From: a virus
Virus record (IMG/VR): IMGVR_UViG_3300042914_003164
Coordinates: 45,691-109,690 of that record
DNA length: 64,000 nt
Strand: one strand, 5' to 3'
The notes beneath the pieces were generated by a model, which was not told the origin of the DNA, ran no database searches, and saw only the letters and a list, made by a program, of their open reading frames with translations. Shown piece after piece: positions 1 to 64,000 of the stretch (positions are counted from its first letter, which is position 1; the number at the start of each line of letters is the position of its first letter). Position numbers and translations under genes: made by a program.

Positions 1-2
1 AA

Positions 3-3000
3 AGTCTCGCTGGCGCGGAAGAGAGACTTCAAGCCCTTGGTGCAGAGCAAAGAGCATTTACACAGGGTACTCGCAGGCTTGGCACACAAGCAAGGAGAGC
101 GCGTCAGCTGGAGATGGATCTTGGCTCTGGGGCTGGTGCGAGCCAGGCCGAGACAGCCGCAACAAGAAGCAGTCTCAGGTTAAGAGCTACGGCAATTCGC
201 CGCGAACTGCGCGAAAGAGCCACAGAAAGGCGGCGGCTTGAGCAGAGAACTCGATCCGCAATGGAGCAAAGTGGAGTAGAGGAAACTCGCCGCACTGAAC
301 TTCGACGGCAATTCGACAATCTTATTGACGCTCAGGGTGATTACGCGGATCAGATTCGCCAAAACGCCAATGAAATGGCGCGTCAGCTCAGGCAAACACG
401 AAACAGGTCAGCAATAAGAACGACAAATACAAGGCGAGCTAGGTACGAAGAAGCGATAGAAAGACTTGGCACCGGGGCTGAATTTGGTGACAGGCCCACG
501 TCTGGATTAAGGCAAAGGTTTGCCGAAATTCGCCAATCGGCTTCGCTCAGGTCTGTCGAGTTGGACAGACTTGAGGAGGCTGAGGCGGCTGTGCGTTCGG
601 GAGCCGCTGCGCGAATAAGAATGCTGCGCGGTGAGCTTGCCTCTAGGAGAATAATGGGAGAGGTGGGCTCAGGGCGCCAAGAACCAGAGGCGCGTGCAGT
701 CAGGGACCAGATTAACGACATACTCAATGAAGTTGCCGCTAGATCGGGCGGCTTTCAGACGACAAGGGCCAGGCTGGTTACAGAGCAAGGCAGCCTTGCG
801 GAGAGGTTGCGGGAGGCTCTCAGGACTGGTAGGGGTCGCAGGGAGGGATTCGATTTTTCTCGCAGGCTTGGTGAGCGACGGGATCGACTTGTAGCAGAAC
901 AAGCGATTGAACCAAGAACCCTTGATAGGGTTAATTCTGCCCTGGAAAGGGCCGGGGCACTAAGAGATGCCGGAGACATAGAAACAGCAAAGGAGGTGTT
1001 AAAGGGTGCTGAAAGAACGATTGCCGCAAGAGAAAGAGAATTAAAACTGCAGAGAAACATCACAAGAGAGAGAGAGGGCGGACTTGACGCCGAAGTTGAC
1101 AGAACCAACAAACTCAACAGCCTGCAAAGAAAGCTCAATGAGCTTCGCGGCGGCGGCGCCCGTGGCTTTGCGATTCAACGTGCTGAGGGCCTGGTGGCGA
1201 GGCTGCCTGAGCTTGAGCAAGCTGGCAATTTTGGTGAATTTAATCGCGTCAGCAAGCAGGCTTCGGATCTACTTTCTGCTACTAGCTCTGCGCTGACACG
1301 ACAAAACAAAAGCACGGCGACCATCTCTCGCTTTCAGAAGGGAATCGCCAAGATTGAAGGTAAAATCGCCCAAAACAAGCAAATTACACTTGAGGAGGCT
1401 AGTCGCCTACAAGCGTTCAACGAGGCCCAGCGTCGTGAACGCGGCCTTGGCCCTGCTCAGCTTGCTCTGCCCTCTGGCGACCCCTCTCTGCCTCGATTCA
1501 GGGGCGGCGCAAGACCCGCTGGCGAGGGCATGATTGGCAGAACCGCCGAAGAAGCATCTACCGCTCTGCGCGAGATCCAATCCGACTTCATCAAGAAGGC
1601 CGCCAAGCCCGTTGGTCAGAAGTTTGTTGAAGCACTGGCAGAGGCGAGTACAAGTGCCATCACGGGCAGGGGCATATTTGAAGCCTTCCAGGGCTTTGCC
1701 AAAGGATTTGGAAAGCTCGCTACATCACAGGGCGCTGGCGGCAAGGCTGCTACTGGGGCAATTGACCCCGCAGAGGCCCAGACTCGATTCAATAAGGCAC
1801 TCAACTCCAGTCGAGCGCTTACGGAGCAACTTAACACGCTTGAGGTCGAAGGAGTCAATGTAGCGCAAGAAAGGATCAAACTGGAAGCCGCCCTCAAGGC
1901 TACCAGGAAAACCAATTTTGAGCTGAACAGGAGTAGCCTAGAGGCGATTGAGGATCAACTTAGCAATACCCGCTCCTTTGTGAGCGCGGAAAGAGCGGTA
2001 ATTACACAAGTAGCGAAGCGCAACAAGCTTGAGCAAGATGCTCTTGACGGCCAAACGGCTAGAACCAATAAACTCCTGGGCCTACAAAGAAAGCTTGGGG
2101 AGCTGACAGCCGCTGGCGTAGGCGGACCAGCCCTGCAACGCGCTCAAGGTCTCATCGGAAAACTTCCCGGCCTTGAGCAGGGCGGCAATCTAGGCGAGTT
2201 CGACCGTGTTGCTGCGCGAGCCTCTGCCTCCCTCCTTGACGCTGCCTCTGCCTCCAGGCTTCAAGCTTCGGCATCGAGAGATGTTGCCGCCGCCGACAAA
2301 GCAAGGGCCGCTGCAACCAAGGGCGCACAGGATGCCGAATTCAAGCTTCGCCAGCTCACGACAAAAGGTGTTGATCCTCGCCAGCTCGCAGCTCCTGTAG
2401 GCGGAAAAACAACCTCCCTCCAGAAGATCATCAACCGAGCCTCCTCTGAGGCAGCTTTTGGCGACCCCGCAAGAGCCAGTGAACTGTTGGATATTGCCAA
2501 TAGGCGGGTTGAGGTGCTTGGTCGAGAGCTTGGCCTTGCTAAGTCAGTTGAATCGCAGGAGAAAAAGAGAGTAAATGCCTCCAAAGCTGTTACAAGGGAA
2601 AATGAAAAGCAGAGCAAAGCAGCGGTTGCCCTTGCCTCCCAGAGGGAAGATGCGCTCGATGCGGAAGTCAGCAGAACTCTCAAGCTCGAAAAACTAGAAA
2701 GGCAGCTCAACGAGCTTCGCGCTGCTGGAGCCAAGGGTGTCAGCTTCCAGCGGGCCGAGATGTTTATTGGCAGACTGCCCGCCCTTGAGCAGGCTGGCAA
2801 TTTCCGTGAATTTGAGCGTGCCGCGAAAGTGAGCGCAGAGGCGCTGGCGGCTACAAGGGCTGGAATGGCTGCCAGCAAGAAGGCTGCGGGCGGCGCAATT
2901 GACCCGGCAGAGGCTCAGACCCGACTAAGCAAGGCGCTCAATTCCAGTCGAGTGCTTCAGGAGCAGCTTAACACTCTTGAGCTGAAGGGTGTCAATGTAG

Positions 3001-6000
3001 CACAAACCAAGGCAAACCTGCAAAATGCGATAAACAATGCCAAACAGTCTACTTTCCAGCTTACAAGAGATAATCTGCAAGAGCTTGAGCGCGAGCTTGA
3101 GGCCGTTCGTTCCTTGGTTGCAGCCGAAAAATCTGTAACAGCAGAGCAGGAAAAGCAGTCAAAGCTCAGAAAGATTTCCGGCGAGAATCTTCCACGTATC
3201 AGGCGGGACACTCTCTCTGGTCTTCTTGGCGATATTCGAGAGTCTGGCGGTGCCGGTCGCGTGCTGATGGGCGGCAGGAGTGCCGAAGGCGCAATTGAGC
3301 AAATCGTTCAGACCTTCAACCGCAGCGTTGGCACTGGAGCTACGGCTGGCAAGGCCGGTCAACAACTGGGCCTAAATGATCTTGCGAAAGTCTCCAAGGC
3401 TTCTACAAGAGAGCTTGAGCTGCTATCGGAAACTCTGACAATGGTTCGCGCTGGAATGCGGACTACTGACAAAGGCTTCGATCAGATCGGTGACACGATT
3501 GCTCGGGTCAATCGCCAGATCCAAAGAACTGATCCCGATGCCGACTTCCTGACCCGCCGGTTAGGCGTCAGGGGCGGCAGGGCGGCCAGTGAGGGCCTGA
3601 TTGGTGGTGCGTTCCCCCTCCTGTTCGGGCAGGGCATTGGAGCGGCTGCTGGTGGTGCTGCTGGTGGTGCTCTTGGCGGTGCTGCTGGCGGGATGCTGGG
3701 CTTCGGCCTGTCCCTGACTGGCACGGCGATTGGCACGGCGGCTGACAACTTGATGCAGGCGGCTCAGGACACGGGGGACATGCTCCGCGACCTGACGGGG
3801 AACTTTGATCAGATCAAGGAAGCTGGACTGCTTGCAAGTCGGACTCAGGAGAAGCTGGTTGAAAGCCTGATTCAAGGTGGCGAGAAAACCGCTGCATATT
3901 CGATCATTCAGGCGGAGCTGAATAGAAAACTTGGCGGAGAAGGTGTTTCCAGGCTTCGCGCCGCAGCTGACGCTGGTGATCGCATGAAGCGTGCAATGGC
4001 TGAGCTTGGTATTCAAATCCAAGAAGCTGTTTCCGGCCCTCTTGCAGCACTGCTCAACTGGGTTTCTGGAGTTGTCGAAGAGGGCAACAAGGTCAACAGA
4101 TATGGGCTCTTGTTACAGCAGCTGCCGCCAGAGAGGGCTCAACAACTTCGTCAAGAGACTCTGGGGGCTGTCGCTCAAGCAGGGCAACTCAATCCCTTCC
4201 GTGTAAGGTCTCCTCTGCTTGGCACTCAAAATCTTGAGCCAGACGAGGGAGAAGTTGCCCGCATTGCCACACTTGGCCAGCTCTCCGCAATTCTTGCCAA
4301 GTTTGAGGCTTTTGTCCCATCTACTCCCCAGACAGAGGAGGAGAAGAGGTCGGCTGCGATAAGGGAGGCCGAAGTTGAGGTCTCTCGCGCCCAGCGCGAT
4401 CTCCAGGCTGTCTCCAGAGAGCTTGAAAGCATTGACATCCTGAAAGGCTTTGAGCAGCGCATTGTTGCTGCCAAGAGAGAGCAGGAAGATATTGATCGCC
4501 AAGCTTTTGAAGCCCGCCGTGACTACGAGCGTCAGATTGCGGACATTCGTGAAAGCGTAGAGAATAGGGTCTCTCAGATCAATCAAGAAAATAAGCAGAA
4601 AGAGATTGACCTGATCGTTAAGCAGGGCGAGATCCGTCAGGCTCAATTCAGGAATGCTGCTCTTGCGATTCAGGGCGAGCTTGCTGGTGACGAGCTTGCA
4701 TCCAGCCTTGCTGATGCTGTTAGCACCTATCTCGGTGCTCAGCTTTCCGCGCAAGACCAGATTGAGCAGCGCCGCGCACAGTTTGAGCTTGACCTTGCTA
4801 ACCAAGAGATTGAGATTGGTAAGTTCAAAATTGACATTGCCAAGAGTGTGTCAAGGTTAAATCTTGATACAAACGAGAAAATTCAGGCTATCAATCTGAA
4901 CATCGCCAGGAGAAACGAGGACGCGGCAAAGAACACTTTTGAATTTGAGAAGAAGATTGCCTCGCTTAAGTTAAAGGCAACTACCAGGGAGCTTGTTCTT
5001 TCGCGGAGTCAGGATGAAATCGACCTTGAGGCGCTGAGAACGCGCAACGCTTCCCTGCCGAGCAACCCGGTGCTAGATGCGCAAGTAAAGGTGCTGGAAA
5101 CGAGAGTTGCGGAGACCAGGAAAGCGACTGACGAAATCCTGGGCATGATCAAGGAGGTGGAGGCCATGCCCCCTCCTGCGCAAATTCGCCCTGTTGCGCC
5201 AATTTCAGCTAAATCCGTAAGCACTGCTGGCGTTGATAGGGCCTTCGCAAGGGGTGTCGCTCTTAGCAGGCAATTCCAAGAGCTTGAAGACCAGCTTGTT
5301 GCCCTAGTGAAAGCTGGGGATGCCCAAGAGTTAGTCAATCAACTTGACAGAATTGCGCTCACCGCTGGCAGGCAGCTCGCCACATCACTGTCTGATGCAG
5401 TCAAGGAATATGGAGTGGCGGTCGGAGACCTGAAACCGATCATTGATGGCGTTGACCAATCCTACGAAGAACTTCGCAATTCCTTTGCTCGACAAAAGCG
5501 CCCAGTTACCCCAGAGCTGGAGAAGCTGCTTGAGGGATACCGCAAGGCACAGATTGCACTAGAGGAACTTGCCCCTACGCAAAGGTTCTACAACGATGCC
5601 ATAAGTGGCTACACAGGTGAGATTGATCAGCTCAAAGGCTCGATTAACGATCTCCTTGGCCCCACGTCAGCTTATGAAAAAGAACTTCAGCGTATCAATG
5701 AGTCTGGTGGCATCCAAGTCAATCCAGAACTGAATACCAGGCTTCTTGAGGCTGCGGCAAATACTGACAGGCTTAGGGAGAAGCTTGAGGCGCTCAACGC
5801 CTTGAACGATCTTGCAGCTGGCTGGACTGATTCGTTCATTAGCTTCAACAAAGAGCTTCTCAAGGGTGAGGGCTTGATCAAGTCTCTTAAGACCTTCTTG
5901 GAGAGCACGGCGGATAGGGCTCTTGACTTGATCCTTGAATTTACCCTGCGTCCAATGCAGGAAAAAATGTTCAAGGACATGGCGAAGTTTCTTGGCTTTG

Positions 6001-7925
6001 AGGCCGAAAAGAATCCACTGCTGAAGCCCCTTGATTCAATCAACAACCTTAACGAGAAGATTTACACTGACCTCAAGGCGATAAAAGACCACTTCCTCAA
6101 GAATGCCCCAGCCGCTCTACCTGTTCAGCCGCAGGCTGCTAATGGCATCGTGCCGGGACCTGGACTAAGCGGAATTCCCGCTTCTCAGCAGATTACCCAA
6201 TTCAGCAATCTCTCTCCTGTAAGCCCGGTAGGCCCCCAGAGCAGCGGTTTGCCGCCCAACTGGAACGAGGGGCTTGGTGCTGGACGTGGACATCAAGGGC
6301 GGGACGTTGGGGTGGACGTTGGCACCACGATTCACGCAATGGAGGCTGCTGTAGTCGAAAGCATTATTAGGGGCTTCGGCAAAGCTGGCGATGCAGTTGT
6401 TCTTCGTTACGCCAACAGCGACAGGCTGGGAGTCTATGGACACATGACCCCTGGCGTAGAAGCCGGTCAGTCTGTTGCGGCTGGTCAGCAAATTGGCGTC
6501 ATAACCCCTGATATTCGGCCAGGTGGCGGGAATAACAGCCATCTTCATTATGAATGGTGGAAGCAGCAAAGAGGTCCCGCAGGAAACCTGCTCGACCCAA
6601 GCGACAGACTGCGCAAAGCGATATACGGTTCGCCTGCTTCAATGAACAGAGGTCCTCAGTCTTCCCTCCCCGGCGCCTTCACCGGGATGGGCGGACCCGA
6701 TGAACTGTTTGCCGTTGAGCAGGTGCAGGGGATCCTTCCACAGGTCGTGAAGGGTGCCGTTGAGAACTACGAAAGATTTAAGGTCGCTGTCGAGAAAGAC
6801 CTTAATTCGCTGAATTCACTAAAAGAGGTGGAGGGTTTTGGACTTGACGCACTGGATTGGGTCAAGAATAAAGCCCCACTGGGCGCAGTTGGACCCGCAG
6901 CAGACAAGGCAATGCGCTCTGACATGAGCGAAATTCTTGTGGAACTTGTCAACAATCGCATGAGCCAGCTTTCTACTGCTCAGCAATCCATGCCCAGCGG
7001 TGAAGGTTCGCCCCTCAACGGGATACTCAAATATGAGGGGCAGCTTAGCGAGCTTGGCTTTACGACGATTGATCTAAATGGCCAATTCTCCAAGGTTGGA
7101 GAATCTGTTTATCAGCTCGACCAGAAGCTTCTTAGCGCATCCCAGTCCACTGAAATGTGGAATGCAAGCCTTGGCCAAAGCGCCAGCACACAGGAAAGGG
7201 CCGGATCGACTGCGGAGAGGACAGCCAATCAAGAGTCCGAAAGGCTGAAGAAGATTGGCCAGTTCGCTGGCGCAAGCATCCAAACCCTAAGCGGTGTTGC
7301 GATGGGTATTGGCGGCGCCCAGATGATCGGCAAGGGTGGCACCTACAACACCCTGATGGGCATCGCCTCCATCTTTGGTGGCATCTCCAGCGTCGCTTCT
7401 GGCATAGGCGGCTTTGGTAACATGTTTGGCTTGAAAGGTTTTGCGGATGGTGGCAGACCTACCCCCAACGAGCCAGCCTGGATCGGGGAAGAGGGAATGG
7501 AGCTGTGGGTTCCTGATAAGCCGGGGACGATCATCTCAAACGATGACCTAGATGATCTATATGTCCCAGGACTTGATGACAAAAACAGTCCTCCGGTTCC
7601 TGCTGGCAGGTACTCTCGCAAGGAGTCTGGCGGGTTCTCTTCGGAGTCTGACTACGATCAATCTGGCGCACCTCTGTCCTATGGCCGATCCGTGCCATAC
7701 CAGCGCAGTGAGACCACAAGGGAGATTGATCGCCTTGAGCGGGTCGCCGCAAACCCACGCGAGCTGCCCCCGATCAAGTATGAAACCCAGCGAGTCAATC
7801 AGTATGAGTTTGTCACCCCTGACCAGCTTGAGGAGTCCAACGCAAGGACCGCGAAGGCTGCGAGGGCGCAGACAATCCGCGAACTTGCTGATAGCCTGAA
7901 GACCCGTAAGCGCATCGGACTCTGA
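3..7925 (+). CDS. Tail tape measure protein (5'-truncated, >2640 aa) with internal repeats and an M23 peptidase domain
   Basis: Frame is open from base 3, so the true start is upstream of the window. Long Ala/Glu/Arg helical sequence, Gly-rich GGAFPLLFGQG segment, C-terminal GFADGG..WIGEEG.EL.VP TMP motif, M23 motifs HQGRD/YGH/HLH at ~6290-6555. Followed by tail tip genes. Confidence 0.93.
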   Translation, partial: SLAGAEERLQALGAEQRAFTQGTRRLGTQARRARQLEMDLGSGAGASQAETAATRSSLRLRATAIRRELRERATERRRLEQRTRSAMEQSGVEETRRTELRRQFDNLIDAQGDYADQIRQNANEMARQLRQTRNRSAIRTTNTRRARYEEAIERLGTGAEFGDRPTSGLRQRFAEIRQSASLRSVELDRLEEAEAAVRSGAAARIRMLRGELASRRIMGEVGSGRQEPEARAVRDQINDILNEVAARSGGFQTTRARLVTEQGSLAERLREALRTGRGRREGFDFSRRLGERRDRLVAEQAIEPRTLDRVNSALERAGALRDAGDIETAKEVLKGAERTIAARERELKLQRNITREREGGLDAEVDRTNKLNSLQRKLNELRGGGARGFAIQRAEGLVARLPELEQAGNFGEFNRVSKQASDLLSATSSALTRQNKSTATISRFQKGIAKIEGKIAQNKQITLEEASRLQAFNEAQRRERGLGPAQLALPSGDPSLPRFRGGARPAGEGMIGRTAEEASTALREIQSDFIKKAAKPVGQKFVEALAEASTSAITGRGIFEAFQGFAKGFGKLATSQGAGGKAATGAIDPAEAQTRFNKALNSSRALTEQLNTLEVEGVNVAQERIKLEAALKATRKTNFELNRSSLEAIEDQLSNTRSFVSAERAVITQVAKRNKLEQDALDGQTARTNKLLGLQRKLGELTAAGVGGPALQRAQGLIGKLPGLEQGGNLGEFDRVAARASASLLDAASASRLQASASRDVAAADKARAAATKGAQDAEFKLRQLTTKGVDPRQLAAPVGGKTTSLQKIINRASSEAAFGDPARASELLDIANRRVEVLGRELGLAKSVESQEKKRVNASKAVTRENEKQSKAAVALASQREDALDAEVSRTLKLEKLERQLNELRAAGAKGVSFQRAEMFIGRLPALEQAGNFREFERAAKVSAEALAATRAGMAASKKAAGGAIDPAEAQTRLSKALNSSRVLQEQLNTLELKGVNVAQTKANLQNAINNAKQSTFQLTRDNLQELERELEAVRSLVAAEKSVTAEQEKQSKLRKISGENLPRIRRDTLSGLLGDIRESGGAGRVLMGGRSAEGAIEQIVQTFNRSVGTGATAGKAGQQLGLNDLAKVSKASTRELELLSETLTMVRAGMRTTDKGFDQIGDTIARVNRQIQRTDPDADFLTRRLGVRGGRAASEGLIGGAFPLLFGQGIGAAAGGAAGGALGGAAGGMLGFGLSLTGTAIGTAADNLMQAAQDTGDMLRDLTGNFDQIKEAGLLASRTQEKLVESLIQGGEKTAAYSIIQAELNRKLGGEGVSRLRAAADAGDRMKRAMAELGIQIQEAVSGPLAALLNWVSGVVEEGNKVNRYGLLLQQLPPERAQQLRQETLGAVAQAGQLNPFRVRSPLLGTQNLEPDEGEVARIATLGQLSAILAKFEAFVPSTPQTEEEKRSAAIREAEVEVSRAQRDLQAVSRELESIDILKGFEQRIVAAKREQEDIDRQAFEARRDYERQIADIRESVENRVSQINQENKQKEIDLIVKQGEIRQAQFRNAALAIQGELAGDELASSLADAVSTYLGAQLSAQDQIEQRRAQFELDLANQEIEIGKFKIDIAKSVSRLNLDTNEKIQAINLNIARRNEDAAKNTFEFEKKIASLKLKATTRELVLSRSQDEIDLEALRTRNASLPSNPVLDAQVKVLETRVAETRKATDEILGMIKEVEAMPPPAQIRPVAPISAKSVSTAGVDRAFARGVALSRQFQELEDQLVALVKAGDAQELVNQLDRIALTAGRQLATSLSDAVKEYGVAVGDLKPIIDGVDQSYEELRNSFARQKRPVTPELEKLLEGYRKAQIALEELAPTQRFYNDAISGYTGEIDQLKGSINDLLGPTSAYEKELQRINESGGIQVNPELNTRLLEAAANTDRLREKLEALNALNDLAAGWTDSFISFNKELLKGEGLIKSLKTFLESTADRALDLILEFTLRPMQEKMFKDMAKFLGFEAEKNPLLKPLDSINNLNEKIYTDLKAIKDHFLKNAPAALPVQPQAANGIVPGPGLSGIPASQQITQFSNLSPVSPVGPQSSGLPPNWNEGLGAGRGHQGRDVGVDVGTTIHAMEAAVVESIIRGFGKAGDAVVLRYANSDRLGVYGHMTPGVEAGQSVAAGQQIGVITPDIRPGGGNNSHLHYEWWKQQRGPAGNLLDPSDRLRKAIYGSPASMNRGPQSSLPGAFTGMGGPDELFAVEQVQGILPQVVKGAVENYERFKVAVEKDLNSLNSLKEVEGFGLDALDWVKNKAPLGAVGPAADKAMRSDMSEILVELVNNRMSQLSTAQQSMPSGEGSPLNGILKYEGQLSELGFTTIDLNGQFSKVGESVYQLDQKLLSASQSTEMWNASLGQSASTQERAGSTAERTANQESERLKKIGQFAGASIQTLSGVAMGIGGAQMIGKGGTYNTLMGIASIFGGISSVASGIGGFGNMFGLKGFADGGRPTPNEPAWIGEEGMELWVPDKPGTIISNDDLDDLYVPGLDDKNSPPVPAGRYSRKESGGFSSESDYDQSGAPLSYGRSVPYQRSETTREIDRLERVAANPRELPPIKYETQRVNQYEFVTPDQLEESNARTAKAARAQTIRELADSLKTRKRIGL
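1084..3127 (+). repeat. Internal duplications within the tape measure gene
   Basis: Unit A (LDAEV.RT.KL..L.R.L.EL...QRA..L..LP.LEQ.GN..EF.R) at ~1084, ~2044, ~2655. Unit B (AIDPAEAQTR..KALNSSR.L.EQLNTLE..GVNVAQ) at 1758 and 2895, with high nucleotide identity. Confidence 0.9.
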
Positions 7926-7926
7926 A

Positions 7927-8415
7927 GTGAAAAGTGATTTTGCAATTGTTAGTTACATTCGCTTCAAGGAGCGTCGTGGAGGCCCTTATCTGCCATTCGC
8001 CTACCAGAACTATTACATCAACGAAACAAGACAGTACCAAGGTGTAGATTACAATTTTGCCCCGCTTGGTGTCTCAGGCGGTGGCGGCAGGCAAGGGGGC
8101 GAGCGTGGCAGAGGTGCAATTGTCTGCCCCTCTAACACCCTTGTTCAGAACATTTTTTGGGAAGCGGACTCAAATAGGTGGCTGGTGGAAATCGCCTCAG
8201 TTGAGGTTGATACACAGAGCGATCAAGAACTTGCACTGATAACCAAGCAGTTTTGGTCCTGCCGCATTGAAGGCAACATTGAAATTGGCAAGCCTGGGTA
8301 TTCCGTTTTACAGCTGTCGAGCCCTCTTGACACGGCTAATGCTATAGTTGGCGGCAGACCTCTTTCTCAGTTTATGGTTGGAGCACTGCCAACAAGCGGG
8401 ACCATTAGCGTATGA
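7927..8415 (+). CDS. Minor tail protein (lambda gpL-like)
   Basis: Directly after TMP; YQNYY..Y.G.DYNFAP..G and LQLSSPLD motifs typical of tail tip proteins in this position. Confidence 0.6.
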   Translation: MKSDFAIVSYIRFKERRGGPYLPFAYQNYYINETRQYQGVDYNFAPLGVSGGGGRQGGERGRGAIVCPSNTLVQNIFWEADSNRWLVEIASVEVDTQSDQELALITKQFWSCRIEGNIEIGKPGYSVLQLSSPLDTANAIVGGRPLSQFMVGALPTSGTISV

Positions 8416-8819
8416 GCCTGCATGACTACCTTGGGCTCAAACATGGATTTGGAGCTGACCCAAGAGACGGTAAAGCCGCAGATTGCCTCCTCCTTTGTTT
8501 TGCACTTCTTGAAGAGGGTGGTGCTTTTGCCCCAAAGCTTGACCCAAGCTGGATTGAGATGGCAAGAGCTGGCCTCTGGGGCTCTCTTGAGGCAATCTGG
8601 AACAGAATGACGGTTGCTGTTGATGGCCCTGAGCCATTTGCAGTTACCCTCCACCGCAACAAGCCAAGACCCGATCACCCAAGACTTGGCGTTTCAACAC
8701 TGATTGAAACAGGCGGATCGCTGGGCATTGTTATGATTCATGCAAGAAAGGGTGTGATCTGGCTACCGCTATCTACACCCGGACTGCCAAAGTTTCAATT
8801 CAGGAAGTTCAAGCAGTGA
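8412..8819 (+). CDS. Tail assembly protein, NlpC/P60-like (gpK-like)
   Basis: YLGL..GFG.D...ADC motif; lies between L-like and J-like genes; ATGA overlap. Confidence 0.6.
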   Translation: MSLHDYLGLKHGFGADPRDGKAADCLLLCFALLEEGGAFAPKLDPSWIEMARAGLWGSLEAIWNRMTVAVDGPEPFAVTLHRNKPRPDHPRLGVSTLIETGGSLGIVMIHARKGVIWLPLSTPGLPKFQFRKFKQ

Positions 8820-11800
8820 AGCCACATCTTCTGCCCATGCACTACCGGCTGGGGCGCCTGCTGGGCATGAGGCCGGAGGATGTCAAGCGCTTCTACTGGG
8901 AGGCCGCCAAGAAGGCCGCCGAGGGGCCTCAACCCGCTGTCGTGGCAGGCACTGGTGCCGAGACCCTGGCGATCATCGCTCTGGTCTCCTCTGCCATCAG
9001 CGTTGGCCTGACCATCGTTGCCCAGTTCTTCCGGCCCAGTGATGCCGCTCCTGGGCGCCTGAAGCCGGTCGCCAGGGAGGGGAAGACGATCAGCGATGGC
9101 CGCCGGTATGCCCCGAGGGACGGCTTTGACGCGCTACAGGATGTTGCGCCGATTGGCGAGCGAATGCCGATTGTTTTTGCATTGCGCGAAACGATTGGTG
9201 GTGTCACTTATGGCGGTATCAGGGTAAACACGCCGCTTCTTTGGAGCCAGATACAAACCATAAATGGCAGGCAGCTTCTTAGGCTGATTTTTCTGATTAG
9301 CGATGGGGGTGTTAGCGAAGTTGATCCAAATGGTTTTGCTATTGGCAATAACCTATTGAACGCTTACAACCTTGGCGATGGGACGCAGCTCGGTGCCTCC
9401 TATTCCGCTTATCTGAGAGCGAATGGTGGTCGCATAAAGTCGGTCAATCGTATTGCAGGCAGGCAAGCAAACCTTGATCCAGGCAACGCTCAGAACCAAG
9501 GTGGCGGGGATGTTTTTGAAGTTCGATCAATTGATGGTGTCCTTGCCCCCGACTTCTGCTCTGTAAGCAGGCCAGGGACAAACACGGCTTTTGGTGTTCA
9601 CTCGCCAATTGGCAATAATCTTGGCTACAGAGTTAACCCTGTAATTAAGCCGAAGTACCAGGCGCAACTGGTGCCCAAGGGTGATGACGGCGATTCTAGG
9701 GTAAAATGCCAAGTCGATGAAGTTGCTGCGGCTCAAAGGCGAAAAGCAAAAGCATTCTTTTCCACTCGCTCTGGTTTTATTAGTGGCAATGCAAACGCTA
9801 TTGGTAATACGCTAACCTATGTTCTTGACAGGTCGAGCGATGTAGAAACTGACTTTGGTAAAGCCCTTGACCCTGGCGCGTGGAGTGTCGATGTTGAAGT
9901 TCAGCGTTTATCTGGCAGTGCTACAACTGGTGTCGATTACAGTTCAACATCTTCTTCATCTTCTCTTTCTTTCGGTGCAGACGTACCGACCATAAATCAG
10001 TCTGCACTTATTGGTGGAATTCAGTGGCTGAATGCGAGCGATAATGTTGTTTCTAGTCCAGTTGTTACAATCACTAATGTATCAAGCAGAAAGGTAGAAC
10101 TTAGCACAAAACTTCAGTACAGCGCATCAGGGTTGACAGACGCAGAAAAAGCCCAGCTCCTTTATTCAAGATTTAAGCTTACTTTTGTAAATAGCGCGGT
10201 TGATAACGATGACGAGCCATCTGTTTTCTACAGGGTTGGCGTAAAGCAAAACAAAAATATCCCGATAAACTACGACATTGACTTTGGCAATGAAACATTT
10301 TCACTTGACTACGGCTCAAGCACGACAGCCTATCAAGTTCAGTCCTCAGTGGATTCAAGGAAAACCGTAACCGCTCGTATCAACAAAAGCGAACTGATCA
10401 GTGAGCTGGCCGCTGACGTTGCATCTACAATTGCTGGCAAGCAAGAGCAGTGGGACGACTCTATACAACTCGGCGCTCTCTATAAATTTGGCACAGCCCT
10501 CCTTGTTTGCAGCTCTCGCAGCCCCGATGGTGAGGTTTTCTACAGCGAAGCCGGTTTTGAACAGCCGAGCGAAGAAGATCCCCCTCCAGGGCAAAGCATT
10601 ACAGCAACCTTCACCGTCGTCAGGCCAGGGGTTGTCGCACTGACGAATCTTGCTGATCTTCGTGTTGATGGAAATGAAGACCAGCAGCCACAAAGATATG
10701 TGGGCACAAACTTCCCGCATCTGTTCAGAATTGATATTGCAACTATCACAACTAATCGCCCAACGGAACTTGTTGAGCTTATTGTAAGGAGTAACCTTGG
10801 GATTAGAATCAACGGTCTTTGCAACTTCAGGGATACAATATCTTATGGAGCCGCTGACGACAAGGCTTGTCTTGACTACAAAGGAGACACAGTTTCCCCT
10901 GGTGCAACATTAAAGCAGTATATCTATACATCGGGTGCCGTAACAACCTCTCAAATGAGGTACTCGTTTTTCAGGGTTCGCGTCCGCATTAGCGGCTCCA
11001 ATGACCCATGGATTGAATTTCAGCAGTGCTACTGCTTCCGTGGCATTAGCCAGCAAAATCAGTTCAACACTATTCGCTTGCAGTTTCCGAGTGTGGCCCA
11101 ATGGGAGATTGAGCTAGAGCCCCTCTCTGGCTGGGAAATCAGATCAGGCAACGCCAGCGGAACTTATGTCTTGATTGATGGGAAGCAGGAATCAAACTCA
11201 ACCCTGATCACCAAAACTCGGAACGGGGTAACGCTTCAGGTTTACGGTAGGGAGGGCAGCGGCGCTGATATTGGTGTTGGGCCGGGGAATGAGCCTTTCA
11301 GGCTTCCTGCTGTCCGCAAGGCACCAAGCCAGGGATACGGAGATTTGGGCTATGGATACACCGATGACGACGGTGATAACAGAACTCAGTTTGTGGACGT
11401 TTTTGGCGCACTCGCTGAGACCTTTGTCTTTTCTGAAGTGACATCAACCGCTGAGGGCGGCCCCGAGCACGAGATTGTTGCAATAAATGAGATTGTCGAA
11501 AATACCACGACTCCGCTTTATCCCGATATAGCAACAGGCGGGCTCAACATTCTTCCTGGAAATACTTTTCAGCAGCTTGGCCAGCACTCCGCTTACGTCA
11601 ACGCTGGATTCCCAGACTGCAGGCGCTTAAGGAATAATTTGACACTTGGCCCCAGCCACCTATTGCCAGATATAGCGCTAGAGCTTTTAACAAATTCTAT
11701 CTATGGAACTGGTGAAGACGTAAGCGATGACCAAATAGATTTTGACTCCTTCAAGGAGGCCGCAGACTGGTGCCATGCTAACAGGTATTTCTGCGACATC

Positions 11801-12691
11801 GGCTACACACCACAAAATGTCATCGAATGGATCAGTCAAACAGCCGAACAACACCTTCTGCTGTTCCTTGAGATCGACGGAAAATTTGTGCTTAAGCCGC
11901 TTTTTCCCTATACACCGGGTAACTACACAGACTGGAGCCAAAAAGTTGACATCAAAGGGATGTTTGGCCTGCTGCAGATCAAGTCTTTCTCGTTCGCTGC
12001 TGTTGAAGAAGAGGCTCGCAGGCCAATTCAAGCTTCGGGCAAGTGGAGAGAGGAAAGAAAGGTCAGCAACGTAACAAATCCTGGCATATTCCCGAACGAA
12101 AGAGAAGTTCTGGTCAGGGAGGCGGATCCGAAGTCTTCCGATTCCGATCCAATTCAATCGTTTGACCTTTCAGACTTCGCTACAAACGAAAAGCATTTAA
12201 TTGACTATCTCAAGTACAAAGCAAGAGTTCGTCGCCTTTCAACTCATGGCTGCACGATTGAGCTTACACAGGATTCTCTTCTTTCTCCGCTTAGGCCAGG
12301 GGATTATGTTCAAATCCCCGTAGAAATGACTTTCTATAGCGAGTTTAAGACTGGAATCATCAGGAGTGACGGTGTTCTAGTTGCAACTCAAGACATAGGG
12401 CCTGGCACGTATCCGGCCCTGGTTTGGAGTGGAACAGCCGAAGACAGCCCAGCGGAGGGAAGCATTGTTGTAGCGACTGATGGAACAGCGCAGCCAGAGG
12501 GGACTATTTTTTCCATAAAGGAAACCAGCTCAGACCTTAAAACTTACAGGATTACTGACATAAATCCCAGCGAAAACGCTGGCTTCACCCTTGATCTTAT
12601 TGAATCGCCAATTGATAGCTCGGGCAGGCTGGTTCTGTCCCAGAATTGGGGAGGGACATCATCCAACGCCAACTGGGAGATCTTAAAATGA
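8816..12691 (+). CDS. Central tail tip / host specificity protein (gpI+gpJ-like)
   Basis: 1291 aa. N-terminal hydrophobic gpI-like segment, G..MPIVF, GGIRVNTPLLWSQ, IDFDSFKEAADWC, LRPGDYV motifs of J-like proteins. Confidence 0.8.
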   Translation: MKPHLLPMHYRLGRLLGMRPEDVKRFYWEAAKKAAEGPQPAVVAGTGAETLAIIALVSSAISVGLTIVAQFFRPSDAAPGRLKPVAREGKTISDGRRYAPRDGFDALQDVAPIGERMPIVFALRETIGGVTYGGIRVNTPLLWSQIQTINGRQLLRLIFLISDGGVSEVDPNGFAIGNNLLNAYNLGDGTQLGASYSAYLRANGGRIKSVNRIAGRQANLDPGNAQNQGGGDVFEVRSIDGVLAPDFCSVSRPGTNTAFGVHSPIGNNLGYRVNPVIKPKYQAQLVPKGDDGDSRVKCQVDEVAAAQRRKAKAFFSTRSGFISGNANAIGNTLTYVLDRSSDVETDFGKALDPGAWSVDVEVQRLSGSATTGVDYSSTSSSSSLSFGADVPTINQSALIGGIQWLNASDNVVSSPVVTITNVSSRKVELSTKLQYSASGLTDAEKAQLLYSRFKLTFVNSAVDNDDEPSVFYRVGVKQNKNIPINYDIDFGNETFSLDYGSSTTAYQVQSSVDSRKTVTARINKSELISELAADVASTIAGKQEQWDDSIQLGALYKFGTALLVCSSRSPDGEVFYSEAGFEQPSEEDPPPGQSITATFTVVRPGVVALTNLADLRVDGNEDQQPQRYVGTNFPHLFRIDIATITTNRPTELVELIVRSNLGIRINGLCNFRDTISYGAADDKACLDYKGDTVSPGATLKQYIYTSGAVTTSQMRYSFFRVRVRISGSNDPWIEFQQCYCFRGISQQNQFNTIRLQFPSVAQWEIELEPLSGWEIRSGNASGTYVLIDGKQESNSTLITKTRNGVTLQVYGREGSGADIGVGPGNEPFRLPAVRKAPSQGYGDLGYGYTDDDGDNRTQFVDVFGALAETFVFSEVTSTAEGGPEHEIVAINEIVENTTTPLYPDIATGGLNILPGNTFQQLGQHSAYVNAGFPDCRRLRNNLTLGPSHLLPDIALELLTNSIYGTGEDVSDDQIDFDSFKEAADWCHANRYFCDIGYTPQNVIEWISQTAEQHLLLFLEIDGKFVLKPLFPYTPGNYTDWSQKVDIKGMFGLLQIKSFSFAAVEEEARRPIQASGKWREERKVSNVTNPGIFPNEREVLVREADPKSSDSDPIQSFDLSDFATNEKHLIDYLKYKARVRRLSTHGCTIELTQDSLLSPLRPGDYVQIPVEMTFYSEFKTGIIRSDGVLVATQDIGPGTYPALVWSGTAEDSPAEGSIVVATDGTAQPEGTIFSIKETSSDLKTYRITDINPSENAGFTLDLIESPIDSSGRLVLSQNWGGTSSNANWEILK

Positions 12692-13098
12692 GCACCGTTG
12701 ACTTTCCGTTGATAATTCCGTCATCCATGGAGTTTTCGCCTCCAGAATTTCCAATAGGCGAAGATGTAAGCATTGGAGGTGTCTATACAAGGCGCAGGTT
12801 TGGCAATCGCCCATCAGAGGGTAGACTTCAGACCGAGTTCAGTAATGTCGCAAATTCAATTGCCGCTTCTGTGCTAAAAAGTCATCTGGACTCAGGCGGC
12901 CTTGCCTCAATCAACTTTGACTCCTCCTTTTTCTCGGGTGCGGGAGTGGAATTGCTGGTCTACTTAAACAATAGCGCCTATCAAGGGCTTTCCTGGTACT
13001 TTGCCAAGGGGTCGCCGCCACGTATCAACAGGGTAGAGGGTGGCGGGCAGCTATCAAATATGTCCATTGAGTTCGTTGCTAGGCTGGTCGCAGGCTAG
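12688..13098 (+). CDS. Minor tail protein (Dit/gpM-like)
   Basis: ATGA overlap with the J-like gene; FP.I.PSS.EF.P..P...S.GG...RRFGN pattern. Confidence 0.55.
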   Translation: MSTVDFPLIIPSSMEFSPPEFPIGEDVSIGGVYTRRRFGNRPSEGRLQTEFSNVANSIAASVLKSHLDSGGLASINFDSSFFSGAGVELLVYLNNSAYQGLSWYFAKGSPPRINRVEGGGQLSNMSIEFVARLVAG

Positions 13099-13123
13099 TA
13101 CGCTCTTTTCCGCTGTTTCAGTC

Positions 13124-13525
13124 ATGGGTATCGCAACCGGCGCAGACGCCTATGTTTACTGGAATGGCTTCCATGTAGGAAGCTTTATCTCTGCGGAGCA
13201 GCCGACTGAAAAGCCTGCTCTTGAGACGACTCCGCTTGGTGTCTCGGACAGAACCTATGTCAGTAGCAGGCTGAGAAACAACACCTTCTCTGGCACCCTT
13301 TTCTACGATCCTCAAGACTCAACCGCTAACTCACTGATTAACGCGATTGATCAAAATAACGCAGTTGATGGCGTAATGAAGGTCGAATGGATCAAGAACA
13401 CGTCTGATGGAGCCAGGGAAGGAAGTGCCATTGTTACGTCTCGCGGTGCATCGGTTTCCGTTGGGGACTTGATGCGTGTCAACATATCTATTCAGTTTAC
13501 CGGAGCCGTTACTGGCAGCTTCTAA
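13124..13525 (+). CDS. Tail tube-like protein
   Basis: LETT.LG..DRTYV..L...SGTLFYD and A.VT....SVGD....ISIQFTG resemble tail-tube family motifs. Confidence 0.55.
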   Translation: MGIATGADAYVYWNGFHVGSFISAEQPTEKPALETTPLGVSDRTYVSSRLRNNTFSGTLFYDPQDSTANSLINAIDQNNAVDGVMKVEWIKNTSDGAREGSAIVTSRGASVSVGDLMRVNISIQFTGAVTGSF

Positions 13526-14574
13526 TGTCTGTAATCCTTGGTGCTGGCGGCGCAATTGAGTTCAGTCGTGAGTGGCCTGATCCCACTGCGCTTCCACAGT
13601 CCGCTGCCAAGCAATCCTCAATCCTTTGCCGTGAGCCAGGCTTTTGGACTGGTCAGCGAGTTTTGATCTATTCGCATCTTGGCGTCCCCCTAAAAATAAA
13701 TGGCGCAGCATACGCTCCATGTCCAGACGGCCACAGGTTCTGGGGTGACAAGGGCGTGGCTGGCCCCAGAACCCTGCACAGAGGGTCGGATTCAAAGCCC
13801 TTTTGGCGCCTCAGCGACTCTTCGTGCTTCTGGGAGGATGAATCATCGGTCGGTCTCGTAAGACTCGTTTCTGCGTATATCCATAGGAATCAAATTGATC
13901 AGATAACTTTTTATACTTCCGAGTCGCACGCTGTTAGCAAAAACCCTGCAGGCTTGGTCCCCTTCTCTCCTGTTCACTATCAAAGTCTTTTGATAGCTCC
14001 ATACGATTCGTCAAACGCTTACCAGCTCAGTGTCGAAGCTCTTGGGCTTGCGCTGTTTGGAGCAGGCATAGACAAAGAAGTGCCATCCACAAATCTATTT
14101 GAAACGCCGGAGCCAATTCAAAAATCTTACGACGACCCCGAGAGAAGAGGTTGGCACTTTTTAGCAGAATGCCGTGACTGGGCGCTGCAAACTGACCCGT
14201 CCGTTCTCGATTCAACCGCAATTGGCGAGGATTTTGGTGATAGCGTCAAGGATGTTGTGAGGGGGTCTGGCAGCTTCAACTGCTATATCCCTGTCGGCTT
14301 AAGTAGCTCTGGCAAGGTGGATGCAAAGAGCTTTGTAAGGCTTTCCTTGATGACCGAGACCGGATCCAAAGCCAGAGCGAGATTCAGGGTGCAGGAGGAG
14401 GCTTTGGGAACCTGCGAACCGGAAGAGACCGTCTGGTTTGAATGTGACATGCTGCTTGGCCCAGGGGAAATATCTGCGTCTTTTGATGGCGCGGTGAACT
14501 ACAGCGCTCAATTCGTCGTCGTCAAAGATAAAGATGGCATGGGCATCAAGCCTGTAATAGGCGTTTTCTCCTAG
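13525..14574 (+). CDS. Tail structural protein with tube-like C-terminal domain
   Basis: TAATG coupling; W.LQT....LDST..GE.F...V.GSGSF motif. Confidence 0.5.
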   Translation: MSVILGAGGAIEFSREWPDPTALPQSAAKQSSILCREPGFWTGQRVLIYSHLGVPLKINGAAYAPCPDGHRFWGDKGVAGPRTLHRGSDSKPFWRLSDSSCFWEDESSVGLVRLVSAYIHRNQIDQITFYTSESHAVSKNPAGLVPFSPVHYQSLLIAPYDSSNAYQLSVEALGLALFGAGIDKEVPSTNLFETPEPIQKSYDDPERRGWHFLAECRDWALQTDPSVLDSTAIGEDFGDSVKDVVRGSGSFNCYIPVGLSSSGKVDAKSFVRLSLMTETGSKARARFRVQEEALGTCEPEETVWFECDMLLGPGEISASFDGAVNYSAQFVVVKDKDGMGIKPVIGVFS

Positions 14575-14629
14575 CCGAATCAGTCCAGAACGGCTTGGCT
14601 AGGCTAGTGGCACGCTGTTGGGATAAAAC

Positions 14630-17600
14630 GTGCCTGCTCTCGCCCCGTCCGACTCAAGCGGTTTCATAAACGACGCCGAAGACCAAGGAGCGGTTAAAGA
14701 GCAGCTTGGCGTACTGGTTGATATGCTGCGCCAAATTGGCGGAAACGCCAATGTAGTTGCTGGTGCTCTTGAGCAAGCCGACCCCCTTTCCTCGCCTTTC
14801 ACTCTTTACGTCAACCCATATATCGGCTCAGACAATTTTGTAGGCGGATCTTACAACAGCTTTGAGGCTGGCTCGACCGACGAAGAGATTATTGCGAGCA
14901 AGCTCAAAAGAATTGAAAAGCAAAGGCTTGAGTGCGGCTATACCCCATATAGACCGTTCAAGAGTATCAACAGGGCCGCAATTGAAGCAGCGATCATTAC
15001 GAGCAAGGAATGGTACACCTATTCCGATCCGAAGGCTCATGTTGACTGCGTAACGATTGTTTTAAGCGGTGGCGTTCACATTGTCTACAACAATCCCAGC
15101 AGCAGCCCTACGGGTCTGGCGAGCTGGGGGGAGTCAAAGACACCAACGATTGAAGAGCTGATAGCTTTCAACCCTGTTACAGGTGGTGTACTTCTTCCTC
15201 GTGGCTGCTCGATGTATGGGCAGGATCTACGCAAAACAACCATTCGCCCCAACTGGGTTCCAGCTGCTGTAGACGAAGCCGCAGACTACAGCAATCGCAG
15301 GGCGATTCTGAAGGTAAGCGGAACCGGATTCTTTTTCAATGCTACCGCCATGGACAAGGTGGGGCATACGGAATCCGTTCACCTGCTTGATGTATTCCAG
15401 CCGGGGAGCAAAGCAGAGCTTGATGCCTTCTACCTGAAGATTGCATCCGCTGTTGGCTCTGGCGCTGATCTTGCAAACGGGCTTCTTGTTACCCGCCCAA
15501 GCGAGCACGAAATCGTAGGCCCCATCAATCAGGCACAAGCGCCCACCTCCAGCTGGGATACCACTGCTGGTGCATCGCCTTACATTTTCAATTTCTCTGT
15601 TCGTTCTGAGTATGGAATGGGCGGTGCATTCTGGGATGGTGACAAGATAAGCGGCTTAAAGTCAATGGTTTGCGCTAACTTCACCGGCACAAACCAGCAA
15701 AAAGACCTGAGGTGCTGGCAAGTTTACGAAGGTGGCAACTGGGTTACTCTGACAAATTCCAGCCAAGATTACCAAAAATACATTGATACTTCACCGGACA
15801 ATTTAAGAAGGAATCCAGCTCGTACGACCCGTCATATCTCCGCTATCAATGATGCCTATATCCAGAAGGTATCCATCTTTGGGATTGGCCAAGGCGAAGT
15901 CACGCTGGCTGACAACGGTGGCGAGATTACAGATAACGGAGGCAATTCTACCTTTGGTGGCTGCAGCGCCATTGCCAAGGGTTACAAGCGTGCAGCTTTT
16001 GCAAAAGATAAAAACTGGACCGTAGGCCGTATCAGGGTCCCCCTTAACCTGAGCGAGAAGCTGGGGAATCTTCGCAGGATATATCTTGGTGTTGTCGCCA
16101 GCGTAAGTAGTTCGGGGATCACCCTTACCAGTGGTCTTGCAATCGACGCCAGTTCAGCGACGACCCCGGCTGTCCTGCTTGCCGATGGCTACACCCTGGC
16201 CAGTGGCTCTCGAATCTGGATCGACAACCCCAACGGCCCGGACTGGAGGGCCACGCTGACCGGCTCTGCCTGGAGCAGCTCGACGCCTGCGGTGATCAAC
16301 ACCACCGGAGAGCCCCTTCAGGCCACCACGAACGCCCCTGCGGGCACTGCCGCTGTTGGCAGGCGGGTCTACATTCGCCGGGTCGTTGACACCCGTTCAG
16401 TGGCCGAGCGGAGGGTGTCCCTCCTACTGAACAACACCGCCAGCGCTCGACTGCCCCAGCGCGATTCGGTGCTCCAGACGGATCCCGCTCGATCTGGTGG
16501 TGCGATCAGCCGCGTCCTCGCACCTGGCGGCGAGGAGGTTCTGATTGTTTCTGGCGTTGGCGTTGGCGAAACCCCTGGCAGCGGGGTTGCGAAAACGGCT
16601 GAGATAACAATTCGTCGCGGCGCTCCCAGCAAAGCCTATGATACAAATGCAACTTTTTACCGGCAAGGGACTGTAGTTCGCCACCAAGGTAAGCACTGGC
16701 AAGCAAAGAACGATCTGATCAGTTCTGGTGCATCGCCTGATCCGCGATTCTGGGGTGAAGTGTTTGTTCACATGCCAAGCGCCTTCAACCCAGAGGATCC
16801 GATCAGTCAAGAAACTCCGATTTTGGTACTCGACACAGATACCAGCGACAGCGAAGATTCGACAACCCTTGGTATCAACTGGACAACCGCATGGACGGCT
16901 GCGGGTCCAATCCGTGACCAGTATCGGGCAAGTACCGACTACCTCGGGGCGTACGCTCTTTTGCGTGCCCTCGGCTTTACAGAATCTGCGGCGCACAACG
17001 CACTTGTGCCAAAGGTTCAGCAAGTCCGTGAGCTGGATCCCTCCAGTTCGCTTGATTTTCCTGTCGCTCCCGCTGGTGGAGCTACTACTGGACTTGGCAG
17101 CTGGGCGGTGGAGTTTAGAAGGCCGTCAACAATCCGCCTCTACAACCATCAATGGGAGTGGGCTGGATACGGAAACTACTCAAAAGCAATGCCTGCCGTC
17201 CAGCAGGACATGAGTGAATTCAACAAATTCACCTATTACTTTACAAACGCTTTTGGCGGCAGAGTAGTTCCAAAAGGCAGTAACGAAGACGGCTACGAGG
17301 TTTCGCCGCGTGGCCTCGAAGATATTGCGACCGGATCAACCATCAGCCCAGAGGATCTTGGCGGTCTTGGTATTGACGATGCCCAAAGAACTGACTTCCC
17401 AAATGGCATCCAGGTCGGCGCAACGGCCTTAGTGCAGGATCTTGAGATAAGCGGTCTTGTAACTTATTCCGATCAATCGCTTGCGAAGACCACCAGGAAT
17501 GGTGCTGTTCAGCTTGCCAGCTACGAGGAGCTAACGGAGACCACCGACATCCCCATTGCAGGCAGCGATGCCTCGATTGAGGCACTGCCTCATGTTGTGA

Positions 17601-19264
17601 CAATTGGCGGCCTTAATCGTTGGACAATTACTCAAAGCCTGATCAATGCCAGCACCGATGTAATTCCTGTTTACGTTCGGCAGGGAGCGACTAACAGAAA
17701 CCTTGACCAGATGCTGGAAAATCCGCCAACTGACAAGGCATTCGCTGTTCCAACCTTGGCTAGGGCGGCTGAGTACGCCAACGCCATAATCGGAAGCGGG
17801 AATCGCACCGCAGAGATCAGGATTGCAGCCGGCCTTTACAGTCCTGGGTCGGTCTGGGAATGCAATGTCAAGTTTGTAGCATGGAACGCAGACCACACTG
17901 CGGTCAAATGGGCAAGCAACAGCCTTGGCACCAATAGTACGCCAAACAACTATTTTGATGGCACTGGTTACTACGATTTAGATGGATTCGACGACTTTAC
18001 TTGTGTAAACTTCCACTCTTTTGCGATTAGTCTTGATTCCAACTCGGAATCCGGTGGCTCGCTTCAGGTAAACTGCATTCCGCTTAACATGCGATTCGCT
18101 CGGGGTTTTGACTTTGAGGGCGGATTTCACTTTCTTGGCCTACCGCACGTCATCCGTGCGGTAGCCGAAGGTAGGCTGGCGGCTACCGATCTTGTTTACA
18201 ATTCTACTGGATTTGTCTATCCGCCGACAAGTTCTTACACGACAAACACAACCACAAACGTAGACACCTTGCTCAATGAAATATGTAAGGCAAACAATAG
18301 GAATCCCGACTACCGACCTTATACTGCAAGCCACCTGTTTGTAATTCTTGGTGGCAAATCTGATACCTGCGTTATCAGGGATTGTGTATTTGGCCCCGGC
18401 CTGCCAAGCCGAAAAGATTCGCTCGGGGGGACCCGTGGGGCACTGATCGCTATCTATGGTGACAGCGAGCCAAGTATCAGAAATATCTACATCGCTGGCG
18501 CAACCAAGGTCACAACAGCTGGAATGTTTGCCGGTGTAGCGGGAACCCCGGCACCCCTGCCGCAGGCTGGAAATGCTCACTATGGCGCATCGTCTGTAAC
18601 ACAGCCATGGGAGTGGCGACAAAGCTACCACACCTTTATTGGTGTCGATCCAGGCGAATATGGTGATATTAGCCTACGCCTTGGCGGCGGGACAAGTCTT
18701 CGATACAATCTCGGAAGCTCTTTTAATACTTTCTCCTACTATCGGGATGGAACTGGCAAGCTTCTGCCAAACCACATTCACCTAGTAAGCAACCCCTACT
18801 TTGATCAGTTCATACATGCTCCAGCCAACTTCAACACAAAAGGGGTGTGGCAGAGCGTTGGTGAAACGACCAGCACCCCAGGCCCACGGCTTCAGGGCTT
18901 TGTGGGGAGTTTTGGGGCGAACTCCTACAACTCTACCAAGACTCGTGGTGTGCTTGGCGGAAACATTGGTGTTGAAACGCCGGAGACGGGATTTACTTTT
19001 AGCCTTTCCCCCGGTTCCGCCGCCAACAGCGGAAAGAGTATTTTCCAGGTTGCCGGGATCGCCCAAGCTGCAGCCGACTCGACCGCCAGGCCAGATTTCG
19101 ACTCTGTGAATGCGACTGCTCCGGGCGAGGGCTATCCAACTGGCGACAATCCCGTGATAACGTCCGATGGCAGCAAGGGTATCAATGTTGCTCTGCGCAG
19201 CTACAGGCTCGGCATTAGCGTGAACCGCGCTATTACCATTCCGTCCTTCAACACCGTTCTTTGA
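14630..19264 (+). CDS. Large tail fibre/spike protein (1544 aa)
   Basis: LYVNPY.GSD...G.T..RPFKSINRA fibre-type motif, repeated degenerately later; S/T/G-rich beta composition. Confidence 0.7.
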   Translation: MPALAPSDSSGFINDAEDQGAVKEQLGVLVDMLRQIGGNANVVAGALEQADPLSSPFTLYVNPYIGSDNFVGGSYNSFEAGSTDEEIIASKLKRIEKQRLECGYTPYRPFKSINRAAIEAAIITSKEWYTYSDPKAHVDCVTIVLSGGVHIVYNNPSSSPTGLASWGESKTPTIEELIAFNPVTGGVLLPRGCSMYGQDLRKTTIRPNWVPAAVDEAADYSNRRAILKVSGTGFFFNATAMDKVGHTESVHLLDVFQPGSKAELDAFYLKIASAVGSGADLANGLLVTRPSEHEIVGPINQAQAPTSSWDTTAGASPYIFNFSVRSEYGMGGAFWDGDKISGLKSMVCANFTGTNQQKDLRCWQVYEGGNWVTLTNSSQDYQKYIDTSPDNLRRNPARTTRHISAINDAYIQKVSIFGIGQGEVTLADNGGEITDNGGNSTFGGCSAIAKGYKRAAFAKDKNWTVGRIRVPLNLSEKLGNLRRIYLGVVASVSSSGITLTSGLAIDASSATTPAVLLADGYTLASGSRIWIDNPNGPDWRATLTGSAWSSSTPAVINTTGEPLQATTNAPAGTAAVGRRVYIRRVVDTRSVAERRVSLLLNNTASARLPQRDSVLQTDPARSGGAISRVLAPGGEEVLIVSGVGVGETPGSGVAKTAEITIRRGAPSKAYDTNATFYRQGTVVRHQGKHWQAKNDLISSGASPDPRFWGEVFVHMPSAFNPEDPISQETPILVLDTDTSDSEDSTTLGINWTTAWTAAGPIRDQYRASTDYLGAYALLRALGFTESAAHNALVPKVQQVRELDPSSSLDFPVAPAGGATTGLGSWAVEFRRPSTIRLYNHQWEWAGYGNYSKAMPAVQQDMSEFNKFTYYFTNAFGGRVVPKGSNEDGYEVSPRGLEDIATGSTISPEDLGGLGIDDAQRTDFPNGIQVGATALVQDLEISGLVTYSDQSLAKTTRNGAVQLASYEELTETTDIPIAGSDASIEALPHVVTIGGLNRWTITQSLINASTDVIPVYVRQGATNRNLDQMLENPPTDKAFAVPTLARAAEYANAIIGSGNRTAEIRIAAGLYSPGSVWECNVKFVAWNADHTAVKWASNSLGTNSTPNNYFDGTGYYDLDGFDDFTCVNFHSFAISLDSNSESGGSLQVNCIPLNMRFARGFDFEGGFHFLGLPHVIRAVAEGRLAATDLVYNSTGFVYPPTSSYTTNTTTNVDTLLNEICKANNRNPDYRPYTASHLFVILGGKSDTCVIRDCVFGPGLPSRKDSLGGTRGALIAIYGDSEPSIRNIYIAGATKVTTAGMFAGVAGTPAPLPQAGNAHYGASSVTQPWEWRQSYHTFIGVDPGEYGDISLRLGGGTSLRYNLGSSFNTFSYYRDGTGKLLPNHIHLVSNPYFDQFIHAPANFNTKGVWQSVGETTSTPGPRLQGFVGSFGANSYNSTKTRGVLGGNIGVETPETGFTFSLSPGSAANSGKSIFQVAGIAQAAADSTARPDFDSVNATAPGEGYPTGDNPVITSDGSKGINVALRSYRLGISVNRAITIPSFNTVL

Positions 19265-19267
19265 GCC

Positions 19268-19447
19268 ATGCTTCCATCTGATCCAAATTACGTTCCCCTC
19301 GGAACCAGTCCCGAAGCACTTGCATCGCCGCTTTACGCTTCTCTTCTCGCTCAGGGTATCGACCCCTATGCAAGTCACTCCATCGACCAATCGTTGATTG
19401 ATGCAATCGAGAAGGATGGCGGCAGCGCTCTTGCTGTATCGGGGTAA
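19268..19447 (+). CDS. Small hypothetical protein (59 aa, MLPSDPNYVPLG...), not in the ORF track
   Basis: Translated by hand; fills the gap directly after the fibre gene. Confidence 0.6.
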   Translation: MLPSDPNYVPLGTSPEALASPLYASLLAQGIDPYASHSIDQSLIDAIEKDGGSALAVSG

Positions 19448-19506
19448 TGGCCATGGTTCCGACCCTCAGCCAGAGCTAAGCTTATCTGCATCAGGAGCCC
19501 AAGGCA

Positions 19507-20139
19507 GTGATTTACCCAGCAACCCTCAACATTGAGATACTGCAAAACTCTACCTTCAAGGTGGTGTTCAGGGTTCTTGAGCGGTATCAACCAGTAAAGC
19601 TTCTTGATATTGTTGGCGGGAACCCATTCTTCAGTGTTCCATGTCACAAGCTGACTGCTAACACTAAGGTCGTCTTTGTTCCAATTGGCTCTGGATCTGC
19701 CAACCTGCTTTCCGACTCCCTCGATCCAGATATACCCTGCGGGATCAACCTTAATTCCGTCTATTTTGTCAGCTCAACGGGCTTGACAGGTGATGTTTTC
19801 ACCGTATCAGCGACAAGTGGTGGTTCGCCAATTACGGTATCTGAAGAATGTTGCGAAAACCCCGCTATATGGGTTGGGCAGCCAAGTAATCTAACAGGTT
19901 ATACACTTGACGCTGACCTCGTTGATCCTGTCACCGGGACACAGGCGGCAACATTCACCTGCACGCTTGAGGATGCGGCGAATGGTCTTGGCAGTGCATC
20001 TATGACGCCAGCCGTGACTTCACCACTGCAAGTGAAAGACTACGTGTGGGACCTCTCGCTAACAAATACCAGTGGTGAAAGGTACTATTATCTCACTGGC
20101 GCAGCACCAATACGACGGACGTACTCCCGTAACACCTGA
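19507..20139 (+). CDS. Virion structural protein (baseplate/BppU-like C-terminus)
   Basis: NLTGYT...DL...F..T..DAANG...T..L....YVWDL.LT...G.RYYYLTG motif. Confidence 0.55.
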   Translation: MIYPATLNIEILQNSTFKVVFRVLERYQPVKLLDIVGGNPFFSVPCHKLTANTKVVFVPIGSGSANLLSDSLDPDIPCGINLNSVYFVSSTGLTGDVFTVSATSGGSPITVSEECCENPAIWVGQPSNLTGYTLDADLVDPVTGTQAATFTCTLEDAANGLGSASMTPAVTSPLQVKDYVWDLSLTNTSGERYYYLTGAAPIRRTYSRNT

Positions 20140-21428
20140 TGACAGCTATTGCACTTACAGAGATTGTTCAGCCGCTTATAGCAGCAAATGAGGCTGCAAG
20201 TGCTGAGACAGCAACCGTCAACGGCGAGTCTGTAGCGACTGTTGCCAACGCTTCATCGGTAGCCCAGCTTTCCGTCTCTCCAGAAGGCAATCAGATTGAC
20301 GTTACCACCGAAGGAGCTTCGGAAGTTGCTGTTTCGGTGGCAAATGTAGAAGACGCTGCAATGGCGGCATTGGCACCATCCAAGATGGTCGTCGTTGCGA
20401 TGAAGGGGGGTATCGGGGCTGACGGCGGCGATCAATCAATTAGCCTGCAGACCCTTGAGTACACTACCGCGAGTTTATCACCCGGCAGCACAGAAGATTT
20501 TATCCTAGAGTCAAGTCCGCTATTTGATCTTCTGACGGTATTTTCAGCTTACCCGGCATGGATTCGTGTTTACGGCACGAGCGCTGCCAGGGCAGCTGAT
20601 ACACGAACCAGCCCAGGCGGAACACCGCCAGCAGCCGGAACAGATTTCTACGCGGAGGTTGTAACAACACAATCGCGCAAGACCATTCGACTCTCTCCAA
20701 TTCCTATGATACAGGGAACGAATGGTCAAGTTTTTCTTCGCGTAGCTAATTTGGACACCCAAAACAGGGAAATTTCACTCACCCTAAATACCTTGCAGTA
20801 TAGCATACCTAGTGGGCCGCCGGAGCCGCCGGAGCCGTCATCTGCTTTTTATTGGGATGAGTTCCTAGTGGAGTCCACGGGGAATGAAAACGTAGTGGGC
20901 GCAGCGGAAGACGCTACGGCAACGACCCTTCTGGGGCAGCCAAGCGTATCCGCAGAGCAGGTGCAAGTATATATAGAAGAAGGACTAATTGAATCCGGTC
21001 AAGGCTCTGATTTTACTTACGAATGGTTTGTGTCTGGTATTGACTCGCTTAATTCAGCGCAAGAAGAATATGTGCGCATTGCTGTACGAAATAGCGACAA
21101 CAGCCAGGCAAGCGAACTGGGAGTCGCAGGAAGCAAAGCAATAGCGGGAAAATCGCAACCGGGATCCTACGATGAATCATCAATCCAGATGGACCTAACC
21201 GGGATGGTTCATTTGTGCATACAAAGAGTCGGCAATATGTATTATTTGCAAGCCAAGGGCCAGCTTGTTGATTCTTTTTCTAACACAATTTCAGGCTTTT
21301 CCTTGTCTGCGTTTTATAGCTCGGCCACCAACGCTGCAACTTTTGGCCAAGGCCGTTTTACCTCTGGCGCCGCCCTCTACGGCACCGGCAACTTCACCCC
21401 GCCCACCGAGGCGTTCTACTCCCCCTGA
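20139..21428 (+). CDS. Tail fibre-associated protein with a LamG/ConA-like C-terminal domain
   Basis: H.CIQR.GN..YL...G and RFTSGAALY..NFTPPT.AF C-terminal motif. Confidence 0.5.
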   Translation: MTAIALTEIVQPLIAANEAASAETATVNGESVATVANASSVAQLSVSPEGNQIDVTTEGASEVAVSVANVEDAAMAALAPSKMVVVAMKGGIGADGGDQSISLQTLEYTTASLSPGSTEDFILESSPLFDLLTVFSAYPAWIRVYGTSAARAADTRTSPGGTPPAAGTDFYAEVVTTQSRKTIRLSPIPMIQGTNGQVFLRVANLDTQNREISLTLNTLQYSIPSGPPEPPEPSSAFYWDEFLVESTGNENVVGAAEDATATTLLGQPSVSAEQVQVYIEEGLIESGQGSDFTYEWFVSGIDSLNSAQEEYVRIAVRNSDNSQASELGVAGSKAIAGKSQPGSYDESSIQMDLTGMVHLCIQRVGNMYYLQAKGQLVDSFSNTISGFSLSAFYSSATNAATFGQGRFTSGAALYGTGNFTPPTEAFYSP

Positions 21429-21433
21429 TCATC

Positions 21434-22495
21434 ATGGCCTGCACCAAGGAAACCTACACCGCTACAGCAACCTGGACTGTATCGCAACTGGCCGATTTGT
21501 TCCGCGATGCGTTTATTGATGCTGGGCTGATGACAGCATGGTTCGATTCGTTCCTGAGCGACAGCATCGAGAATCGGATTCTGGAAGTCACCTACGACGG
21601 GACCAAGACGTATGGCAAAACTTACTACTGGTTCATGTTTGCCACTACTGGCGTGTGGTTGCATGTGGCGACAGGGTGGAATGCTGCGACGGATCAGCCA
21701 ACTGGCACGCAGTATCTGGACTTCTTCGCCACCACGACAAACGCAACAGCCAACCACTGGCAGATGCTCGCTGCTGCTACGACCAACACCGTGGAGCTGG
21801 TGCGCTACACCAGTGGCGTGGATGCGGATCAGAGCTGGTTTGTGCTTAAGACTAGCGCAACCAGATTCTGTTTTACCATTGTGAATGACGCCATGACAGT
21901 GCAGCCGTGGATGGATTTGGCGAAGGGATTTTTTGCTGGGTTTAGTTGGGTTCTCCCCTACTGCGCTGGCCCTTCAGCAACAAATCGCAGATTCGGAACA
22001 TTGACCTTTGTACGAGGCCCCGGCCTCAGGAGGGATTTGACTGCTGGCACGTTTTTGAATGGGGTCACTGACGCAAGCGCTTACAGCTTGCAAACTGCAC
22101 GCATAGGTACAATTTGTTATGGAGCGGTTGGCAACCAATCAAACCAATTTACATTGAACAGCGACGCCTTTGACACGACCGGCGCTAGTGCAATAAGCGC
22201 TTCCTTCGGAGCCCGCCCCGGCGCCATCATCCTCCCCAATAACTTTAGCGGCACCAATCCCGCCTTCACCAGCAACAGCAATCCTGTATTTCACAGTATG
22301 CCGTTCATGCCATACATCTCTGAATCGCTGCCCGCTGATTTTGGCCTGACCTTCCACTACGCCACCAACTCATTTAGCCAAGGCGACACGTTCGTGGTCA
22401 GCGCTAGCACTGAGGAATGGGAGGTGCTGGACTTTGCCGCTAACGGCTCTGCTGTGACCGGCGCCTCTCCGCTGTTCCTCGCCCGGATGGTCTGA
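21434..22495 (+). CDS. Putative virion/fibre protein
   Basis: 353-aa T/A/aromatic-rich ORF, translationally coupled within the tail cluster. Confidence 0.5.
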   Translation: MACTKETYTATATWTVSQLADLFRDAFIDAGLMTAWFDSFLSDSIENRILEVTYDGTKTYGKTYYWFMFATTGVWLHVATGWNAATDQPTGTQYLDFFATTTNATANHWQMLAAATTNTVELVRYTSGVDADQSWFVLKTSATRFCFTIVNDAMTVQPWMDLAKGFFAGFSWVLPYCAGPSATNRRFGTLTFVRGPGLRRDLTAGTFLNGVTDASAYSLQTARIGTICYGAVGNQSNQFTLNSDAFDTTGASAISASFGARPGAIILPNNFSGTNPAFTSNSNPVFHSMPFMPYISESLPADFGLTFHYATNSFSQGDTFVVSASTEEWEVLDFAANGSAVTGASPLFLARMV

Positions 22496-22722
22496 TGGCG
22501 ACGATTAACCAATCCCCTGCAGGTCAGGCCAGCGTCACACTCTCGGGGATCAGCTTCAACGGCATCACGGCCACCGCTACGCCGGTTCGCACTGGCCTGC
22601 GGCTCGCTGTTCAAGGCGGGAGCTTTGCGGTCAATCTTGGCTGTTCACCCCAACCACCCGGCCCAACTATTCCCACCACAGGCCAGATTTGGCCTTTGGG
22701 TATCCCTGTTGTAACTGCTTGA
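22495..22722 (+). CDS. Small hypothetical (probably structural) protein
   Basis: TGATG coupling; PT.GQIWP.G C-terminal motif. Confidence 0.5.
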   Translation: MATINQSPAGQASVTLSGISFNGITATATPVRTGLRLAVQGGSFAVNLGCSPQPPGPTIPTTGQIWPLGIPVVTA

Positions 22723-22764
22723 AAATTGGCACGGCTATGATTGACCTATCTATGGCAGGGCGCC

Positions 22765-23283
22765 ATGAGACTTCTCGGTTCAATTCTTGAATCCCCACTG
22801 CTAGGCTCCATTGCCAACAGTGGAAGCCCTGCAATGAAACGGCAACCGAGCCTTGCCCCAACTTTCCTTGGCGGTGGCCTGCTCGCTGGCGTAACAGCAT
22901 TCTTAATCGGAGGCTACAAAGTTGTTGACTGCGTTCGCTACCAAACAGCTCCCGGCCAATGCGATAAAGCCATTGATGCAAATGCTCCTGCCATAATCGG
23001 CGGTGCTGCTGCAATCTTCACTGGTTGGGGAGGCTTCAATACTTACAACAGAAAGCTACATGAAGATGATCCCGTAGCACCAGTGGTAGATAGACGAAGC
23101 CTTGCAACTGATACGCCCGAGTCTGAGCCACTACAAAGCGAGCTACCAAGCAAAGAAAGCATCGAGAACTACATGGCGCTTGGTGCGACTCAAGAAGAGG
23201 CGGCCAGATTCTTTAGAACCACCAGATACCAGATTCGCAAAATCTTAAACAAAGAAAAATCTACCAGGGACCGGGGCCGATGA
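22765..23283 (+). CDS. Two-TM membrane protein (holin candidate) with a C-terminal HTH-like motif; start 22765 or 22834
   Basis: Hydrophobic segments FLGGGLLAGVTAFLIGG and IIGGAAAIFTGW; GATQEEAARFFRTTRYQIRKIL; upstream of the endolysin. Confidence 0.5.
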   Translation: MRLLGSILESPLLGSIANSGSPAMKRQPSLAPTFLGGGLLAGVTAFLIGGYKVVDCVRYQTAPGQCDKAIDANAPAIIGGAAAIFTGWGGFNTYNRKLHEDDPVAPVVDRRSLATDTPESEPLQSELPSKESIENYMALGATQEEAARFFRTTRYQIRKILNKEKSTRDRGR

Positions 23284-23594
23284 TTACTAAAGCATCAGAA
23301 TTCTTAGCCGCTGGAACCATCGCATTTATCTGGCTGGGCCTACAGGAAGCGCTTATCAAACCTGCGGCCAAGAAGTTTTTCAAGCGAAAAGTCATCAAGT
23401 ATGCACCTGTTGCGATGCAGTTCCTTGATGAGCAGATGCCGAGAATGATTGTCCAAAACGACGGCAAAACCATGGAGAGGTCTCTAATGGAAAGACTTGA
23501 ATCAATCACAGGCGAAAGCTGGAAAAAGTCGGAGATTGATGAGTTTTTCTCGATCTATGATGCTCGTATCACAGCCGACAAACATCCGTCGTGA
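23280..23594 (+). CDS. Membrane-anchored protein in lysis cassette
   Basis: N-terminal hydrophobic helix; overlaps both flanking genes. Confidence 0.5.
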   Translation: MITKASEFLAAGTIAFIWLGLQEALIKPAAKKFFKRKVIKYAPVAMQFLDEQMPRMIVQNDGKTMERSLMERLESITGESWKKSEIDEFFSIYDARITADKHPS

Positions 23595-24799
23595 CGAGCA
23601 AGATACCCACCAACAACTACGTCAACCATTACGACAAGTATAAGGCTCATCACCGAGCCTTCTTCCAAGCAGTTCTCGACCGTGTTGCCGAACTGGACCC
23701 TGAAGCCCTTCAGCCTGGGGGCGACCTGAGGGACATCTGGGTAGCCGCTGTCGAGGCGAAGGCCCCATCACCCACCCCGAACGACATAGCGCCCGCTGGC
23801 AGCCCCCCTGGGGCTCCCGTGACGTGGGAGAGCATGATCGAGCTGGCCAGGGTAGCTGGAGCCCGCTACCCGGAGCTTGTGGCGGCTCAGGGGGCTCTGG
23901 AGTCGGACTGGTACAGAAAGCCCTCTGGCACGCACAACTACTTCGGCCTCAAGGGTTCTGGAACCACAAAGTCAACACAGGAGTTCATTGACGGCAAGTG
24001 GATCACAATCAAAGATGGCTTCCTCAACTTTGGCAGCCCTAAAGAGGCTGTTGAATACCTTGTCAGCAGGTGGTACAAAAACTTTAAGGACTACAAAGGC
24101 GTAAACAATGCGCCGACAAGAGAAGATGCCGCAAAGATGTTGAGGACGGAAGGGTACGCAACAGATCCTGAATACGACAAGAGCCTCGTTCGCATTATGA
24201 ATGAAAGGGCTCCCGCTGCAAAGCCTGTTACAACAGCTCCTGTCAAGCAGGGCAGCTCCCAGCTTATCGTCATCCCAGGTGCCGATGGGCCAAAGAAAAC
24301 ACCAGCCGATTTCGGCTTCAAGCCTGGCGATTTCCATGTTGTTGTCAATGATATAAAACAGGAGGCCACGGCTTTCGATCATCAAGGCAAACAGCTATGG
24401 AACGTGAAAGCACTGGCAAGAGGGGCTGGATCCGATTACGAATATCGCCACAAGAACACTGATACGCCTCCCGGCATTTATAGGATCGGCCAGGTCTATA
24501 AAGATTATGAACAGGCTGGTGAAAAGCCCGCCTTCAATCAAACCCTAATGTCTTACGGGTGGTACAGCTTTGACCTTGTAGAGCTTGAGAATCAAGAGGC
24601 TAAATATGGTAGAGCTGGAATCATGATTCACGGTGGCGGAAGTGCTTGTGGCTGGCCCGGTGCTTGGGCTCCGATGCAGCAGCTCTTCTCCACTCACGGC
24701 TGTATTCGGATGCACAACCTTGATCTCCGTGATAAGCTCCTGCCGCTCACTAAAAGCGGAGCCGTATTTGTAAGCGTCTTCCAGGAGAAGCTTGGCTAG
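23591..24799 (+). CDS. Endolysin: GH73 glucosaminidase plus YkuD (L,D-transpeptidase-like) domain
   Basis: AAQGALES..., HNYFGLKG, GYATDP.Y (GH73); TPPGIYRIG, IMIHGGG...THGCIRM (YkuD). Confidence 0.88.
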   Translation: MTSKIPTNNYVNHYDKYKAHHRAFFQAVLDRVAELDPEALQPGGDLRDIWVAAVEAKAPSPTPNDIAPAGSPPGAPVTWESMIELARVAGARYPELVAAQGALESDWYRKPSGTHNYFGLKGSGTTKSTQEFIDGKWITIKDGFLNFGSPKEAVEYLVSRWYKNFKDYKGVNNAPTREDAAKMLRTEGYATDPEYDKSLVRIMNERAPAAKPVTTAPVKQGSSQLIVIPGADGPKKTPADFGFKPGDFHVVVNDIKQEATAFDHQGKQLWNVKALARGAGSDYEYRHKNTDTPPGIYRIGQVYKDYEQAGEKPAFNQTLMSYGWYSFDLVELENQEAKYGRAGIMIHGGGSACGWPGAWAPMQQLFSTHGCIRMHNLDLRDKLLPLTKSGAVFVSVFQEKLG

Positions 24800-24854
24800 G
24801 GAAAGTCGCCTCGGCTGGCCTGGCTAGGATCGGGGTGTTTACGCCTCGACTCCC

Positions 24855-25838
24855 ATGCCGGGCTCATTTCTGATTGGGAGGGGACCCAACGGTTCGGATA
24901 TTCCTGTCGCCGTTGACGCAGAGGGGAACTTCGTAATTGCTATTGATGGAGATGTTGAGGTCAACGCAGACCTTGGGACACTCGAAGCCGGTGTAGCCTC
25001 TATTGATGGCAAGCTTCCGGCACTTGTAGATGGCAGTCAGCCTGTAACGCCTGCTGGAATTGTTGATACTGGCAATAGCACTACTGTCAATCTAAATGCT
25101 GGCGCTACTTTTACTGGTACGGGGATTGAGGTTTCGCCCAAATATGGCACGATCTCCGTTTGCATTCTCTCTTCTCATGCCAGTGCCACCAACGGCCTGA
25201 AGCTTCAAGCTTCTCTTGATAACGTCAGCTGGGAAACAATTGAAGAGTACACATATCTTGCTGGCAGCGGCTTAGACTCCTACAGCTTTGCCCCAAGCGG
25301 TCGTTATTTCAGGCTGACCTACACAAACGGTGGCACGACAACCACCAAGCTTGCGATCTTCACCGTTTTGAGGACTGGCTACACCAAGTCCTCTAGCCAT
25401 CGCATTGGCGATGTGATCAACGCGGAGAAAGATGCGGAACTGGTGAAAGCGGTTCTGGCCGCCATGAAACCGAATGGCGATTTTACCGATATTCACTGCA
25501 CGGCAGGCGGGAATCTCAAGGTTTCGGTCGAAGAAACAGAAGGTCCAATCGAGACCGCCGTACCCGTTCGCACTCCCACCACAACCAGTGTGGCCAGCAG
25601 CGCCAGCAACGTAACGATCCTTGCGGCAAACGCCAACCGCAAAGGATTCTCGATCAGCAATATCAGCACTAGCAAGCTGTATTTGAGCTTTACCAATCCG
25701 GCAACAACAGCAAACTGCTTTATCGAAGTACCTGCCGGGGCCTTCTTGCTGCTCGATCAGCAGTGCATTGTTCCGAATGCTATCTACGGCATCTGGGCCA
25801 GCGCTAATGGCGCTGCTCAAGTCACGGAGTACGTCTGA
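24855..25838 (+). CDS. Virion structural/decoration protein
   Basis: NSTT..L.AGATFTGTG, RYFRL.YTNG, LAANANRKG..I.N motifs common in phage structural proteins. Confidence 0.55.
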   Translation: MPGSFLIGRGPNGSDIPVAVDAEGNFVIAIDGDVEVNADLGTLEAGVASIDGKLPALVDGSQPVTPAGIVDTGNSTTVNLNAGATFTGTGIEVSPKYGTISVCILSSHASATNGLKLQASLDNVSWETIEEYTYLAGSGLDSYSFAPSGRYFRLTYTNGGTTTTKLAIFTVLRTGYTKSSSHRIGDVINAEKDAELVKAVLAAMKPNGDFTDIHCTAGGNLKVSVEETEGPIETAVPVRTPTTTSVASSASNVTILAANANRKGFSISNISTSKLYLSFTNPATTANCFIEVPAGAFLLLDQQCIVPNAIYGIWASANGAAQVTEYV

Positions 25839-26305
25839 TGGCTGTTTTACTGACTCCCGGCGCCGCCCCGACCAATGCCGCCCCGCAGCCACTGGCGGCT
25901 ACTGCAACGATCGGTAGCGGCACGGACTACGCCTTGGGGAACCACCGGCACCAGCGTGATACGGATCAGCTGGTGGTCAACCTGAGCGGCAGCAAGTTCG
26001 ATCCGACTGCAGAGAACGGGATTGAAACCTATACGTTCCAGTGGCCTGCGCAGATCCTGGCGTCGGCGCTCAGTGCGGATACTGCAGCATCAGGATCGGC
26101 GTTTCAGGTCAACGCCCGGCTGAATGCCAGCTCGATCTACAGCGTCCGCCCACAGATCGAGGTGGGAAGCACCACGGGCAGCAGCGGCACGCTGGCGATC
26201 ACGACAGCAGCGGCTGGCGACGTTCTGCGATTTGACATTTCACAGGCCGGTGGCGGGTGTCGGCTGGCCAAGCTGTACCTCACCGTGCGAAGGAACGACG
26301 CATGA
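25838..26305 (+). CDS. Putative fibre-associated protein
   Basis: G....YA..NHRH fibre motif; AAGD.LRFDI.Q.G....KL.L C-terminus. Confidence 0.5.
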   Translation: MAVLLTPGAAPTNAAPQPLAATATIGSGTDYALGNHRHQRDTDQLVVNLSGSKFDPTAENGIETYTFQWPAQILASALSADTAASGSAFQVNARLNASSIYSVRPQIEVGSTTGSSGTLAITTAAAGDVLRFDISQAGGGCRLAKLYLTVRRNDA

Positions 26306-26973
26306 CGACTCGAAACTTCGTGCTGCTCGACCAGCAGACCGGGGCGATCCGAAACTATCCGAGGGTTGATGACGACCCAGTACAGGGCCTCGACCCCCGC
26401 TACGCAGTGCTCCGTGTGGTGCGCGAGCCCGCCCCCGAGATTCTCCCCGGCCAGCAGGCCAACCAGACCCGCACGGTGGACCTGGAGGCTGGCGAATGGC
26501 GCTGGGGCTGGAGCGTGGTGGACATCCCGGAGCCGGCGCCAGTTGCTGACTGGAGGACGTTTAAGCGCACTCTGCTGAGCCACCCCGCGATCAATGCGTT
26601 GCTGGGCGGCGGGGTGAGCACAGCCCCGGCTGCAGCGCTCAGCCTGCCTGCCACCCTGCTGGCCGCTGCCGGTGGCGGCGACGTGGACGATTTTCGGGCA
26701 GCCTGGCTGGGCCTACGCCGGCTGGGGCTGGTGTCCGCCGAGCTGCTGCAGGAGGTGCGCGGGCTGGCGATTGCCCTCCACCTGCCCGATGGATTCGTGG
26801 CGGCACTGGGCGGCTCACTGCGGCCTGCTGCAGTGAGCGTGGGTCAGGAGTGGGTGGATGCTGCCGGCGATCTGTGGGTGGTGACGCAATCCCGTGGCGA
26901 GGGCGGGCAGTTCCTGCCGGATGATCCCGCAACCCCTGAACGGGAATCGCTGATCTGGGAGAGGGTGGACTGA
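26302..26973 (+). CDS. Tail fibre assembly-like protein
   Basis: YPR.DD.PV.GLD..Y..L.VVREPAP and W..GWSVVDIP; ATGA overlap. Confidence 0.5.
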   Translation: MTTRNFVLLDQQTGAIRNYPRVDDDPVQGLDPRYAVLRVVREPAPEILPGQQANQTRTVDLEAGEWRWGWSVVDIPEPAPVADWRTFKRTLLSHPAINALLGGGVSTAPAAALSLPATLLAAAGGGDVDDFRAAWLGLRRLGLVSAELLQEVRGLAIALHLPDGFVAALGGSLRPAAVSVGQEWVDAAGDLWVVTQSRGEGGQFLPDDPATPERESLIWERVD

Positions 26974-27164
26974 TGGTGATTATCTGGGTTGGGACGGGGA
27001 GGTTTAGCGCCTACATTGAAGGATTTAGCAGCTTAACTTTTGGTGGGCCTTTTTTCTTCGGCGGCTGGTCTATCGGCACTGCGGGTGAAAATCCGTTTGG
27101 TGTCGGGATCAGAGGCGCTGGTGTAGACGAACCAATCCACGACTCATCCGGGAGCATCATGTAA
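26973..27164 (+). CDS. Small hypothetical protein
   Basis: TGATG and TAATG coupling on both sides. Confidence 0.45.
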   Translation: MVIIWVGTGRFSAYIEGFSSLTFGGPFFFGGWSIGTAGENPFGVGIRGAGVDEPIHDSSGSIM

Positions 27165-28684
27165 TGACAATCTCACCACTTCTCAAGGTCAAAGAACGCA
27201 TCGTCGGCCCCTCTGGGATCTACAACATCCAAAATGAATGGTACGGCTACGCCGACGAGTTCAGATACACGATTGGCCTGGCTGGTCTGATGGGGTTCGG
27301 CGTGGGCTGCTGCCCGCCTGAGCTGCTGCCGGATGACATGGCGCCAATGCCAGGCACAAAGGATCGCTTCAGCCCGAACTACGGCACCTATATCCACCTG
27401 CCTTCGGCCAGTATCATGTGCTTCCTGCCAAAGCACTTTATTGATATTCAAGGCGGCGCCAATACTAATGCCCCGACTTACGGGCAGCCCATCGTCATCA
27501 GCAATGGCCAGACGGGCAACGCGGTGCTGGCACGATCTTTTAGGGACGGCGGTAGCGAACTAGCTGGTGTGTTCATTGACAAGTACCACCCGAGTAATTG
27601 CCGCCCTGACGGCTCTGGGCTGCCAAATCGCGCTGACGCTTCGCCTGGCGGCTATCCAGATAGCGGTGGAGTGGCTGCTTCTAGACCCCTTCATTGGCCT
27701 GTATCGACGAACTTGGGCGGCATCCTTAGGAGCCCGTTCAGCCTGTGCAATAGCACCGTGCTAAATCCTGCGGCCACCACGCCAGCAAACAATCTTGGCG
27801 GCTGCTGGGCATTGGCACGAAGCCGTGGCGCAGATTTCAACCCCGTGCCGATTTGGGTGTATTCGCAGTTGGCGTATCTGAGCCTCGCCCATGCACAGGC
27901 TTTGTTAGGCACCGACGGCCTGCCCATCAGTGGTGCGACCAGTAATGCTGCATGGATGGATGTTGCGCCTTATGCGCCTAAGGGCAGCAACAATAACAAC
28001 TGCGCTGATGTCGACAAAGCCTCGCTGCGGTTTGATCGCACTGACATTACAGGCAACGTCAACAGTGGTCGTGCTGGCGAAGACCACCGCGTCTTCACTG
28101 GTGCCGCGTGGATTGGCAGTGTGTCAACCCCTGCGCTCGCAGACACAACACACAACGGACAGCTCAGTGGCATTGTTGACCTCAATGGCAACCATTGGGA
28201 ATGCGCTCCGGGGCTGACCAATACTGGAGGCAATAACGCTGGATATCGAATGTTGGCGGATTCAGTGGGCTGGAATACTATCAACAGCAATGCCAACATT
28301 TTATCAGCAAGCACAGTAAGCCTGATTGCAAATGTCAGTGACAACGGAGTTTGGTGGACCGATGCCAATGCATGGATTTACATGATCCCGGCGATTGGCG
28401 GAACGTACCACCCGGCCAGCTCGTGGAGCGGTGAGGCAACTAGGCAAGCTATGACCGAGTGCTTGCTGCCCCGTGAACCAGGAACCAGTACGACGCAGAC
28501 GAGAACCAACCGCTTTGGAGGTGATGGCTTGGTCCGGCGTCATCTAAACGACTTGCTGCCTCTTACCGGTGGTGCCTGGGCCAGCGGCGCCGCCGCAGGA
28601 TTGTTTACAGTCATTCTGAACACCAGATCCGGCGACGGCGACGGCGGCTTCGGTGCCCGTTGCCTGCGCCTTCTGTCCGCGTGA
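27164..28684 (+). CDS. Mtd-like / FGE-sulfatase C-type-lectin-fold receptor-binding protein with a DGR-type variable C-terminus
   Basis: GVFIDKY, THNGQLSGIVDLNGNHWE and C-terminal GGAW..G..AGLF...L........FGAR CLec motifs. Confidence 0.8.
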   Translation: MTISPLLKVKERIVGPSGIYNIQNEWYGYADEFRYTIGLAGLMGFGVGCCPPELLPDDMAPMPGTKDRFSPNYGTYIHLPSASIMCFLPKHFIDIQGGANTNAPTYGQPIVISNGQTGNAVLARSFRDGGSELAGVFIDKYHPSNCRPDGSGLPNRADASPGGYPDSGGVAASRPLHWPVSTNLGGILRSPFSLCNSTVLNPAATTPANNLGGCWALARSRGADFNPVPIWVYSQLAYLSLAHAQALLGTDGLPISGATSNAAWMDVAPYAPKGSNNNNCADVDKASLRFDRTDITGNVNSGRAGEDHRVFTGAAWIGSVSTPALADTTHNGQLSGIVDLNGNHWECAPGLTNTGGNNAGYRMLADSVGWNTINSNANILSASTVSLIANVSDNGVWWTDANAWIYMIPAIGGTYHPASSWSGEATRQAMTECLLPREPGTSTTQTRTNRFGGDGLVRRHLNDLLPLTGGAWASGAAAGLFTVILNTRSGDGDGGFGARCLRLLSA

Positions 28685-28691
28685 GCGGACA
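28674..28691 (+). other. Perfect 7-bp hairpin with a 4-nt loop at the end of the variable region (DGR-type cruciform candidate)
   Basis: TGTCCGC-GTGA-GCGGACA spanning the stop codon. Confidence 0.6.
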
Positions 28692-28736
28692 TGCAATGAC
28701 CACCCTGCTTCAGATCCTCGAACAGATCAGAATCGT

Positions 28737-28862
28737 ATGCCCTACATAATCCGCTTCACCGCTGGAGTTGCGCTGAAAATCCTCAAGGTCACACCACGAG
28801 AGGCCATCGGCTACGGCCTCAGCAAGGAAGACGCACAGCGGCTGGAGGCAATCGCCACGTAA
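28737..28862 (+). CDS. Small hypothetical protein (41 aa)
   Basis: ATG-initiated ORF MPYIIRF... before the terminator. Confidence 0.35.
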   Translation: MPYIIRFTAGVALKILKVTPREAIGYGLSKEDAQRLEAIAT

Positions 28863-28944
28863 GGTGTGTGCAGCCCTTGAAGCGGAGAGTTAGGCGTCCC
28901 CGACTACCAGGCCCCATAATTCCCCAACAATCCACCACCACCTC

Positions 28945-28976
28945 ACCGGGCGCCGCGCTAACGGCCCCGGTTTTTT
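28945..28976 (+). terminator. Rho-independent terminator closing the late operon
   Basis: ACCGGG-C-GCCG cgctaa CGGC-CCCGG followed by T6, between convergent genes. Confidence 0.8.
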
Positions 28977-28995
28977 GTGTAACAGAGTGACTCCG

Positions 28996-29913
28996 CTAAA
29001 AAACTATAGGTGACGCGATTCTGTCAATAAAAGCACGATCTCCCGCAAGACTCGCCTGATCACGCAAAAAGGTCCCCCTGAAGCCCGCCATAAGCAGGAT
29101 GTCATGCCCCTGTTTCACTGCTGCTTGCAGACCCTGAACATTGCTGTTGAGTGGCCATGAGTGATCGGTGTCGAGTATTACAGCCTCTTTGGTATTTCTG
29201 AACTGCCCTTGATTGATTGCCGTGGCAGTAGGGCCAAACCAATCAGCCCCCGTTCTTTTCATCCATCTGGCCTCATTTTGCCCCCTAGATGCGCGGATCC
29301 CGCGTGCATAACTAACACCAATGAGTTTATCACTCCATTTTTTCACCCATTTAACAACCTGACCCTGAAACCATCTAGTGGATGACGCCATGAGTTCATT
29401 GCCCACCTCAAAAACTACGTTGTCTCGATTGGCAAGTGTTTCCACACTACGCCTTACGTGCGCACGTTGATACCTGTTCCACCTGCCTTTTGTGTGAACT
29501 TGATCGTGGCTCTTTGGCCCGAGACCGTTGAAAGCATGGGTCTCCCAAGCCTTTGGAAAAATATCAGGAATGGATCCCTCAAAAAGGCTTACAACGGCAA
29601 CTATGTTGCGCCTTTCTGCCGCTGCAACAGCTTTGTCTAGGCGGTGATAGTATGCGCCATTAAGCGAACCATCCTTCTTCCACGGCAAATCTTTAACCAT
29701 TATCGTTCCGCGTGAATTTGAGCCCCACAGGCTACCATCAGCAATCATTGCTTTATTCTCAACAGTCCATAGCTTGGTGACATTGCCGGTGATCCTGTCA
29801 ATACCAACAGTCTCTCCGTTCATCCTCTGAACAGTGTTCCATGTGTGGTCGCCAGCCAAGCGGATTGGCTTGCCTTTCCAGCGAAAACCTGAATTTTTTA
29901 TGGACAAGGCCAT
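28996..29913 (-). CDS. Glycoside hydrolase clan A-like protein (GH5/DUF6298-like)
   Basis: L.G.HTWN.VQ, Y..RL...V..A....I...VSLF, NVVFEVGNE (acid/base NE), ILDTDH. Confidence 0.6.
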   Translation of the reverse strand: MALSIKNSGFRWKGKPIRLAGDHTWNTVQRMNGETVGIDRITGNVTKLWTVENKAMIADGSLWGSNSRGTIMVKDLPWKKDGSLNGAYYHRLDKAVAAAERRNIVAVVSLFEGSIPDIFPKAWETHAFNGLGPKSHDQVHTKGRWNRYQRAHVRRSVETLANRDNVVFEVGNELMASSTRWFQGQVVKWVKKWSDKLIGVSYARGIRASRGQNEARWMKRTGADWFGPTATAINQGQFRNTKEAVILDTDHSWPLNSNVQGLQAAVKQGHDILLMAGFRGTFLRDQASLAGDRAFIDRIASPIVF

Positions 29914-29953
29914 GGTTAGCAGTCATACAACCAACACCGTAGGCGATTAAGCC

Positions 29954-30892
29954 TCAAACTGCAGTAATTGAAAAGCTTTTTACAATAAATCTAAGCTTGT
30001 TAGTGATGATCTGCAGTTTTTCCCTTACCGCTTGAGGAGTGCATCCAATTTGCTCAGCTATTTCTTTTGTGGAGAGCTGGTCTTCGCCTATTCCATACTT
30101 TTGCTTTATTATTTGTTGCTCTGACTTCGTTAAAGCATTTATCGTCATCAATAGAAAGTTAATCTTTTCGCAGGTATCCTCGTTTTCTCTTATCTCAGAC
30201 TCAACGTCAGCGCTAATAATATCTGCCAGCGAGCAGGTGTCTCTGAGGTTTGCCCTTCCGCCACTTGGTTTGAGGTCAAAAGAGATTATTACGGGATTCA
30301 AGGCCACTGCTGTTTGTATCTTCTCCGGGCTCTCTTCGTTAATAGCTTCGGCTATCTCAGTAAAAGATGGCTCTCGCATCAGCTCTGCGGAAAGCCTCGC
30401 TTTTGCCTCTTTCGCTTGCTTGATAGTCCTCTGTATATGCGCTGGGACCTTGATAGCACCTTCTTGTGATTCAATTGCTCTTGTTATGGCCTGTCTGATC
30501 CACCAGTAAGCGTATGTACTGAACTTGTAGCCCCTGCTTGGCTCAAACTTTTCCGCTGCTCTTGCCAAGCCTATAGCACCCTCCTGCATTAAATCCTGCA
30601 AAGTCATGTGAACTTGCCTTGCCTGAGACTTTTTTGCAATCGTGACTACAAGCCGCATGTTGGCCGAAATCATGCGATTTCTGGCTTTCAGTCCCCTCCT
30701 GGCAATTCTTCTTGACTGCGGATCAAGAGCCTTTAGCGATTCAGCAAGATTTGCGTCTGATACCTGATCAGCAATTTGATTCTCCCTCAAAAGCCTCATC
30801 ATCTCCTGAACCTGCGTACCAAGGATTATCTCTTCGTCGCAAGTCAGAAGAGGGACTCGCGCTACATCACGCATGTAGTCCTCGAAGCTCAT
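29954..30892 (-). CDS. RNA polymerase sigma-70 factor, cyanobacterial RpoD-like
   Basis: Region 1.2 YMRDVARVPLLT.DEE; region 2 NMRLVV.IAKK, DLMQEG.IGL.RAAEKF.P.RGYKFSTYAYWWIRQAITRAI; regions 3 and 4 present. Confidence 0.95.
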   Translation of the reverse strand: MSFEDYMRDVARVPLLTCDEEIILGTQVQEMMRLLRENQIADQVSDANLAESLKALDPQSRRIARRGLKARNRMISANMRLVVTIAKKSQARQVHMTLQDLMQEGAIGLARAAEKFEPSRGYKFSTYAYWWIRQAITRAIESQEGAIKVPAHIQRTIKQAKEAKARLSAELMREPSFTEIAEAINEESPEKIQTAVALNPVIISFDLKPSGGRANLRDTCSLADIISADVESEIRENEDTCEKINFLLMTINALTKSEQQIIKQKYGIGEDQLSTKEIAEQIGCTPQAVREKLQIITNKLRFIVKSFSITAV

Positions 30893-31608
30893 GGCGCCAA
30901 CCTTGCTTTCGAGTAGCGATGCTTTTCATACCATCCAGCAAGCTCTGGCATCCAATCACGAAACTCTTCCATTAAGAGTTCGCATAGCTGTCGAATCTCA
31001 AGCTGGGCGTCAAGTTTGCTCCTTAGATCAAAGAAGTGCATCAATGACCGAGCATTGAAGCTAACAACAAAGTGCTGCCTTGTATCAAATGGGATAATGG
31101 ATCGCGCTTGCTCCTCCGGGCTGCCAGCTCTAATTCGCCTTGCATAAAGAATTGCAGAAATAAGGCAATGCTCTAGGTCTGCATCACGGTCTATTTTGTC
31201 ATAAATGTACCTTTTGCCATTGCGATCTCTGTACTCTCCCACTGGCCTAAGATAGAAGACTTCCTCCAGTCCTCTTGTTCCATTAGCCACATCACAGATG
31301 CGCTTGCCGGAGTACCTAAAAGATTGCACGTCCCAGGAAGTTGATACCCTGTGAGTGCGACCTTGTTGCATCACGGAATGTGGAAACCATCCCACACTAA
31401 ACGTGATCTGGGGATGCTCGTAAGGCCCCATGTGACCCTTTTCGCCAGCAAGTAGATTCCTCACGCAAATCTCTGCAGCTTTTCCTTCCTCCGGCGGCTC
31501 CTCGTCTCCAACAAAATCCTCGCTGTAGTCTTGGTGCATTGCGTACCAGACCACTTGATTTGGATTTGGAGTTCTTGTGAGAGTCTTTACCTTGAAAAAT
31601 GGATCCAC
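30889..31608 (-). CDS. thyX: FAD-dependent thymidylate synthase
   Basis: GH.GPYEH, RTHRV.S.DVQS.RY, EQARS, FNARSLMHF.DLR...AQLEIR. GTG start at 31608 fits the cyanobacterial N-terminus and the upstream promoter. Confidence 0.95.
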   Translation of the reverse strand: MDPFFKVKTLTRTPNPNQVVWYAMHQDYSEDFVGDEEPPEEGKAAEICVRNLLAGEKGHMGPYEHPQITFSVGWFPHSVMQQGRTHRVSTSWDVQSFRYSGKRICDVANGTRGLEEVFYLRPVGEYRDRNGKRYIYDKIDRDADLEHCLISAILYARRIRAGSPEEQARSIIPFDTRQHFVVSFNARSLMHFFDLRSKLDAQLEIRQLCELLMEEFRDWMPELAGWYEKHRYSKARLAP

Positions 31609-31635
31609 GGCGGGGTCGTGGCTGGGGGCAGCCAA

Positions 31636-31665
31636 ACCCTACTGACGGGCAAACGCAACTGTCAA
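31636..31665 (-). promoter_or_regulatory. Sigma70-type promoter for thyX-sigma
   Basis: TTGACA-18 nt-TAGGGT on the minus strand. Confidence 0.55.
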
Positions 31666-31678
31666 CACCGAGACCGGC

Positions 31679-32020
31679 CTAAGGCGTCCCAGTCTGCTGG
31701 TCGTTGTTTTGATGGACGGCGTAAATCGCCACCGATATACTGCCCGCGCCAACCAGCAGGGAGATGATCAGAGGGAGTGCCCAGCTGGCCAGTGAGAACC
31801 CGCCTGACTGCCTGCTGTAGTTGGTCTCCAGTGCCTGGATGCGATCGGTCAGCCGGTCGGTCCTTTCGGACTCTTTGTCGATCCGCGAGGACTGCAGGTT
31901 CAGGCGATCCAAGGTGGCTGCCGCCCCAACTTCAATAGCTTGGTGGACAGATGTGAGCTGGCCCTTCAGCTCGCCCAGGAGGACCCAGATCCTCTCGTTT
32001 TGATCGCTTGCTGAATCCAC
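31679..32020 (-). CDS. Coiled-coil protein with a C-terminal TM helix
   Basis: Heptad region followed by WALPLIISLLVGAGSISVAIY. Confidence 0.6.
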   Translation of the reverse strand: MDSASDQNERIWVLLGELKGQLTSVHQAIEVGAAATLDRLNLQSSRIDKESERTDRLTDRIQALETNYSRQSGGFSLASWALPLIISLLVGAGSISVAIYAVHQNNDQQTGTP

Positions 32021-32100
32021 GAGGCCGGTGCCGACACAGCACTGTATCGAGCCGTCCAGACCAGTTCACGAAAAGTAACAATAAACGGCAATGTATCAGG

Positions 32101-32691
32101 CTACACCTTTGCAAAGGTCACGAATTCGGGCTGATTTTGGTACTTGCCATGCCTATCGCTGTAAGATGTCAAACAGTCCTCACCCTCAAAAAACAAAAGC
32201 TGGCAAACTCCTTCGTCAACGTAAAGCCTACAATCGGCGCTCGATGCGTTACTGAACTCAAGCGTGAGGTGCCCTTCCCACTCGGCTTCTGCTGGTGTTG
32301 TATTTGCGATAATCCCAAGTCTTGCGTAAGTGCTTTTGCCGAGGCACACTACTGTGATATTCCTCGGTACTCTTAGCTTTTCAACCGCAACTCCAAGTCC
32401 GTAAGAATGAGCTGGCAGGACAAAGAAAGTGCCATTAGCGTCAGAATGTAAATGTGCAAGCTCAAGGTTTGCAGTGTTGAAGTTTTTGGGGTCGATGACT
32501 GTTCCTGGGATGTGCCGGAAGATCCTAAAGTCATTGGAAGAGAGCCTGATGTCGTAGCCATAGGAGCCTGTTCCATAGGACAGCAAACCAAGTGAACGAC
32601 TTTCATCGAAACGGACCATCCCCTTTTCAAAGGGGGAGATCATGCCGTTGTTAACTGACTGCTCAATAATCCACTTATCACTCTTTAGCAT
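32101..32691 (-). CDS. dcd: dCTP deaminase
   Basis: SYG.GSYGYDIRL, GKSTYAR.G, NTTP.E.EWEG.LTLEFSN, Y.DR.GKYQNQ. Confidence 0.95.
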   Translation of the reverse strand: MLKSDKWIIEQSVNNGMISPFEKGMVRFDESRSLGLLSYGTGSYGYDIRLSSNDFRIFRHIPGTVIDPKNFNTANLELAHLHSDANGTFFVLPAHSYGLGVAVEKLRVPRNITVVCLGKSTYARLGIIANTTPAEAEWEGHLTLEFSNASSADCRLYVDEGVCQLLFFEGEDCLTSYSDRHGKYQNQPEFVTFAKV

Positions 32692-32955
32692 TTAACCAGG
32701 GATCCTAAGTTGACGATGGTTTCCGCTTCCAGTATCGCTTGCCAGTGGCCTAGTTGACAAGTGGGGCAAGCAAAACTCAAGCTGCTCGTTACCAAGTACA
32801 CATCCATACACATCACAGGAAAACGTGTAAATATTTCCAGAGGGAAACTTTGATGTCTTTGTTGTTGTTTCGATGTAATTGATTGTCATGCCTTTGTCAC
32901 CAAAATATCTTGGGTAAACCGTTTGACCGACTTTCGGGGGAGATGGCTTCAGCAT
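32692..32955 (-). CDS. Hypothetical protein
   Basis: ATG at 32955; stop abuts the dcd start. Confidence 0.55.
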   Translation of the reverse strand: MLKPSPPKVGQTVYPRYFGDKGMTINYIETTTKTSKFPSGNIYTFSCDVYGCVLGNEQLEFCLPHLSTRPLASDTGSGNHRQLRIPG

Positions 32956-33570
32956 TGTTGCTATTTGGCTGTTGGGCGGGCCGAATGGGTTGAAATGCTC
33001 AGGTTTGCATCGGCTACAGACATGGTAGCGCGACAACAAACAAAATTCCACGCCCTGCCCGCTCAAATCCGCTGCAGCGTGCAGCAGGGATGCTCAGCCT
33101 GGCCCCAAGGGCTCGCCATTGGCGCCCAGGAGCCCGAGGCAGACCCCTTGACCGGCCCGAGGGGGGATTGACCGCTCGACTCGCCCTAGGAGCCCGCGCA
33201 GCCGGAGATAACTGGAGGTGACAGCCTGCCAGTTATCTCTCTATGGCCGGGGTGTTTTAACTCGCCTATGAGGATCCCCATGCCCAATCTACCACGTAAT
33301 TCCGGCAGGGCGCGACTGCAGCCATTTCCGCTCGACCCCCTTGGGGCGCCCTGAGGGGCTTGACAACCTGCAAAGAAGGTAATACCCTCAAATAGCCAGT
33401 CTATCGGTTTATGGCCAGAACAACTATTTACATTCCCGACAAAATTTATCTTGATCTGGTCAAGGAGCAACAAAATGAAAGATTGACTTTTTCGGGAGTT
33501 TGCTCGGAAGCCTTCAAAACTTATTTGAGGCAAAAACGCAAAAAAGCGGAATCTGCAATGTTGAATGAAC

Positions 33571-33603
33571 AATAAAAAGCCCCCGCTGGCAAGGCAGGGG
33601 CTT
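33571..33603 (-). terminator. Hairpin/terminator upstream of the replication initiator
   Basis: AAAAAGCCCC...GGGGCTT; reads as a stem plus T-run on the minus strand. Confidence 0.55.
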
Positions 33604-33664
33604 ATCTCTTTACCCAGCCAGATCGTAGCGCACCACCGATCAAAAGGCAAGCACTTCAACCCAA

Positions 33665-34732
33665 ATGGCAACCCAGGAAAAGACTGTTGTTTTTAGGTCC
33701 TTATCAGCTCGTGACAGATTCACCCTTGTAGCTAATGCAGCTTTAAGGGATCCGCGTATCAGCTACAGGGCCAAGGGAATTCTTGCAACATGCTTGTCGC
33801 TCCCTCAAGATTTTGAATTTACAAGAAAGTGGATTGAAGAGCATGGCACGGAAGGTCGTGATTCAATTATTGCAGCGCTAAAAGAACTTAGAGGCTACGG
33901 CTACTTAGAAAACATTAAAGAAAAAGATTCGCGAGGTCGAATTTTGGGTGAATTTTACAGGTTCTCCGATGAGCCAGCCCCGGCCCAGGCACCCGAAAAG
34001 CCCCCCTTCGAGCCCTCTGACCGGCGCCCTGAAAAACCGGCGTCCGGGTTTCCAGTACGCCGGTCCCCCGATGAGGCCCCAAAAAACTCTGTCACAGTAC
34101 CGTTATGTCCCAAATCGACTGCGGCAACAGATGATTTGCGCGATTCTGAAGGGATTGTGAACGAAGGGGTTGACAGGGTGGGTAGATTACCCGCGTACCG
34201 TGTCGGTGCGGGAAACATCAGTAACGGAAGAACGGAGTCAGGCATCTCCTGCCTTCCAAGCAACCCCGGCCTTCAGGGTTCAGGAAGCTCTCAGCCAGAG
34301 AGGCAAGGAAGCCTCCAGCTAGAGAGGCAACCTGGCTTAAGTGTCTTAAAAACCCCCACGGTTGGGGAAGGTGTCGGGAAGGAGTCTGAGGAAACCCCTA
34401 GGAAACCCCTTGTAATTTCGGATTCTCTTCACATTCCCGCTTGGCTTCAGCCATATAAGCCTTACTTGCTGAAATGGCTGGAGAACAGGAAAAAGAAGCA
34501 TAAGCTGGATCCAGAATTTACAAAGTTCACGTTAAACGGATTAACGTATGCAAGGGATCTTGGTGTTCTTGCTGAGTATTGTGAGTATTCTGCTGAAATG
34601 AACTGGAGGTCTCTTGGTTTTGCAGGCCATAAAGAGTTAATACAGAAGCTTGCAAAAGAACACGGCAAAGCCATAAAACCAGAAAAGCCTGTCATGGCTG
34701 ATATTGTCTATACCCTTGGCGTTAACAAATGA
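33665..34732 (+). CDS. Phage replication initiator (N-terminal winged-HTH)
   Basis: FT.V.N..LRD.RISYRAKGIL...LSLP.D...EGRDSI.AALKEL...GYL motif; directly upstream of DnaB. Confidence 0.8.
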   Translation: MATQEKTVVFRSLSARDRFTLVANAALRDPRISYRAKGILATCLSLPQDFEFTRKWIEEHGTEGRDSIIAALKELRGYGYLENIKEKDSRGRILGEFYRFSDEPAPAQAPEKPPFEPSDRRPEKPASGFPVRRSPDEAPKNSVTVPLCPKSTAATDDLRDSEGIVNEGVDRVGRLPAYRVGAGNISNGRTESGISCLPSNPGLQGSGSSQPERQGSLQLERQPGLSVLKTPTVGEGVGKESEETPRKPLVISDSLHIPAWLQPYKPYLLKWLENRKKKHKLDPEFTKFTLNGLTYARDLGVLAEYCEYSAEMNWRSLGFAGHKELIQKLAKEHGKAIKPEKPVMADIVYTLGVNK

Positions 34733-36165
34733 AAGCGGCAGAAGCCTCTCAAGTTATCTCCCAGATGAGAACCTGGGATACATCAGAAGTTGAAGACTCT
34801 TTTCTTGCTTCTTGTGTGTATTTTCTTGAAAATCAAATTGGCTCAGCCGATCAACTTTGTGAAATAGTTGCAAGCGTTAACAAGGAATGGTTTAGCCATG
34901 CTCACAAGAAAGCTGTCTTCTATGTTGTAAGGAGAATTGTTCTAGGATCTGGAGATACCGCCTTTGTCATTCCTGGCAGTATTGCCATGATGGCAGAAAA
35001 GATTCTTGTTGCTGGTGGTCATGTAAAAGAATGTGAGCATATTCAATCTGTTACCAACTGTCCTTCCCTATTTTTTGACGTTCAATCGCTTGCTAGTATT
35101 ATTCCGCTCTGGCGTATAAAGCTAATAAGAAGACAGCTAAGGGACAACGCAGAACAGATTATTGACTTGCTTGATGCAGATCCAGATCCAGAGGTATTTG
35201 AAAATCAAATTCCAAATCTTATAGAAGCTCAGCAAGAAACCTGGCACAACGCTTCTGTGTCAGGTCAGAGCGGTGCAAGCTGGGAGGAAACAATCGAGAA
35301 TGTGCTAATGCCCTTGCCAGATGACATTTCCATGTCAACTGGTTTGAAGGTTTTAGACGAGGAGATACAGGGTGGAATCGCAAAAAGATACTCTGTCTAC
35401 TCGGGCAGGCTAATAGTTATCGCAGCTAGGCCGTCTATGGGTAAAACAGCTGTCTCTGTTTGCATTGCAACAAGTCTTGCGCGGTATTCTGGTGATGTTG
35501 CCTTTTTCAGTCTTGAGATGTCAACTGAGCAGGTTCGTTACAGGGCGATAGCCTGCTATGACTACCTTACTCTTAAAGATAATTCTAATTTGACAAATCC
35601 AATTAGGCTCGGGAATCTGCGCCACAGGTCATACACGCCAGATCAGCGCCAAAGACTTCAAGCTATTGGGGGATCCGGTTTTATACAAAGATTTCATATC
35701 TTTGATATACCAGAAAGCCTTAGTACCATTGCTGCAAAGATTAAGCTCTTGTGCAAAACAAGGAAAAATCTTTCCGCTATCTTTATTGATTACCTTCAGT
35801 TGATTGATGGCTGCTCCGGCGATGCAACAAACTCTGAAGCATCAAAAATTGGTGACGTAACAAAAGCCCTTAAGCGACTTGCAAGGTCTTTTGGCATAGA
35901 CATTATTCTCTTAAGTCAGCTCAACCGAGGAGTTGAAAACAGAAATGACAAGATGCCAAACCTTGCTGATCTTAGAGCGTCTGGCCGCATTGAAGAGGAC
36001 TCCGATATTGTTATGTTCCTACTTCGACCATACTATTACGACAAAGAAAAGGATCCCTATGAACTTGCTATTGGTGTAGCAAAGAACCGCGAGGGAAATT
36101 GCGGCGTTTTACAGTGCAGTATTGAGGTTCAGAGTTCCGTCGTTTTTGACCGTACATTTCGATGA
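34729..36165 (+). CDS. dnaB: DnaB-like replicative helicase
   Basis: AARPSMGKT, FFSLEMS, IDYLQL, LSQLNR.VE.R.DK.P.LADLR.SG.IEEDSD, KNREG. Confidence 0.95.
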   Translation: MKAAEASQVISQMRTWDTSEVEDSFLASCVYFLENQIGSADQLCEIVASVNKEWFSHAHKKAVFYVVRRIVLGSGDTAFVIPGSIAMMAEKILVAGGHVKECEHIQSVTNCPSLFFDVQSLASIIPLWRIKLIRRQLRDNAEQIIDLLDADPDPEVFENQIPNLIEAQQETWHNASVSGQSGASWEETIENVLMPLPDDISMSTGLKVLDEEIQGGIAKRYSVYSGRLIVIAARPSMGKTAVSVCIATSLARYSGDVAFFSLEMSTEQVRYRAIACYDYLTLKDNSNLTNPIRLGNLRHRSYTPDQRQRLQAIGGSGFIQRFHIFDIPESLSTIAAKIKLLCKTRKNLSAIFIDYLQLIDGCSGDATNSEASKIGDVTKALKRLARSFGIDIILLSQLNRGVENRNDKMPNLADLRASGRIEEDSDIVMFLLRPYYYDKEKDPYELAIGVAKNREGNCGVLQCSIEVQSSVVFDRTFR

Positions 36166-36371
36166 AAAAAGTTCAAATCTCCTCTGCGCCTGACTGGGCG
36201 GCAATCTTTGCTAAACGCCCGGACCTTGAGGCACCTGGCTACCAAGAAATTCTTGCTCAAGTTAGGTCAAAACAGCCTGATTACGAGGCCCAGAGAATCA
36301 GGGAAAAAATGCAGCAAATCCACAAGGAAAAAACCAGCGCTAAAAACAGAAATAAGAACAGAAAGAAATAG
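36162..36371 (+). CDS. Small basic hypothetical protein
   Basis: ATGA overlap with dnaB; W..IF..RPDLE.PGYQE. Confidence 0.65.
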   Translation: MKKVQISSAPDWAAIFAKRPDLEAPGYQEILAQVRSKQPDYEAQRIREKMQQIHKEKTSAKNRNKNRKK

Positions 36372-36375
36372 ACTA

Positions 36376-36537
36376 TCAGTGTTGCCAAATGGCGTTGATT
36401 CTGTTTTCTGCGTCAATGATTGCTGGGGCGAGAGCTGGCAGGCATTGCGGCGCATTGAGCAAAATCGTCTGCCTAATTTCAGCCATGTCCTTCAACAGCG
36501 CATGGATATTCGCTGGAATCTTCACGGAAGTTTCCAT
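36376..36537 (-). CDS. Small hypothetical protein (53 aa, METSVKIPANIHALLKDM...), not in the ORF track
   Basis: Translated by hand; amphipathic helical sequence; fills the gap; preceded by GCTAGGCT on the minus strand. Confidence 0.55.
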   Translation of the reverse strand: METSVKIPANIHALLKDMAEIRQTILLNAPQCLPALAPAIIDAENRINAIWQH

Positions 36538-36615
36538 GTGATTTGTTCTGTTGTGGTGCCACTCCAGCTACTCGCCTGGCCGGGAGAGGCGTTTGCCTGT
36601 CAAGCCTAGCCTCGC

Positions 36616-36972
36616 CTACCACTCCGGCTCTGGCATGTCGTCATCGTCGCTGGCTGGCAACTCCAGCATCTCCTCCAGTCTTTCGATCTGGACCGCTTGG
36701 AAGTCGATTGGCGGCATAGGCATCCTCCTGAGGTTGCGCTTGCTGTTCGTTGATTGTTCGATGCCGTTCACGTCGCAGTACCGCTCGTACCAGTCCCTTA
36801 CCATGCTTGGGGTCACGAAACCCTGAAGCAGGTTGGCAACCGATGGCACGTCCTCCCCCTTTTCAAAGAGCAGCTTTGCGGTGATCCGCAGAATCCGGTT
36901 CAGGCTGGTTGCGCCTTTTGTGCTCATGGGTGGCTTTGCACTCGTAAATATGGTAGGATCAGAGGCGTACAT
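36616..36972 (-). CDS. Hypothetical protein (start may be 36927)
   Basis: Fills the gap, divergent from sak; acidic C-terminus. Confidence 0.6.
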   Translation of the reverse strand: MYASDPTIFTSAKPPMSTKGATSLNRILRITAKLLFEKGEDVPSVANLLQGFVTPSMVRDWYERYCDVNGIEQSTNSKRNLRRMPMPPIDFQAVQIERLEEMLELPASDDDDMPEPEW

Positions 36973-36998
36973 CAGTTTGGGGTGCGACCCCGCGATTC

Positions 36999-37772
36999 GT
37001 GAACATCAACGCTTTTACAGAGAAGCAGATCCAAGAGCTTAACCAGACTCTCTCTGGTGCCGCTGTCAAACAAAGGGAGCAATCTGGTCGCAAGCTTTCC
37101 TACATTGAAGGCTGGTGGGCGATTCGTGAGGCAAATCGCATTTTTGGCTTTGGCGCTTGGGACCAGAAACTGGTTGACATCAAGTGCGTTGCCGAGAAAG
37201 AAAGGAAGATTGGCCGTGACAAAAGGGATGGGTGGGGTGTTTCCTACATCGCAACCGTTTGTGTCGAAGTTGCAGGCGTTATTCGTGAAGGCGTTGGCGC
37301 TGGTCACGGCATTGACGTTGACCTTGGCCTAGCTCACGAGTCTGCTATCAAAGAGGCTGCCACTGATGCAATGAAACGTGCTTTCATGACATTTGGCAAT
37401 CAGTTTGGCCTTGCTTTGTATGATAAGGATCAGCAAAGTGTTGAAGATAAGCCGCTCTCCACGGAAAGCGTTTCTTCTGAGGCTGACAAGGTAAATCAGG
37501 CGTTCATGGACAAGCTCATGAACAAAATGCAAGAATGTGGAATCGACTCAAACGGCATCAGGACCCTTAAGCATATTCTGAGGGTTGAAGATTTCGATCA
37601 AGTCAAGGAGCCCATCCGTGACAAGCTGATCGCAAACCTTACCCCGGCTTATGCTGAAAAGCTGAACCTTGGCCAAAACAGCAAGGGCGATCAGGTGATC
37701 GAGATCATCGCAAAAAAGCTTGAAGAGTCAACCGCGAGCCTCCAACAAGCGGCAGACGACGCTTTCGGTTGA
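36999..37772 (+). CDS. Rad52/22-family single-strand annealing protein (Sak-like)
   Basis: LSYIEGW..I.EANRIFGF..W, REGVG.GHG, AHE.A.KEA.TDAMKRA..TFGN.FGLALYDK. Confidence 0.92.
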   Translation: MNINAFTEKQIQELNQTLSGAAVKQREQSGRKLSYIEGWWAIREANRIFGFGAWDQKLVDIKCVAEKERKIGRDKRDGWGVSYIATVCVEVAGVIREGVGAGHGIDVDLGLAHESAIKEAATDAMKRAFMTFGNQFGLALYDKDQQSVEDKPLSTESVSSEADKVNQAFMDKLMNKMQECGIDSNGIRTLKHILRVEDFDQVKEPIRDKLIANLTPAYAEKLNLGQNSKGDQVIEIIAKKLEESTASLQQAADDAFG

Positions 37773-37806
37773 TCACACAAAAACTTAAACCTTACTCTTT
37801 ATTCAA

Positions 37807-38694
37807 GTGACAGAAAACACTTCGGCAATCCAAGCAAAAACCCAAGGCGAAACACAGGCGCTATCGAGGTGGGATGCGCTTGCTGCAGAAATTGCTATCG
37901 CCACCGAAGAGTCTCAGTTAAAAGCGTTTGACTATGAAGATAAATCTGAAAACAAGGAAGCACGTTCTTGGGTCTTTTCGTTGCGCAAACTTAAAACGAA
38001 AGTTGAGCAAGCCAGGAAAGACGCAAAAGCGGTTCACCTTGAAAGGGGTAGGCGAGTTGATGATGCAGCAAAGCTGTTGCAGTCTGCAGTTCAGTCCTTG
38101 ATTGAGCCTCATGAAAACGAGATCAAGGCAATTGAGGCACGAGAGCAGGCAAGGATTGACGCTCACAAGGCTGTGCTTGATCGCATTGCTTCACTTTCCG
38201 ATGGAGTGACTACTGCTGACGAAGCTCAGGCGAGACTCATTGAACTTAGCGCAATTGATATTGAAGGCTTAGAAGAGTTCTCCAAGGCTGGAGCAAATCG
38301 ACGGCTTGAGACGGCCGAAATGCTCAAGTCAATATGGAATCGCCTTGTCATTGAGGAGGCTGAGCGTGCAGAGCTGGAGGCACTCCGAGCCGAAAAAGCC
38401 AAGCTTGAGAAGGAGCTTGAGCGTCAGCAAATCAGGGAAGAGGTTCTTGCTGAGCATGGTGTATCGCCTGCTGGGCAAGCTCCGGTTGTTCAGGCATCAA
38501 GAAAGCCTGTAAGCACGGAAGGGGGGCAGCGAAAGAGCCCGAAAGACCTACTTGTAGGGGCGCTTATCATTAAAATGTCTGGCAAAACGGTTAGCGAGAT
38601 CGCGCATCTTATCGCATCTGATCGGCTTCACCCAGCAGTCAGCGTAGACCTGTCAAAAGTAAAACCCGCCGAAAACGATGAGGTTGACTGGTAG
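37807..38694 (+). CDS. Coiled-coil protein associated with the recombination module
   Basis: EAR....LRK.K..VE.ARK..KA..LE.GR.VD..AK pattern. Confidence 0.6.
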   Translation: MTENTSAIQAKTQGETQALSRWDALAAEIAIATEESQLKAFDYEDKSENKEARSWVFSLRKLKTKVEQARKDAKAVHLERGRRVDDAAKLLQSAVQSLIEPHENEIKAIEAREQARIDAHKAVLDRIASLSDGVTTADEAQARLIELSAIDIEGLEEFSKAGANRRLETAEMLKSIWNRLVIEEAERAELEALRAEKAKLEKELERQQIREEVLAEHGVSPAGQAPVVQASRKPVSTEGGQRKSPKDLLVGALIIKMSGKTVSEIAHLIASDRLHPAVSVDLSKVKPAENDEVDW

Positions 38695-38698
38695 CTAA

Positions 38699-39466
38699 AT
38701 GCCTGACGACCGCGAATTTTACGAAAGAGATGGCATTGAGTATGCAAGGGTTTCCACAATCCTTGGCAAGACAATGCCACTTTTCCACCCTGCTAAGCAC
38801 AAAGCTCTTTGTGACTGGGCCGAGCGTGAGCCGGATTCAGCGGAAATTCTCGCAAGAGGGCAAAGGCGTGGAACATTGATTCATGCCCAAATTGAGCACT
38901 ACTTGCTGGATGGTCGAATTGAATCCGGCAGAGAGCAGCCTTCGCTGGAGGAGCTTGTCTATCACAATGTTCCTGGTTACATGCACTATGTAACACCACT
39001 GCTTGAGAAGATAAAGGAAGAGAATGGACCTTGCTCCTTGTGGCCTGGGCTGCAAAAAAGTAGTCTCATGCTTGAGCAGGAGCTTTACTGTGGGCATGGA
39101 TTTGCCGGAAAACCAGACAAAAGATGCTGGTTTGAAGGTAAGTACACCACCTGGGACTGGAAATCAGCAAGATCCATCCTTGAGAAGGGCGTAAAAAAGA
39201 AACCTCGCCCTATATCGAGATATTCCGAGGCTAAAGTCCAAATCGGAACTTATTCACTTGGCCATAATGTGGAGCTTTACAAGAAGACTGGAGACTACCC
39301 GCCAATCGAGCAAGGCGCAATCTGCATCCTGTATGATTGGCGAGAGCCCCATCTGCACTTGATGTCAATCAAAGAGCTTAAAGACTCTGCAAATGAGTTT
39401 ATTGAGCGATTCAATGTTTACCAAGAGCTTGAGGGCTCAATCTTTCCACGTCCGCTAAACCGATGA
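38699..39466 (+). CDS. PD-(D/E)xK exonuclease
   Basis: RVSTILG, RGT.IH..IE, E..L...GFAG.PD, DWKS, Q...Y. Confidence 0.85.
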   Translation: MPDDREFYERDGIEYARVSTILGKTMPLFHPAKHKALCDWAEREPDSAEILARGQRRGTLIHAQIEHYLLDGRIESGREQPSLEELVYHNVPGYMHYVTPLLEKIKEENGPCSLWPGLQKSSLMLEQELYCGHGFAGKPDKRCWFEGKYTTWDWKSARSILEKGVKKKPRPISRYSEAKVQIGTYSLGHNVELYKKTGDYPPIEQGAICILYDWREPHLHLMSIKELKDSANEFIERFNVYQELEGSIFPRPLNR

Positions 39467-39864
39467 TTACAGTATGCGCCGATGGCTACGTCACAAAAGA
39501 GCCAAAGCTTGAGGAAGGTGACTATGGCAAGTTCATAGAACTCACCATTCGGGTTGCTACACCTGGGAGAGAGGTTCACTACATAAGTGGCAGGTTCTAC
39601 GGTCGTAAAATACGCCCAGTTGAAGAATTTATACATGGTGGTGACTATATTACCATGTCAGGTGCTATTACAAATATGTATCCCAGGGAAAAGGAGGGAG
39701 GCGAGAAATACATACAAATCTATCTTAAGGATTGCTTTTACACACTGCCTCCCAAAATTGTTGGTGAGGCCGCCTTCCGTCGATCCCTCCCCGCCAGTCA
39801 AGAATCCTCACCATCCGAGCTTGACGATTTCGGCCTTGAGGAGGATAATGAACCAGAGTTCTAA
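39463..39864 (+). CDS. Divergent SSB-like protein
   Basis: G.VTKEP.L, F.G.K...V.EFI.GD.I..SG.I OB-fold pattern; acidic tail ending EPEF. Confidence 0.65.
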   Translation: MITVCADGYVTKEPKLEEGDYGKFIELTIRVATPGREVHYISGRFYGRKIRPVEEFIHGGDYITMSGAITNMYPREKEGGEKYIQIYLKDCFYTLPPKIVGEAAFRRSLPASQESSPSELDDFGLEEDNEPEF

Positions 39865-39888
39865 CCTCAACCAACCCCTTCACAACAA

Positions 39889-40308
39889 ATGACATCTTTC
39901 AACAGCTGCACCTTTACAGGCCACGTAGGCAGGGATCCCGAGGCCAGGTATTTTGAGACAGGCTCTTCCGTTGCGGAATTCACAATTGCCATCTCATACC
40001 CCAAGCGCAAGAACGGAGAGGAGAAGCAGGCCCTCTGGCTGAGCGTCAAGGTCTGGGGCAAACAAGTTGAAACGGTTACTAACTACGTCAAAAAAGGCAC
40101 TCAGATCATTGTTCAGGGAGAGCTTGAGCAGGAGACTTGGGAGAAAGATGGAGTGCAAAAGAGCAAGTTTGTGCTGAATTGTCGTAATTTCCAGCTTCTT
40201 AGCCAGCCCTCAGCCGGGGGTGGCAAGTCTGGCGGTTCTAAGTCCTCCGGCACGGCAAAGAGTAAGCCCCCTCAGCCGCCGGTCAATGAGGATGACATTC
40301 CGTTCTAA
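39889..40308 (+). CDS. ssb: Single-stranded DNA-binding protein
   Basis: G.VGRDPE.RYF.TG..VA.F.IA, WGKQ.E...YVKKG.QI.V.GEL; C-terminal DDIPF. Confidence 0.95.
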   Translation: MTSFNSCTFTGHVGRDPEARYFETGSSVAEFTIAISYPKRKNGEEKQALWLSVKVWGKQVETVTNYVKKGTQIIVQGELEQETWEKDGVQKSKFVLNCRNFQLLSQPSAGGGKSGGSKSSGTAKSKPPQPPVNEDDIPF

Positions 40309-40412
40309 ATGTGTTAGGCTTGCAGGGATCCACGGCTAAAGCCTTGGCTTGCTATCGCCACGCCTTGTGGATCCCGTAATACCCCTGAACCCAAAAGGGA
40401 AGCAATTATCTT

Positions 40413-40661
40413 ATGGCTGTCACTATCAAACCCTGTAGGCACTTGGATCACGATTCAAGTCGCTACCCAAGTTGCGAGCTTCTGGATTGCGCTCCGCACT
40501 TTCCAGATGTTAAATACTGGAGTCGCAAAGACCCAGACGGAAATCCTCAAAAAGTTCAATTTTGTAAAAGGATCGGTCGCGTTCCCGGTATTTTTCAGTG
40601 CTACCAGCAGGGCGAGATGCACTGCTACTGCCCCTCCGGCGAGCAGGAGGAGTGCCAGTGA
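40413..40661 (+). CDS. Cys-rich hypothetical protein
   Basis: 7 Cys in 82 aa. Confidence 0.65.
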   Translation: MAVTIKPCRHLDHDSSRYPSCELLDCAPHFPDVKYWSRKDPDGNPQKVQFCKRIGRVPGIFQCYQQGEMHCYCPSGEQEECQ

Positions 40662-40692
40662 CCGACCAGCACCGCGCCCGCCGTTTCACGCC

Positions 40693-41010
40693 ATGACTTC
40701 TTCACTAGATCCGACAACGCAGCTGATCAAGCTTGTTTCGGTTGTTGCTGTTACTGCTTTTGTTGGCGCATTCACCATCCCCATTGGTTGCAACATTTTC
40801 GTTGCTTTGTTGCGCTGCTTTATTCGCCGTCGCCGTAAGCGAGAGGCCATTTGCTTTATCACTAGCGTTTTATTTGCCGTTGGCTCCGTACTGGTGCCCA
40901 TCTTGTTTTGGTATGCAGTCCCCAATCCGCTCTTCCTCGTTTCCGCATCACTTTTCTCTCTTTTGATTGGCTCTTATTTAGCGCAAGGGCTAGATCCTCA
41001 CCGAGTCTAA
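40693..41010 (+). CDS. Small multi-TM membrane protein
   Basis: Three hydrophobic segments; ATG overlaps the stop of a 12-codon mini-ORF. Confidence 0.55.
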   Translation: MTSSLDPTTQLIKLVSVVAVTAFVGAFTIPIGCNIFVALLRCFIRRRRKREAICFITSVLFAVGSVLVPILFWYAVPNPLFLVSASLFSLLIGSYLAQGLDPHRV

Positions 41011-41050
41011 TCCCTTTCTCCACTCACAGCCTTCTATTTTTTTTATTGCC

Positions 41051-41234
41051 ATGACCACGATTTTCTGCACCTTTTTGGTGCTGCTGTTATTGCCCGCGCT
41101 GTTCCTGTTGTGGCTGACGGAATCCCGACCAGCAACGCGCCCGCCGCTGGCGCCGCGATGGGCTCACGTACCGCGCCATTGCGGAGCGGTTGGGCTGCTC
41201 ACAGACCACCGCTCGCCGGTTGGTGGCGGCCTGA
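41051..41234 (+). pseudogene. Frameshifted TM-anchored HTH protein
   Basis: MTTIFC..LLWLTESR, then a +1 shift at ~41129 continues QQRARRWRRDGLTYRAIAERLGCSQTTARRLVAA*. Confidence 0.7.
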
Positions 41235-41257
41235 TCACTCGCTAGGGAGACACAGCC

Positions 41258-41884
41258 ATGACAACGCATCAATGGATAACAGATCGCCGGCCAACCGCAA
41301 AAGATGCAGACAAAAATGGCGCAGTAATGATATTGGTGAACGATTCGAGAGGTGATGCCGGTGAACTAACGGCGCCCTGGCAGCAGGTCGGTCTTGGTAC
41401 TTTGTGGCAAAATACTATGCACAACCAAGGCGACCTACAATTCCCGCCCACCGCTCGCTGGTTGATTAAGGGAGGCATTCTTGGCCGGCTGCTCTCATGC
41501 CGCCTGCACCCACGAAACAATGGAGGCACCATGACCGACCAACACCGCGCCACGCCTGAAGATTGGGGTCTCGCAAAAAGCGAAGCCGAAGATGGCTCTC
41601 ATGCCGACTCCTGCCTACTCGAACTCCGCGCCCGCGTCGCAGCGCTAGAGGCAGCTCAGGTCAACACCCCGCCAACCTCGCCAGCACCACTCTCCCAAAC
41701 TTTAGTGGCGAGGATCCATCGACGATGCGGAGGTGGAGAACAGGCTGTTCGAATCGCGATTTGTGAAGTAGCAGATTGGCTGCAGTTTATTTCTAGTTTC
41801 CATGAAAATAAAGACGCACTTTTTCAAGCAGCGTTGTTAATTCGCAAGCAAGCCCGCCTTACGCAATCCGACTCGCAGCCATGA
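41258..41884 (+). CDS. Modular hypothetical protein (probably two fused genes; internal start at 41531)
   Basis: WITDR.PT..DAD module, then MTDQHRATP..W, CLLELRARV.ALEAAQ and AI.EVA.WL modules. Confidence 0.65.
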   Translation: MTTHQWITDRRPTAKDADKNGAVMILVNDSRGDAGELTAPWQQVGLGTLWQNTMHNQGDLQFPPTARWLIKGGILGRLLSCRLHPRNNGGTMTDQHRATPEDWGLAKSEAEDGSHADSCLLELRARVAALEAAQVNTPPTSPAPLSQTLVARIHRRCGGGEQAVRIAICEVADWLQFISSFHENKDALFQAALLIRKQARLTQSDSQP

Positions 41885-42510
41885 CCGACCAACACCGCGC
41901 CGCGCCTGAGCAGTGGGACTATGTGGATGTGTGGGGAGTGGTCCACGACTGTGCACCCAGTTCCTGCATCCTCGAACTCCGCGACCGCATCGAAGCCCTA
42001 GAAGCCGCCCAGCTGGAGCAGGCCGAGAGCCACAGGTTCTGCACTGATGCCATCGTTCGGCGGGTGGAGGCGCTGGAGGCATTTGATCACCACCCACTGC
42101 TTGCTGCCGTTCGGGCACAGTCCAAGGCCGTCGCTCATTTCGGCAATCGCCTGGAGGCGCTGGAGGCCGCCCAGCGCTACCAATTTCGTAGCGCCACGGA
42201 AAAGGTGCCCACGACCCGTCTCTACAGCTACAGCGTCGGCCCGGCCAAGCCTCTGGATGAGTTGGGCCAGGGGCACACATTGGCAAGCCCTGAGCCCGCC
42301 AGCGCCGAGGCCCAGTCTGGGAGGCTGGTGGAGAGGGTGACGGCCCGGATTGAGTTCGGCATCAATGCCGAACTGGACCCGGAAGGCATCGCCCGCGCCG
42401 CAATCCGTGAGGTGACGGCGGCGGCAAAAGAGCGAATCGCTCCTTTCAATCCGTGGCTGAGATGGAACGACGTTGCTCAGTGGCTTGAACAGGAGGCCGA
42501 CCGTGGCTGA
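41881..42510 (+). CDS. Modular hypothetical protein
   Basis: MTDQHRA.PEQW, CILELRDRIEALEAAQ, EAQS..LVERV, ARAAIREV, WLEQEA modules. Confidence 0.7.
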   Translation: MTDQHRAAPEQWDYVDVWGVVHDCAPSSCILELRDRIEALEAAQLEQAESHRFCTDAIVRRVEALEAFDHHPLLAAVRAQSKAVAHFGNRLEALEAAQRYQFRSATEKVPTTRLYSYSVGPAKPLDELGQGHTLASPEPASAEAQSGRLVERVTARIEFGINAELDPEGIARAAIREVTAAAKERIAPFNPWLRWNDVAQWLEQEADRG

Positions 42511-43219
42511 CCAATTTCCTGGCCCCCACAAAAATGGTCCTCACCCCAGCGGCCGGATTCTTAAAACAGAGAGCAAAGTTATGAGTAAAAAGAAAAACCT
42601 AGCTGGTCTGTTTTTTGGTAAGATTGAGATAATCAAAGAAGCGGACCCATGCTTTGTAGGAACAAAAAGAGATCGCCGCACTCGCTGGCTGTGTCGTTGC
42701 GTATGCGGCAAGGAGTGGCTTGTCCGCACATCAAATCTTACTGCGGGCAACATTGTTAGTTGTGGGTGCATAAGTCGAACAAAGCATGGTCTGCACAAGT
42801 CCCCAGAGTATTCTGCATGGCGCGACATGATCAAGCGTTGTACAAACCCCAACTGCAAAGTGTTCAAGCATTACGGCGGCAGAGGTATAAGCGTTTGCGA
42901 CTCTTGGCAGAAATTTGAGAATTTTTATCGCGATATGGGATCGCGACCATCAGGCAGTCACACGCTTGACAGGATTGATAACGAAAAAGGCTATGAGCCA
43001 TGTAATTGCCGCTGGGCAACGATGTTAGTCCAATCAAGAAACACTAGGCGTTGCGTTCGCATTCTGTACGCGGGGCGCGAAATGGCACTTTCGGAAGCGA
43101 TTTCCATGTCTGGCCTCAAAGAATCAACGGTTAGGGGGCGCATAAGTTCTGGCTGGCCCGAAGATTCGTGGTTTTTACCCTGCGGATCAAAACGCCCTCT
43201 TTTACCTTCGGAACAGTGA
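42503..43219 (+). CDS. HNH homing-endonuclease-like protein (ATG alternative at 42581)
   Basis: WLCRC.CG, SCGC, Y..W..M..RC.NP....YGGRGI.VC..W..FE.F..DMG.RP, TLDRIDN.KGYEP.NCRWAT. Confidence 0.9.
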   Translation: MADQFPGPHKNGPHPSGRILKTESKVMSKKKNLAGLFFGKIEIIKEADPCFVGTKRDRRTRWLCRCVCGKEWLVRTSNLTAGNIVSCGCISRTKHGLHKSPEYSAWRDMIKRCTNPNCKVFKHYGGRGISVCDSWQKFENFYRDMGSRPSGSHTLDRIDNEKGYEPCNCRWATMLVQSRNTRRCVRILYAGREMALSEAISMSGLKESTVRGRISSGWPEDSWFLPCGSKRPLLPSEQ

Positions 43220-43464
43220 CTGAACATTCATTATCCCCCGCGGCTCAGGCGGTGCTGGATGCGGTGCTGGATGAAACAGCGCCTTTATCTGAGCAACACC
43301 AAACGCGAGCAGATGCCGCCGCCGCCCTCCGCGCTGCTGTGGATCAAAGAAAGCTCGGACCCGACGAATGGGAAGGCTCGCAACCCGATGACTACGAACG
43401 AGGTTGGAACGCTGCACTCCGCAGCATTACCGCCCTCGCCACCGAACTGGATCCCATTCAATGA
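43216..43464 (+). CDS. Modular hypothetical protein
   Basis: LSPAAQAVLDA, AAALRAA.DQ, ALATEL modules; GTGA overlap. Confidence 0.65.
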   Translation: MTEHSLSPAAQAVLDAVLDETAPLSEQHQTRADAAAALRAAVDQRKLGPDEWEGSQPDDYERGWNAALRSITALATELDPIQ

Positions 43465-43706
43465 TCACACCCCTATTCACCGCCCTAGCCCGTAACGCCA
43501 CCGCCAGGGCTCACCTTGTTGGCGCCGAAGTTGCCGCTTTAGAACGGCTCGAAATGCAGCACCTTTCTGATATGGATTACAAAGCTGCGGCTAATGCTTA
43601 CATTCAAAAGCGGGATACGCGCACATGGTACTGGCGCGAGCTGGCTACCGCCGCCCACCTACTGGGCAGCCCATGGTGTGATGCTGAGCGCTTGGGGGGT
43701 CGGTGA
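43461..43706 (+). CDS. Hypothetical protein, paralogue of 46436-46675
   Basis: F.ALA..A.ARAHL.G.E...YWRE.A.AA.LLG.PW..AERLG.R is shared. Confidence 0.65.
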   Translation: MITPLFTALARNATARAHLVGAEVAALERLEMQHLSDMDYKAAANAYIQKRDTRTWYWRELATAAHLLGSPWCDAERLGGR

Positions 43707-43924
43707 TGCCGCGCCAGCCCTCGCAAGAGCGCGGCTGCGACGGCAAGGCCAATCTAGGCCGCCGCTACCAGGCCAACGCCAACCGGCTGGCTCTGCGTCA
43801 TGGCAAGTGCTACGGCGTCTACCGCTGCCCGCATTGTGGAGGCACACACCTGACCACCAAGCTCGACAACGCCGAGCAGTACCAACCGCTCCTGTACGTC
43901 ACCCCATGCCCCGCTTCTACCTAA
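43703..43924 (+). CDS. Small Zn-ribbon-like protein
   Basis: C.GK ... YRCPHCGG.HLT motif. Confidence 0.6.
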   Translation: MMPRQPSQERGCDGKANLGRRYQANANRLALRHGKCYGVYRCPHCGGTHLTTKLDNAEQYQPLLYVTPCPAST

Positions 43925-44028
43925 TTCACACCACCGCGGCCCTTGCCTGTGTTGCAGTGCTTGCCGCCTTTGGGTATGATCGTGATGCTGTTCAGTTCAT
44001 TTTATCCACTCATCTCGCGCTAACATGA
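43906..44028 (+). CDS. Small membrane peptide
   Basis: Hydrophobic 40-aa ORF, ATGA-coupled to the next gene. Confidence 0.35.
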   Translation: MPRFYLIHTTAALACVAVLAAFGYDRDAVQFILSTHLALT

Positions 44029-44330
44029 GCTGCGTTTCCAACGTCATACTGCTGACCTTTATTGAAGACCCAGGAATCAAAGATGTACAGTTGTGGCTGT
44101 CAGGTGCTGGTGCGTTTCCTTTGAACCAGATTGACGGGTTTGCAGGCGGAACAAAAGCCGTGGAGCACGAGATTTGGGCGGGAGCTTACAACTGGCTTGA
44201 TGTTCCCGAGTTTGTTAAAGCTGTAAAAAGCGCAAACTGGGCGTTTCCGTCCGATGTGCAGCTTTTGATCAAGGAAGAGGGCGGCGAGTTGTTTTCATTG
44301 CGTGCTGGCACCATGCCAGTGGTTTGCTAA
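44025..44330 (+). CDS. Hypothetical protein
   Basis: GG.K..E..IW.GAYN.L...F....W..P..VQL.IK.E pattern. Confidence 0.65.
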   Translation: MSCVSNVILLTFIEDPGIKDVQLWLSGAGAFPLNQIDGFAGGTKAVEHEIWAGAYNWLDVPEFVKAVKSANWAFPSDVQLLIKEEGGELFSLRAGTMPVVC

Positions 44331-44363
44331 ACCCCTCATTCTATCCACTCACTCAAACCCACC

Positions 44364-44636
44364 ATGCTTGAAGACTTTCGCGACATGCTCAACGAGACTG
44401 AAGGTCGGATTTTCTTAGTAATCGCCTTAGTCGCAATCGCAATAATGACATTTGCTGTGGCCGGAGCACTTGAAGAAGGAAAGCAATGGCAGCAATTTGC
44501 CGCTGACCATGATTGCGTCAAGGTTGAACAAATAAAAGGCAACGTTTTAATTGGTATGGGAACAGTTGTGACTACGACAGTGGAACCTGACAAGATCGGC
44601 TGGCGCTGCAATGATGGCGTCACTTACTGGCGCTGA
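44364..44636 (+). CDS. Membrane-anchored hypothetical protein
   Basis: TM helix plus WQQF...H.C..V...W.CNDGVTYWR. Confidence 0.65.
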   Translation: MLEDFRDMLNETEGRIFLVIALVAIAIMTFAVAGALEEGKQWQQFAADHDCVKVEQIKGNVLIGMGTVVTTTVEPDKIGWRCNDGVTYWR

Positions 44637-44724
44637 TCAAATCCCGGCTCATCACACTCCGAAGGCCCGCGCACCGGACAACACTCCCCAACCCTCCCAG
44701 CGACCACCACTTCCCTACTTCAAA

Positions 44725-45321
44725 ATGACAAATCAACTATCTGACCACGAAGATCACTTCATGCGCATTGCGCACGCTAGGCCATTTACGGACTTGCAGC
44801 TCAACATTGCCCAGATTCTTGCACGCGGGCTTGAAGGGTTGCCTGAAAATGATGGCAGCCGGGATTGGATGGAAAACGTTGTAGGCATCTGCCTAGAGGC
44901 CATTGCTGAGGCTGTCCAGCCCGAGCCGGAGGGGGTGGGGGTGACGGATTTCAAAGAGGAGTTGATGGCCGCCTGGGACAAAGCGATCTTGCTGCCTCGA
45001 ACGGGAAGGCTGGCGGAATACAGAGCTTGGCTTGCTCACGTACTGGCTCTTGTGTGGGCCGTTGGGCGTCGCCCCACCACCAAGCCGGTGCCGGTGAGCG
45101 AGCGGCTGCCGGGGCGGGAGGATTGCGCACCGTGGCCAGGCGAACCGGATGCGACACATTGGGCCTGGGCTGGAAAGTGTGTTGACGGTGGCTGGGAGTG
45201 GTCTCAGCTCAGCATGTTGGGCCTGGGATCAAACACCTTGGGCCGCATCATTGCTGGCGGTGGATGGACTCACTGGCTCCCCCACCACGCCCTGCCGGTG
45301 CCCGGCGCGGAGGTGGGGTGA
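44725..45321 (+). CDS. Modular hypothetical protein
   Basis: QPEPEG, RPT.KPVPVSERLPG.EDC, THWLPH.ALPVP modules. Confidence 0.65.
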   Translation: MTNQLSDHEDHFMRIAHARPFTDLQLNIAQILARGLEGLPENDGSRDWMENVVGICLEAIAEAVQPEPEGVGVTDFKEELMAAWDKAILLPRTGRLAEYRAWLAHVLALVWAVGRRPTTKPVPVSERLPGREDCAPWPGEPDATHWAWAGKCVDGGWEWSQLSMLGLGSNTLGRIIAGGGWTHWLPHHALPVPGAEVG

Positions 45322-45656
45322 TGACGGCTCTCCGTTACACGCCAGACAGAAACCATCCCTACTGGTGTTACTCCCCCGAGGGCGACGGATTCACATTCTG
45401 GGCTACAGCTAAAGAGCGTGACGACTATGCCGAGCAGGAAATACGCACATACCTGGACGACAGTGAATGGTCTGAGGAAGTAGAAGGTGTCATGGCGGGC
45501 GTCGTCACTGATGTTGCGACTGCAGTTGATATTCAGCGACCGGCTGGAGAAATTGACGAGGAAGGCTACGACGAAAGCGACGAGGGGCCATGGGAAGACA
45601 AAGACCAGATCAGGTGCAACTACCAACTCAGGCCATTGACCGAATCTCAACCATGA
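45321..45656 (+). CDS. Acidic hypothetical protein
   Basis: TGATG-coupled 111-aa ORF. Confidence 0.65.
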   Translation: MTALRYTPDRNHPYWCYSPEGDGFTFWATAKERDDYAEQEIRTYLDDSEWSEEVEGVMAGVVTDVATAVDIQRPAGEIDEEGYDESDEGPWEDKDQIRCNYQLRPLTESQP

Positions 45657-45850
45657 CCACCCCACCCCCACCCCTATCCCCAGCATTGGAAGAACTGCAA
45701 GCGGCAGCAAGGCCGCTCATGGATTACCTGAAGAAGCGACATCATCCGCACCTCAAAGCAATCGTTGATAGCGATAGCGCGGAAATTGTTGAAGGCATCG
45801 CGTGCGTGCGTGCCCTCGCCACCGAGCTGCGGCAGGAGGGGCGGGAGTGA
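45653..45850 (+). CDS. Hypothetical protein framed by LSPA and ALATEL modules
   Basis: Shares both termini with 43216-43464 but has an unrelated core. Confidence 0.6.
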   Translation: MTTPPPPLSPALEELQAAARPLMDYLKKRHHPHLKAIVDSDSAEIVEGIACVRALATELRQEGRE

Positions 45851-46062
45851 GCGCTATCTATCACAGGATCAGGTATATGTCCCCGTCATCGGAGTCTTTT
45901 GAGTCTGTGCGCGAGGCCGTGTGTGCAGCCCTGTGGGAGTCCGCTAACTGCTACGCTTCTCCCAGGAAAATCACGCAAAACAGACAAACCCTATGGGATT
46001 CAGAATTGCAAGACTTGGATGATTTTGCGGAATCTATTGGCGTCAACCCAGACCTTTACTAG
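45847..46062 (+). CDS. Hypothetical protein
   Basis: GTGA overlap. Confidence 0.5.
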   Translation: MSAIYHRIRYMSPSSESFESVREAVCAALWESANCYASPRKITQNRQTLWDSELQDLDDFAESIGVNPDLY

Positions 46063-46068
46063 GCATGG

Positions 46069-46386
46069 GTGCCCGAGCCTAAAAACAACCACAAATATAG
46101 GCTTATGGCTGGATTTCAAGATCAGTATTTACAGCGCCCGCCCGAGCAGGACCCCAGAATCGCAGAACTGGCTGAGCGCTACCATCACGAAACCGAAGCC
46201 TATGATCGCACTGTTTGCAGTGGACCGATCTTGCACGGCCTGGTAATGCCAGCCAATGGCCGCGAATTTGTGCTTATCAACAAAAACGCTCGTCTCGTTC
46301 TCCGACAGGTCTTGGCCGAGGCCGCTCAAGCGGGTATTCCCCGACTGGACATGCAACGCGCTATCAGCAGGCATGTCAACCGCTAG
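46069..46386 (+). CDS. Hypothetical protein
   Basis: LA..YH..TEAYDR.VC.G pattern. Confidence 0.55.
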   Translation: MPEPKNNHKYRLMAGFQDQYLQRPPEQDPRIAELAERYHHETEAYDRTVCSGPILHGLVMPANGREFVLINKNARLVLRQVLAEAAQAGIPRLDMQRAISRHVNR

Positions 46387-46435
46387 ACAGCGACACTGAA
46401 GATCGAGTAACATCAATGTTCGCCCACGAAACTCC

Positions 46436-46675
46436 GTGAATCCCTCCGCTTTCTTTGCAGCTCTCGCGGTTTGCGCCATTGCCCGAGCCCATCTCGCAGG
46501 AGATGAGGCGAGCAAGCTTCGTAACGCTGGCAACCTTGTCGCCACAGATGTTGCTATGCGCCGGTACTGGCGGGAGGAGGCGGCTGCCGCCACTTTGCTG
46601 GGCCAGCCCTGGCCCGAGGCCGAACGCCTAGGGGATCGCCTAATTCCCGTGGAGGGCGGGTGTTATGCCTTCTGA
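46436..46675 (+). CDS. Hypothetical protein, paralogue of 43461-43706
   Basis: Shared motifs as noted for 43461. Confidence 0.6.
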   Translation: MNPSAFFAALAVCAIARAHLAGDEASKLRNAGNLVATDVAMRRYWREEAAAATLLGQPWPEAERLGDRLIPVEGGCYAF

Positions 46676-46747
46676 TAACTGTCTCAGTCTGTTGCAGTAG
46701 ATTATTGCAGTCTGTCAATTTTTGCTTCTAGCCAAGCAGTTGCTTCC

Positions 46748-47488
46748 ATGCTCAACAAAAAAGACCCATACTATGGGGCTCTGCTCATAGAAGAGGCGAA
46801 GCTTCATCTTGGTACTGTTATGGCGGGCCAAGACTCGGAGCCGTTTTTTTCTGCAATGCTTCAAATTGTTGAAGATCGAATTTATCTTAAATACACAACA
46901 CTCCGAAACAAAGAAGTAGAACTCAAAGGCATCAAAGACTTTTTGCAAAGCGTTTACTATGGCCTTGGCATTAAAGACATGGAAACGTTCTTGTGCAATG
47001 TTGTCAAGTCTGCCTTAAAGGAAAGGTCAAGAAATAAATACGCCCATAGATTTATTGAATGGCTCAGGGATCAGGATCCCTCTTTTCAGTTTCCCGACTC
47101 TTACTTTGAGTTTAGGCGTGTAATGAGAATGATATATTACAACAAGCAAATGCCAAGACCGAAAAAGGGGCTTGCCTACAAAACGGCTAGATTCCTTTAC
47201 AATCAAGATCCAGAGATTCTGCAGCACATAGGCTACGGTAGAAGATACCTTACCGTTGAAAGCTGCTACTACGGAGAGGGCTACGAGGAAAAGCGCAAAA
47301 CCCTTAAGCCTATCAAGCTTTACCAAAATCCAACGCTGCACCAGCTTGAAGAAGTCGCAGAAGCGCTTTTCGGGAGGTTTGGCCATTTCAAAGCGGAGCG
47401 CCTCGCTGCTATGCTGACTGAGCGCTGCGAGCTTTCTAAGGCGCTAAAACAAAGTCAAGAGGATGAACAACTTGCAGACGGCAACTAG
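46748..47488 (+). CDS. Hypothetical protein (246 aa)
   Basis: Long ORF with phage-like codon usage; overlaps the resolvase gene. Confidence 0.7.
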   Translation: MLNKKDPYYGALLIEEAKLHLGTVMAGQDSEPFFSAMLQIVEDRIYLKYTTLRNKEVELKGIKDFLQSVYYGLGIKDMETFLCNVVKSALKERSRNKYAHRFIEWLRDQDPSFQFPDSYFEFRRVMRMIYYNKQMPRPKKGLAYKTARFLYNQDPEILQHIGYGRRYLTVESCYYGEGYEEKRKTLKPIKLYQNPTLHQLEEVAEALFGRFGHFKAERLAAMLTERCELSKALKQSQEDEQLADGN

Positions 47489-47969
47489 ATCAATCGGTGT
47501 TGACCCTGGTGTTTCCGGTGCAATAGCGATACTGGAAGGCGACAGGCTGATCCATGTATTCGATATGCCTGTTGTCGAAACAATGTCAGGAAAAAAGAAA
47601 AAGCGCAGGATCTCACCTGAAATACTGGTGGCAGAGCTTAAGCAGTATGTAGATGGTGTTAAAACAGTTTACATTGAAGATGTTCATGCAATGCCCGGTC
47701 AAGGCGTAACGTCGATGTTCTCTTTTGGTGAGGCTGCGGGGCTGGCGAGAGGCGTTATGGCTGGCCTCGGCCTTCCCGTCCAGATGGTTTCCCCTACCCA
47801 CTGGAAGCGTGGTCTTCGCCTTCCTCAGGGCAAGGATGCCTCTCGCGCTATGGCCGCCCGACTCTGGCCGCTGGAGGCCGCCCACTTTTGCCGAGTGCGT
47901 GATGATGGCCGCGCCGAGGCGGCCCTTATAGCTCTCTGGGGCATGACCAGTGCCAGGTCGGCCAGCTGA
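47463..47969 (+). CDS. RuvC-like Holliday junction resolvase
   Basis: IGVDPG.SGA, YIE.V.AMPGQGV.S.FSFG, V.P..WK, KDASR, DGRAEA.LIA. Confidence 0.9.
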   Translation: MNNLQTATRSIGVDPGVSGAIAILEGDRLIHVFDMPVVETMSGKKKKRRISPEILVAELKQYVDGVKTVYIEDVHAMPGQGVTSMFSFGEAAGLARGVMAGLGLPVQMVSPTHWKRGLRLPQGKDASRAMAARLWPLEAAHFCRVRDDGRAEAALIALWGMTSARSAS

Positions 47970-48013
47970 ACACCTGGCTGCCTGATCCGTTGCAGAAAAA
48001 TGGTCCGATCCCC

Positions 48014-48042
48014 TTGCGTTTGGGCGACCTACAGGCTATGAT
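48014..48042 (+). promoter_or_regulatory. Sigma70-type promoter
   Basis: TTGCGT-17 nt-TATGAT. Confidence 0.6.
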
Positions 48043-48068
48043 TTCTTGGTCGTCAACGATTTTCCACG

Positions 48069-48638
48069 TTGCCCCGCCCCAAAAGGACAGCCAGCGAGGC
48101 TGTCGAAACCCAACCCCCTACAACTGATACCACCGCTCAAATGACCGAAGCCACCGCCGAAAAGAAAGTGTCCGCTACCACCAGCAAGAAGGGCACCCCC
48201 GTCGAACCCGCAGAAGTTCTGCGCATTGCCTCTGAAATGGAGGGTCAGCCCGCAGACGTGGTAGCCAAGGAATGTGGCTATTACACTGAAACGACCAATA
48301 ACGCCACTGGCGAAGTTGAAGTTCGTGTAACCGCTGCTGATACCTCGGCCTTTCTTGCCGCTCTGCTGTCGGCCAAGGGTGTGAACCTGGCTCCCCCGGT
48401 TCGCGCAGCCCGTCGCTCCAACCGCTCGCCCATCGTCAAGATCGGCAAGACCGGCACCATCGTTGTTGGCGGTCGTCACGCCACCGTGGCCGGTTTTGAG
48501 TTCGGTGAAGGTGTTGACAGCCGCGTGCGTATCGAGTCCGAAAAGGGCAAGATCACCATTTTTGCCGCCACTCCTGACGAGTATGCGGCTGATGATGCCG
48601 AGCCCGCTGCTACCGAGGAAGACGACCTGGATCTCTGA
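48069..48638 (+). CDS. Cyanobacterial AbrB-like (cyAbrB) transcription regulator (ATG alternative at 48141)
   Basis: AKECGYY.....RV....F..ALL.AKG..L followed by V.I..TG.IVVG......GF..G...I....KITI resembles cyAbrB. Confidence 0.7.
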   Translation: MPRPKRTASEAVETQPPTTDTTAQMTEATAEKKVSATTSKKGTPVEPAEVLRIASEMEGQPADVVAKECGYYTETTNNATGEVEVRVTAADTSAFLAALLSAKGVNLAPPVRAARRSNRSPIVKIGKTGTIVVGGRHATVAGFEFGEGVDSRVRIESEKGKITIFAATPDEYAADDAEPAATEEDDLDL

Positions 48639-48660
48639 TCCATTCCTGCATCCAGCAAAC

Positions 48661-48690
48661 AAAAGCGCCCTGGGAAACCGGGGCTTTTTT
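48661..48690 (+). terminator. Rho-independent terminator
   Basis: GCCCTGG-GAAA-CCGGGGC followed by T6. Confidence 0.8.
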
Positions 48691-48698
48691 ATTTACCA

Positions 48699-49121
48699 AT
48701 GTCACACATTCAACAGGCCAAAGAGTTTCGCATTGTTTTCGGCCATCCAAATGTTCCGGGCAGGGAAAAACGATTTCCTGTGGACTTGGAAGAGAAGCTA
48801 AGGATGCAACTCTCGCTCGTCAAAGAGGAGGGTGACGAGTTCAACGAAGCGCTTGAGGAGTGGCTTTCGATTTCAAAGTTCTCTACCGAAGATGCTGCCG
48901 CGTTTGCCAAGAAACACGTTCTCAAGGAGCTTGCTGACCTGACATACGTTTGCTACCAGATGGCAGCCTTTCTCAGTGTTGATCTTGATGTTGCGCTGGA
49001 TCGTGTACATCAGTCAAATATGAGCAAGCTTGGCGAAGACGGCAAACCGATTTACAGGGCAGATGGCAAAGTGTTGAAAGGTCCTTTTTACAAAAAGCCG
49101 CATCTTGGGGATCTTATTTAG
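48699..49121 (+). CDS. MazG-like NTP pyrophosphohydrolase (PRA-PH/DR2231-like, possible dUTPase)
   Basis: L..EE..EF.EA, LKELADL.YV, RVH.SNMSK...DGKP..R.DGKVLKG. Confidence 0.85.
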   Translation: MSHIQQAKEFRIVFGHPNVPGREKRFPVDLEEKLRMQLSLVKEEGDEFNEALEEWLSISKFSTEDAAAFAKKHVLKELADLTYVCYQMAAFLSVDLDVALDRVHQSNMSKLGEDGKPIYRADGKVLKGPFYKKPHLGDLI

Positions 49122-49405
49122 GCTTGCTGGGCTGAGGGTTGCGCCTCAGCTTTGAACTCCCTTCCCTCTAGCCCAGTTTTTTCCATTTGGACCTTCCTTA
49201 CTTTTATCAAGAAAGCTGCACTGTCGGCCATTTCCAGCTCCTTCGTTATCTCAGCGATGCACTCTTTGTCAATGCTTGCCGCTGTTACGCCAAGAAGGTC
49301 AAGCAACTCCTTGAGGCACTTGGCACACACAGCCGCCGATTTTACGGCTTTTCTGTGAGCTTCGGAAATTGCCTGACTCTCTGCTTGACTGAGTGGTAGT
49401 TTCAT
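49118..49405 (-). CDS. Hypothetical protein
   Basis: ATG at 49405; convergent overlap with the MazG-like stop. Confidence 0.5.
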   Translation of the reverse strand: MKLPLSQAESQAISEAHRKAVKSAAVCAKCLKELLDLLGVTAASIDKECIAEITKELEMADSAAFLIKVRKVQMEKTGLEGREFKAEAQPSAQQA

Positions 49406-49595
49406 TGGCTTTCTGGATGGTGATCTGGGTCCAGTCTGGGTACTGCTTCTCAAGGTGCCTGAGCGCAGCCGCATTCCCCCCGACCCACCCATGTAGGGCG
49501 CCAATGACCGGGATGGCTGAATCCCGAGTAACTAGGAATCGGTAGGAGACTGGTTCCATCCGACTACTATATCGACTAAGCTCAATTTTCGCAAC

Positions 49596-50090
49596 ATGGC
49601 GAGGACGGTCAAGGGGAAAACCAGATTTCCGTTCAAGATCACCCTTGTCCCCGTTGATCGGCCACAGCCGAAGCCGCCCTGGATCGGCACGCATCAGTGG
49701 AAACATCGAGCAATCTATAACATCAAGATGAAGCTTTCGATTCAGGTTGAAAAGGCATCAAATCGAGCTGGCTGGTGTTGGTATAAATTTTATTCCGTGC
49801 GAGGGTATGGCGCTCCTGGCAGGCTTGAGTTTTTATGTCCGTATTCCGGCATGGTCGCAAAAACTATCTATCAAGAGGAGGCTGCTTCTTTCAGGAGGTA
49901 CTGGTCAAACTGCGCAAAAAAGTCCCAAGAAATACTTGATTGGCTAGAAACTATTGACCCGTCAACTTACACAGTTCAGCTGAACGTTTTTCTTCTTAGG
50001 GCGATTGTTGTTACCTATGGAATTAGAGAAATAAAAAATTACGAGCAAAGCAATCCATTTCAGAGAGCAAAGCCATGGCAAGAGCTGTAA
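49596..50090 (+). CDS. Hypothetical protein
   Basis: 164-aa basic ORF. Confidence 0.6.
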   Translation: MARTVKGKTRFPFKITLVPVDRPQPKPPWIGTHQWKHRAIYNIKMKLSIQVEKASNRAGWCWYKFYSVRGYGAPGRLEFLCPYSGMVAKTIYQEEAASFRRYWSNCAKKSQEILDWLETIDPSTYTVQLNVFLLRAIVVTYGIREIKNYEQSNPFQRAKPWQEL

Positions 50091-50614
50091 AGTATCACGA
50101 AAAAAAAACAAAAGGCGGCTGGCCAATGTTTACCAGTTCGCAAACTGATAACAGGTTTGCTCTCTGCAAAAAAGCTTTATGCCCAGACAGGAGTTTGCTT
50201 GTCAGATTCAAAGATTGCTATCAATCTGAAGAGCATATTCAAGAATTTTGCAGACTGAAATTCCTGTCAGAAGAATACTTTGAGTACAATGTTCGGGACC
50301 TTAAGCTACTGCCTTGGGGTGGAAGCTACAAAGTCTATAAGTTTGCCCTTGAGGGTGCATTCTATCCCTTTGTAAGGTGTGTTCAAAAAACTAGGCCACT
50401 TGATACTGGGATTATCTGGATTGGCACCAAACACGAGTATCCAAGGATCTGGGTTGACAATAGTGTTGCCAACTGGCTTTGTCCGTACTCTCGTGGCGGC
50501 CATGTAATGACTGAGCCGTTTGAACCTCTCTACAAAGTTCTTGACAATTGGGCCAGGCTTTCTGATCGGCGTTTTTTCCCGTTCCTCAACCTGCCCCCCG
50601 TCCCAGGCCTATAA
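50075..50614 (+). CDS. Hypothetical protein
   Basis: 179-aa ORF overlapping the previous gene. Confidence 0.6.
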   Translation: MARAVKYHEKKTKGGWPMFTSSQTDNRFALCKKALCPDRSLLVRFKDCYQSEEHIQEFCRLKFLSEEYFEYNVRDLKLLPWGGSYKVYKFALEGAFYPFVRCVQKTRPLDTGIIWIGTKHEYPRIWVDNSVANWLCPYSRGGHVMTEPFEPLYKVLDNWARLSDRRFFPFLNLPPVPGL

Positions 50615-50632
50615 AACGGATTTCCCTCATAA

Positions 50633-51193
50633 ATGGCGCTGGACTCGCCATGTGGTGATTTCTCTGGTAGTATGGGGAGGTCTTTCAAGGACGCCATGGA
50701 TCAAGAAAAACCGCAGGGCAAAATTTTCTGCCGCCATGAGCTGGCGAGAACTACTCCAGTCCCTAAGACGCTTCACGAGCGGATGATGCTCGAAGCGGAG
50801 CCGATCATTCAGCACAACTGGACTGATGTTGCGATTCACGACAAAAACAGACTCAAGCGTGTCAAAAACAACCACGTCATGATGTGGATGGTGAACGAAA
50901 CGGGTTCCTATTTGAGCCCTATGTATTGCAACATCTTGGACAAGAAAAACTGGACATCAAGCCCGATGGCCGCTCTTGCCCCTGTTCAGATTTTCATGAA
51001 CAAATTGCAACATCAAATGTTTGCAGTTGGGGCAAAAGCGGCTGAGCAGTACAAGCCCCGTTGCTACCTCGTCATCAAAAAAGATGACACTGACGGAGGT
51101 GAGATCATCTCAGTCAACTTTGAAGAGTTTGCGTCTTTTTGCACTATTGGCCTATTTCAATGGACACTCAGGGGGTTCCAACCATGCAAGTAA
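50633..51193 (+). CDS. Hypothetical protein (start uncertain)
   Basis: 186-aa ORF; ..TDV..HDK..L pattern. Confidence 0.6.
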   Translation: MALDSPCGDFSGSMGRSFKDAMDQEKPQGKIFCRHELARTTPVPKTLHERMMLEAEPIIQHNWTDVAIHDKNRLKRVKNNHVMMWMVNETGSYLSPMYCNILDKKNWTSSPMAALAPVQIFMNKLQHQMFAVGAKAAEQYKPRCYLVIKKDDTDGGEIISVNFEEFASFCTIGLFQWTLRGFQPCK

Positions 51194-51537
51194 CTGATCT
51201 TCACCCAGCTGAAATCGCTGAATGTATTGCCTGCGTTTGCAGTGTGTATGCAAAAGAACATGCCAGGATTGAGCGGTGCAAGAGACTGGGCCTGCTGCTG
51301 AGGTTTTTGCGAATCCCAGCCTATAAAGGGTTTTTTGACGCTGCCAGCAAGGGCTATGCAGATCAGGCCATTAGACGGGATTTGATTACGCACATGCTCA
51401 ATGCCTATCAAGTCGGAGACAACGAAACATTCTTTTACCTTGAGCACTATTTTGCGCCAGGGTCGCCAATCCTGAAATTAAAGTCTGGTTGGATGGCAAA
51501 CCTCCAGAAAACCACCAAATTCACGCCAGCACAATGA
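51184..51537 (+). CDS. Hypothetical protein
   Basis: ATG start overlapping the previous gene. Confidence 0.6.
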   Translation: MQVTDLHPAEIAECIACVCSVYAKEHARIERCKRLGLLLRFLRIPAYKGFFDAASKGYADQAIRRDLITHMLNAYQVGDNETFFYLEHYFAPGSPILKLKSGWMANLQKTTKFTPAQ

Positions 51538-51821
51538 AACCACTTTCTCTTTTTGCTTCATCCTGCCTCCTTGGTTTACTGTTTCAGCCATTGTCAGCAA
51601 AAACCTCTCAATTGATTCCAGCGGTGTTTGCCCCTGCTTTTTGCGCGTCAATGGAAGCTGGCAATAGCAACGACGAGTCAATTCGCTTTGCCGTGAGAAT
51701 GTCTATTGACACAACAAAGCCACCGGCCTTCAAAGTTGGTGACACGTCACTTGATGTTCGCGCTTCTGTGTATGAAGCTCAGCGGCAATGCCCCAAATAC
51801 TTTGAAAAGGGGTGGCAATGA
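51534..51821 (+). CDS. Small secreted protein with a Cys pair
   Basis: Signal-peptide-like N-terminus; FC...G ... CP. Confidence 0.6.
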   Translation: MKPLSLFASSCLLGLLFQPLSAKTSQLIPAVFAPAFCASMEAGNSNDESIRFAVRMSIDTTKPPAFKVGDTSLDVRASVYEAQRQCPKYFEKGWQ

Positions 51822-51997
51822 AATTCCCTCCTGCATGGCAGCAAAACTGTGGCAATTGCTACTACAAGCGCTCTGCCACTGAAGGGGCGAATAGTGTCAG
51901 CTTGTGCTGTCGCTACGCCCCAAGGCCGGGAGACCTGTATCCAGTTCACACTCCGGCTATCAACTGGTGCGGCGAATGGGCTCCAGCCAACCAGTAG
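51812..51997 (+). CDS. Small Cys-rich protein
   Basis: CGNC..CCRYAP...WCGEW. Confidence 0.6.
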   Translation: MAMKFPPAWQQNCGNCYYKRSATEGANSVSLCCRYAPRPGDLYPVHTPAINWCGEWAPANQ

Positions 51998-52016
51998 ACA
52001 AATTTCTGGCCAGCCC

Positions 52017-52046
52017 TTGACAAGCAAGCCAACCCACCCTTAAAAT
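52017..52046 (+). promoter_or_regulatory. Sigma70-type early promoter
   Basis: TTGACA-18 nt-TAAAAT. Confidence 0.65.
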
Positions 52047-52086
52047 CAAAAAAGCTACAAACCGTTCATCTCGTTACCCCCGCACG

Positions 52087-52260
52087 ATGGCACCCCGAAA
52101 ATTTCCGCTTGTTGACAATATGCAAGCGTATGGCGGCAACTTTGTCAGCAAGCTGGCAGAAGCTATGGTCGCGGCTGATCCCGTCAACTTTGACAGGCTG
52201 TGCGCCGCTTTCCCTGAAGTTGTCGAAAAGTACACAACTGTCGGAGGCCATGACAAGTGA
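52087..52260 (+). CDS. Small hypothetical protein (57 aa), not in the ORF track
   Basis: M..YGGNFV..LA.A...AD..N..RL..AFP.....Y; GTGA overlap with the next gene. Confidence 0.7.
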   Translation: MAPRKFPLVDNMQAYGGNFVSKLAEAMVAADPVNFDRLCAAFPEVVEKYTTVGGHDK

Positions 52261-52718
52261 GCGCTAATCCCTCTAGCCCAGTTTTTACATCTGCCAGTGA
52301 AGTCCTTGCAGCTTGCAAGACCGTTGGTTACGAAACTCGTAATGACACGAGTGGCCTTGGCGAGAAGCGTTTTTACGTTTGGCTTCCTGATGGCGATAGC
52401 GAGGCGGCTGCCACCTTCTGGAGTGAGCAGCAGTTTGTGAACTGGGGCAATGCCCATTTCGCCAGGCTTGCTGTCGAGGCTGAGCGCAGGGCTGCCGGAT
52501 GGGAGCTGCTGGACGCCGAGGAGGCCCCGAGTGGCCTCTGGGGCTGGCATTCCCCTTGCGGAACCCATGAGGACGCCTGGCGTGCCTCTGGGCGTCCCAT
52601 GCCAGAGGATCGAGTGGCTGGCCAGCCCGTTAACACCCCCGCGCCAGCTCGACAGTCATCAAGGAGTCGCACTGATGATTCTGGATGGCTGAGCATGGTA
52701 TCTGCCGCAATGTTTTAA
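52257..52718 (+). CDS. Hypothetical protein
   Basis: 153-aa ORF. Confidence 0.6.
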   Translation: MSANPSSPVFTSASEVLAACKTVGYETRNDTSGLGEKRFYVWLPDGDSEAAATFWSEQQFVNWGNAHFARLAVEAERRAAGWELLDAEEAPSGLWGWHSPCGTHEDAWRASGRPMPEDRVAGQPVNTPAPARQSSRSRTDDSGWLSMVSAAMF

Positions 52719-52764
52719 GTTTATAGATTTGCTGTGCCAACAAAAACACTAATCCAGTAAAGCC

Positions 52765-53088
52765 ATGGCCGCCACCAACTACACCAAGCCAGCTGACAGC
52801 GACTACCAACTGGTTCGCATCAAAGGCAAGCAAGCCGAGATTCTCGACCCCGAAACACTTGGCAAGATTCTGTCCATCCTGGAGCTTCACGAGTGCGACG
52901 AAGGGCAAACCGATCGCCCACTCTGGGATGCGCTTTATCGCTCTCAGCCTTTTCACTCGGCGCTAACCGATCCAACCGGAGAGTATTGGCGGATCGGGCG
53001 ATTCTTTGCCCACGCAGCCTACGAAATTCCACGCATGTTCCTGTGGGCAGTGAAGCAAGGGCATGTCCCCCCAGCCCCTCCCGCCTAA
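52765..53088 (+). CDS. Hypothetical protein
   Basis: 107-aa ORF ending in the 27-bp repeat. Confidence 0.6.
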   Translation: MAATNYTKPADSDYQLVRIKGKQAEILDPETLGKILSILELHECDEGQTDRPLWDALYRSQPFHSALTDPTGEYWRIGRFFAHAAYEIPRMFLWAVKQGHVPPAPPA

Positions 53089-53418
53089 CCCCACGGCCCG
53101 CCGGAGCCTATCCGGCACCCATCCCACTAAACTCAAACCAATGGACACTCCCAGAAAGATGCAATCCGAAACTGACACAGGCTGGTGGACATTAGAAAAT
53201 AACCTAGCGGTCTACAAACATTGGCACGGTAAGACTGACCGTTACGACCGACCCAGCCTGGAAGTGGCCATCCAAAACGTAAAAAACAATCGAAACGCCT
53301 ACGCAACTTATGAAGCATATCAACGCGATTGGTTTCATTTTGAGCGCGGCCTATGCCTTTTTAAGGCCGCCGAAGCTGCGCATCAAGCCGTCTAACCCCA
53401 CGGCCCGCCGGAGCCTAT
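53085..53418 (+). repeat. Perfect 27-bp direct repeat (53085-53111, 53392-53418) flanking one gene
   Basis: CTAACCCCACGGCCCGCCGGAGCCTAT occurs twice; each copy contains the upstream gene's TAA. Confidence 0.95.
53141..53395 (+). CDS. Hypothetical protein (cassette between 27-bp repeats)
   Basis: ATG at 53141, 84 aa. Confidence 0.65.
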   Translation: MDTPRKMQSETDTGWWTLENNLAVYKHWHGKTDRYDRPSLEVAIQNVKNNRNAYATYEAYQRDWFHFERGLCLFKAAEAAHQAV

Positions 53419-53419
53419 A

Positions 53420-53590
53420 GTGTTCTTCGCCTATCCACAGTTCAACGATAGTGTTTGTGTTGGCGACCGCATTGCCCTGGGTTGGCCTTGGGGATGGCGG
53501 GTCGCAACTGTCGTCTCAAAAGCAGAAACAGGCTTCGGTCGTCCCCTTTGGGTCTTTGATCCATCTACTGCAGTGCATTACACACCATGA
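53420..53590 (+). pseudogene. Probable 5'-truncated gene remnant (VFFAYPQF...)
   Basis: 56-codon open frame starting immediately after the truncated second repeat, ATGA-coupled to the next gene. Confidence 0.45.
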
Positions 53591-53874
53591 CTAGCACATT
53601 TCCTAAATACGATGATCTCGACAGCGCTATTTGCAGCTTTTTGGCAACCAGAGACGGACACCCGACCAACAACTCAGCTTTGCTTGACCTAGCTCGTCAG
53701 GCCATGCCCGGCTGTCCTACATGGCGCTTGATTGACAGGCGCATGATTGCTATGCGCAAGGCTGGACGTATTAAGTTTGTCGGTAACGGCAAAAACAACC
53801 CATCAGGCAAGACACATGGTTGGGTCGTCTGCGCCCCATGTATCACAGCTCAGGAGAAGTTGCGCGATGACTGA
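53587..53874 (+). CDS. Hypothetical protein (possible winged helix)
   Basis: WR.IDRR...MRKAGRI.F pattern. Confidence 0.6.
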   Translation: MTSTFPKYDDLDSAICSFLATRDGHPTNNSALLDLARQAMPGCPTWRLIDRRMIAMRKAGRIKFVGNGKNNPSGKTHGWVVCAPCITAQEKLRDD

Positions 53875-54160
53875 AGCAATCTGGGAGACAAAGGACGGCA
53901 CAAAAATCCCCATCTCACGCATGTCCGATCTTCACCTCCTTAACACAGAACAGTTCCTAAAGCGCAAGTTTCGCCAGCTTCAGGATGTGTGTCCACCCGA
54001 TTTCCAAGGTGAAATGGCTCAAATGATCGCTGATGATCAATGGAATTCAATGCAAGAAGCCGACATAGAAGATGTATTCCCCAGCTATGCTGACATCTGT
54101 GCCGAAATTCAAAAGCGCGGTCTCGTGACTTTTGAGCAGTTTGCAGCACAGCAATCATAA
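53867..54160 (+). CDS. Hypothetical protein
   Basis: W.TKDG..I.I..MSD.HL.N...L phage motif. Confidence 0.65.
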   Translation: MTEAIWETKDGTKIPISRMSDLHLLNTEQFLKRKFRQLQDVCPPDFQGEMAQMIADDQWNSMQEADIEDVFPSYADICAEIQKRGLVTFEQFAAQQS

Positions 54161-54162
54161 AT

Positions 54163-54573
54163 ATGGTTGATGCGCTTAGTTCGCTGTGCGCTTATGACTC
54201 AAGACACCCAGACTATGAATTATTCTTTGGACGTGAATATCCCAAACCAAGTCCAAGCCCAGGTTGCTCCTGCGACAACTGCTTTTATGGTCGCACGGAG
54301 CTGGCTAATGAAATCATCAGGCTCCGCACTCTTATGAATAACGAACACTACGAATGGGAGCTGCAAGACGCCAGGGGTGAATGGGTTGCCGGCGGATCAG
54401 CCGACGACCAAGACGCAGCACAGCAGGAGGGTTTCCGCTATCTAACTGTTTACTCACAGGATGGGCCACACAAGCTAACTATCCGCAGGCATCAGGTCCA
54501 CACCATTATGGAAATGCAGACTAACCCTACAAGTGACCACCCCCTCCGTGAAAACAATGACACAACAAACTAA
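54163..54573 (+). CDS. Hypothetical protein (likely two-module fusion)
   Basis: LC.YD.R.P...C.CDNCFYGRT.LA module plus YEWELQD..GEWVAGGSA module. Confidence 0.6.
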   Translation: MVDALSSLCAYDSRHPDYELFFGREYPKPSPSPGCSCDNCFYGRTELANEIIRLRTLMNNEHYEWELQDARGEWVAGGSADDQDAAQQEGFRYLTVYSQDGPHKLTIRRHQVHTIMEMQTNPTSDHPLRENNDTTN

Positions 54574-54790
54574 CTTGCAAGCATTATGCGCTGAACAGCT
54601 CCCCGAGCTGCGCGGCATGTTTGAACGCATTCTTTGCGTAGCTCGATCATCCGATGGGCCGACAGTTGGACATATACAACTCGCTGACCAGTTAATTGAT
54701 GCTGTGGTGAGTTGGTCTGAGAATTCTCCGGCCCAGCCCGAGCCGGAGGGAGTCGAGCTACCAGACCACTCTCAATGGACGCAGCCATGA
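54557..54790 (+). CDS. Modular hypothetical protein
   Basis: ALCAE... and AQPEPEG module. Confidence 0.55.
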   Translation: MTQQTNLQALCAEQLPELRGMFERILCVARSSDGPTVGHIQLADQLIDAVVSWSENSPAQPEPEGVELPDHSQWTQP

Positions 54791-54876
54791 TGGTCAACAT
54801 CGACGTGGACAGCATTGTTTCAACTATCGCCATAACGATAATTATGGTGGCCTATCTTCGGAGGTTTTCACGATGA
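54787..54876 (+). CDS. 29-aa single-TM peptide, not in the ORF track
   Basis: ATGA overlaps at both ends; IVSTIAITIIMVAYLRR. Confidence 0.45.
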   Translation: MMVNIDVDSIVSTIAITIIMVAYLRRFSR

Positions 54877-55673
54877 CTACGCAACCGACAAACCGCAACC
54901 CCTTCAGCGACTGGAGGCCAGCAGCGGGAACTAGGCGCGATTGCGGAGAGCTTGAGCTAACTATCCCAATCGACCGGGATAGCTACTTTACCATCACCGC
55001 AGACCCCGATACGGCTGCCATGGTTCCTGTGGTACTGAGACAACTCCTGGCCCAGCCCAAGCCGGAGGGGGATGGGCTGTTTCATTGGCGGAACCTTGGC
55101 GACGGAAAGCCCGTTCAAGTTCGGGAGTGCCCTATGTGCGGTATCGCCCCGGCAAACGTGGACGATTGCGGTCGATTCGGTGATCCAGCCTGCCCCTATT
55201 TCGGTGTTGGCGAACCCGAGCCGGAGGAGGTAAAGGAGTTGGTGGATTGGTTAAACGCAAGCGCCCGTGAATGGGCGGACCTTGGCGAATACGACGAAGG
55301 TAGCAAGTGCCACCGCTCCGCTGACATCCTCACCCGCTTCGCCCGCCCCACCATCAAGCCGGTGCCGGTGAGCGAACCGCCTTGGGAGCGCGAGGGGTGG
55401 TGTGATGCGGATATGACCAATCAACACCCAATCACTCCATCCTCAGAGCTGATCAAGATGGTTTCACTAGAAGCACAGGCTGCGTTTCCAGGTGACGAAG
55501 GTGGAGGTGTTGAGACTGACAAAGCCCGCGAAGAATACATCGCCATCTTCTTTTCCCGATGGGGTGCAGATCAAGAGCTAAGGGCGTGCGTAGAAAAGGT
55601 CAGATTGATGGAGGGCAATAGTATTGCTGAGGAGCTTTTTGAAGCTCGCCGCCCGAACCACGCTACCCCGTAG
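54873..55673 (+). CDS. Modular hypothetical protein
   Basis: AQPKPEG, CxxC insert, EPEPEEV.ELV.WL, RPTIKPVPVSE.PWEREGWCD, MTNQHPITP, RWGADQEL modules. Confidence 0.65.
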   Translation: MTTQPTNRNPFSDWRPAAGTRRDCGELELTIPIDRDSYFTITADPDTAAMVPVVLRQLLAQPKPEGDGLFHWRNLGDGKPVQVRECPMCGIAPANVDDCGRFGDPACPYFGVGEPEPEEVKELVDWLNASAREWADLGEYDEGSKCHRSADILTRFARPTIKPVPVSEPPWEREGWCDADMTNQHPITPSSELIKMVSLEAQAAFPGDEGGGVETDKAREEYIAIFFSRWGADQELRACVEKVRLMEGNSIAEELFEARRPNHATP

Positions 55674-55959
55674 ACACTCGCACTACCACAGGGAACCGCC
55701 ATGGCCATCACCATTCATCTCCAAGTCGGAGAGTCCATCCACCAAGCGCTGGCCAGGTGTGTCCGCGAAAATTACTCTGGGGGAGATGGCAAGACTATCG
55801 TTATTCCACCTGGGGTAAGCATTGTTGGCTCCAGCATTAGGCAGACGCGCATCATTGAGCGCAGAACCACCGGCATCCCATTTCTTTATGGAGATTTTTT
55901 ATGGCTAAAGCGCTTAGCCGAGCTTAAGCAGATCACCCTCTGAACACTCGCACTACCAC
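55674..55959 (+). repeat. Perfect 16-bp direct repeat (55674-55689, 55944-55959) flanking one gene
   Basis: ACACTCGCACTACCAC immediately after two consecutive stop codons. Confidence 0.9.
55701..55943 (+). CDS. Hypothetical protein (cassette between 16-bp repeats)
   Basis: 80-aa ORF. Confidence 0.55.
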   Translation: MAITIHLQVGESIHQALARCVRENYSGGDGKTIVIPPGVSIVGSSIRQTRIIERRTTGIPFLYGDFLWLKRLAELKQITL

Positions 55960-55961
55960 TC

Positions 55962-56720
55962 ATGAATCAAGACCATCAGCAGCACCGCGCCACGCCTGAC
56001 CAGTGGCACAATCTTCTGTACCAGCGTCTGAAGCTGAATCGCGTCCCAGATCACATCTCAATCACGCTGGAGCTTGCCTCTCGCATCGAGGCATTGGAGC
56101 TGGCACTACGCATACAATCTGGCAACCTTGCACCTAGCGAACAGGCTGAGCTGGGCGTTGTTCCTGTCTCAAGCCTGAGGGCCGCCATAGATCGCGCTGC
56201 AGTCGAGGCACTTACATCAGCAATGGGTAAACTTCGCACTACCGACGAGGCCCAGTCTACTGGTTTGCTGGAGACCTTAGTGGATGCCATTACGAATAGT
56301 GCAGCCGCCCATGGAACTGCCGACGAGCTTGCCCGCGAAGTCATCCGCGCCTTCGCCGCCTGGCTCCGCACGGGCCGGATGCTGAACGCCGCCGAACTGC
56401 TGGAGCAGGAGGCTGAACGCCGCCGAGCTGCTAGAGCGGGAGGCCGACCGACGACCTCCCCACTCTCGTCATCGGCTCATGCTGTGCTGGATGCCTATCA
56501 GCAAAGAGCGCTAAATAGTCGTGAATGGCAGGACGGAAAAGGCCCGCAACTGAAGCTCGCCGCCGCCCTCTATGCCGCTGCGCATCGCCTGACAAATGAT
56601 CGCCGTCAACTTGCTGCCATCGCTGACGAACTGGAGGGAGTCGATTCGCGCCCACCGGACTCCCCCTACCTGTTTGATACCTCAACAAAGGAGCAAAAGC
56701 CACCACCGCGTCTTACTTGA
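55962..56720 (+). CDS. Modular hypothetical protein
   Basis: QHRATPDQW, LELASRIEALE, EAQS, AREVIR.FAAWL..LEQEA, PLS..AHAVLDA, LAAAL.AA, LAAIADELEG. Confidence 0.7.
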   Translation: MNQDHQQHRATPDQWHNLLYQRLKLNRVPDHISITLELASRIEALELALRIQSGNLAPSEQAELGVVPVSSLRAAIDRAAVEALTSAMGKLRTTDEAQSTGLLETLVDAITNSAAAHGTADELAREVIRAFAAWLRTGRMLNAAELLEQEAERRRAARAGGRPTTSPLSSSAHAVLDAYQQRALNSREWQDGKGPQLKLAAALYAAAHRLTNDRRQLAAIADELEGVDSRPPDSPYLFDTSTKEQKPPPRLT

Positions 56721-56745
56721 CAGCAGCGGCGAAAACCCTTAAAGT
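56717..56745 (+). promoter_or_regulatory. Sigma70-type early promoter
   Basis: TTGACA-17 nt-TAAAGT. Confidence 0.7.
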
Positions 56746-56782
56746 ACCCAAGGCTTAAAACGCCATTCATTCCCATACTCCA

Positions 56783-57547
56783 ATGACTACACCAACTACA
56801 ATCGAGGAACTTCTTGATTACTGGCCCGGAAATATCCCTTTCAAGGGACGCCTTGTAAGTGAAGACGGCTCTTGCATGTGTGCCCAAGGGCAAGCGTTGC
56901 ATTTTATTGGTGGACTAACTGTTGAAGAATTGCGCAATGTCAATCAAGTAGAGGCTGACAAGCGAGTTGCTGAATTGTTTGGCATTAGCCTCACTCATTC
57001 GGTCTTGTTGCGCATTATCAACGACAAACAAGAAGGCGCACCTTCTAGTGTCATTCGCAATCCTGAGCAAATTTTAGGAGATCAAGCACAAGTGGTGCTT
57101 GCTTTTTGGCGGCATCTTGATCGCATGACGCCAGCGGCCTGGGAAGCGGCCAAGGAAGTGGCCATGCGAGCGGACAGGGAAGCGGACAGGGAAGCGGTCG
57201 CGGTCAGGGAAGCGGTCGCGGTCAGGGAAGCGGCCAGGGAAGCGGCTGGGGGAGCGGCCATGTCAGCGGCCTGGGAAACGGCCATGCCAGCGGCCATGCG
57301 AGCGGCTGGGGAAATGCTCAAGGGAGCGGCCAGGAAAGCGGCCTTGGCAGCGGCCGGGGAAGCGGCTAGGGGAGCGGCCTGGGAAGCGGCCATGCGAGCG
57401 GCTGAGGGAGTGGCCTGGGAAGCGGCTGGGGCTTCCAATGAAATCCAAGGTGCATCTGTTATGCGGAAACGAAATCAGCCGTTTTTCTTCCTGCCGCTAT
57501 TTGGATTTGCAAATCCAGAAGCAGTAATTAAAGTATCTAAGGCTTAA
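56783..57547 (+). CDS. Hypothetical protein with AA(W/R/G)E tetrapeptide repeats
   Basis: CMCAQGQ N-terminal domain followed by a low-complexity Ala-rich repeat. Confidence 0.75.
   Translation: MTTPTTIEELLDYWPGNIPFKGRLVSEDGSCMCAQGQALHFIGGLTVEELRNVNQVEADKRVAELFGISLTHSVLLRIINDKQEGAPSSVIRNPEQILGDQAQVVLAFWRHLDRMTPAAWEAAKEVAMRADREADREAVAVREAVAVREAAREAAGGAAMSAAWETAMPAAMRAAGEMLKGAARKAALAAAGEAARGAAWEAAMRAAEGVAWEAAGASNEIQGASVMRKRNQPFFFLPLFGFANPEAVIKVSKA
57133..57432 (+). repeat. Degenerate coding tandem repeat (12-nt unit GCGGCCnGGGAA)
   Basis: About 25 degenerate units visible. Confidence 0.85.
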
Positions 57548-57571
57548 AACACCATTCATCGCGTATCTGTA

Positions 57572-58024
57572 ATGACTGAGTACGATTCCTGGCTTGATAG
57601 CCTGATTCCACAGGGAGCGCCAGACCCGCAACTTGTAGAGCAGGCTGTGCCTCTTGAGCTTGGGGTATTCAACTGGCAGCAATTCACCAAACTCTACAAG
57701 CAAAACAATGTTCCAGACTGGGCTTGGCAAAAGTGCAAGGAAGGCCCTTTCACTACAGCCTATTCAAAGATTGGTTTTGCCATTCATCTTGCAGTTGCAA
57801 GACTTCGCCTTCTCTTTGTCAGGCGATCTAATCGCTGGCATCCTCTTGTTCTCGCCGGTCACACTGCACGTTTCTTCATAGACGAAGACTACGTTGAGGC
57901 CACAACTGAAGTTGAGTCAACCTGGAGGGATGAGTTCAGCCCTTGGTGCGTCAGGGCTGAAGAGGATGAGGATGATCACAGCATCAACATCTATGCCACA
58001 GAATTCACATTAGACGATTATTGA
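57572..58024 (+). CDS. Hypothetical protein
   Basis: 150-aa ORF, acidic C-terminus. Confidence 0.6.
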   Translation: MTEYDSWLDSLIPQGAPDPQLVEQAVPLELGVFNWQQFTKLYKQNNVPDWAWQKCKEGPFTTAYSKIGFAIHLAVARLRLLFVRRSNRWHPLVLAGHTARFFIDEDYVEATTEVESTWRDEFSPWCVRAEEDEDDHSINIYATEFTLDDY

Positions 58025-58066
58025 AAAATCGCCATTCATCACGCTACGAAAGCCATTCATCACGCA

Positions 58067-58633
58067 ATGTACCCACCAAAACTCGCTTTTTATTCCACAA
58101 CACCACAACAGGGGAAGAGCACCGCCTGCAACATTCTTCAGTCAAGGTTTGCTTATTTGCGAGCATCCTTTGCCGATCCTCTCAAGGCAATGACATGGGC
58201 ACTACTTAAGGAGTGCCTGCTGTCAGACGAAGAGATTGAGCGATACATGACAAAGGCAAAGGAGGAGGCTATTGAGCTTGTTGGCGCGAGCTACAGATAT
58301 GTTGCCAGGACACTGGGAACGGAATGGGGCAGAGTCACTATCAAAAAATCTCTCTGGATAGACATTATGCAAAACAAGATCAATGCAGCAAGTACATTGC
58401 CCATGGGCTTCTGCGTTGACGACATGAGATTCCCGAATGAACTTGAGATGCTGAAGCGCAATGGCTTCAAGCTTGTCAAGATTGTTCGGGATACCAAGAG
58501 GGATTTATCACAGGATCAGCACGTTTCTGACACTGCACTAAGAGGCTTTGACGACTTTGACTATGTGATTGACAACAATGGAGGCCATGCCGAGCTAAGC
58601 AAAGCACTTGAGCAGATTGTTATGCACTACTAA
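58067..58633 (+). CDS. Deoxynucleoside monophosphate kinase
   Basis: GKST P-loop, SFADPLK, LGTEWGR, W.D, DDMRFPNE, H.SD, D.VIDNNG. Confidence 0.88.
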   Translation: MYPPKLAFYSTTPQQGKSTACNILQSRFAYLRASFADPLKAMTWALLKECLLSDEEIERYMTKAKEEAIELVGASYRYVARTLGTEWGRVTIKKSLWIDIMQNKINAASTLPMGFCVDDMRFPNELEMLKRNGFKLVKIVRDTKRDLSQDQHVSDTALRGFDDFDYVIDNNGGHAELSKALEQIVMHY

Positions 58634-58635
58634 AC

Positions 58636-58878
58636 ATGGAGCTATCAAACCTTGAAAGGCGTATCCTGCTAGTTTGTATCAAGTTTCTCTATAAAGCAGG
58701 CCCACACTTTGTTTCAATGTTGTGGGAAGGTGACAGTCCGCCAAAGCAACAGGACTGGGAAGACCTTAAAAAACGGATGAAAACACTTTACAAAAAGATC
58801 AAAGAGGGTATTGATGACGGCAAGATCCCAGAGCCTAAGGCTTGCAGAGATCACTTCATTAGACAAAAAAGGGTGTAG
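58636..58878 (+). CDS. Hypothetical protein
   Basis: 80-aa ORF right after the kinase. Confidence 0.55.
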   Translation: MELSNLERRILLVCIKFLYKAGPHFVSMLWEGDSPPKQQDWEDLKKRMKTLYKKIKEGIDDGKIPEPKACRDHFIRQKRV

Positions 58879-59059
58879 GTACGTCTTTACAGCTTCAAGG
58901 CAGAAGATTTGCAGTACGTGCTGCAGACTTCATAGGGAGAGGTTTGCACTTGATGCTGACTGGCTTGTTAAAGCTGATTGCGTAAACTCCACACGTTACC
59001 GGCTGCGCTGCGATCACTGCGGCGCTCCCATCAGCCCAGCGCCAGCCAGCCGCCTGTAA
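58811..59059 (+). CDS. Zn-finger-like small protein
   Basis: CSTC ... CDHCG. Confidence 0.55.
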   Translation: MMTARSQSLRLAEITSLDKKGCRYVFTASRQKICSTCCRLHRERFALDADWLVKADCVNSTRYRLRCDHCGAPISPAPASRL

Positions 59060-59078
59060 CCGCTGCTATTTGCATGGG

Positions 59079-59107
59079 TTGACAGCGGCGAGTCTTGCTG
59101 TTATCCT
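59079..59107 (+). promoter_or_regulatory. Sigma70-type early promoter
   Basis: TTGACA-17 nt (ending TGt)-TATCCT. Confidence 0.65.
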
Positions 59108-59150
59108 GCCTATCAGCGCCGCGTCTGGCGTTCTTTTATCCTAAACGGCA

Positions 59151-59495
59151 ATGCAGACTTTATCGCAAGGGGATCAGACTCTGTTCAAAGAGTCATTACA
59201 TGTTCTCACTATCACAGTTGAAAGTCACAACAGTGAAGCTTGGAATCGGTTGATGTCAGACCTTGAAGCTACATACAAGGCTGCGGCTTCTGATTACGAC
59301 TTCCTGATTCTTGCGTCCGGCCAATGCTCAAAGCTTGTGTCTTTGTACTTTTGGGATGCGTTTCCGATAACTTCTAGCCTAAAGCATGGCGGGACTTCAC
59401 TGCTTTCCGCAAGTCGAACACAGCTGATTGCTGCTGCGTCAACCAGCATCGCAATCAGTGCAATGCAAGAGTTTCAACTTGGTAACTTCCAATGA
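59151..59495 (+). CDS. Hypothetical protein
   Basis: First ORF after the promoter. Confidence 0.55.
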   Translation: MQTLSQGDQTLFKESLHVLTITVESHNSEAWNRLMSDLEATYKAAASDYDFLILASGQCSKLVSLYFWDAFPITSSLKHGGTSLLSASRTQLIAAASTSIAISAMQEFQLGNFQ

Positions 59496-59884
59496 TTGCA
59501 ACTGCAACTTTGAGTCCTGGCGCCGAGAGGCTGCACAAGCAGCTTCCTAGCCTACGCAAAGAACTTTATACTTTGCTGCTTCAGATCAAGAAGGATGCAG
59601 GCTGGCGCTCTCTGCGCAGAGACTTTGCTGACTTTGCCAGTGACGGCCCACCTTACGTTGATGTGACTATTGGCTGCACCTTCAACTGGCAAGAAGGTGA
59701 GATCAGCTGGAATTACCAGACAGGAGACAACAGCTTCACTGGTGGAGCCTATGGCCATACTGAATGGTTTACAACTTCAATCTTGAGCCGCAGCAACTGC
59801 AAAGAGATCGCTGACGATCTGATCTCAGAGATTGAAGGTCGCATTATCGAGCTTGGATCCGGTTACTTTCCGTTTGGTCAGTAG
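59492..59884 (+). CDS. Conserved phage hypothetical protein
   Basis: W.YQTGDNSFTGGAYG motif. Confidence 0.7.
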   Translation: MIATATLSPGAERLHKQLPSLRKELYTLLLQIKKDAGWRSLRRDFADFASDGPPYVDVTIGCTFNWQEGEISWNYQTGDNSFTGGAYGHTEWFTTSILSRSNCKEIADDLISEIEGRIIELGSGYFPFGQ

Positions 59885-59895
59885 GTGTTTTCTCT

Positions 59896-60129
59896 ATGTT
59901 TAATAGACTTTGGACAAAACCCTACTGCGGCGTTTCTCACTTAAGGCAACCCAGTCGAAGGTATCAGTTCACTGTCAATGAACACAAGGATGGCAGTGCC
60001 TATGGCTACATGCTTGACCTTGACTCCGACAGGGCCTTTACAGCCGCTAAAGAGGTTTGGAGTATGAACGCTGCAAGCGCAAGAGGCACGCTTGAAGCGT
60101 GGGCCAGAGAACTAGACCTTATGCGTTAA
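59896..60129 (+). CDS. Hypothetical protein
   Basis: Co-directional packed ORF. Confidence 0.55.
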   Translation: MFNRLWTKPYCGVSHLRQPSRRYQFTVNEHKDGSAYGYMLDLDSDRAFTAAKEVWSMNAASARGTLEAWARELDLMR

Positions 60130-60138
60130 GCGAGGCAA

Positions 60139-60417
60139 ATGGAAAGCCATCCCCATGAGTTTGATGCTGTAGCGATACAGCTAGGCGCTGTGCGCAAGTG
60201 TGTTTACATGACACACCACTGGTCGATACCTTACGAACGAGCGCACTCTGTTCATTACTTTAATAGCAATGGTGATGAACTTTGCTATTTCATCGAAAAC
60301 ATGTCTACGTGGCTTCAGGTGTTTGACACACCTCGTAAATGGGACCCCTGCTTTAAGGAGTCTAAAGATTACATCTGGTACGATCTCGCCCCGGCTACTG
60401 CCGGTGACAACTTATGA
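60139..60417 (+). CDS. Hypothetical protein
   Basis: Co-directional packed ORF. Confidence 0.55.
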   Translation: MESHPHEFDAVAIQLGAVRKCVYMTHHWSIPYERAHSVHYFNSNGDELCYFIENMSTWLQVFDTPRKWDPCFKESKDYIWYDLAPATAGDNL

Positions 60418-60641
60418 CTATCACTTACGAAGACGCACTCAACCTTTCTAAGTTAGCGCTGGCACGCTTCTTCTCTCTCGCTAGCAATGAGACCGAACCA
60501 GCTTTAAGCGACAGAGAAGAAGGGGAGCTGGATGCCTATGTCATGTGGATGCTAAAGGCTCACTTAATAAATCCAAACGCACAGACCGCCCAGCATTTTG
60601 CCCGTGAACACCTAGCCTATGCAGTTGAACACTGTCCTTAG
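60414..60641 (+). CDS. Hypothetical protein
   Basis: ATGA overlap. Confidence 0.55.
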   Translation: MTITYEDALNLSKLALARFFSLASNETEPALSDREEGELDAYVMWMLKAHLINPNAQTAQHFAREHLAYAVEHCP

Positions 60642-60719
60642 CAACTTCTTTTGTCAACTTGTCTTAGGACTTAGAAGTTTTCAGTTCACTATCACAACGC
60701 AACTCCACAGCCTAACGCA

Positions 60720-61154
60720 ATGAACCCTTCCCTGCGACAACTTGCAATTACCTTGTTGTGGTCCGAAAATGACAATTCTACACCTGAAGGTGGCGAGCCG
60801 TTCGATAGAAACTACACGGTCCATGACATTGACAGTGAAAGCCTGAACAAGCTTCACCAGCAGTTTCAAGCTTTCGTCTCAAAGGCTGAAGCCAAGATCA
60901 CAGAGCTTAAAGGTTCTAGCTGGGCCTCCATTGATGAGTTCTACACAGGCTCAGGCACTGGTGGCTTTTACCTTGAGCATGACTACATCATGACCGTGAA
61001 TGGCCATGGTTGTGGATTCTGGGAGAAAAGCGATTGGGAGCCTGAGGTTGGACAGGTCCTGACCAATCTTGCAGAACAGGAGAAAGGGATTCACTGCTTC
61101 ACTGATCATGTAGATCACGGTCAAGACGGTAAAGTTTACATCGAGTTTGGCTGA
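60720..61154 (+). CDS. Conserved phage hypothetical protein
   Basis: LLWS..D...G.P.D and HD...T.NGHG.GFW motif. Confidence 0.7.
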   Translation: MNPSLRQLAITLLWSENDNSTPEGGEPFDRNYTVHDIDSESLNKLHQQFQAFVSKAEAKITELKGSSWASIDEFYTGSGTGGFYLEHDYIMTVNGHGCGFWEKSDWEPEVGQVLTNLAEQEKGIHCFTDHVDHGQDGKVYIEFG

Positions 61155-61408
61155 TGCAAGTTTATCAACTCAGTGAAGCTGGTCGCTCAATGCTGTGGAG
61201 CGACTATCAAGCCTATGGCTATGGACTGCCCGATCTTGTTGTTTGGCACCTGTCCAGGGTATTTGGACCTATCGCACACTGGAGGCAAAACCTTACGCTT
61301 GGCGAACTTGAAGATGCGCATGAGGCTTCTGGTAGGCACATTGCTCACACTTTTGTGACAATTCTTGCACGCCCAGAGCTTGCAGTCCATTACTTCCTTC
61401 GTCCCTAG
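61154..61408 (+). CDS. Hypothetical protein
   Basis: TGATG coupling. Confidence 0.55.
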   Translation: MQVYQLSEAGRSMLWSDYQAYGYGLPDLVVWHLSRVFGPIAHWRQNLTLGELEDAHEASGRHIAHTFVTILARPELAVHYFLRP

Positions 61409-61413
61409 TTAAA

Positions 61414-61812
61414 ATGATTGACCCAAGCCACAGGTTCAAGCTTACAGGCATTGCCCCAGGCGCTGGTCTTGTGCATGTTGAGACAAGCAATGAAGCATCT
61501 TACCTGCATGAACGTGCCACCTTTCTCAAGGCGAAAGGCTACAGAAACCTGTTTATCTCCGCAAACGAAGTGACCTACGCACCCTACGCTTTACCGCATC
61601 CAGACTGGCACTGGGAAGGTGCAATGGCTGGAGCTGATGGCTTCAGTGGCCACGCTTACGTTGCAAACGTTGCACAAGATCCTCAAGGCCAGCTGTGGGT
61701 ATTCACAAGGGCTGGACGCTACAGGGTGCATCGAGAAGAGTTTGCACGCAAGATGATCAGTGCCATGAGGCTGGAAGGTCTACCGCTGACTCTGGATCCT
61801 GCTGAGGACTGA
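61414..61812 (+). CDS. Hypothetical protein
   Basis: 132-aa packed ORF. Confidence 0.6.
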   Translation: MIDPSHRFKLTGIAPGAGLVHVETSNEASYLHERATFLKAKGYRNLFISANEVTYAPYALPHPDWHWEGAMAGADGFSGHAYVANVAQDPQGQLWVFTRAGRYRVHREEFARKMISAMRLEGLPLTLDPAED

Positions 61813-61954
61813 CCCACACCCTACCTGCTCGCCAGCCGCAGCCAGGGGCTTCCCTGCCGGTAGTTCGGAGGCTGTAGCTGGCAACCACACTCCCTGCCCC
61901 TACAGGCTGCTTCCAGCGCCTCCCAGAGGCTGCTCCACCAACGCACTACTTTCA

Positions 61955-62461
61955 ATGCCAAAGCCAAGAGATCCAAGGCAACTCACAAAAAAAGAGACTA
62001 TTGAGAGATTGCAAGAAGCCAAGAACTACCTTGGCAACAAAGAACGCATTGCATACATGCGTCCAGGTGAAGTTCACACGCCCGACCGATACGATCCCGA
62101 GTCAATTGACAGTTGCTACTCCGCACCAAGGCTGCATAAGCTTGCTCTTCGGCGGATGACAAGCGATACCTTGTTGCTGGTGGACTACAACTGGCCGGAT
62201 GATGTCAGATTCAAGAGAGCGCACGCTGCACAGTTCGTTGCTTGGTGCTTTGGCCATGGAGCTGTGATAGGTGAGACTGTATCACTTATCTTTTACTCTT
62301 GGAAGAAGCCAGACTGCAGTGTGATTGCACAGCCCAGGGCCACCAAGTTTGCAACATTGTGGCTTGGCACTTGGCATCATGCACCGATTCTTGTCTGGAC
62401 TGACAAAACCAGAAACGTAAAGGTTGATTCCCTGCCCAAATACTCTGACCTTATTAAATGA
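61955..62461 (+). CDS. Hypothetical protein
   Basis: 168-aa ORF. Confidence 0.6.
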   Translation: MPKPRDPRQLTKKETIERLQEAKNYLGNKERIAYMRPGEVHTPDRYDPESIDSCYSAPRLHKLALRRMTSDTLLLVDYNWPDDVRFKRAHAAQFVAWCFGHGAVIGETVSLIFYSWKKPDCSVIAQPRATKFATLWLGTWHHAPILVWTDKTRNVKVDSLPKYSDLIK

Positions 62462-62985
62462 GAAACTTGCTTCTTGAAGTTCGCAGTGTCCGCCGCTGCG
62501 AAGGTGGTCACACTTGCAATCTTGTAGCCAATGGGCGCAAGGCTGCATTTATTGGTCCTGACATCTTTGAGTGGTCAAGCAATTCAGCAAAGGTTGACGT
62601 TATTGATTGGTTTGCAGCAAAGAAAGAGCTTGGACATGAGACGCCAAAGCCTCAAAAGCTGAGGGAGGGCTGGGAGAATGAGGTTCCCGACTACAAGAAT
62701 GACGACAAAGAGGAAAAAGTGCAGAAGCAGATTCTGAAGTGGGTTGGCTTCCATGTTCAAGCTTATGAGATTAAAGAGCGATGCAAGAGGTGCGTTATTG
62801 CTATTTCATCTTATGCAGAGATTTTCCAGTGGAACGTCTCCCCTCAGTTGCTAAAGCGATACCAGAAAGAAGGCTTTATTGATTCTACTATGCAGATTGC
62901 TAACAACTTGTCAACAGAAGAGATTGTCAAGCTGCTAGAGCAGAGATCAAAGAATGGAGCACCAAATAAGATAGTTGAATCTTAA
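62458..62985 (+). CDS. Hypothetical protein
   Basis: ATGA overlap, 175 aa. Confidence 0.6.
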   Translation: MRNLLLEVRSVRRCEGGHTCNLVANGRKAAFIGPDIFEWSSNSAKVDVIDWFAAKKELGHETPKPQKLREGWENEVPDYKNDDKEEKVQKQILKWVGFHVQAYEIKERCKRCVIAISSYAEIFQWNVSPQLLKRYQKEGFIDSTMQIANNLSTEEIVKLLEQRSKNGAPNKIVES

Positions 62986-63085
62986 AGGTTGCCGTATGGC
63001 CTGACACATGAATTGAAGCTCGCCTATTTTGCAGCAACGGCCAGACATTATTGTTACGGCCTGCAAACTTTGCGGCTTTTTCTGC

Positions 63086-63114
63086 TTGACGGTTTGGGGG
63101 CGCCGTGTTAATGT
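63086..63114 (+). promoter_or_regulatory. Sigma70-type early promoter
   Basis: TTGACG-17 nt (ending TGt)-TAATGT. Confidence 0.6.
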
Positions 63115-63184
63115 AGGCATCGCTGGGGGATCTTGTGCCTCTGGCCTGCCTCAGACTTTACACCTTATTCTCAGAGATCAGACT

Positions 63185-63475
63185 ATGAAGTATCAAGTCA
63201 CAGGCGACACTACGGGACTTTGTGTTGTTGTCACGCAAACGCTAGACCGTAATGGCAATCGCAGAATGACAGCAAAGCACAAGCGTGACAGCGCTACAAC
63301 TTACAAGTGCTCAATGCAAACCGGAGACCCGCTTGAGGTTCTCAGTCTTTGGATGACCAAGTTTACAGGCTGCGGCAAGCTAGTTCCTGGTTTCACTGCT
63401 GACTTTGCAGTTGTCGCTCGTGGCGGAGACCATCAAGGCTACTACTTCATCATCGTTCCCACTAACTACAACTGA
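63185..63475 (+). CDS. Hypothetical protein
   Basis: ATG downstream of the promoter. Confidence 0.6.
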   Translation: MKYQVTGDTTGLCVVVTQTLDRNGNRRMTAKHKRDSATTYKCSMQTGDPLEVLSLWMTKFTGCGKLVPGFTADFAVVARGGDHQGYYFIIVPTNYN

Positions 63476-63476
63476 C

Positions 63477-63668
63477 ATGGACAGCACTTTGCTTCGTGCT
63501 TTTTCCGTAGCTTGTAGTGCGATTGCTACAGGCTGCATTGTAGGCGGTTCTGTAGTGTTCTTTACAGTTCACTATCACAATCGAGTGCTTGAGTGCGAGC
63601 CTCCAGCAGTTCGCAGTTCGTACTCTGTGCCAGTGTTTGGCAATGTTGCAGCTTGCAGGAGGCCATGA
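63477..63668 (+). CDS. Small TM protein
   Basis: Hydrophobic N-terminal helix; ATGA-coupled to the next gene. Confidence 0.5.
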   Translation: MDSTLLRAFSVACSAIATGCIVGGSVVFFTVHYHNRVLECEPPAVRSSYSVPVFGNVAACRRP

Positions 63669-63937
63669 TGACCTTCGATTCTTTCTTTGCTACAGGCAGG
63701 GAGATTGCTTTTGATGACTTCATGGAGTCAGAACTTGCACAGCAAGCCTGCATTGACCGATCTTGGTGGCCAACAGTTGCACCTGTTGGCTTTATACTTT
63801 TTGATGGCCATTGCTGGATTGCAAAGTTTGCAGATGGCGGTTTCTACACCGTGATCGAAAGCCAAGAGTATTTTGATACTCTTGAGAATCTTGCTCGCAA
63901 AGTTTACGAGTGGGACAGGGAGGAGCTTAGAGTATGA
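63665..63937 (+). CDS. Hypothetical protein
   Basis: ATGA overlaps at both ends. Confidence 0.6.
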   Translation: MMTFDSFFATGREIAFDDFMESELAQQACIDRSWWPTVAPVGFILFDGHCWIAKFADGGFYTVIESQEYFDTLENLARKVYEWDREELRV

Positions 63938-64000
63938 GCTTCGCGCAAGTTCAGTCTTTGTTTGCTGAACGTTTTAAGTTTGATGCAAGTGACAGGGAGG

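Follow-up and report, generated by a model that had tools for sequence, protein, structure and literature searches.

Several phage systems in which sequence is exchanged by recombination have been described. In the gp38 adhesins of T-even phages, glycine-rich motifs (GRM) separate hypervariable segments (HVS) (PMC3157838; Tetart et al. 1998, cited there). The motifs are strictly conserved and keep a fixed order, each HVS has a "restricted pallet" of types, and related phages swap segments through recombination; the proposed arrangement is a structural core of motifs with the variable parts as exposed loops (PMC3157838). In T4-type phages, the repeats known as PeSL cassettes, spread across a hyperplastic region of small ORFans, are recombination sites, and PeSL-mediated recombination inserts, deletes and replaces genes between close relatives (PMC2839356, PMC4122927). 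Relaxed homologous recombination by phage Rad52-like recombinases is a further source of mosaicism, and the exchanged fragments bear traces of homologous recombination at their borders (De Paepe et al. 2014, PMC3945230).

The locus analysed here shows in-frame gene mosaicism on a fine scale, occurring naturally in uncultured lake phages. A preliminary description proposed that short joints shared by its genes act as recombination adaptors, and regarded this as not described as a system; T-even gp38 (PMC3157838) and PeSLs (PMC2839356) are precedents. The independently varying cassettes, the breakpoints at the joints and the absence of an integrase stood up to analysis, whereas the unrelatedness of the ORFs, the conservation of the joints as DNA, the dependence on the annealase Sak and the undescribed status did not.

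Three families of modular small proteins

Within the window (the whole 64,000-nt stretch of DNA analysed), positions 40600-56800 contain 78 exact 13-mer pairs and 38 exact 16-mer pairs, versus chance levels of 3.6 (an approximately 20-fold excess) and 0.06 from 200 second-order Markov simulations; two control stretches of equal size in the same window have 6-8 shared 13-mer pairs and no 16-mer pairs. The strings quoted in the preliminary description were found where reported in 14/14 cases on reading the sequence, and an independent repeat search also recovered them (families D2-D8, D12, D14 and D18). With the coordinates verified and the k-mer excess far above simulations and control stretches, the short segments shared in frame across ORFs are real. 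In the repeat search, the repeats were all direct and on one strand, and inverted repeats were weak and scattered.

All of the joints are conserved blocks of three modular small-protein families, each represented two or three times in the genome of this 110-kb lake phage (Table 1). The ORFs are not "otherwise unrelated" but paralogues of three families, as blastp and alignments with relatives, collinear over the full length of each architecture, demonstrate. The family proteins had no match in Pfam, PADLOC or a PDB fold comparison.

Table 1. Positions in the window of the family genes, their blocks and neighbouring features
Feature	Coordinates	Strand	Details
Rad52/22-family single-strand annealing protein	36999..37772	+	Pfam PF04098, E=4.9e-34, 117.9 bits, above cut-off
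Exonuclease-like gene	38699..39466	+	phrog_298 "exonuclease", E=3.9e-8
Single-strand DNA-binding protein (SSB)	39889..40308	+	phrog_44, E=1.2e-37
J1-like remnant	40658..40696	+	12 codons (MTDQHRARRFTP*), read directly; left border of imported patch
Small membrane-anchored HTH gene	41051..41234	+	HTH_23, E=1e-5; usual upstream neighbour of family-1 genes
Optional 91-codon ORF	41258..41530	+	In frame with next gene
Family-1 paralogue a	41531..41884	+	117 aa; J1 41540-41566, J2 41615-41656, J3-like 41693-41716, J4-like 41747-41770
Family-1 paralogue b	41881..42510	+	209 aa; J1 41890-41916, J2 41968-42009, cassette A 42013-42081, J3 42304-42339, J4 42391-42414, J5 42481-42507
Duplicated 5' end of family-3 gene	42503..42556	+	VADQFP…TKMVLTPAA, 1-nt indel
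Putative HNH endonuclease gene inside K1	42581..43219	+	phrog_374, E=3.3e-59; phrog_3377, E=6e-51
Family-3 gene	43216..43464	+	82 aa; K1 43231-43263, K2 43318-43338, K3 43432-43449
Family-2 protein a	44611..45321	+	QPEPEG linker 44917-44934, joint ii 45070-45102; C-domain ends THWLPHHALP, 45268-45297
65-aa ORF with K3-like end	45653..45850	+	ALATEL 45812-45829; phrog_4621, E=2e-8
Family-2 fragment, short ORF	54533..54790	+	Ends soon after QPEPEG linker 54734-54751
Family-2 protein b	54873..55673	+	QPKPEG 55053-55070, EPEPEE 55212-55229, joint ii 55344-55376
Cys-rich cassette between two Pro/Glu linkers	55046..55238	+	CPMCG…C…C
Family-1 + family-3 fusion ORF	55962..56720	+	252 aa; J1 55980-56006, J2 56064-56105, J3 56244-56279, J4 56331-56354, J5 56397-56420; K1 56463-56495, K2 56559-56579, K3 56613-56633

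Family 1, with six conserved helices, comprises genes 41531 and 41881 and the N-terminal half of 55962. By blastp, the 41531 and 41881 proteins match at 53% over 45 aa (E=3e-8), and 41881 matches 55962 at E=4e-4 with a second collinear HSP. Joint (i) is the N-terminus of the family-1 genes, and a GGAGG site precedes the start codon at 41531. Paralogue b has 471 homologous clusters, almost all from lake metagenomes, and bacterial genomes are almost devoid of the family. An alignment of 38 proteins (A1) gives the layout J1 / V1 / J2 / optional cassettes / J3 / V3 / J4 / V4 / J5. In an AlphaFold model of the 41881 protein, which predicts helices at residues 9-22, 25-67, 71-107, 143-159, 167-186 and 195-208 and disorder at residues 108-142, the blocks correspond to confident helices, V3 and V4 to inter-helix loops and one cassette to the disordered stretch. 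Gene 55962, likened earlier to a fusion of 41881 and 43216, was correctly identified as such.

Family 2 (44611, 54873 and the fragment at 54533) consists of strings of modules joined by AQPEPEG linkers and ending in a PVPVSERLP C-domain (PVPV(A/S)ERLP…HWLPHHALP), which is shortened in protein b and followed there by a phrog_32006 domain. Family 3 carries the signature LSPAAQAVLDA…AAALRAA…IAxELE and includes 43216, the C-terminal half of 55962 and possibly 45653, a candidate diverged member. Gene 43216 has 76 homologous clusters, and alignment of the family gives the layout K1 / U1 / K2 / U2 / K3.

Block K1 is interrupted by the putative HNH gene, with the 5' half of K1 duplicated. The duplicated family-3 5' end at 42503 was recognised by direct comparison with relative L038 (VADQFPDATKMVLSPAAQAVLDA); its GTG start overlaps the family-1 stop, and the HNH reading frame is also open from this GTG. 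A Pfam search of the gene found no domain, and because no Pfam HNH domain was detected the label is taken from the PHROG annotation only. Its GC content is 48.5%, versus 59-61% in the flanks. An allele without the gene exists in the lake, as a contig from run X11 joins 42512 to 43234.

The annealase, exonuclease-like and SSB genes are context, outside the three families. The annealase assignment of the preliminary description is borne out by the PF04098 match, and the gene also matches phrog_37089 "recombinase"; the exonuclease-like gene has no Pfam match. Between these genes and family 1, 551 bp (40679-41229) are 96% identical to two relatives (L003/L022) whose upstream sequence differs. In the window, an extra C near 41128 shifts the frame of the HTH gene; this base is absent from contigs of four metagenome runs, and the gene's homologues in relatives are intact (60-62 aa); a copy at 41125, inside this gene, looks like J1 partly because of the extra C. 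The 41258 ORF, without a Pfam or PHROG match, is present in two relatives (L015, L049), where it lies between direct repeats of the HTH gene 3' end, and is skipped in metagenome contigs joining 41240 to 41528. Presence and absence at the level of whole genes was found for the 41258 ORF, the 41531 paralogue, the 45321 gene and the HNH gene. The family genes have 58-63% GC versus 49-52% in the backbone, and donor-like relatives have 62-65%, a contrast that was counted as support for a possible import of the family genes.

Reassortment of cassettes between blocks

Between the blocks of family-1 relatives lie cassettes of 10-45 residues that fall into discrete types, which differ in length, have no detectable similarity to one another and are nearly identical within a type. 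In 69 parsed proteins there are 30 types at V1, 32 at V3 and 27 at V4. The three position pairs have 59, 51 and 61 distinct pairings (51 being V3-V4), versus 30-32 expected under full linkage and 62-63 with shuffled labels, with the provisos that numerous singleton types push the count towards the shuffled value and that the V1-V3 and V1-V4 counts could be too high owing to chimeric contigs where the conserved 100-250 nt between V1 and V3 exceeds the assembler k-mer. Four-gamete quartets number 8, 5 and 9 for the three pairs. The cassette types of these proteins pair in a manner far nearer to random than to linked. Linkage persists in part: V1 type 1 is paired with V3 type 0 in 6/8 cases, and V3-V4 mutual information is 2.17 versus 1.91 when shuffled. 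In family 3, the window's U1 type has at least 9 U2 types as partners and its U2 type at least 20 U1 types. Both samples consist of proteins selected for similarity to those encoded in the window, and this biases the range of cassette types seen. One protein, P0141, is a hybrid of families 1 and 3.

The DNA gives the same picture, and supports the earlier view that in related phages the segments between joints change independently of one another, with breakpoints located at the joints. Stretches sharing 96-98% identity with other contigs terminate at blocks: the match of 43234-43346 to L002/L012/L014/L025 (96.5% identity) stops at K2, and the Cys-rich cassette, between linkers, is 97-98% identical to L003, L008, L019, L022 and L027, in which the flanking modules differ. 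Cassettes 96-97% identical as DNA occur in different flanks. Contigs from four lake metagenome runs join 41240 to 41528 or 41876, 42080 to 42317, 44937 to 45072 (in family-2 protein a, where another joint runs from 45126 to 45280) and 45668 to 45812 (touching the 45653 ORF), and loose contig ends coincide with block edges at 41917, 42080, 43256, 43314, 43346, 44916, 45126 and 45287. Contig ends at blocks are partly expected since any shared 31-mer ends a Logan contig (k=31), and among them only loose ends and joints show real alternative flanks.

On this sequence evidence, it is likely that the joints are family blocks between which lake phages re-sort short cassettes via ordinary homologous recombination. 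Exchange would occur between co-infecting phages, and possibly also between paralogues, with the blocks supplying 20-45-nt patches of high identity. The enzymes would be any recombinase at hand: here the Rad52-type annealase with the exonuclease and SSB, and in relatives other phage or host enzymes. The reading frame would be preserved in the products because every member needs the scaffold helices, interdomain linkers or domain starts that the blocks encode. Diversifying or frequency-dependent selection on the cassettes, which is assumed, would keep many types circulating, and the putative homing-type HNH endonuclease in K1 may add double-strand breaks, promoting co-conversion of neighbouring cassettes. 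The family proteins are probably early, non-structural and host-interacting. No evidence points to a dedicated recombination system. Consistent with recombination without an integrase, the 109.7-kb record (rated 100% complete) encodes neither a tyrosine recombinase above cut-off nor a serine recombinase.

Conservation of the joints and rival readings

Each joint is a structural helix, an interdomain linker or the start of a domain, and protein-level selection therefore explains the conservation of the joints. The proposal that they are conserved as DNA fits J1 at most. Synonymous difference in J2, K1, K2 and joint ii is 0.32-0.43, like the 0.30 of a neighbouring control gene, while that in J1 is 0.10, a marginal difference (p=0.049, 7 codons). 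J1 (CAC CGC GCC ACG CCT GAG CAG TGG) hardly varies across 49 unique contexts, although two of its codons, ACG and CCT, are in the minority (background 0.26 and 0.16). The low variation could reflect a constraint on the mRNA start. It would also fit a dedicated adaptor system, in which joints are kept as DNA for a Sak-type annealase, paralogues are the donors and combinatorial diversity is the purpose. The several copies of each family in the genome, the Rad52-family annealase 3 kb upstream, the cross-family hybrids and fusions (P0141; gene 55962) and the nuclease gene within a joint are all consistent with such a system. It is nevertheless unlikely, given the control-like variation of the other four joints and the obvious protein-level role of the blocks. 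There is also no sign of intragenomic conversion, since the window's joint-ii copies (31/33 matching) are no closer than many between-genome pairs. Moreover, Rad52_Rad22 is absent from 5/5 large relatives carrying the families (AAA_24 was found in one of the five and sub-threshold RecT-like matches in two), so that dependence on Sak, as first supposed, is not general.

It is less likely still that the genes are ordinary diverged paralogues, collinear duplicates that drifted without cassette exchange, with the joints being residues under purifying selection. This would account for the collinearity and fixed block order of the three families and for the control-like synonymous variation of most blocks, and paralogy alone is visible within the window. 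Drift is at odds, however, with discrete cassettes of unequal length that are mutually dissimilar yet near-identical within a type, with single types that have many partners, and with 96-98% identical DNA abutting unalignable DNA at block edges.

Assembly artefact, in which reads from co-occurring strains were joined across shared blocks into chimeric contigs, is given a lower probability again. All relatives are metagenome assemblies of multi-strain lake samples, some conserved stretches (QDKLDRLIALD…LVERV, ~120 nt) exceed common k-mers, and Logan contigs break exactly at blocks. However, J4, K2 and the linkers span 18-33 nt, or 18-36 nt with J1 included, shorter than reads and than larger assembly k-mers, and reassortment persists across short blocks, both for U1-U2 and for V3-V4 (51 combinations against a minimum of 32). 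In addition, identical family-1 proteins occur on 13-27 independent contigs and in four different metagenomes (L002/L012/L014/L025), and there are individual Logan contigs in which one side of a block has a divergent flank.

Programmed site-specific rearrangement or targeted mutagenesis (a shufflon, invertase switch or diversity-generating retroelement, DGR) would fit short repeats at variable-segment borders, but is highly improbable given the direct, one-strand orientation of the repeats, the lack of a serine recombinase, or of a tyrosine recombinase above cut-off, in the record, and cassettes of unequal length and no mutual relationship, unlike DGR variation.

Comparison with described systems

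Ordinary recombination at family blocks resembles the case of gp38: small proteins, conserved motifs in order, and interchangeable variable segments drawn from a limited set of types, with exchange in the lake phages read from comparisons of assembled sequences. Neither PHROG nor Pfam links gp38 to the lake families. The lake-phage blocks are alpha-helices and Pro/Glu linkers rather than glycine-rich motifs, and their genes lie in an early/accessory region next to those for replication and recombination instead of a tail-fibre locus. The lake phages also have three families, with several paralogues per genome, cross-family hybrids and fusions.

The lake phages resemble the PeSL system in the presence and absence of whole genes. 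Unlike PeSLs, which are intergenic units of promoter and stem-loop terminator, the joints are inside ORFs and in frame; promoter-like (3 versus 3.0) and terminator-like sites (12 versus 7.4±2.7) are not in excess in the region, and none coincides with a joint. As in the work of De Paepe et al., a Rad52/22-family annealase, an exonuclease-like gene and an SSB are present, here immediately upstream of the families, and the homology at the mosaic borders is short and partly diverged. That work concerned temperate lambdoid phages and gene-size fragments, whereas the lake cassettes are sub-genic, the lake phage has no integrase, and cassette-sharing relatives lack a Rad52-family gene.

Free-standing homing endonuclease genes occur in phages, for example the seg and mob genes of T4. 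The HNH-annotated ORF of the lake phages is like them in being polymorphic for presence and absence in the population, in its position in the highly conserved, target-like K1 with a short duplication, and in a GC content that differs from that of its flanks.

Conserved blocks and gene families

The repeated short in-frame segments of this locus, the “joints”, are conserved blocks of three gene families. Comparison with related phages suggests that the best explanation is homologous recombination of the ordinary kind, acting at these short blocks and re-sorting cassettes within the families. Under this explanation, recombination at the blocks would re-sort alternative cassettes of small modular phage proteins, while selection would keep the re-sorted products functional. 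All the strings quoted in the preliminary description are present at the positions assigned to them, and a repeat finder recovered the same repeats independently. The region 40600-56800 holds 78 exact 13-mer pairs and 38 exact 16-mer pairs, compared with means of 3.6 and 0.06 in 200 second-order Markov simulations, and with 6-8 and 0 in two control stretches of equal size from the same window, which confirms a repeat excess far beyond chance. The window covers bases 45691-109690 of its source, an IMG/VR virus record of 109,690 bp that is rated 100% complete.

The ORFs that carry the joints had been regarded as otherwise unrelated. Blastp, profile searches and alignments of relatives show that they are paralogues or members of three families (see table). 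All three family-1 paralogues have joint (i), MTDQHRA.PE.W, as their N-terminus, and a profile search found them to be the only copies in the whole genome; blastp aligned them at 53% identity over 45 aa (E=3e-8) and at 45% over 42 aa (E=4e-4), with a second collinear HSP. The first of them has a GGAGG site of its own upstream. Other joints are further blocks of the same proteins: LELR.R.EALE is family-1 block J2, CGAGGCCCAGTCT is J3 and LEQEA is J5, while LSPAA.AVLDA and ALATEL are K1 and K3, the first and last blocks of family 3. In family 2, QPEPEG is a Pro/Glu interdomain linker, and joint (ii), RPT.KPVPVSE, opens a Trp-rich C-terminal domain ending THWLPHHALP. The suggestion that gene 55962 reads as a fusion of genes 41881 and 43216 was correct, with families 1 and 3 forming a single ORF there. 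In relatives, the family-3 GTG start overlaps the stop of the preceding family-1 gene (…CGTGGCTGA). The idea that 41881 and 43216 are a single gene split by the HNH gene was dropped because relatives have two adjacent, translationally coupled genes, which places the HNH gene within the 5' block of 43216.

Table. Genes, repeats and shared patches in the window
Feature	Coordinates	Content
Annealase gene (Sak)	36999-37772	Rad52_Rad22 PF04098, E=4.9e-34, 117.9 bits against a curated cut-off of 20.3
12-codon ORF	40658	J1-like start joined to imported patch
Shared patch	40679-41229	Begins at J1-like remnant
HTH gene	41051-41234	One extra C at 41128, giving a frameshift in the window
Family 1	41531-41884; 41881-42510; 55962-56720	Joint (i)
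HNH-annotated gene	42581-43219	phrog_374 'HNH endonuclease', E=3.3e-59; no Pfam domain at E<=0.01
Family 3	43216-43464; C-terminal half of 55962-56720	K1 and K3 blocks
Shared patch	43234-43346	K1 through K2 end
Paralogous small ORFs	43461-43706; 46436-46675	38% identity over 91 aa, E=1.6e-12
Family 2	44611-45321; 54873-55673; fragment 54533-54790	QPEPEG, RPT.KPVPVSE
Possible family-3 member	45653-45850	K3-like ALATEL alone
Exact 19-nt repeat	49163-49181; 52268-52286	TCCCTCTAGCCCAGTTTTT, 3.1 kb apart, with a CTAnnnT-like box
31-nt direct repeat	53081-53111; 53388-53418	97% identical; 3' ends of ORFs 52765-53088 and 53063-53395
Segment matching relatives	53088-53128	93-94% match to contigs L015, L002 and L025
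Shared patch	55046-55238	Cys-rich module exactly between QPKPEG and EPEPEE linkers
12-nt phased repeat	57118-57443 (in ORF 56783-57547)	~16 copies, 60-72% identity; four-residue Ala/Trp/Glu-rich periodic repeat (…AAWEAA…)

The table also lists repeats other than the joints, as well as a pair of paralogous small ORFs that have homologues in five related loci and lie outside families 1-3 as assigned here.

Evidence for cassette reassortment in related phages

Joint (i), searched as a 21-nt pattern, matched 34 IMG/VR contigs, and a protein-pattern search brought the total to 51 unique family-1 genes. A collection of 5.8 billion proteins contains 471 family-1 and 76 family-3 clusters at E<=0.001, nearly all named hypothetical and none with a Pfam domain. 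Megablast of 40.5-46.5 kb and 52-57.6 kb found no match among 50,697 phage records. Of 185,579 species genomes scanned, only one had a match. This was a 2.8-kb MAG contig, with an IMG metagenome number and a date from 2014 in the isolate name, and it thus gave no prophage or host lead. The large terminase is nearest to those of cyanosiphoviruses at only ~40% identity, so the label “cyanophage” is unproven. The runs that hold the locus are lake and freshwater metagenomes from 19 studies, with some of the lake material coming from one lake on dated sampling occasions.

In alignment A1, family-1 proteins begin with J1 (MTDQHRATPEQW), cassette position V1, J2 (CILELRARIEALEAAQ) and then 0-3 optional cassettes; the second part of the plan runs J3 (ASAEAQPGGLVERV), V3, J4 (ARAAIREVA.WL), V4 and J5 (LEQEADRG). 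Family 3 has the order K1, U1, K2 (AAALRAAADQ), U2, K3, and family 2 consists of modules in series with AQPEPEG between them. Cassettes at one position fall into discrete types that differ in length and have no mutual similarity, and that are near-identical within a type. One relative protein, P0141 (108 aa, 7 contigs), is a natural hybrid that joins a family-1 N-terminus (MTDQHRAT…RIESLEAA) to family-3 K2-U2-K3.

The proposal that sequence is shuffled between the joints gains support, at the level of sequence comparison, from cassette combinations and from the edges of patches and contigs in relatives. Among 69 parsable family-1 proteins there were 30 V1, 32 V3 and 27 V4 types, which occurred in 59 distinct V1-V3, 51 V3-V4 and 61 V1-V4 pairings, compared with 30-32 expected under full linkage and 62-63 with shuffled labels, although the protein samples are skewed to the window's own types and the combination count is inflated by singletons. 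Four-gamete quartets numbered 8, 5 and 9 for the same pairs. Some linkage persists: V1 type 1 is paired with V3 type 0 in 6/8 cases, and the most linked pair is the adjacent V3-V4. For family 3, the window's U1 type was seen with at least 9 U2 types, and its U2 type with at least 20 U1 types.

DNA patches of 96-98% identity are common to the window and otherwise different contigs, and the patches end at blocks. The Cys-rich family-2 module, for example, is flanked by other modules in three related contigs (L003, L058, L069). Contigs from four lake runs were mapped onto 40600-46100. These either joined distant positions of the window (41240 to 41528, 41240 to 41876, 42080 to 42317, 44937 to 45072, 45126 to 45280 and 45668 to 45812) or became unlike it at loose ends (41917, 42080, 43256, 43314, 43346, 44916, 45126 and 45287); the loose ends all fall at block edges, in contigs that, being built with k=31, break wherever a 31-mer is shared. 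At K2 (43314-43346), divergent contigs from the same runs lie on either side.

Every relative is a metagenome assembly, and chimeric contigs could arise where the conserved stretch between cassettes is long, as from V1 to V3. However, J1, J4, K2 and the linkers are just 18-36 nt, yet cassettes reassort across them, and identical proteins turn up repeatedly, in as many as 27 contigs and four separate metagenomes. These observations argue against an assembly artefact.

Joint conservation, recombination genes and insertions

The joints had been proposed to be conserved as DNA. This holds within the window, where copies match at 30/31 and 31/32 positions; across phages, only J1 hints at conservation beyond the protein level. 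Synonymous-codon differences were compared with those in the small neighbouring membrane-anchored HTH gene, which encodes a nearly invariant protein at these loci. The difference was 0.30 for this control, 0.10 for J1 (one-sided p=0.049), 0.20 for K3, 0.32 for J2, 0.33 for both K2 and joint (ii), and 0.43 for K1; J2, K1, K2 and joint (ii) are thus not below the control. The J1 codons CAC CGC GCC ACG CCT GAG CAG TGG are near-invariant in 49 contexts despite including the minority codons ACG and CCT. The remaining joints appear conserved to no greater extent than other protein-constrained sequences of the gene pool, nor are they saturated. A first test with 16 loci had indicated extra constraint on the first half of J2, which a larger sample did not confirm. 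There was also no sign of conversion between paralogues at joint (ii): the pair in the window matches at 31/33 positions and is not unusually alike, since ~6% of between-genome pairs score as high.

The annealase gene, with an exonuclease-like gene and an SSB gene downstream, is present as described; an ORF at 37807-38694 separates it from the exonuclease-like gene. The absence of an integrase also stood up, as the genome has no tyrosine recombinase above the cut-off (for PF00589, just a 16.8-bit sub-threshold match within a 2679-aa ORF) and no serine recombinase (no PF00239 match). The proposed dependence on Sak, the Rad52-family annealase, fared less well: PF04098 is found in 0/5 large relatives that carry the families, these genomes being 50-64 kb and three of them >=90% complete. 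In the same five, ERF was found in 0/5, AAA_24 in 1/5 and RecT-like genes in 2/5, the last as sub-threshold matches. With most joints matching the control at synonymous sites and the five large relatives having no Rad52 gene, the notion of a dedicated adaptor system is unsupported.

GC content is 62-65% in the large relatives and 52% in the window, where the family genes (40600-46000 and 54500-56800) are at 58-63% and the backbone is at 49-52%. Relatives that share the families have almost no other genes in common with the window. The GC contrast and the very different relatives indicate that cassettes circulate among quite different phages, one type of 110 kb and 52% GC and the other of 50-64 kb and 62-65% GC. 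Base composition and the near-absence of other shared genes suggest import from one phage lineage into another, with the phage of the window as the apparent recipient.

The HNH-annotated gene lies inside K1: the start and initial codons of the family-3 gene (VADQFP…TKMVLTPAA) precede it, and SLSPAAQAVLDA resumes downstream. In a contig from one lake run (X11), 42512 is joined to 43234 with 2 nt between, indicating that an HNH-less allele exists in the lake, and the junction is uninterrupted by the HNH gene in related contigs L038 and L002. The HNH gene therefore shows presence/absence polymorphism at a conserved target. An optional ORF in another relative (L015:4280-4552, a homologue of 41258-41530) has direct repeats of the HTH-gene 3' end (CTCGCCGGTTGGTGG) on both flanks, which looks like the signature of short-homology insertion at the gene level. 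The extra C in the window's HTH gene is absent from contigs of four metagenome runs, one of them otherwise identical over 553 nt, and is an assembly error or else a rare variant.

Possible function and known systems

For the 41881 protein, AlphaFold predicts (mean pLDDT 77) that a short helix at residues 9-22 is followed by a long hairpin of two helices (25-67 and 71-107, pLDDT ~90-97), a disordered cassette (108-142) and three C-terminal helices (143-159, 167-186 and 195-208). In the model, J2, J3, J4 and J5 are placed on helices, with V3 and V4 on loops between helices. Foldseek found no PDB match to the family-1 model at E<=0.001. Nothing informative came from scanning the family proteins against Pfam and PADLOC, or from most scans against PHROG, and a protein atlas gave matches to viral hypothetical clusters only. 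A DUF551-like identity for the 41258 ORF and the family-2 C-terminal domain was dropped, as Pfam gave no support. The conserved scaffold with variable loops, the extensive allelic diversity and a location that follows the replication and recombination genes would fit early host-interaction proteins under diversifying selection. The combination of a scaffold with variable loops or modules in three abundant uncharacterised families likewise suggests an arms-race function.

It is improbable, but conceivable, that the families, blocks, paralogues, annealase and HNH nuclease in K1 together constitute a phage-borne cassette-variation system. In such a system, a nuclease cut in a conserved block would be repaired by the annealase from a paralogue or a co-infecting relative, and a virulent phage would go on exchanging the variable loops of its early host-interaction proteins for others; J1, with its nearly invariant DNA, would be under selection as a site of recombination or cleavage. 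If true, this would be comparable in function to the antigenic variation of pilin or VlsE, but in a bacterial virus.

It has long been argued whether phage mosaics arise by exchange at short conserved “linker” homologies or by random illegitimate joining followed by selection. The locus offers a natural population example in which in-frame block exchange is visible below the gene level; the three protein families concerned lack annotation and run to hundreds of variants. Dated lake sampling could let recombination and cassette turnover be tracked in reads.

A shufflon or invertase switch requires a site-specific recombinase with inverted sites, whereas the repeats here are direct. PeSL shuffling (PMC2839356) resembles the locus at the gene level. 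However, PeSLs are intergenic and consist of a promoter and a stem-loop terminator, whereas the joints are in frame inside ORFs; promoter-like and terminator-like sites are not in excess in the region, and none is at a joint. The GRM/HVS design of the T-even adhesin gp38 (PMC3157838), with conserved motifs in fixed order and variable segments between them, recurs in families 1, 2 and 3, and comparison of relatives shows that families 1 and 3 also share its limited palette of discrete segment types in varied combinations. Unlike gp38 adhesins, the family proteins have no adhesin PHROG or Pfam match and no PDB fold match, and their genes follow a recombination module, whereas gp38 belongs to a tail-fibre locus. 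The locus is not a member of the gp38, PeSL or relaxed-recombination families. As a mechanism of exchange, relaxed homologous recombination (PMC3945230) fits the locus.
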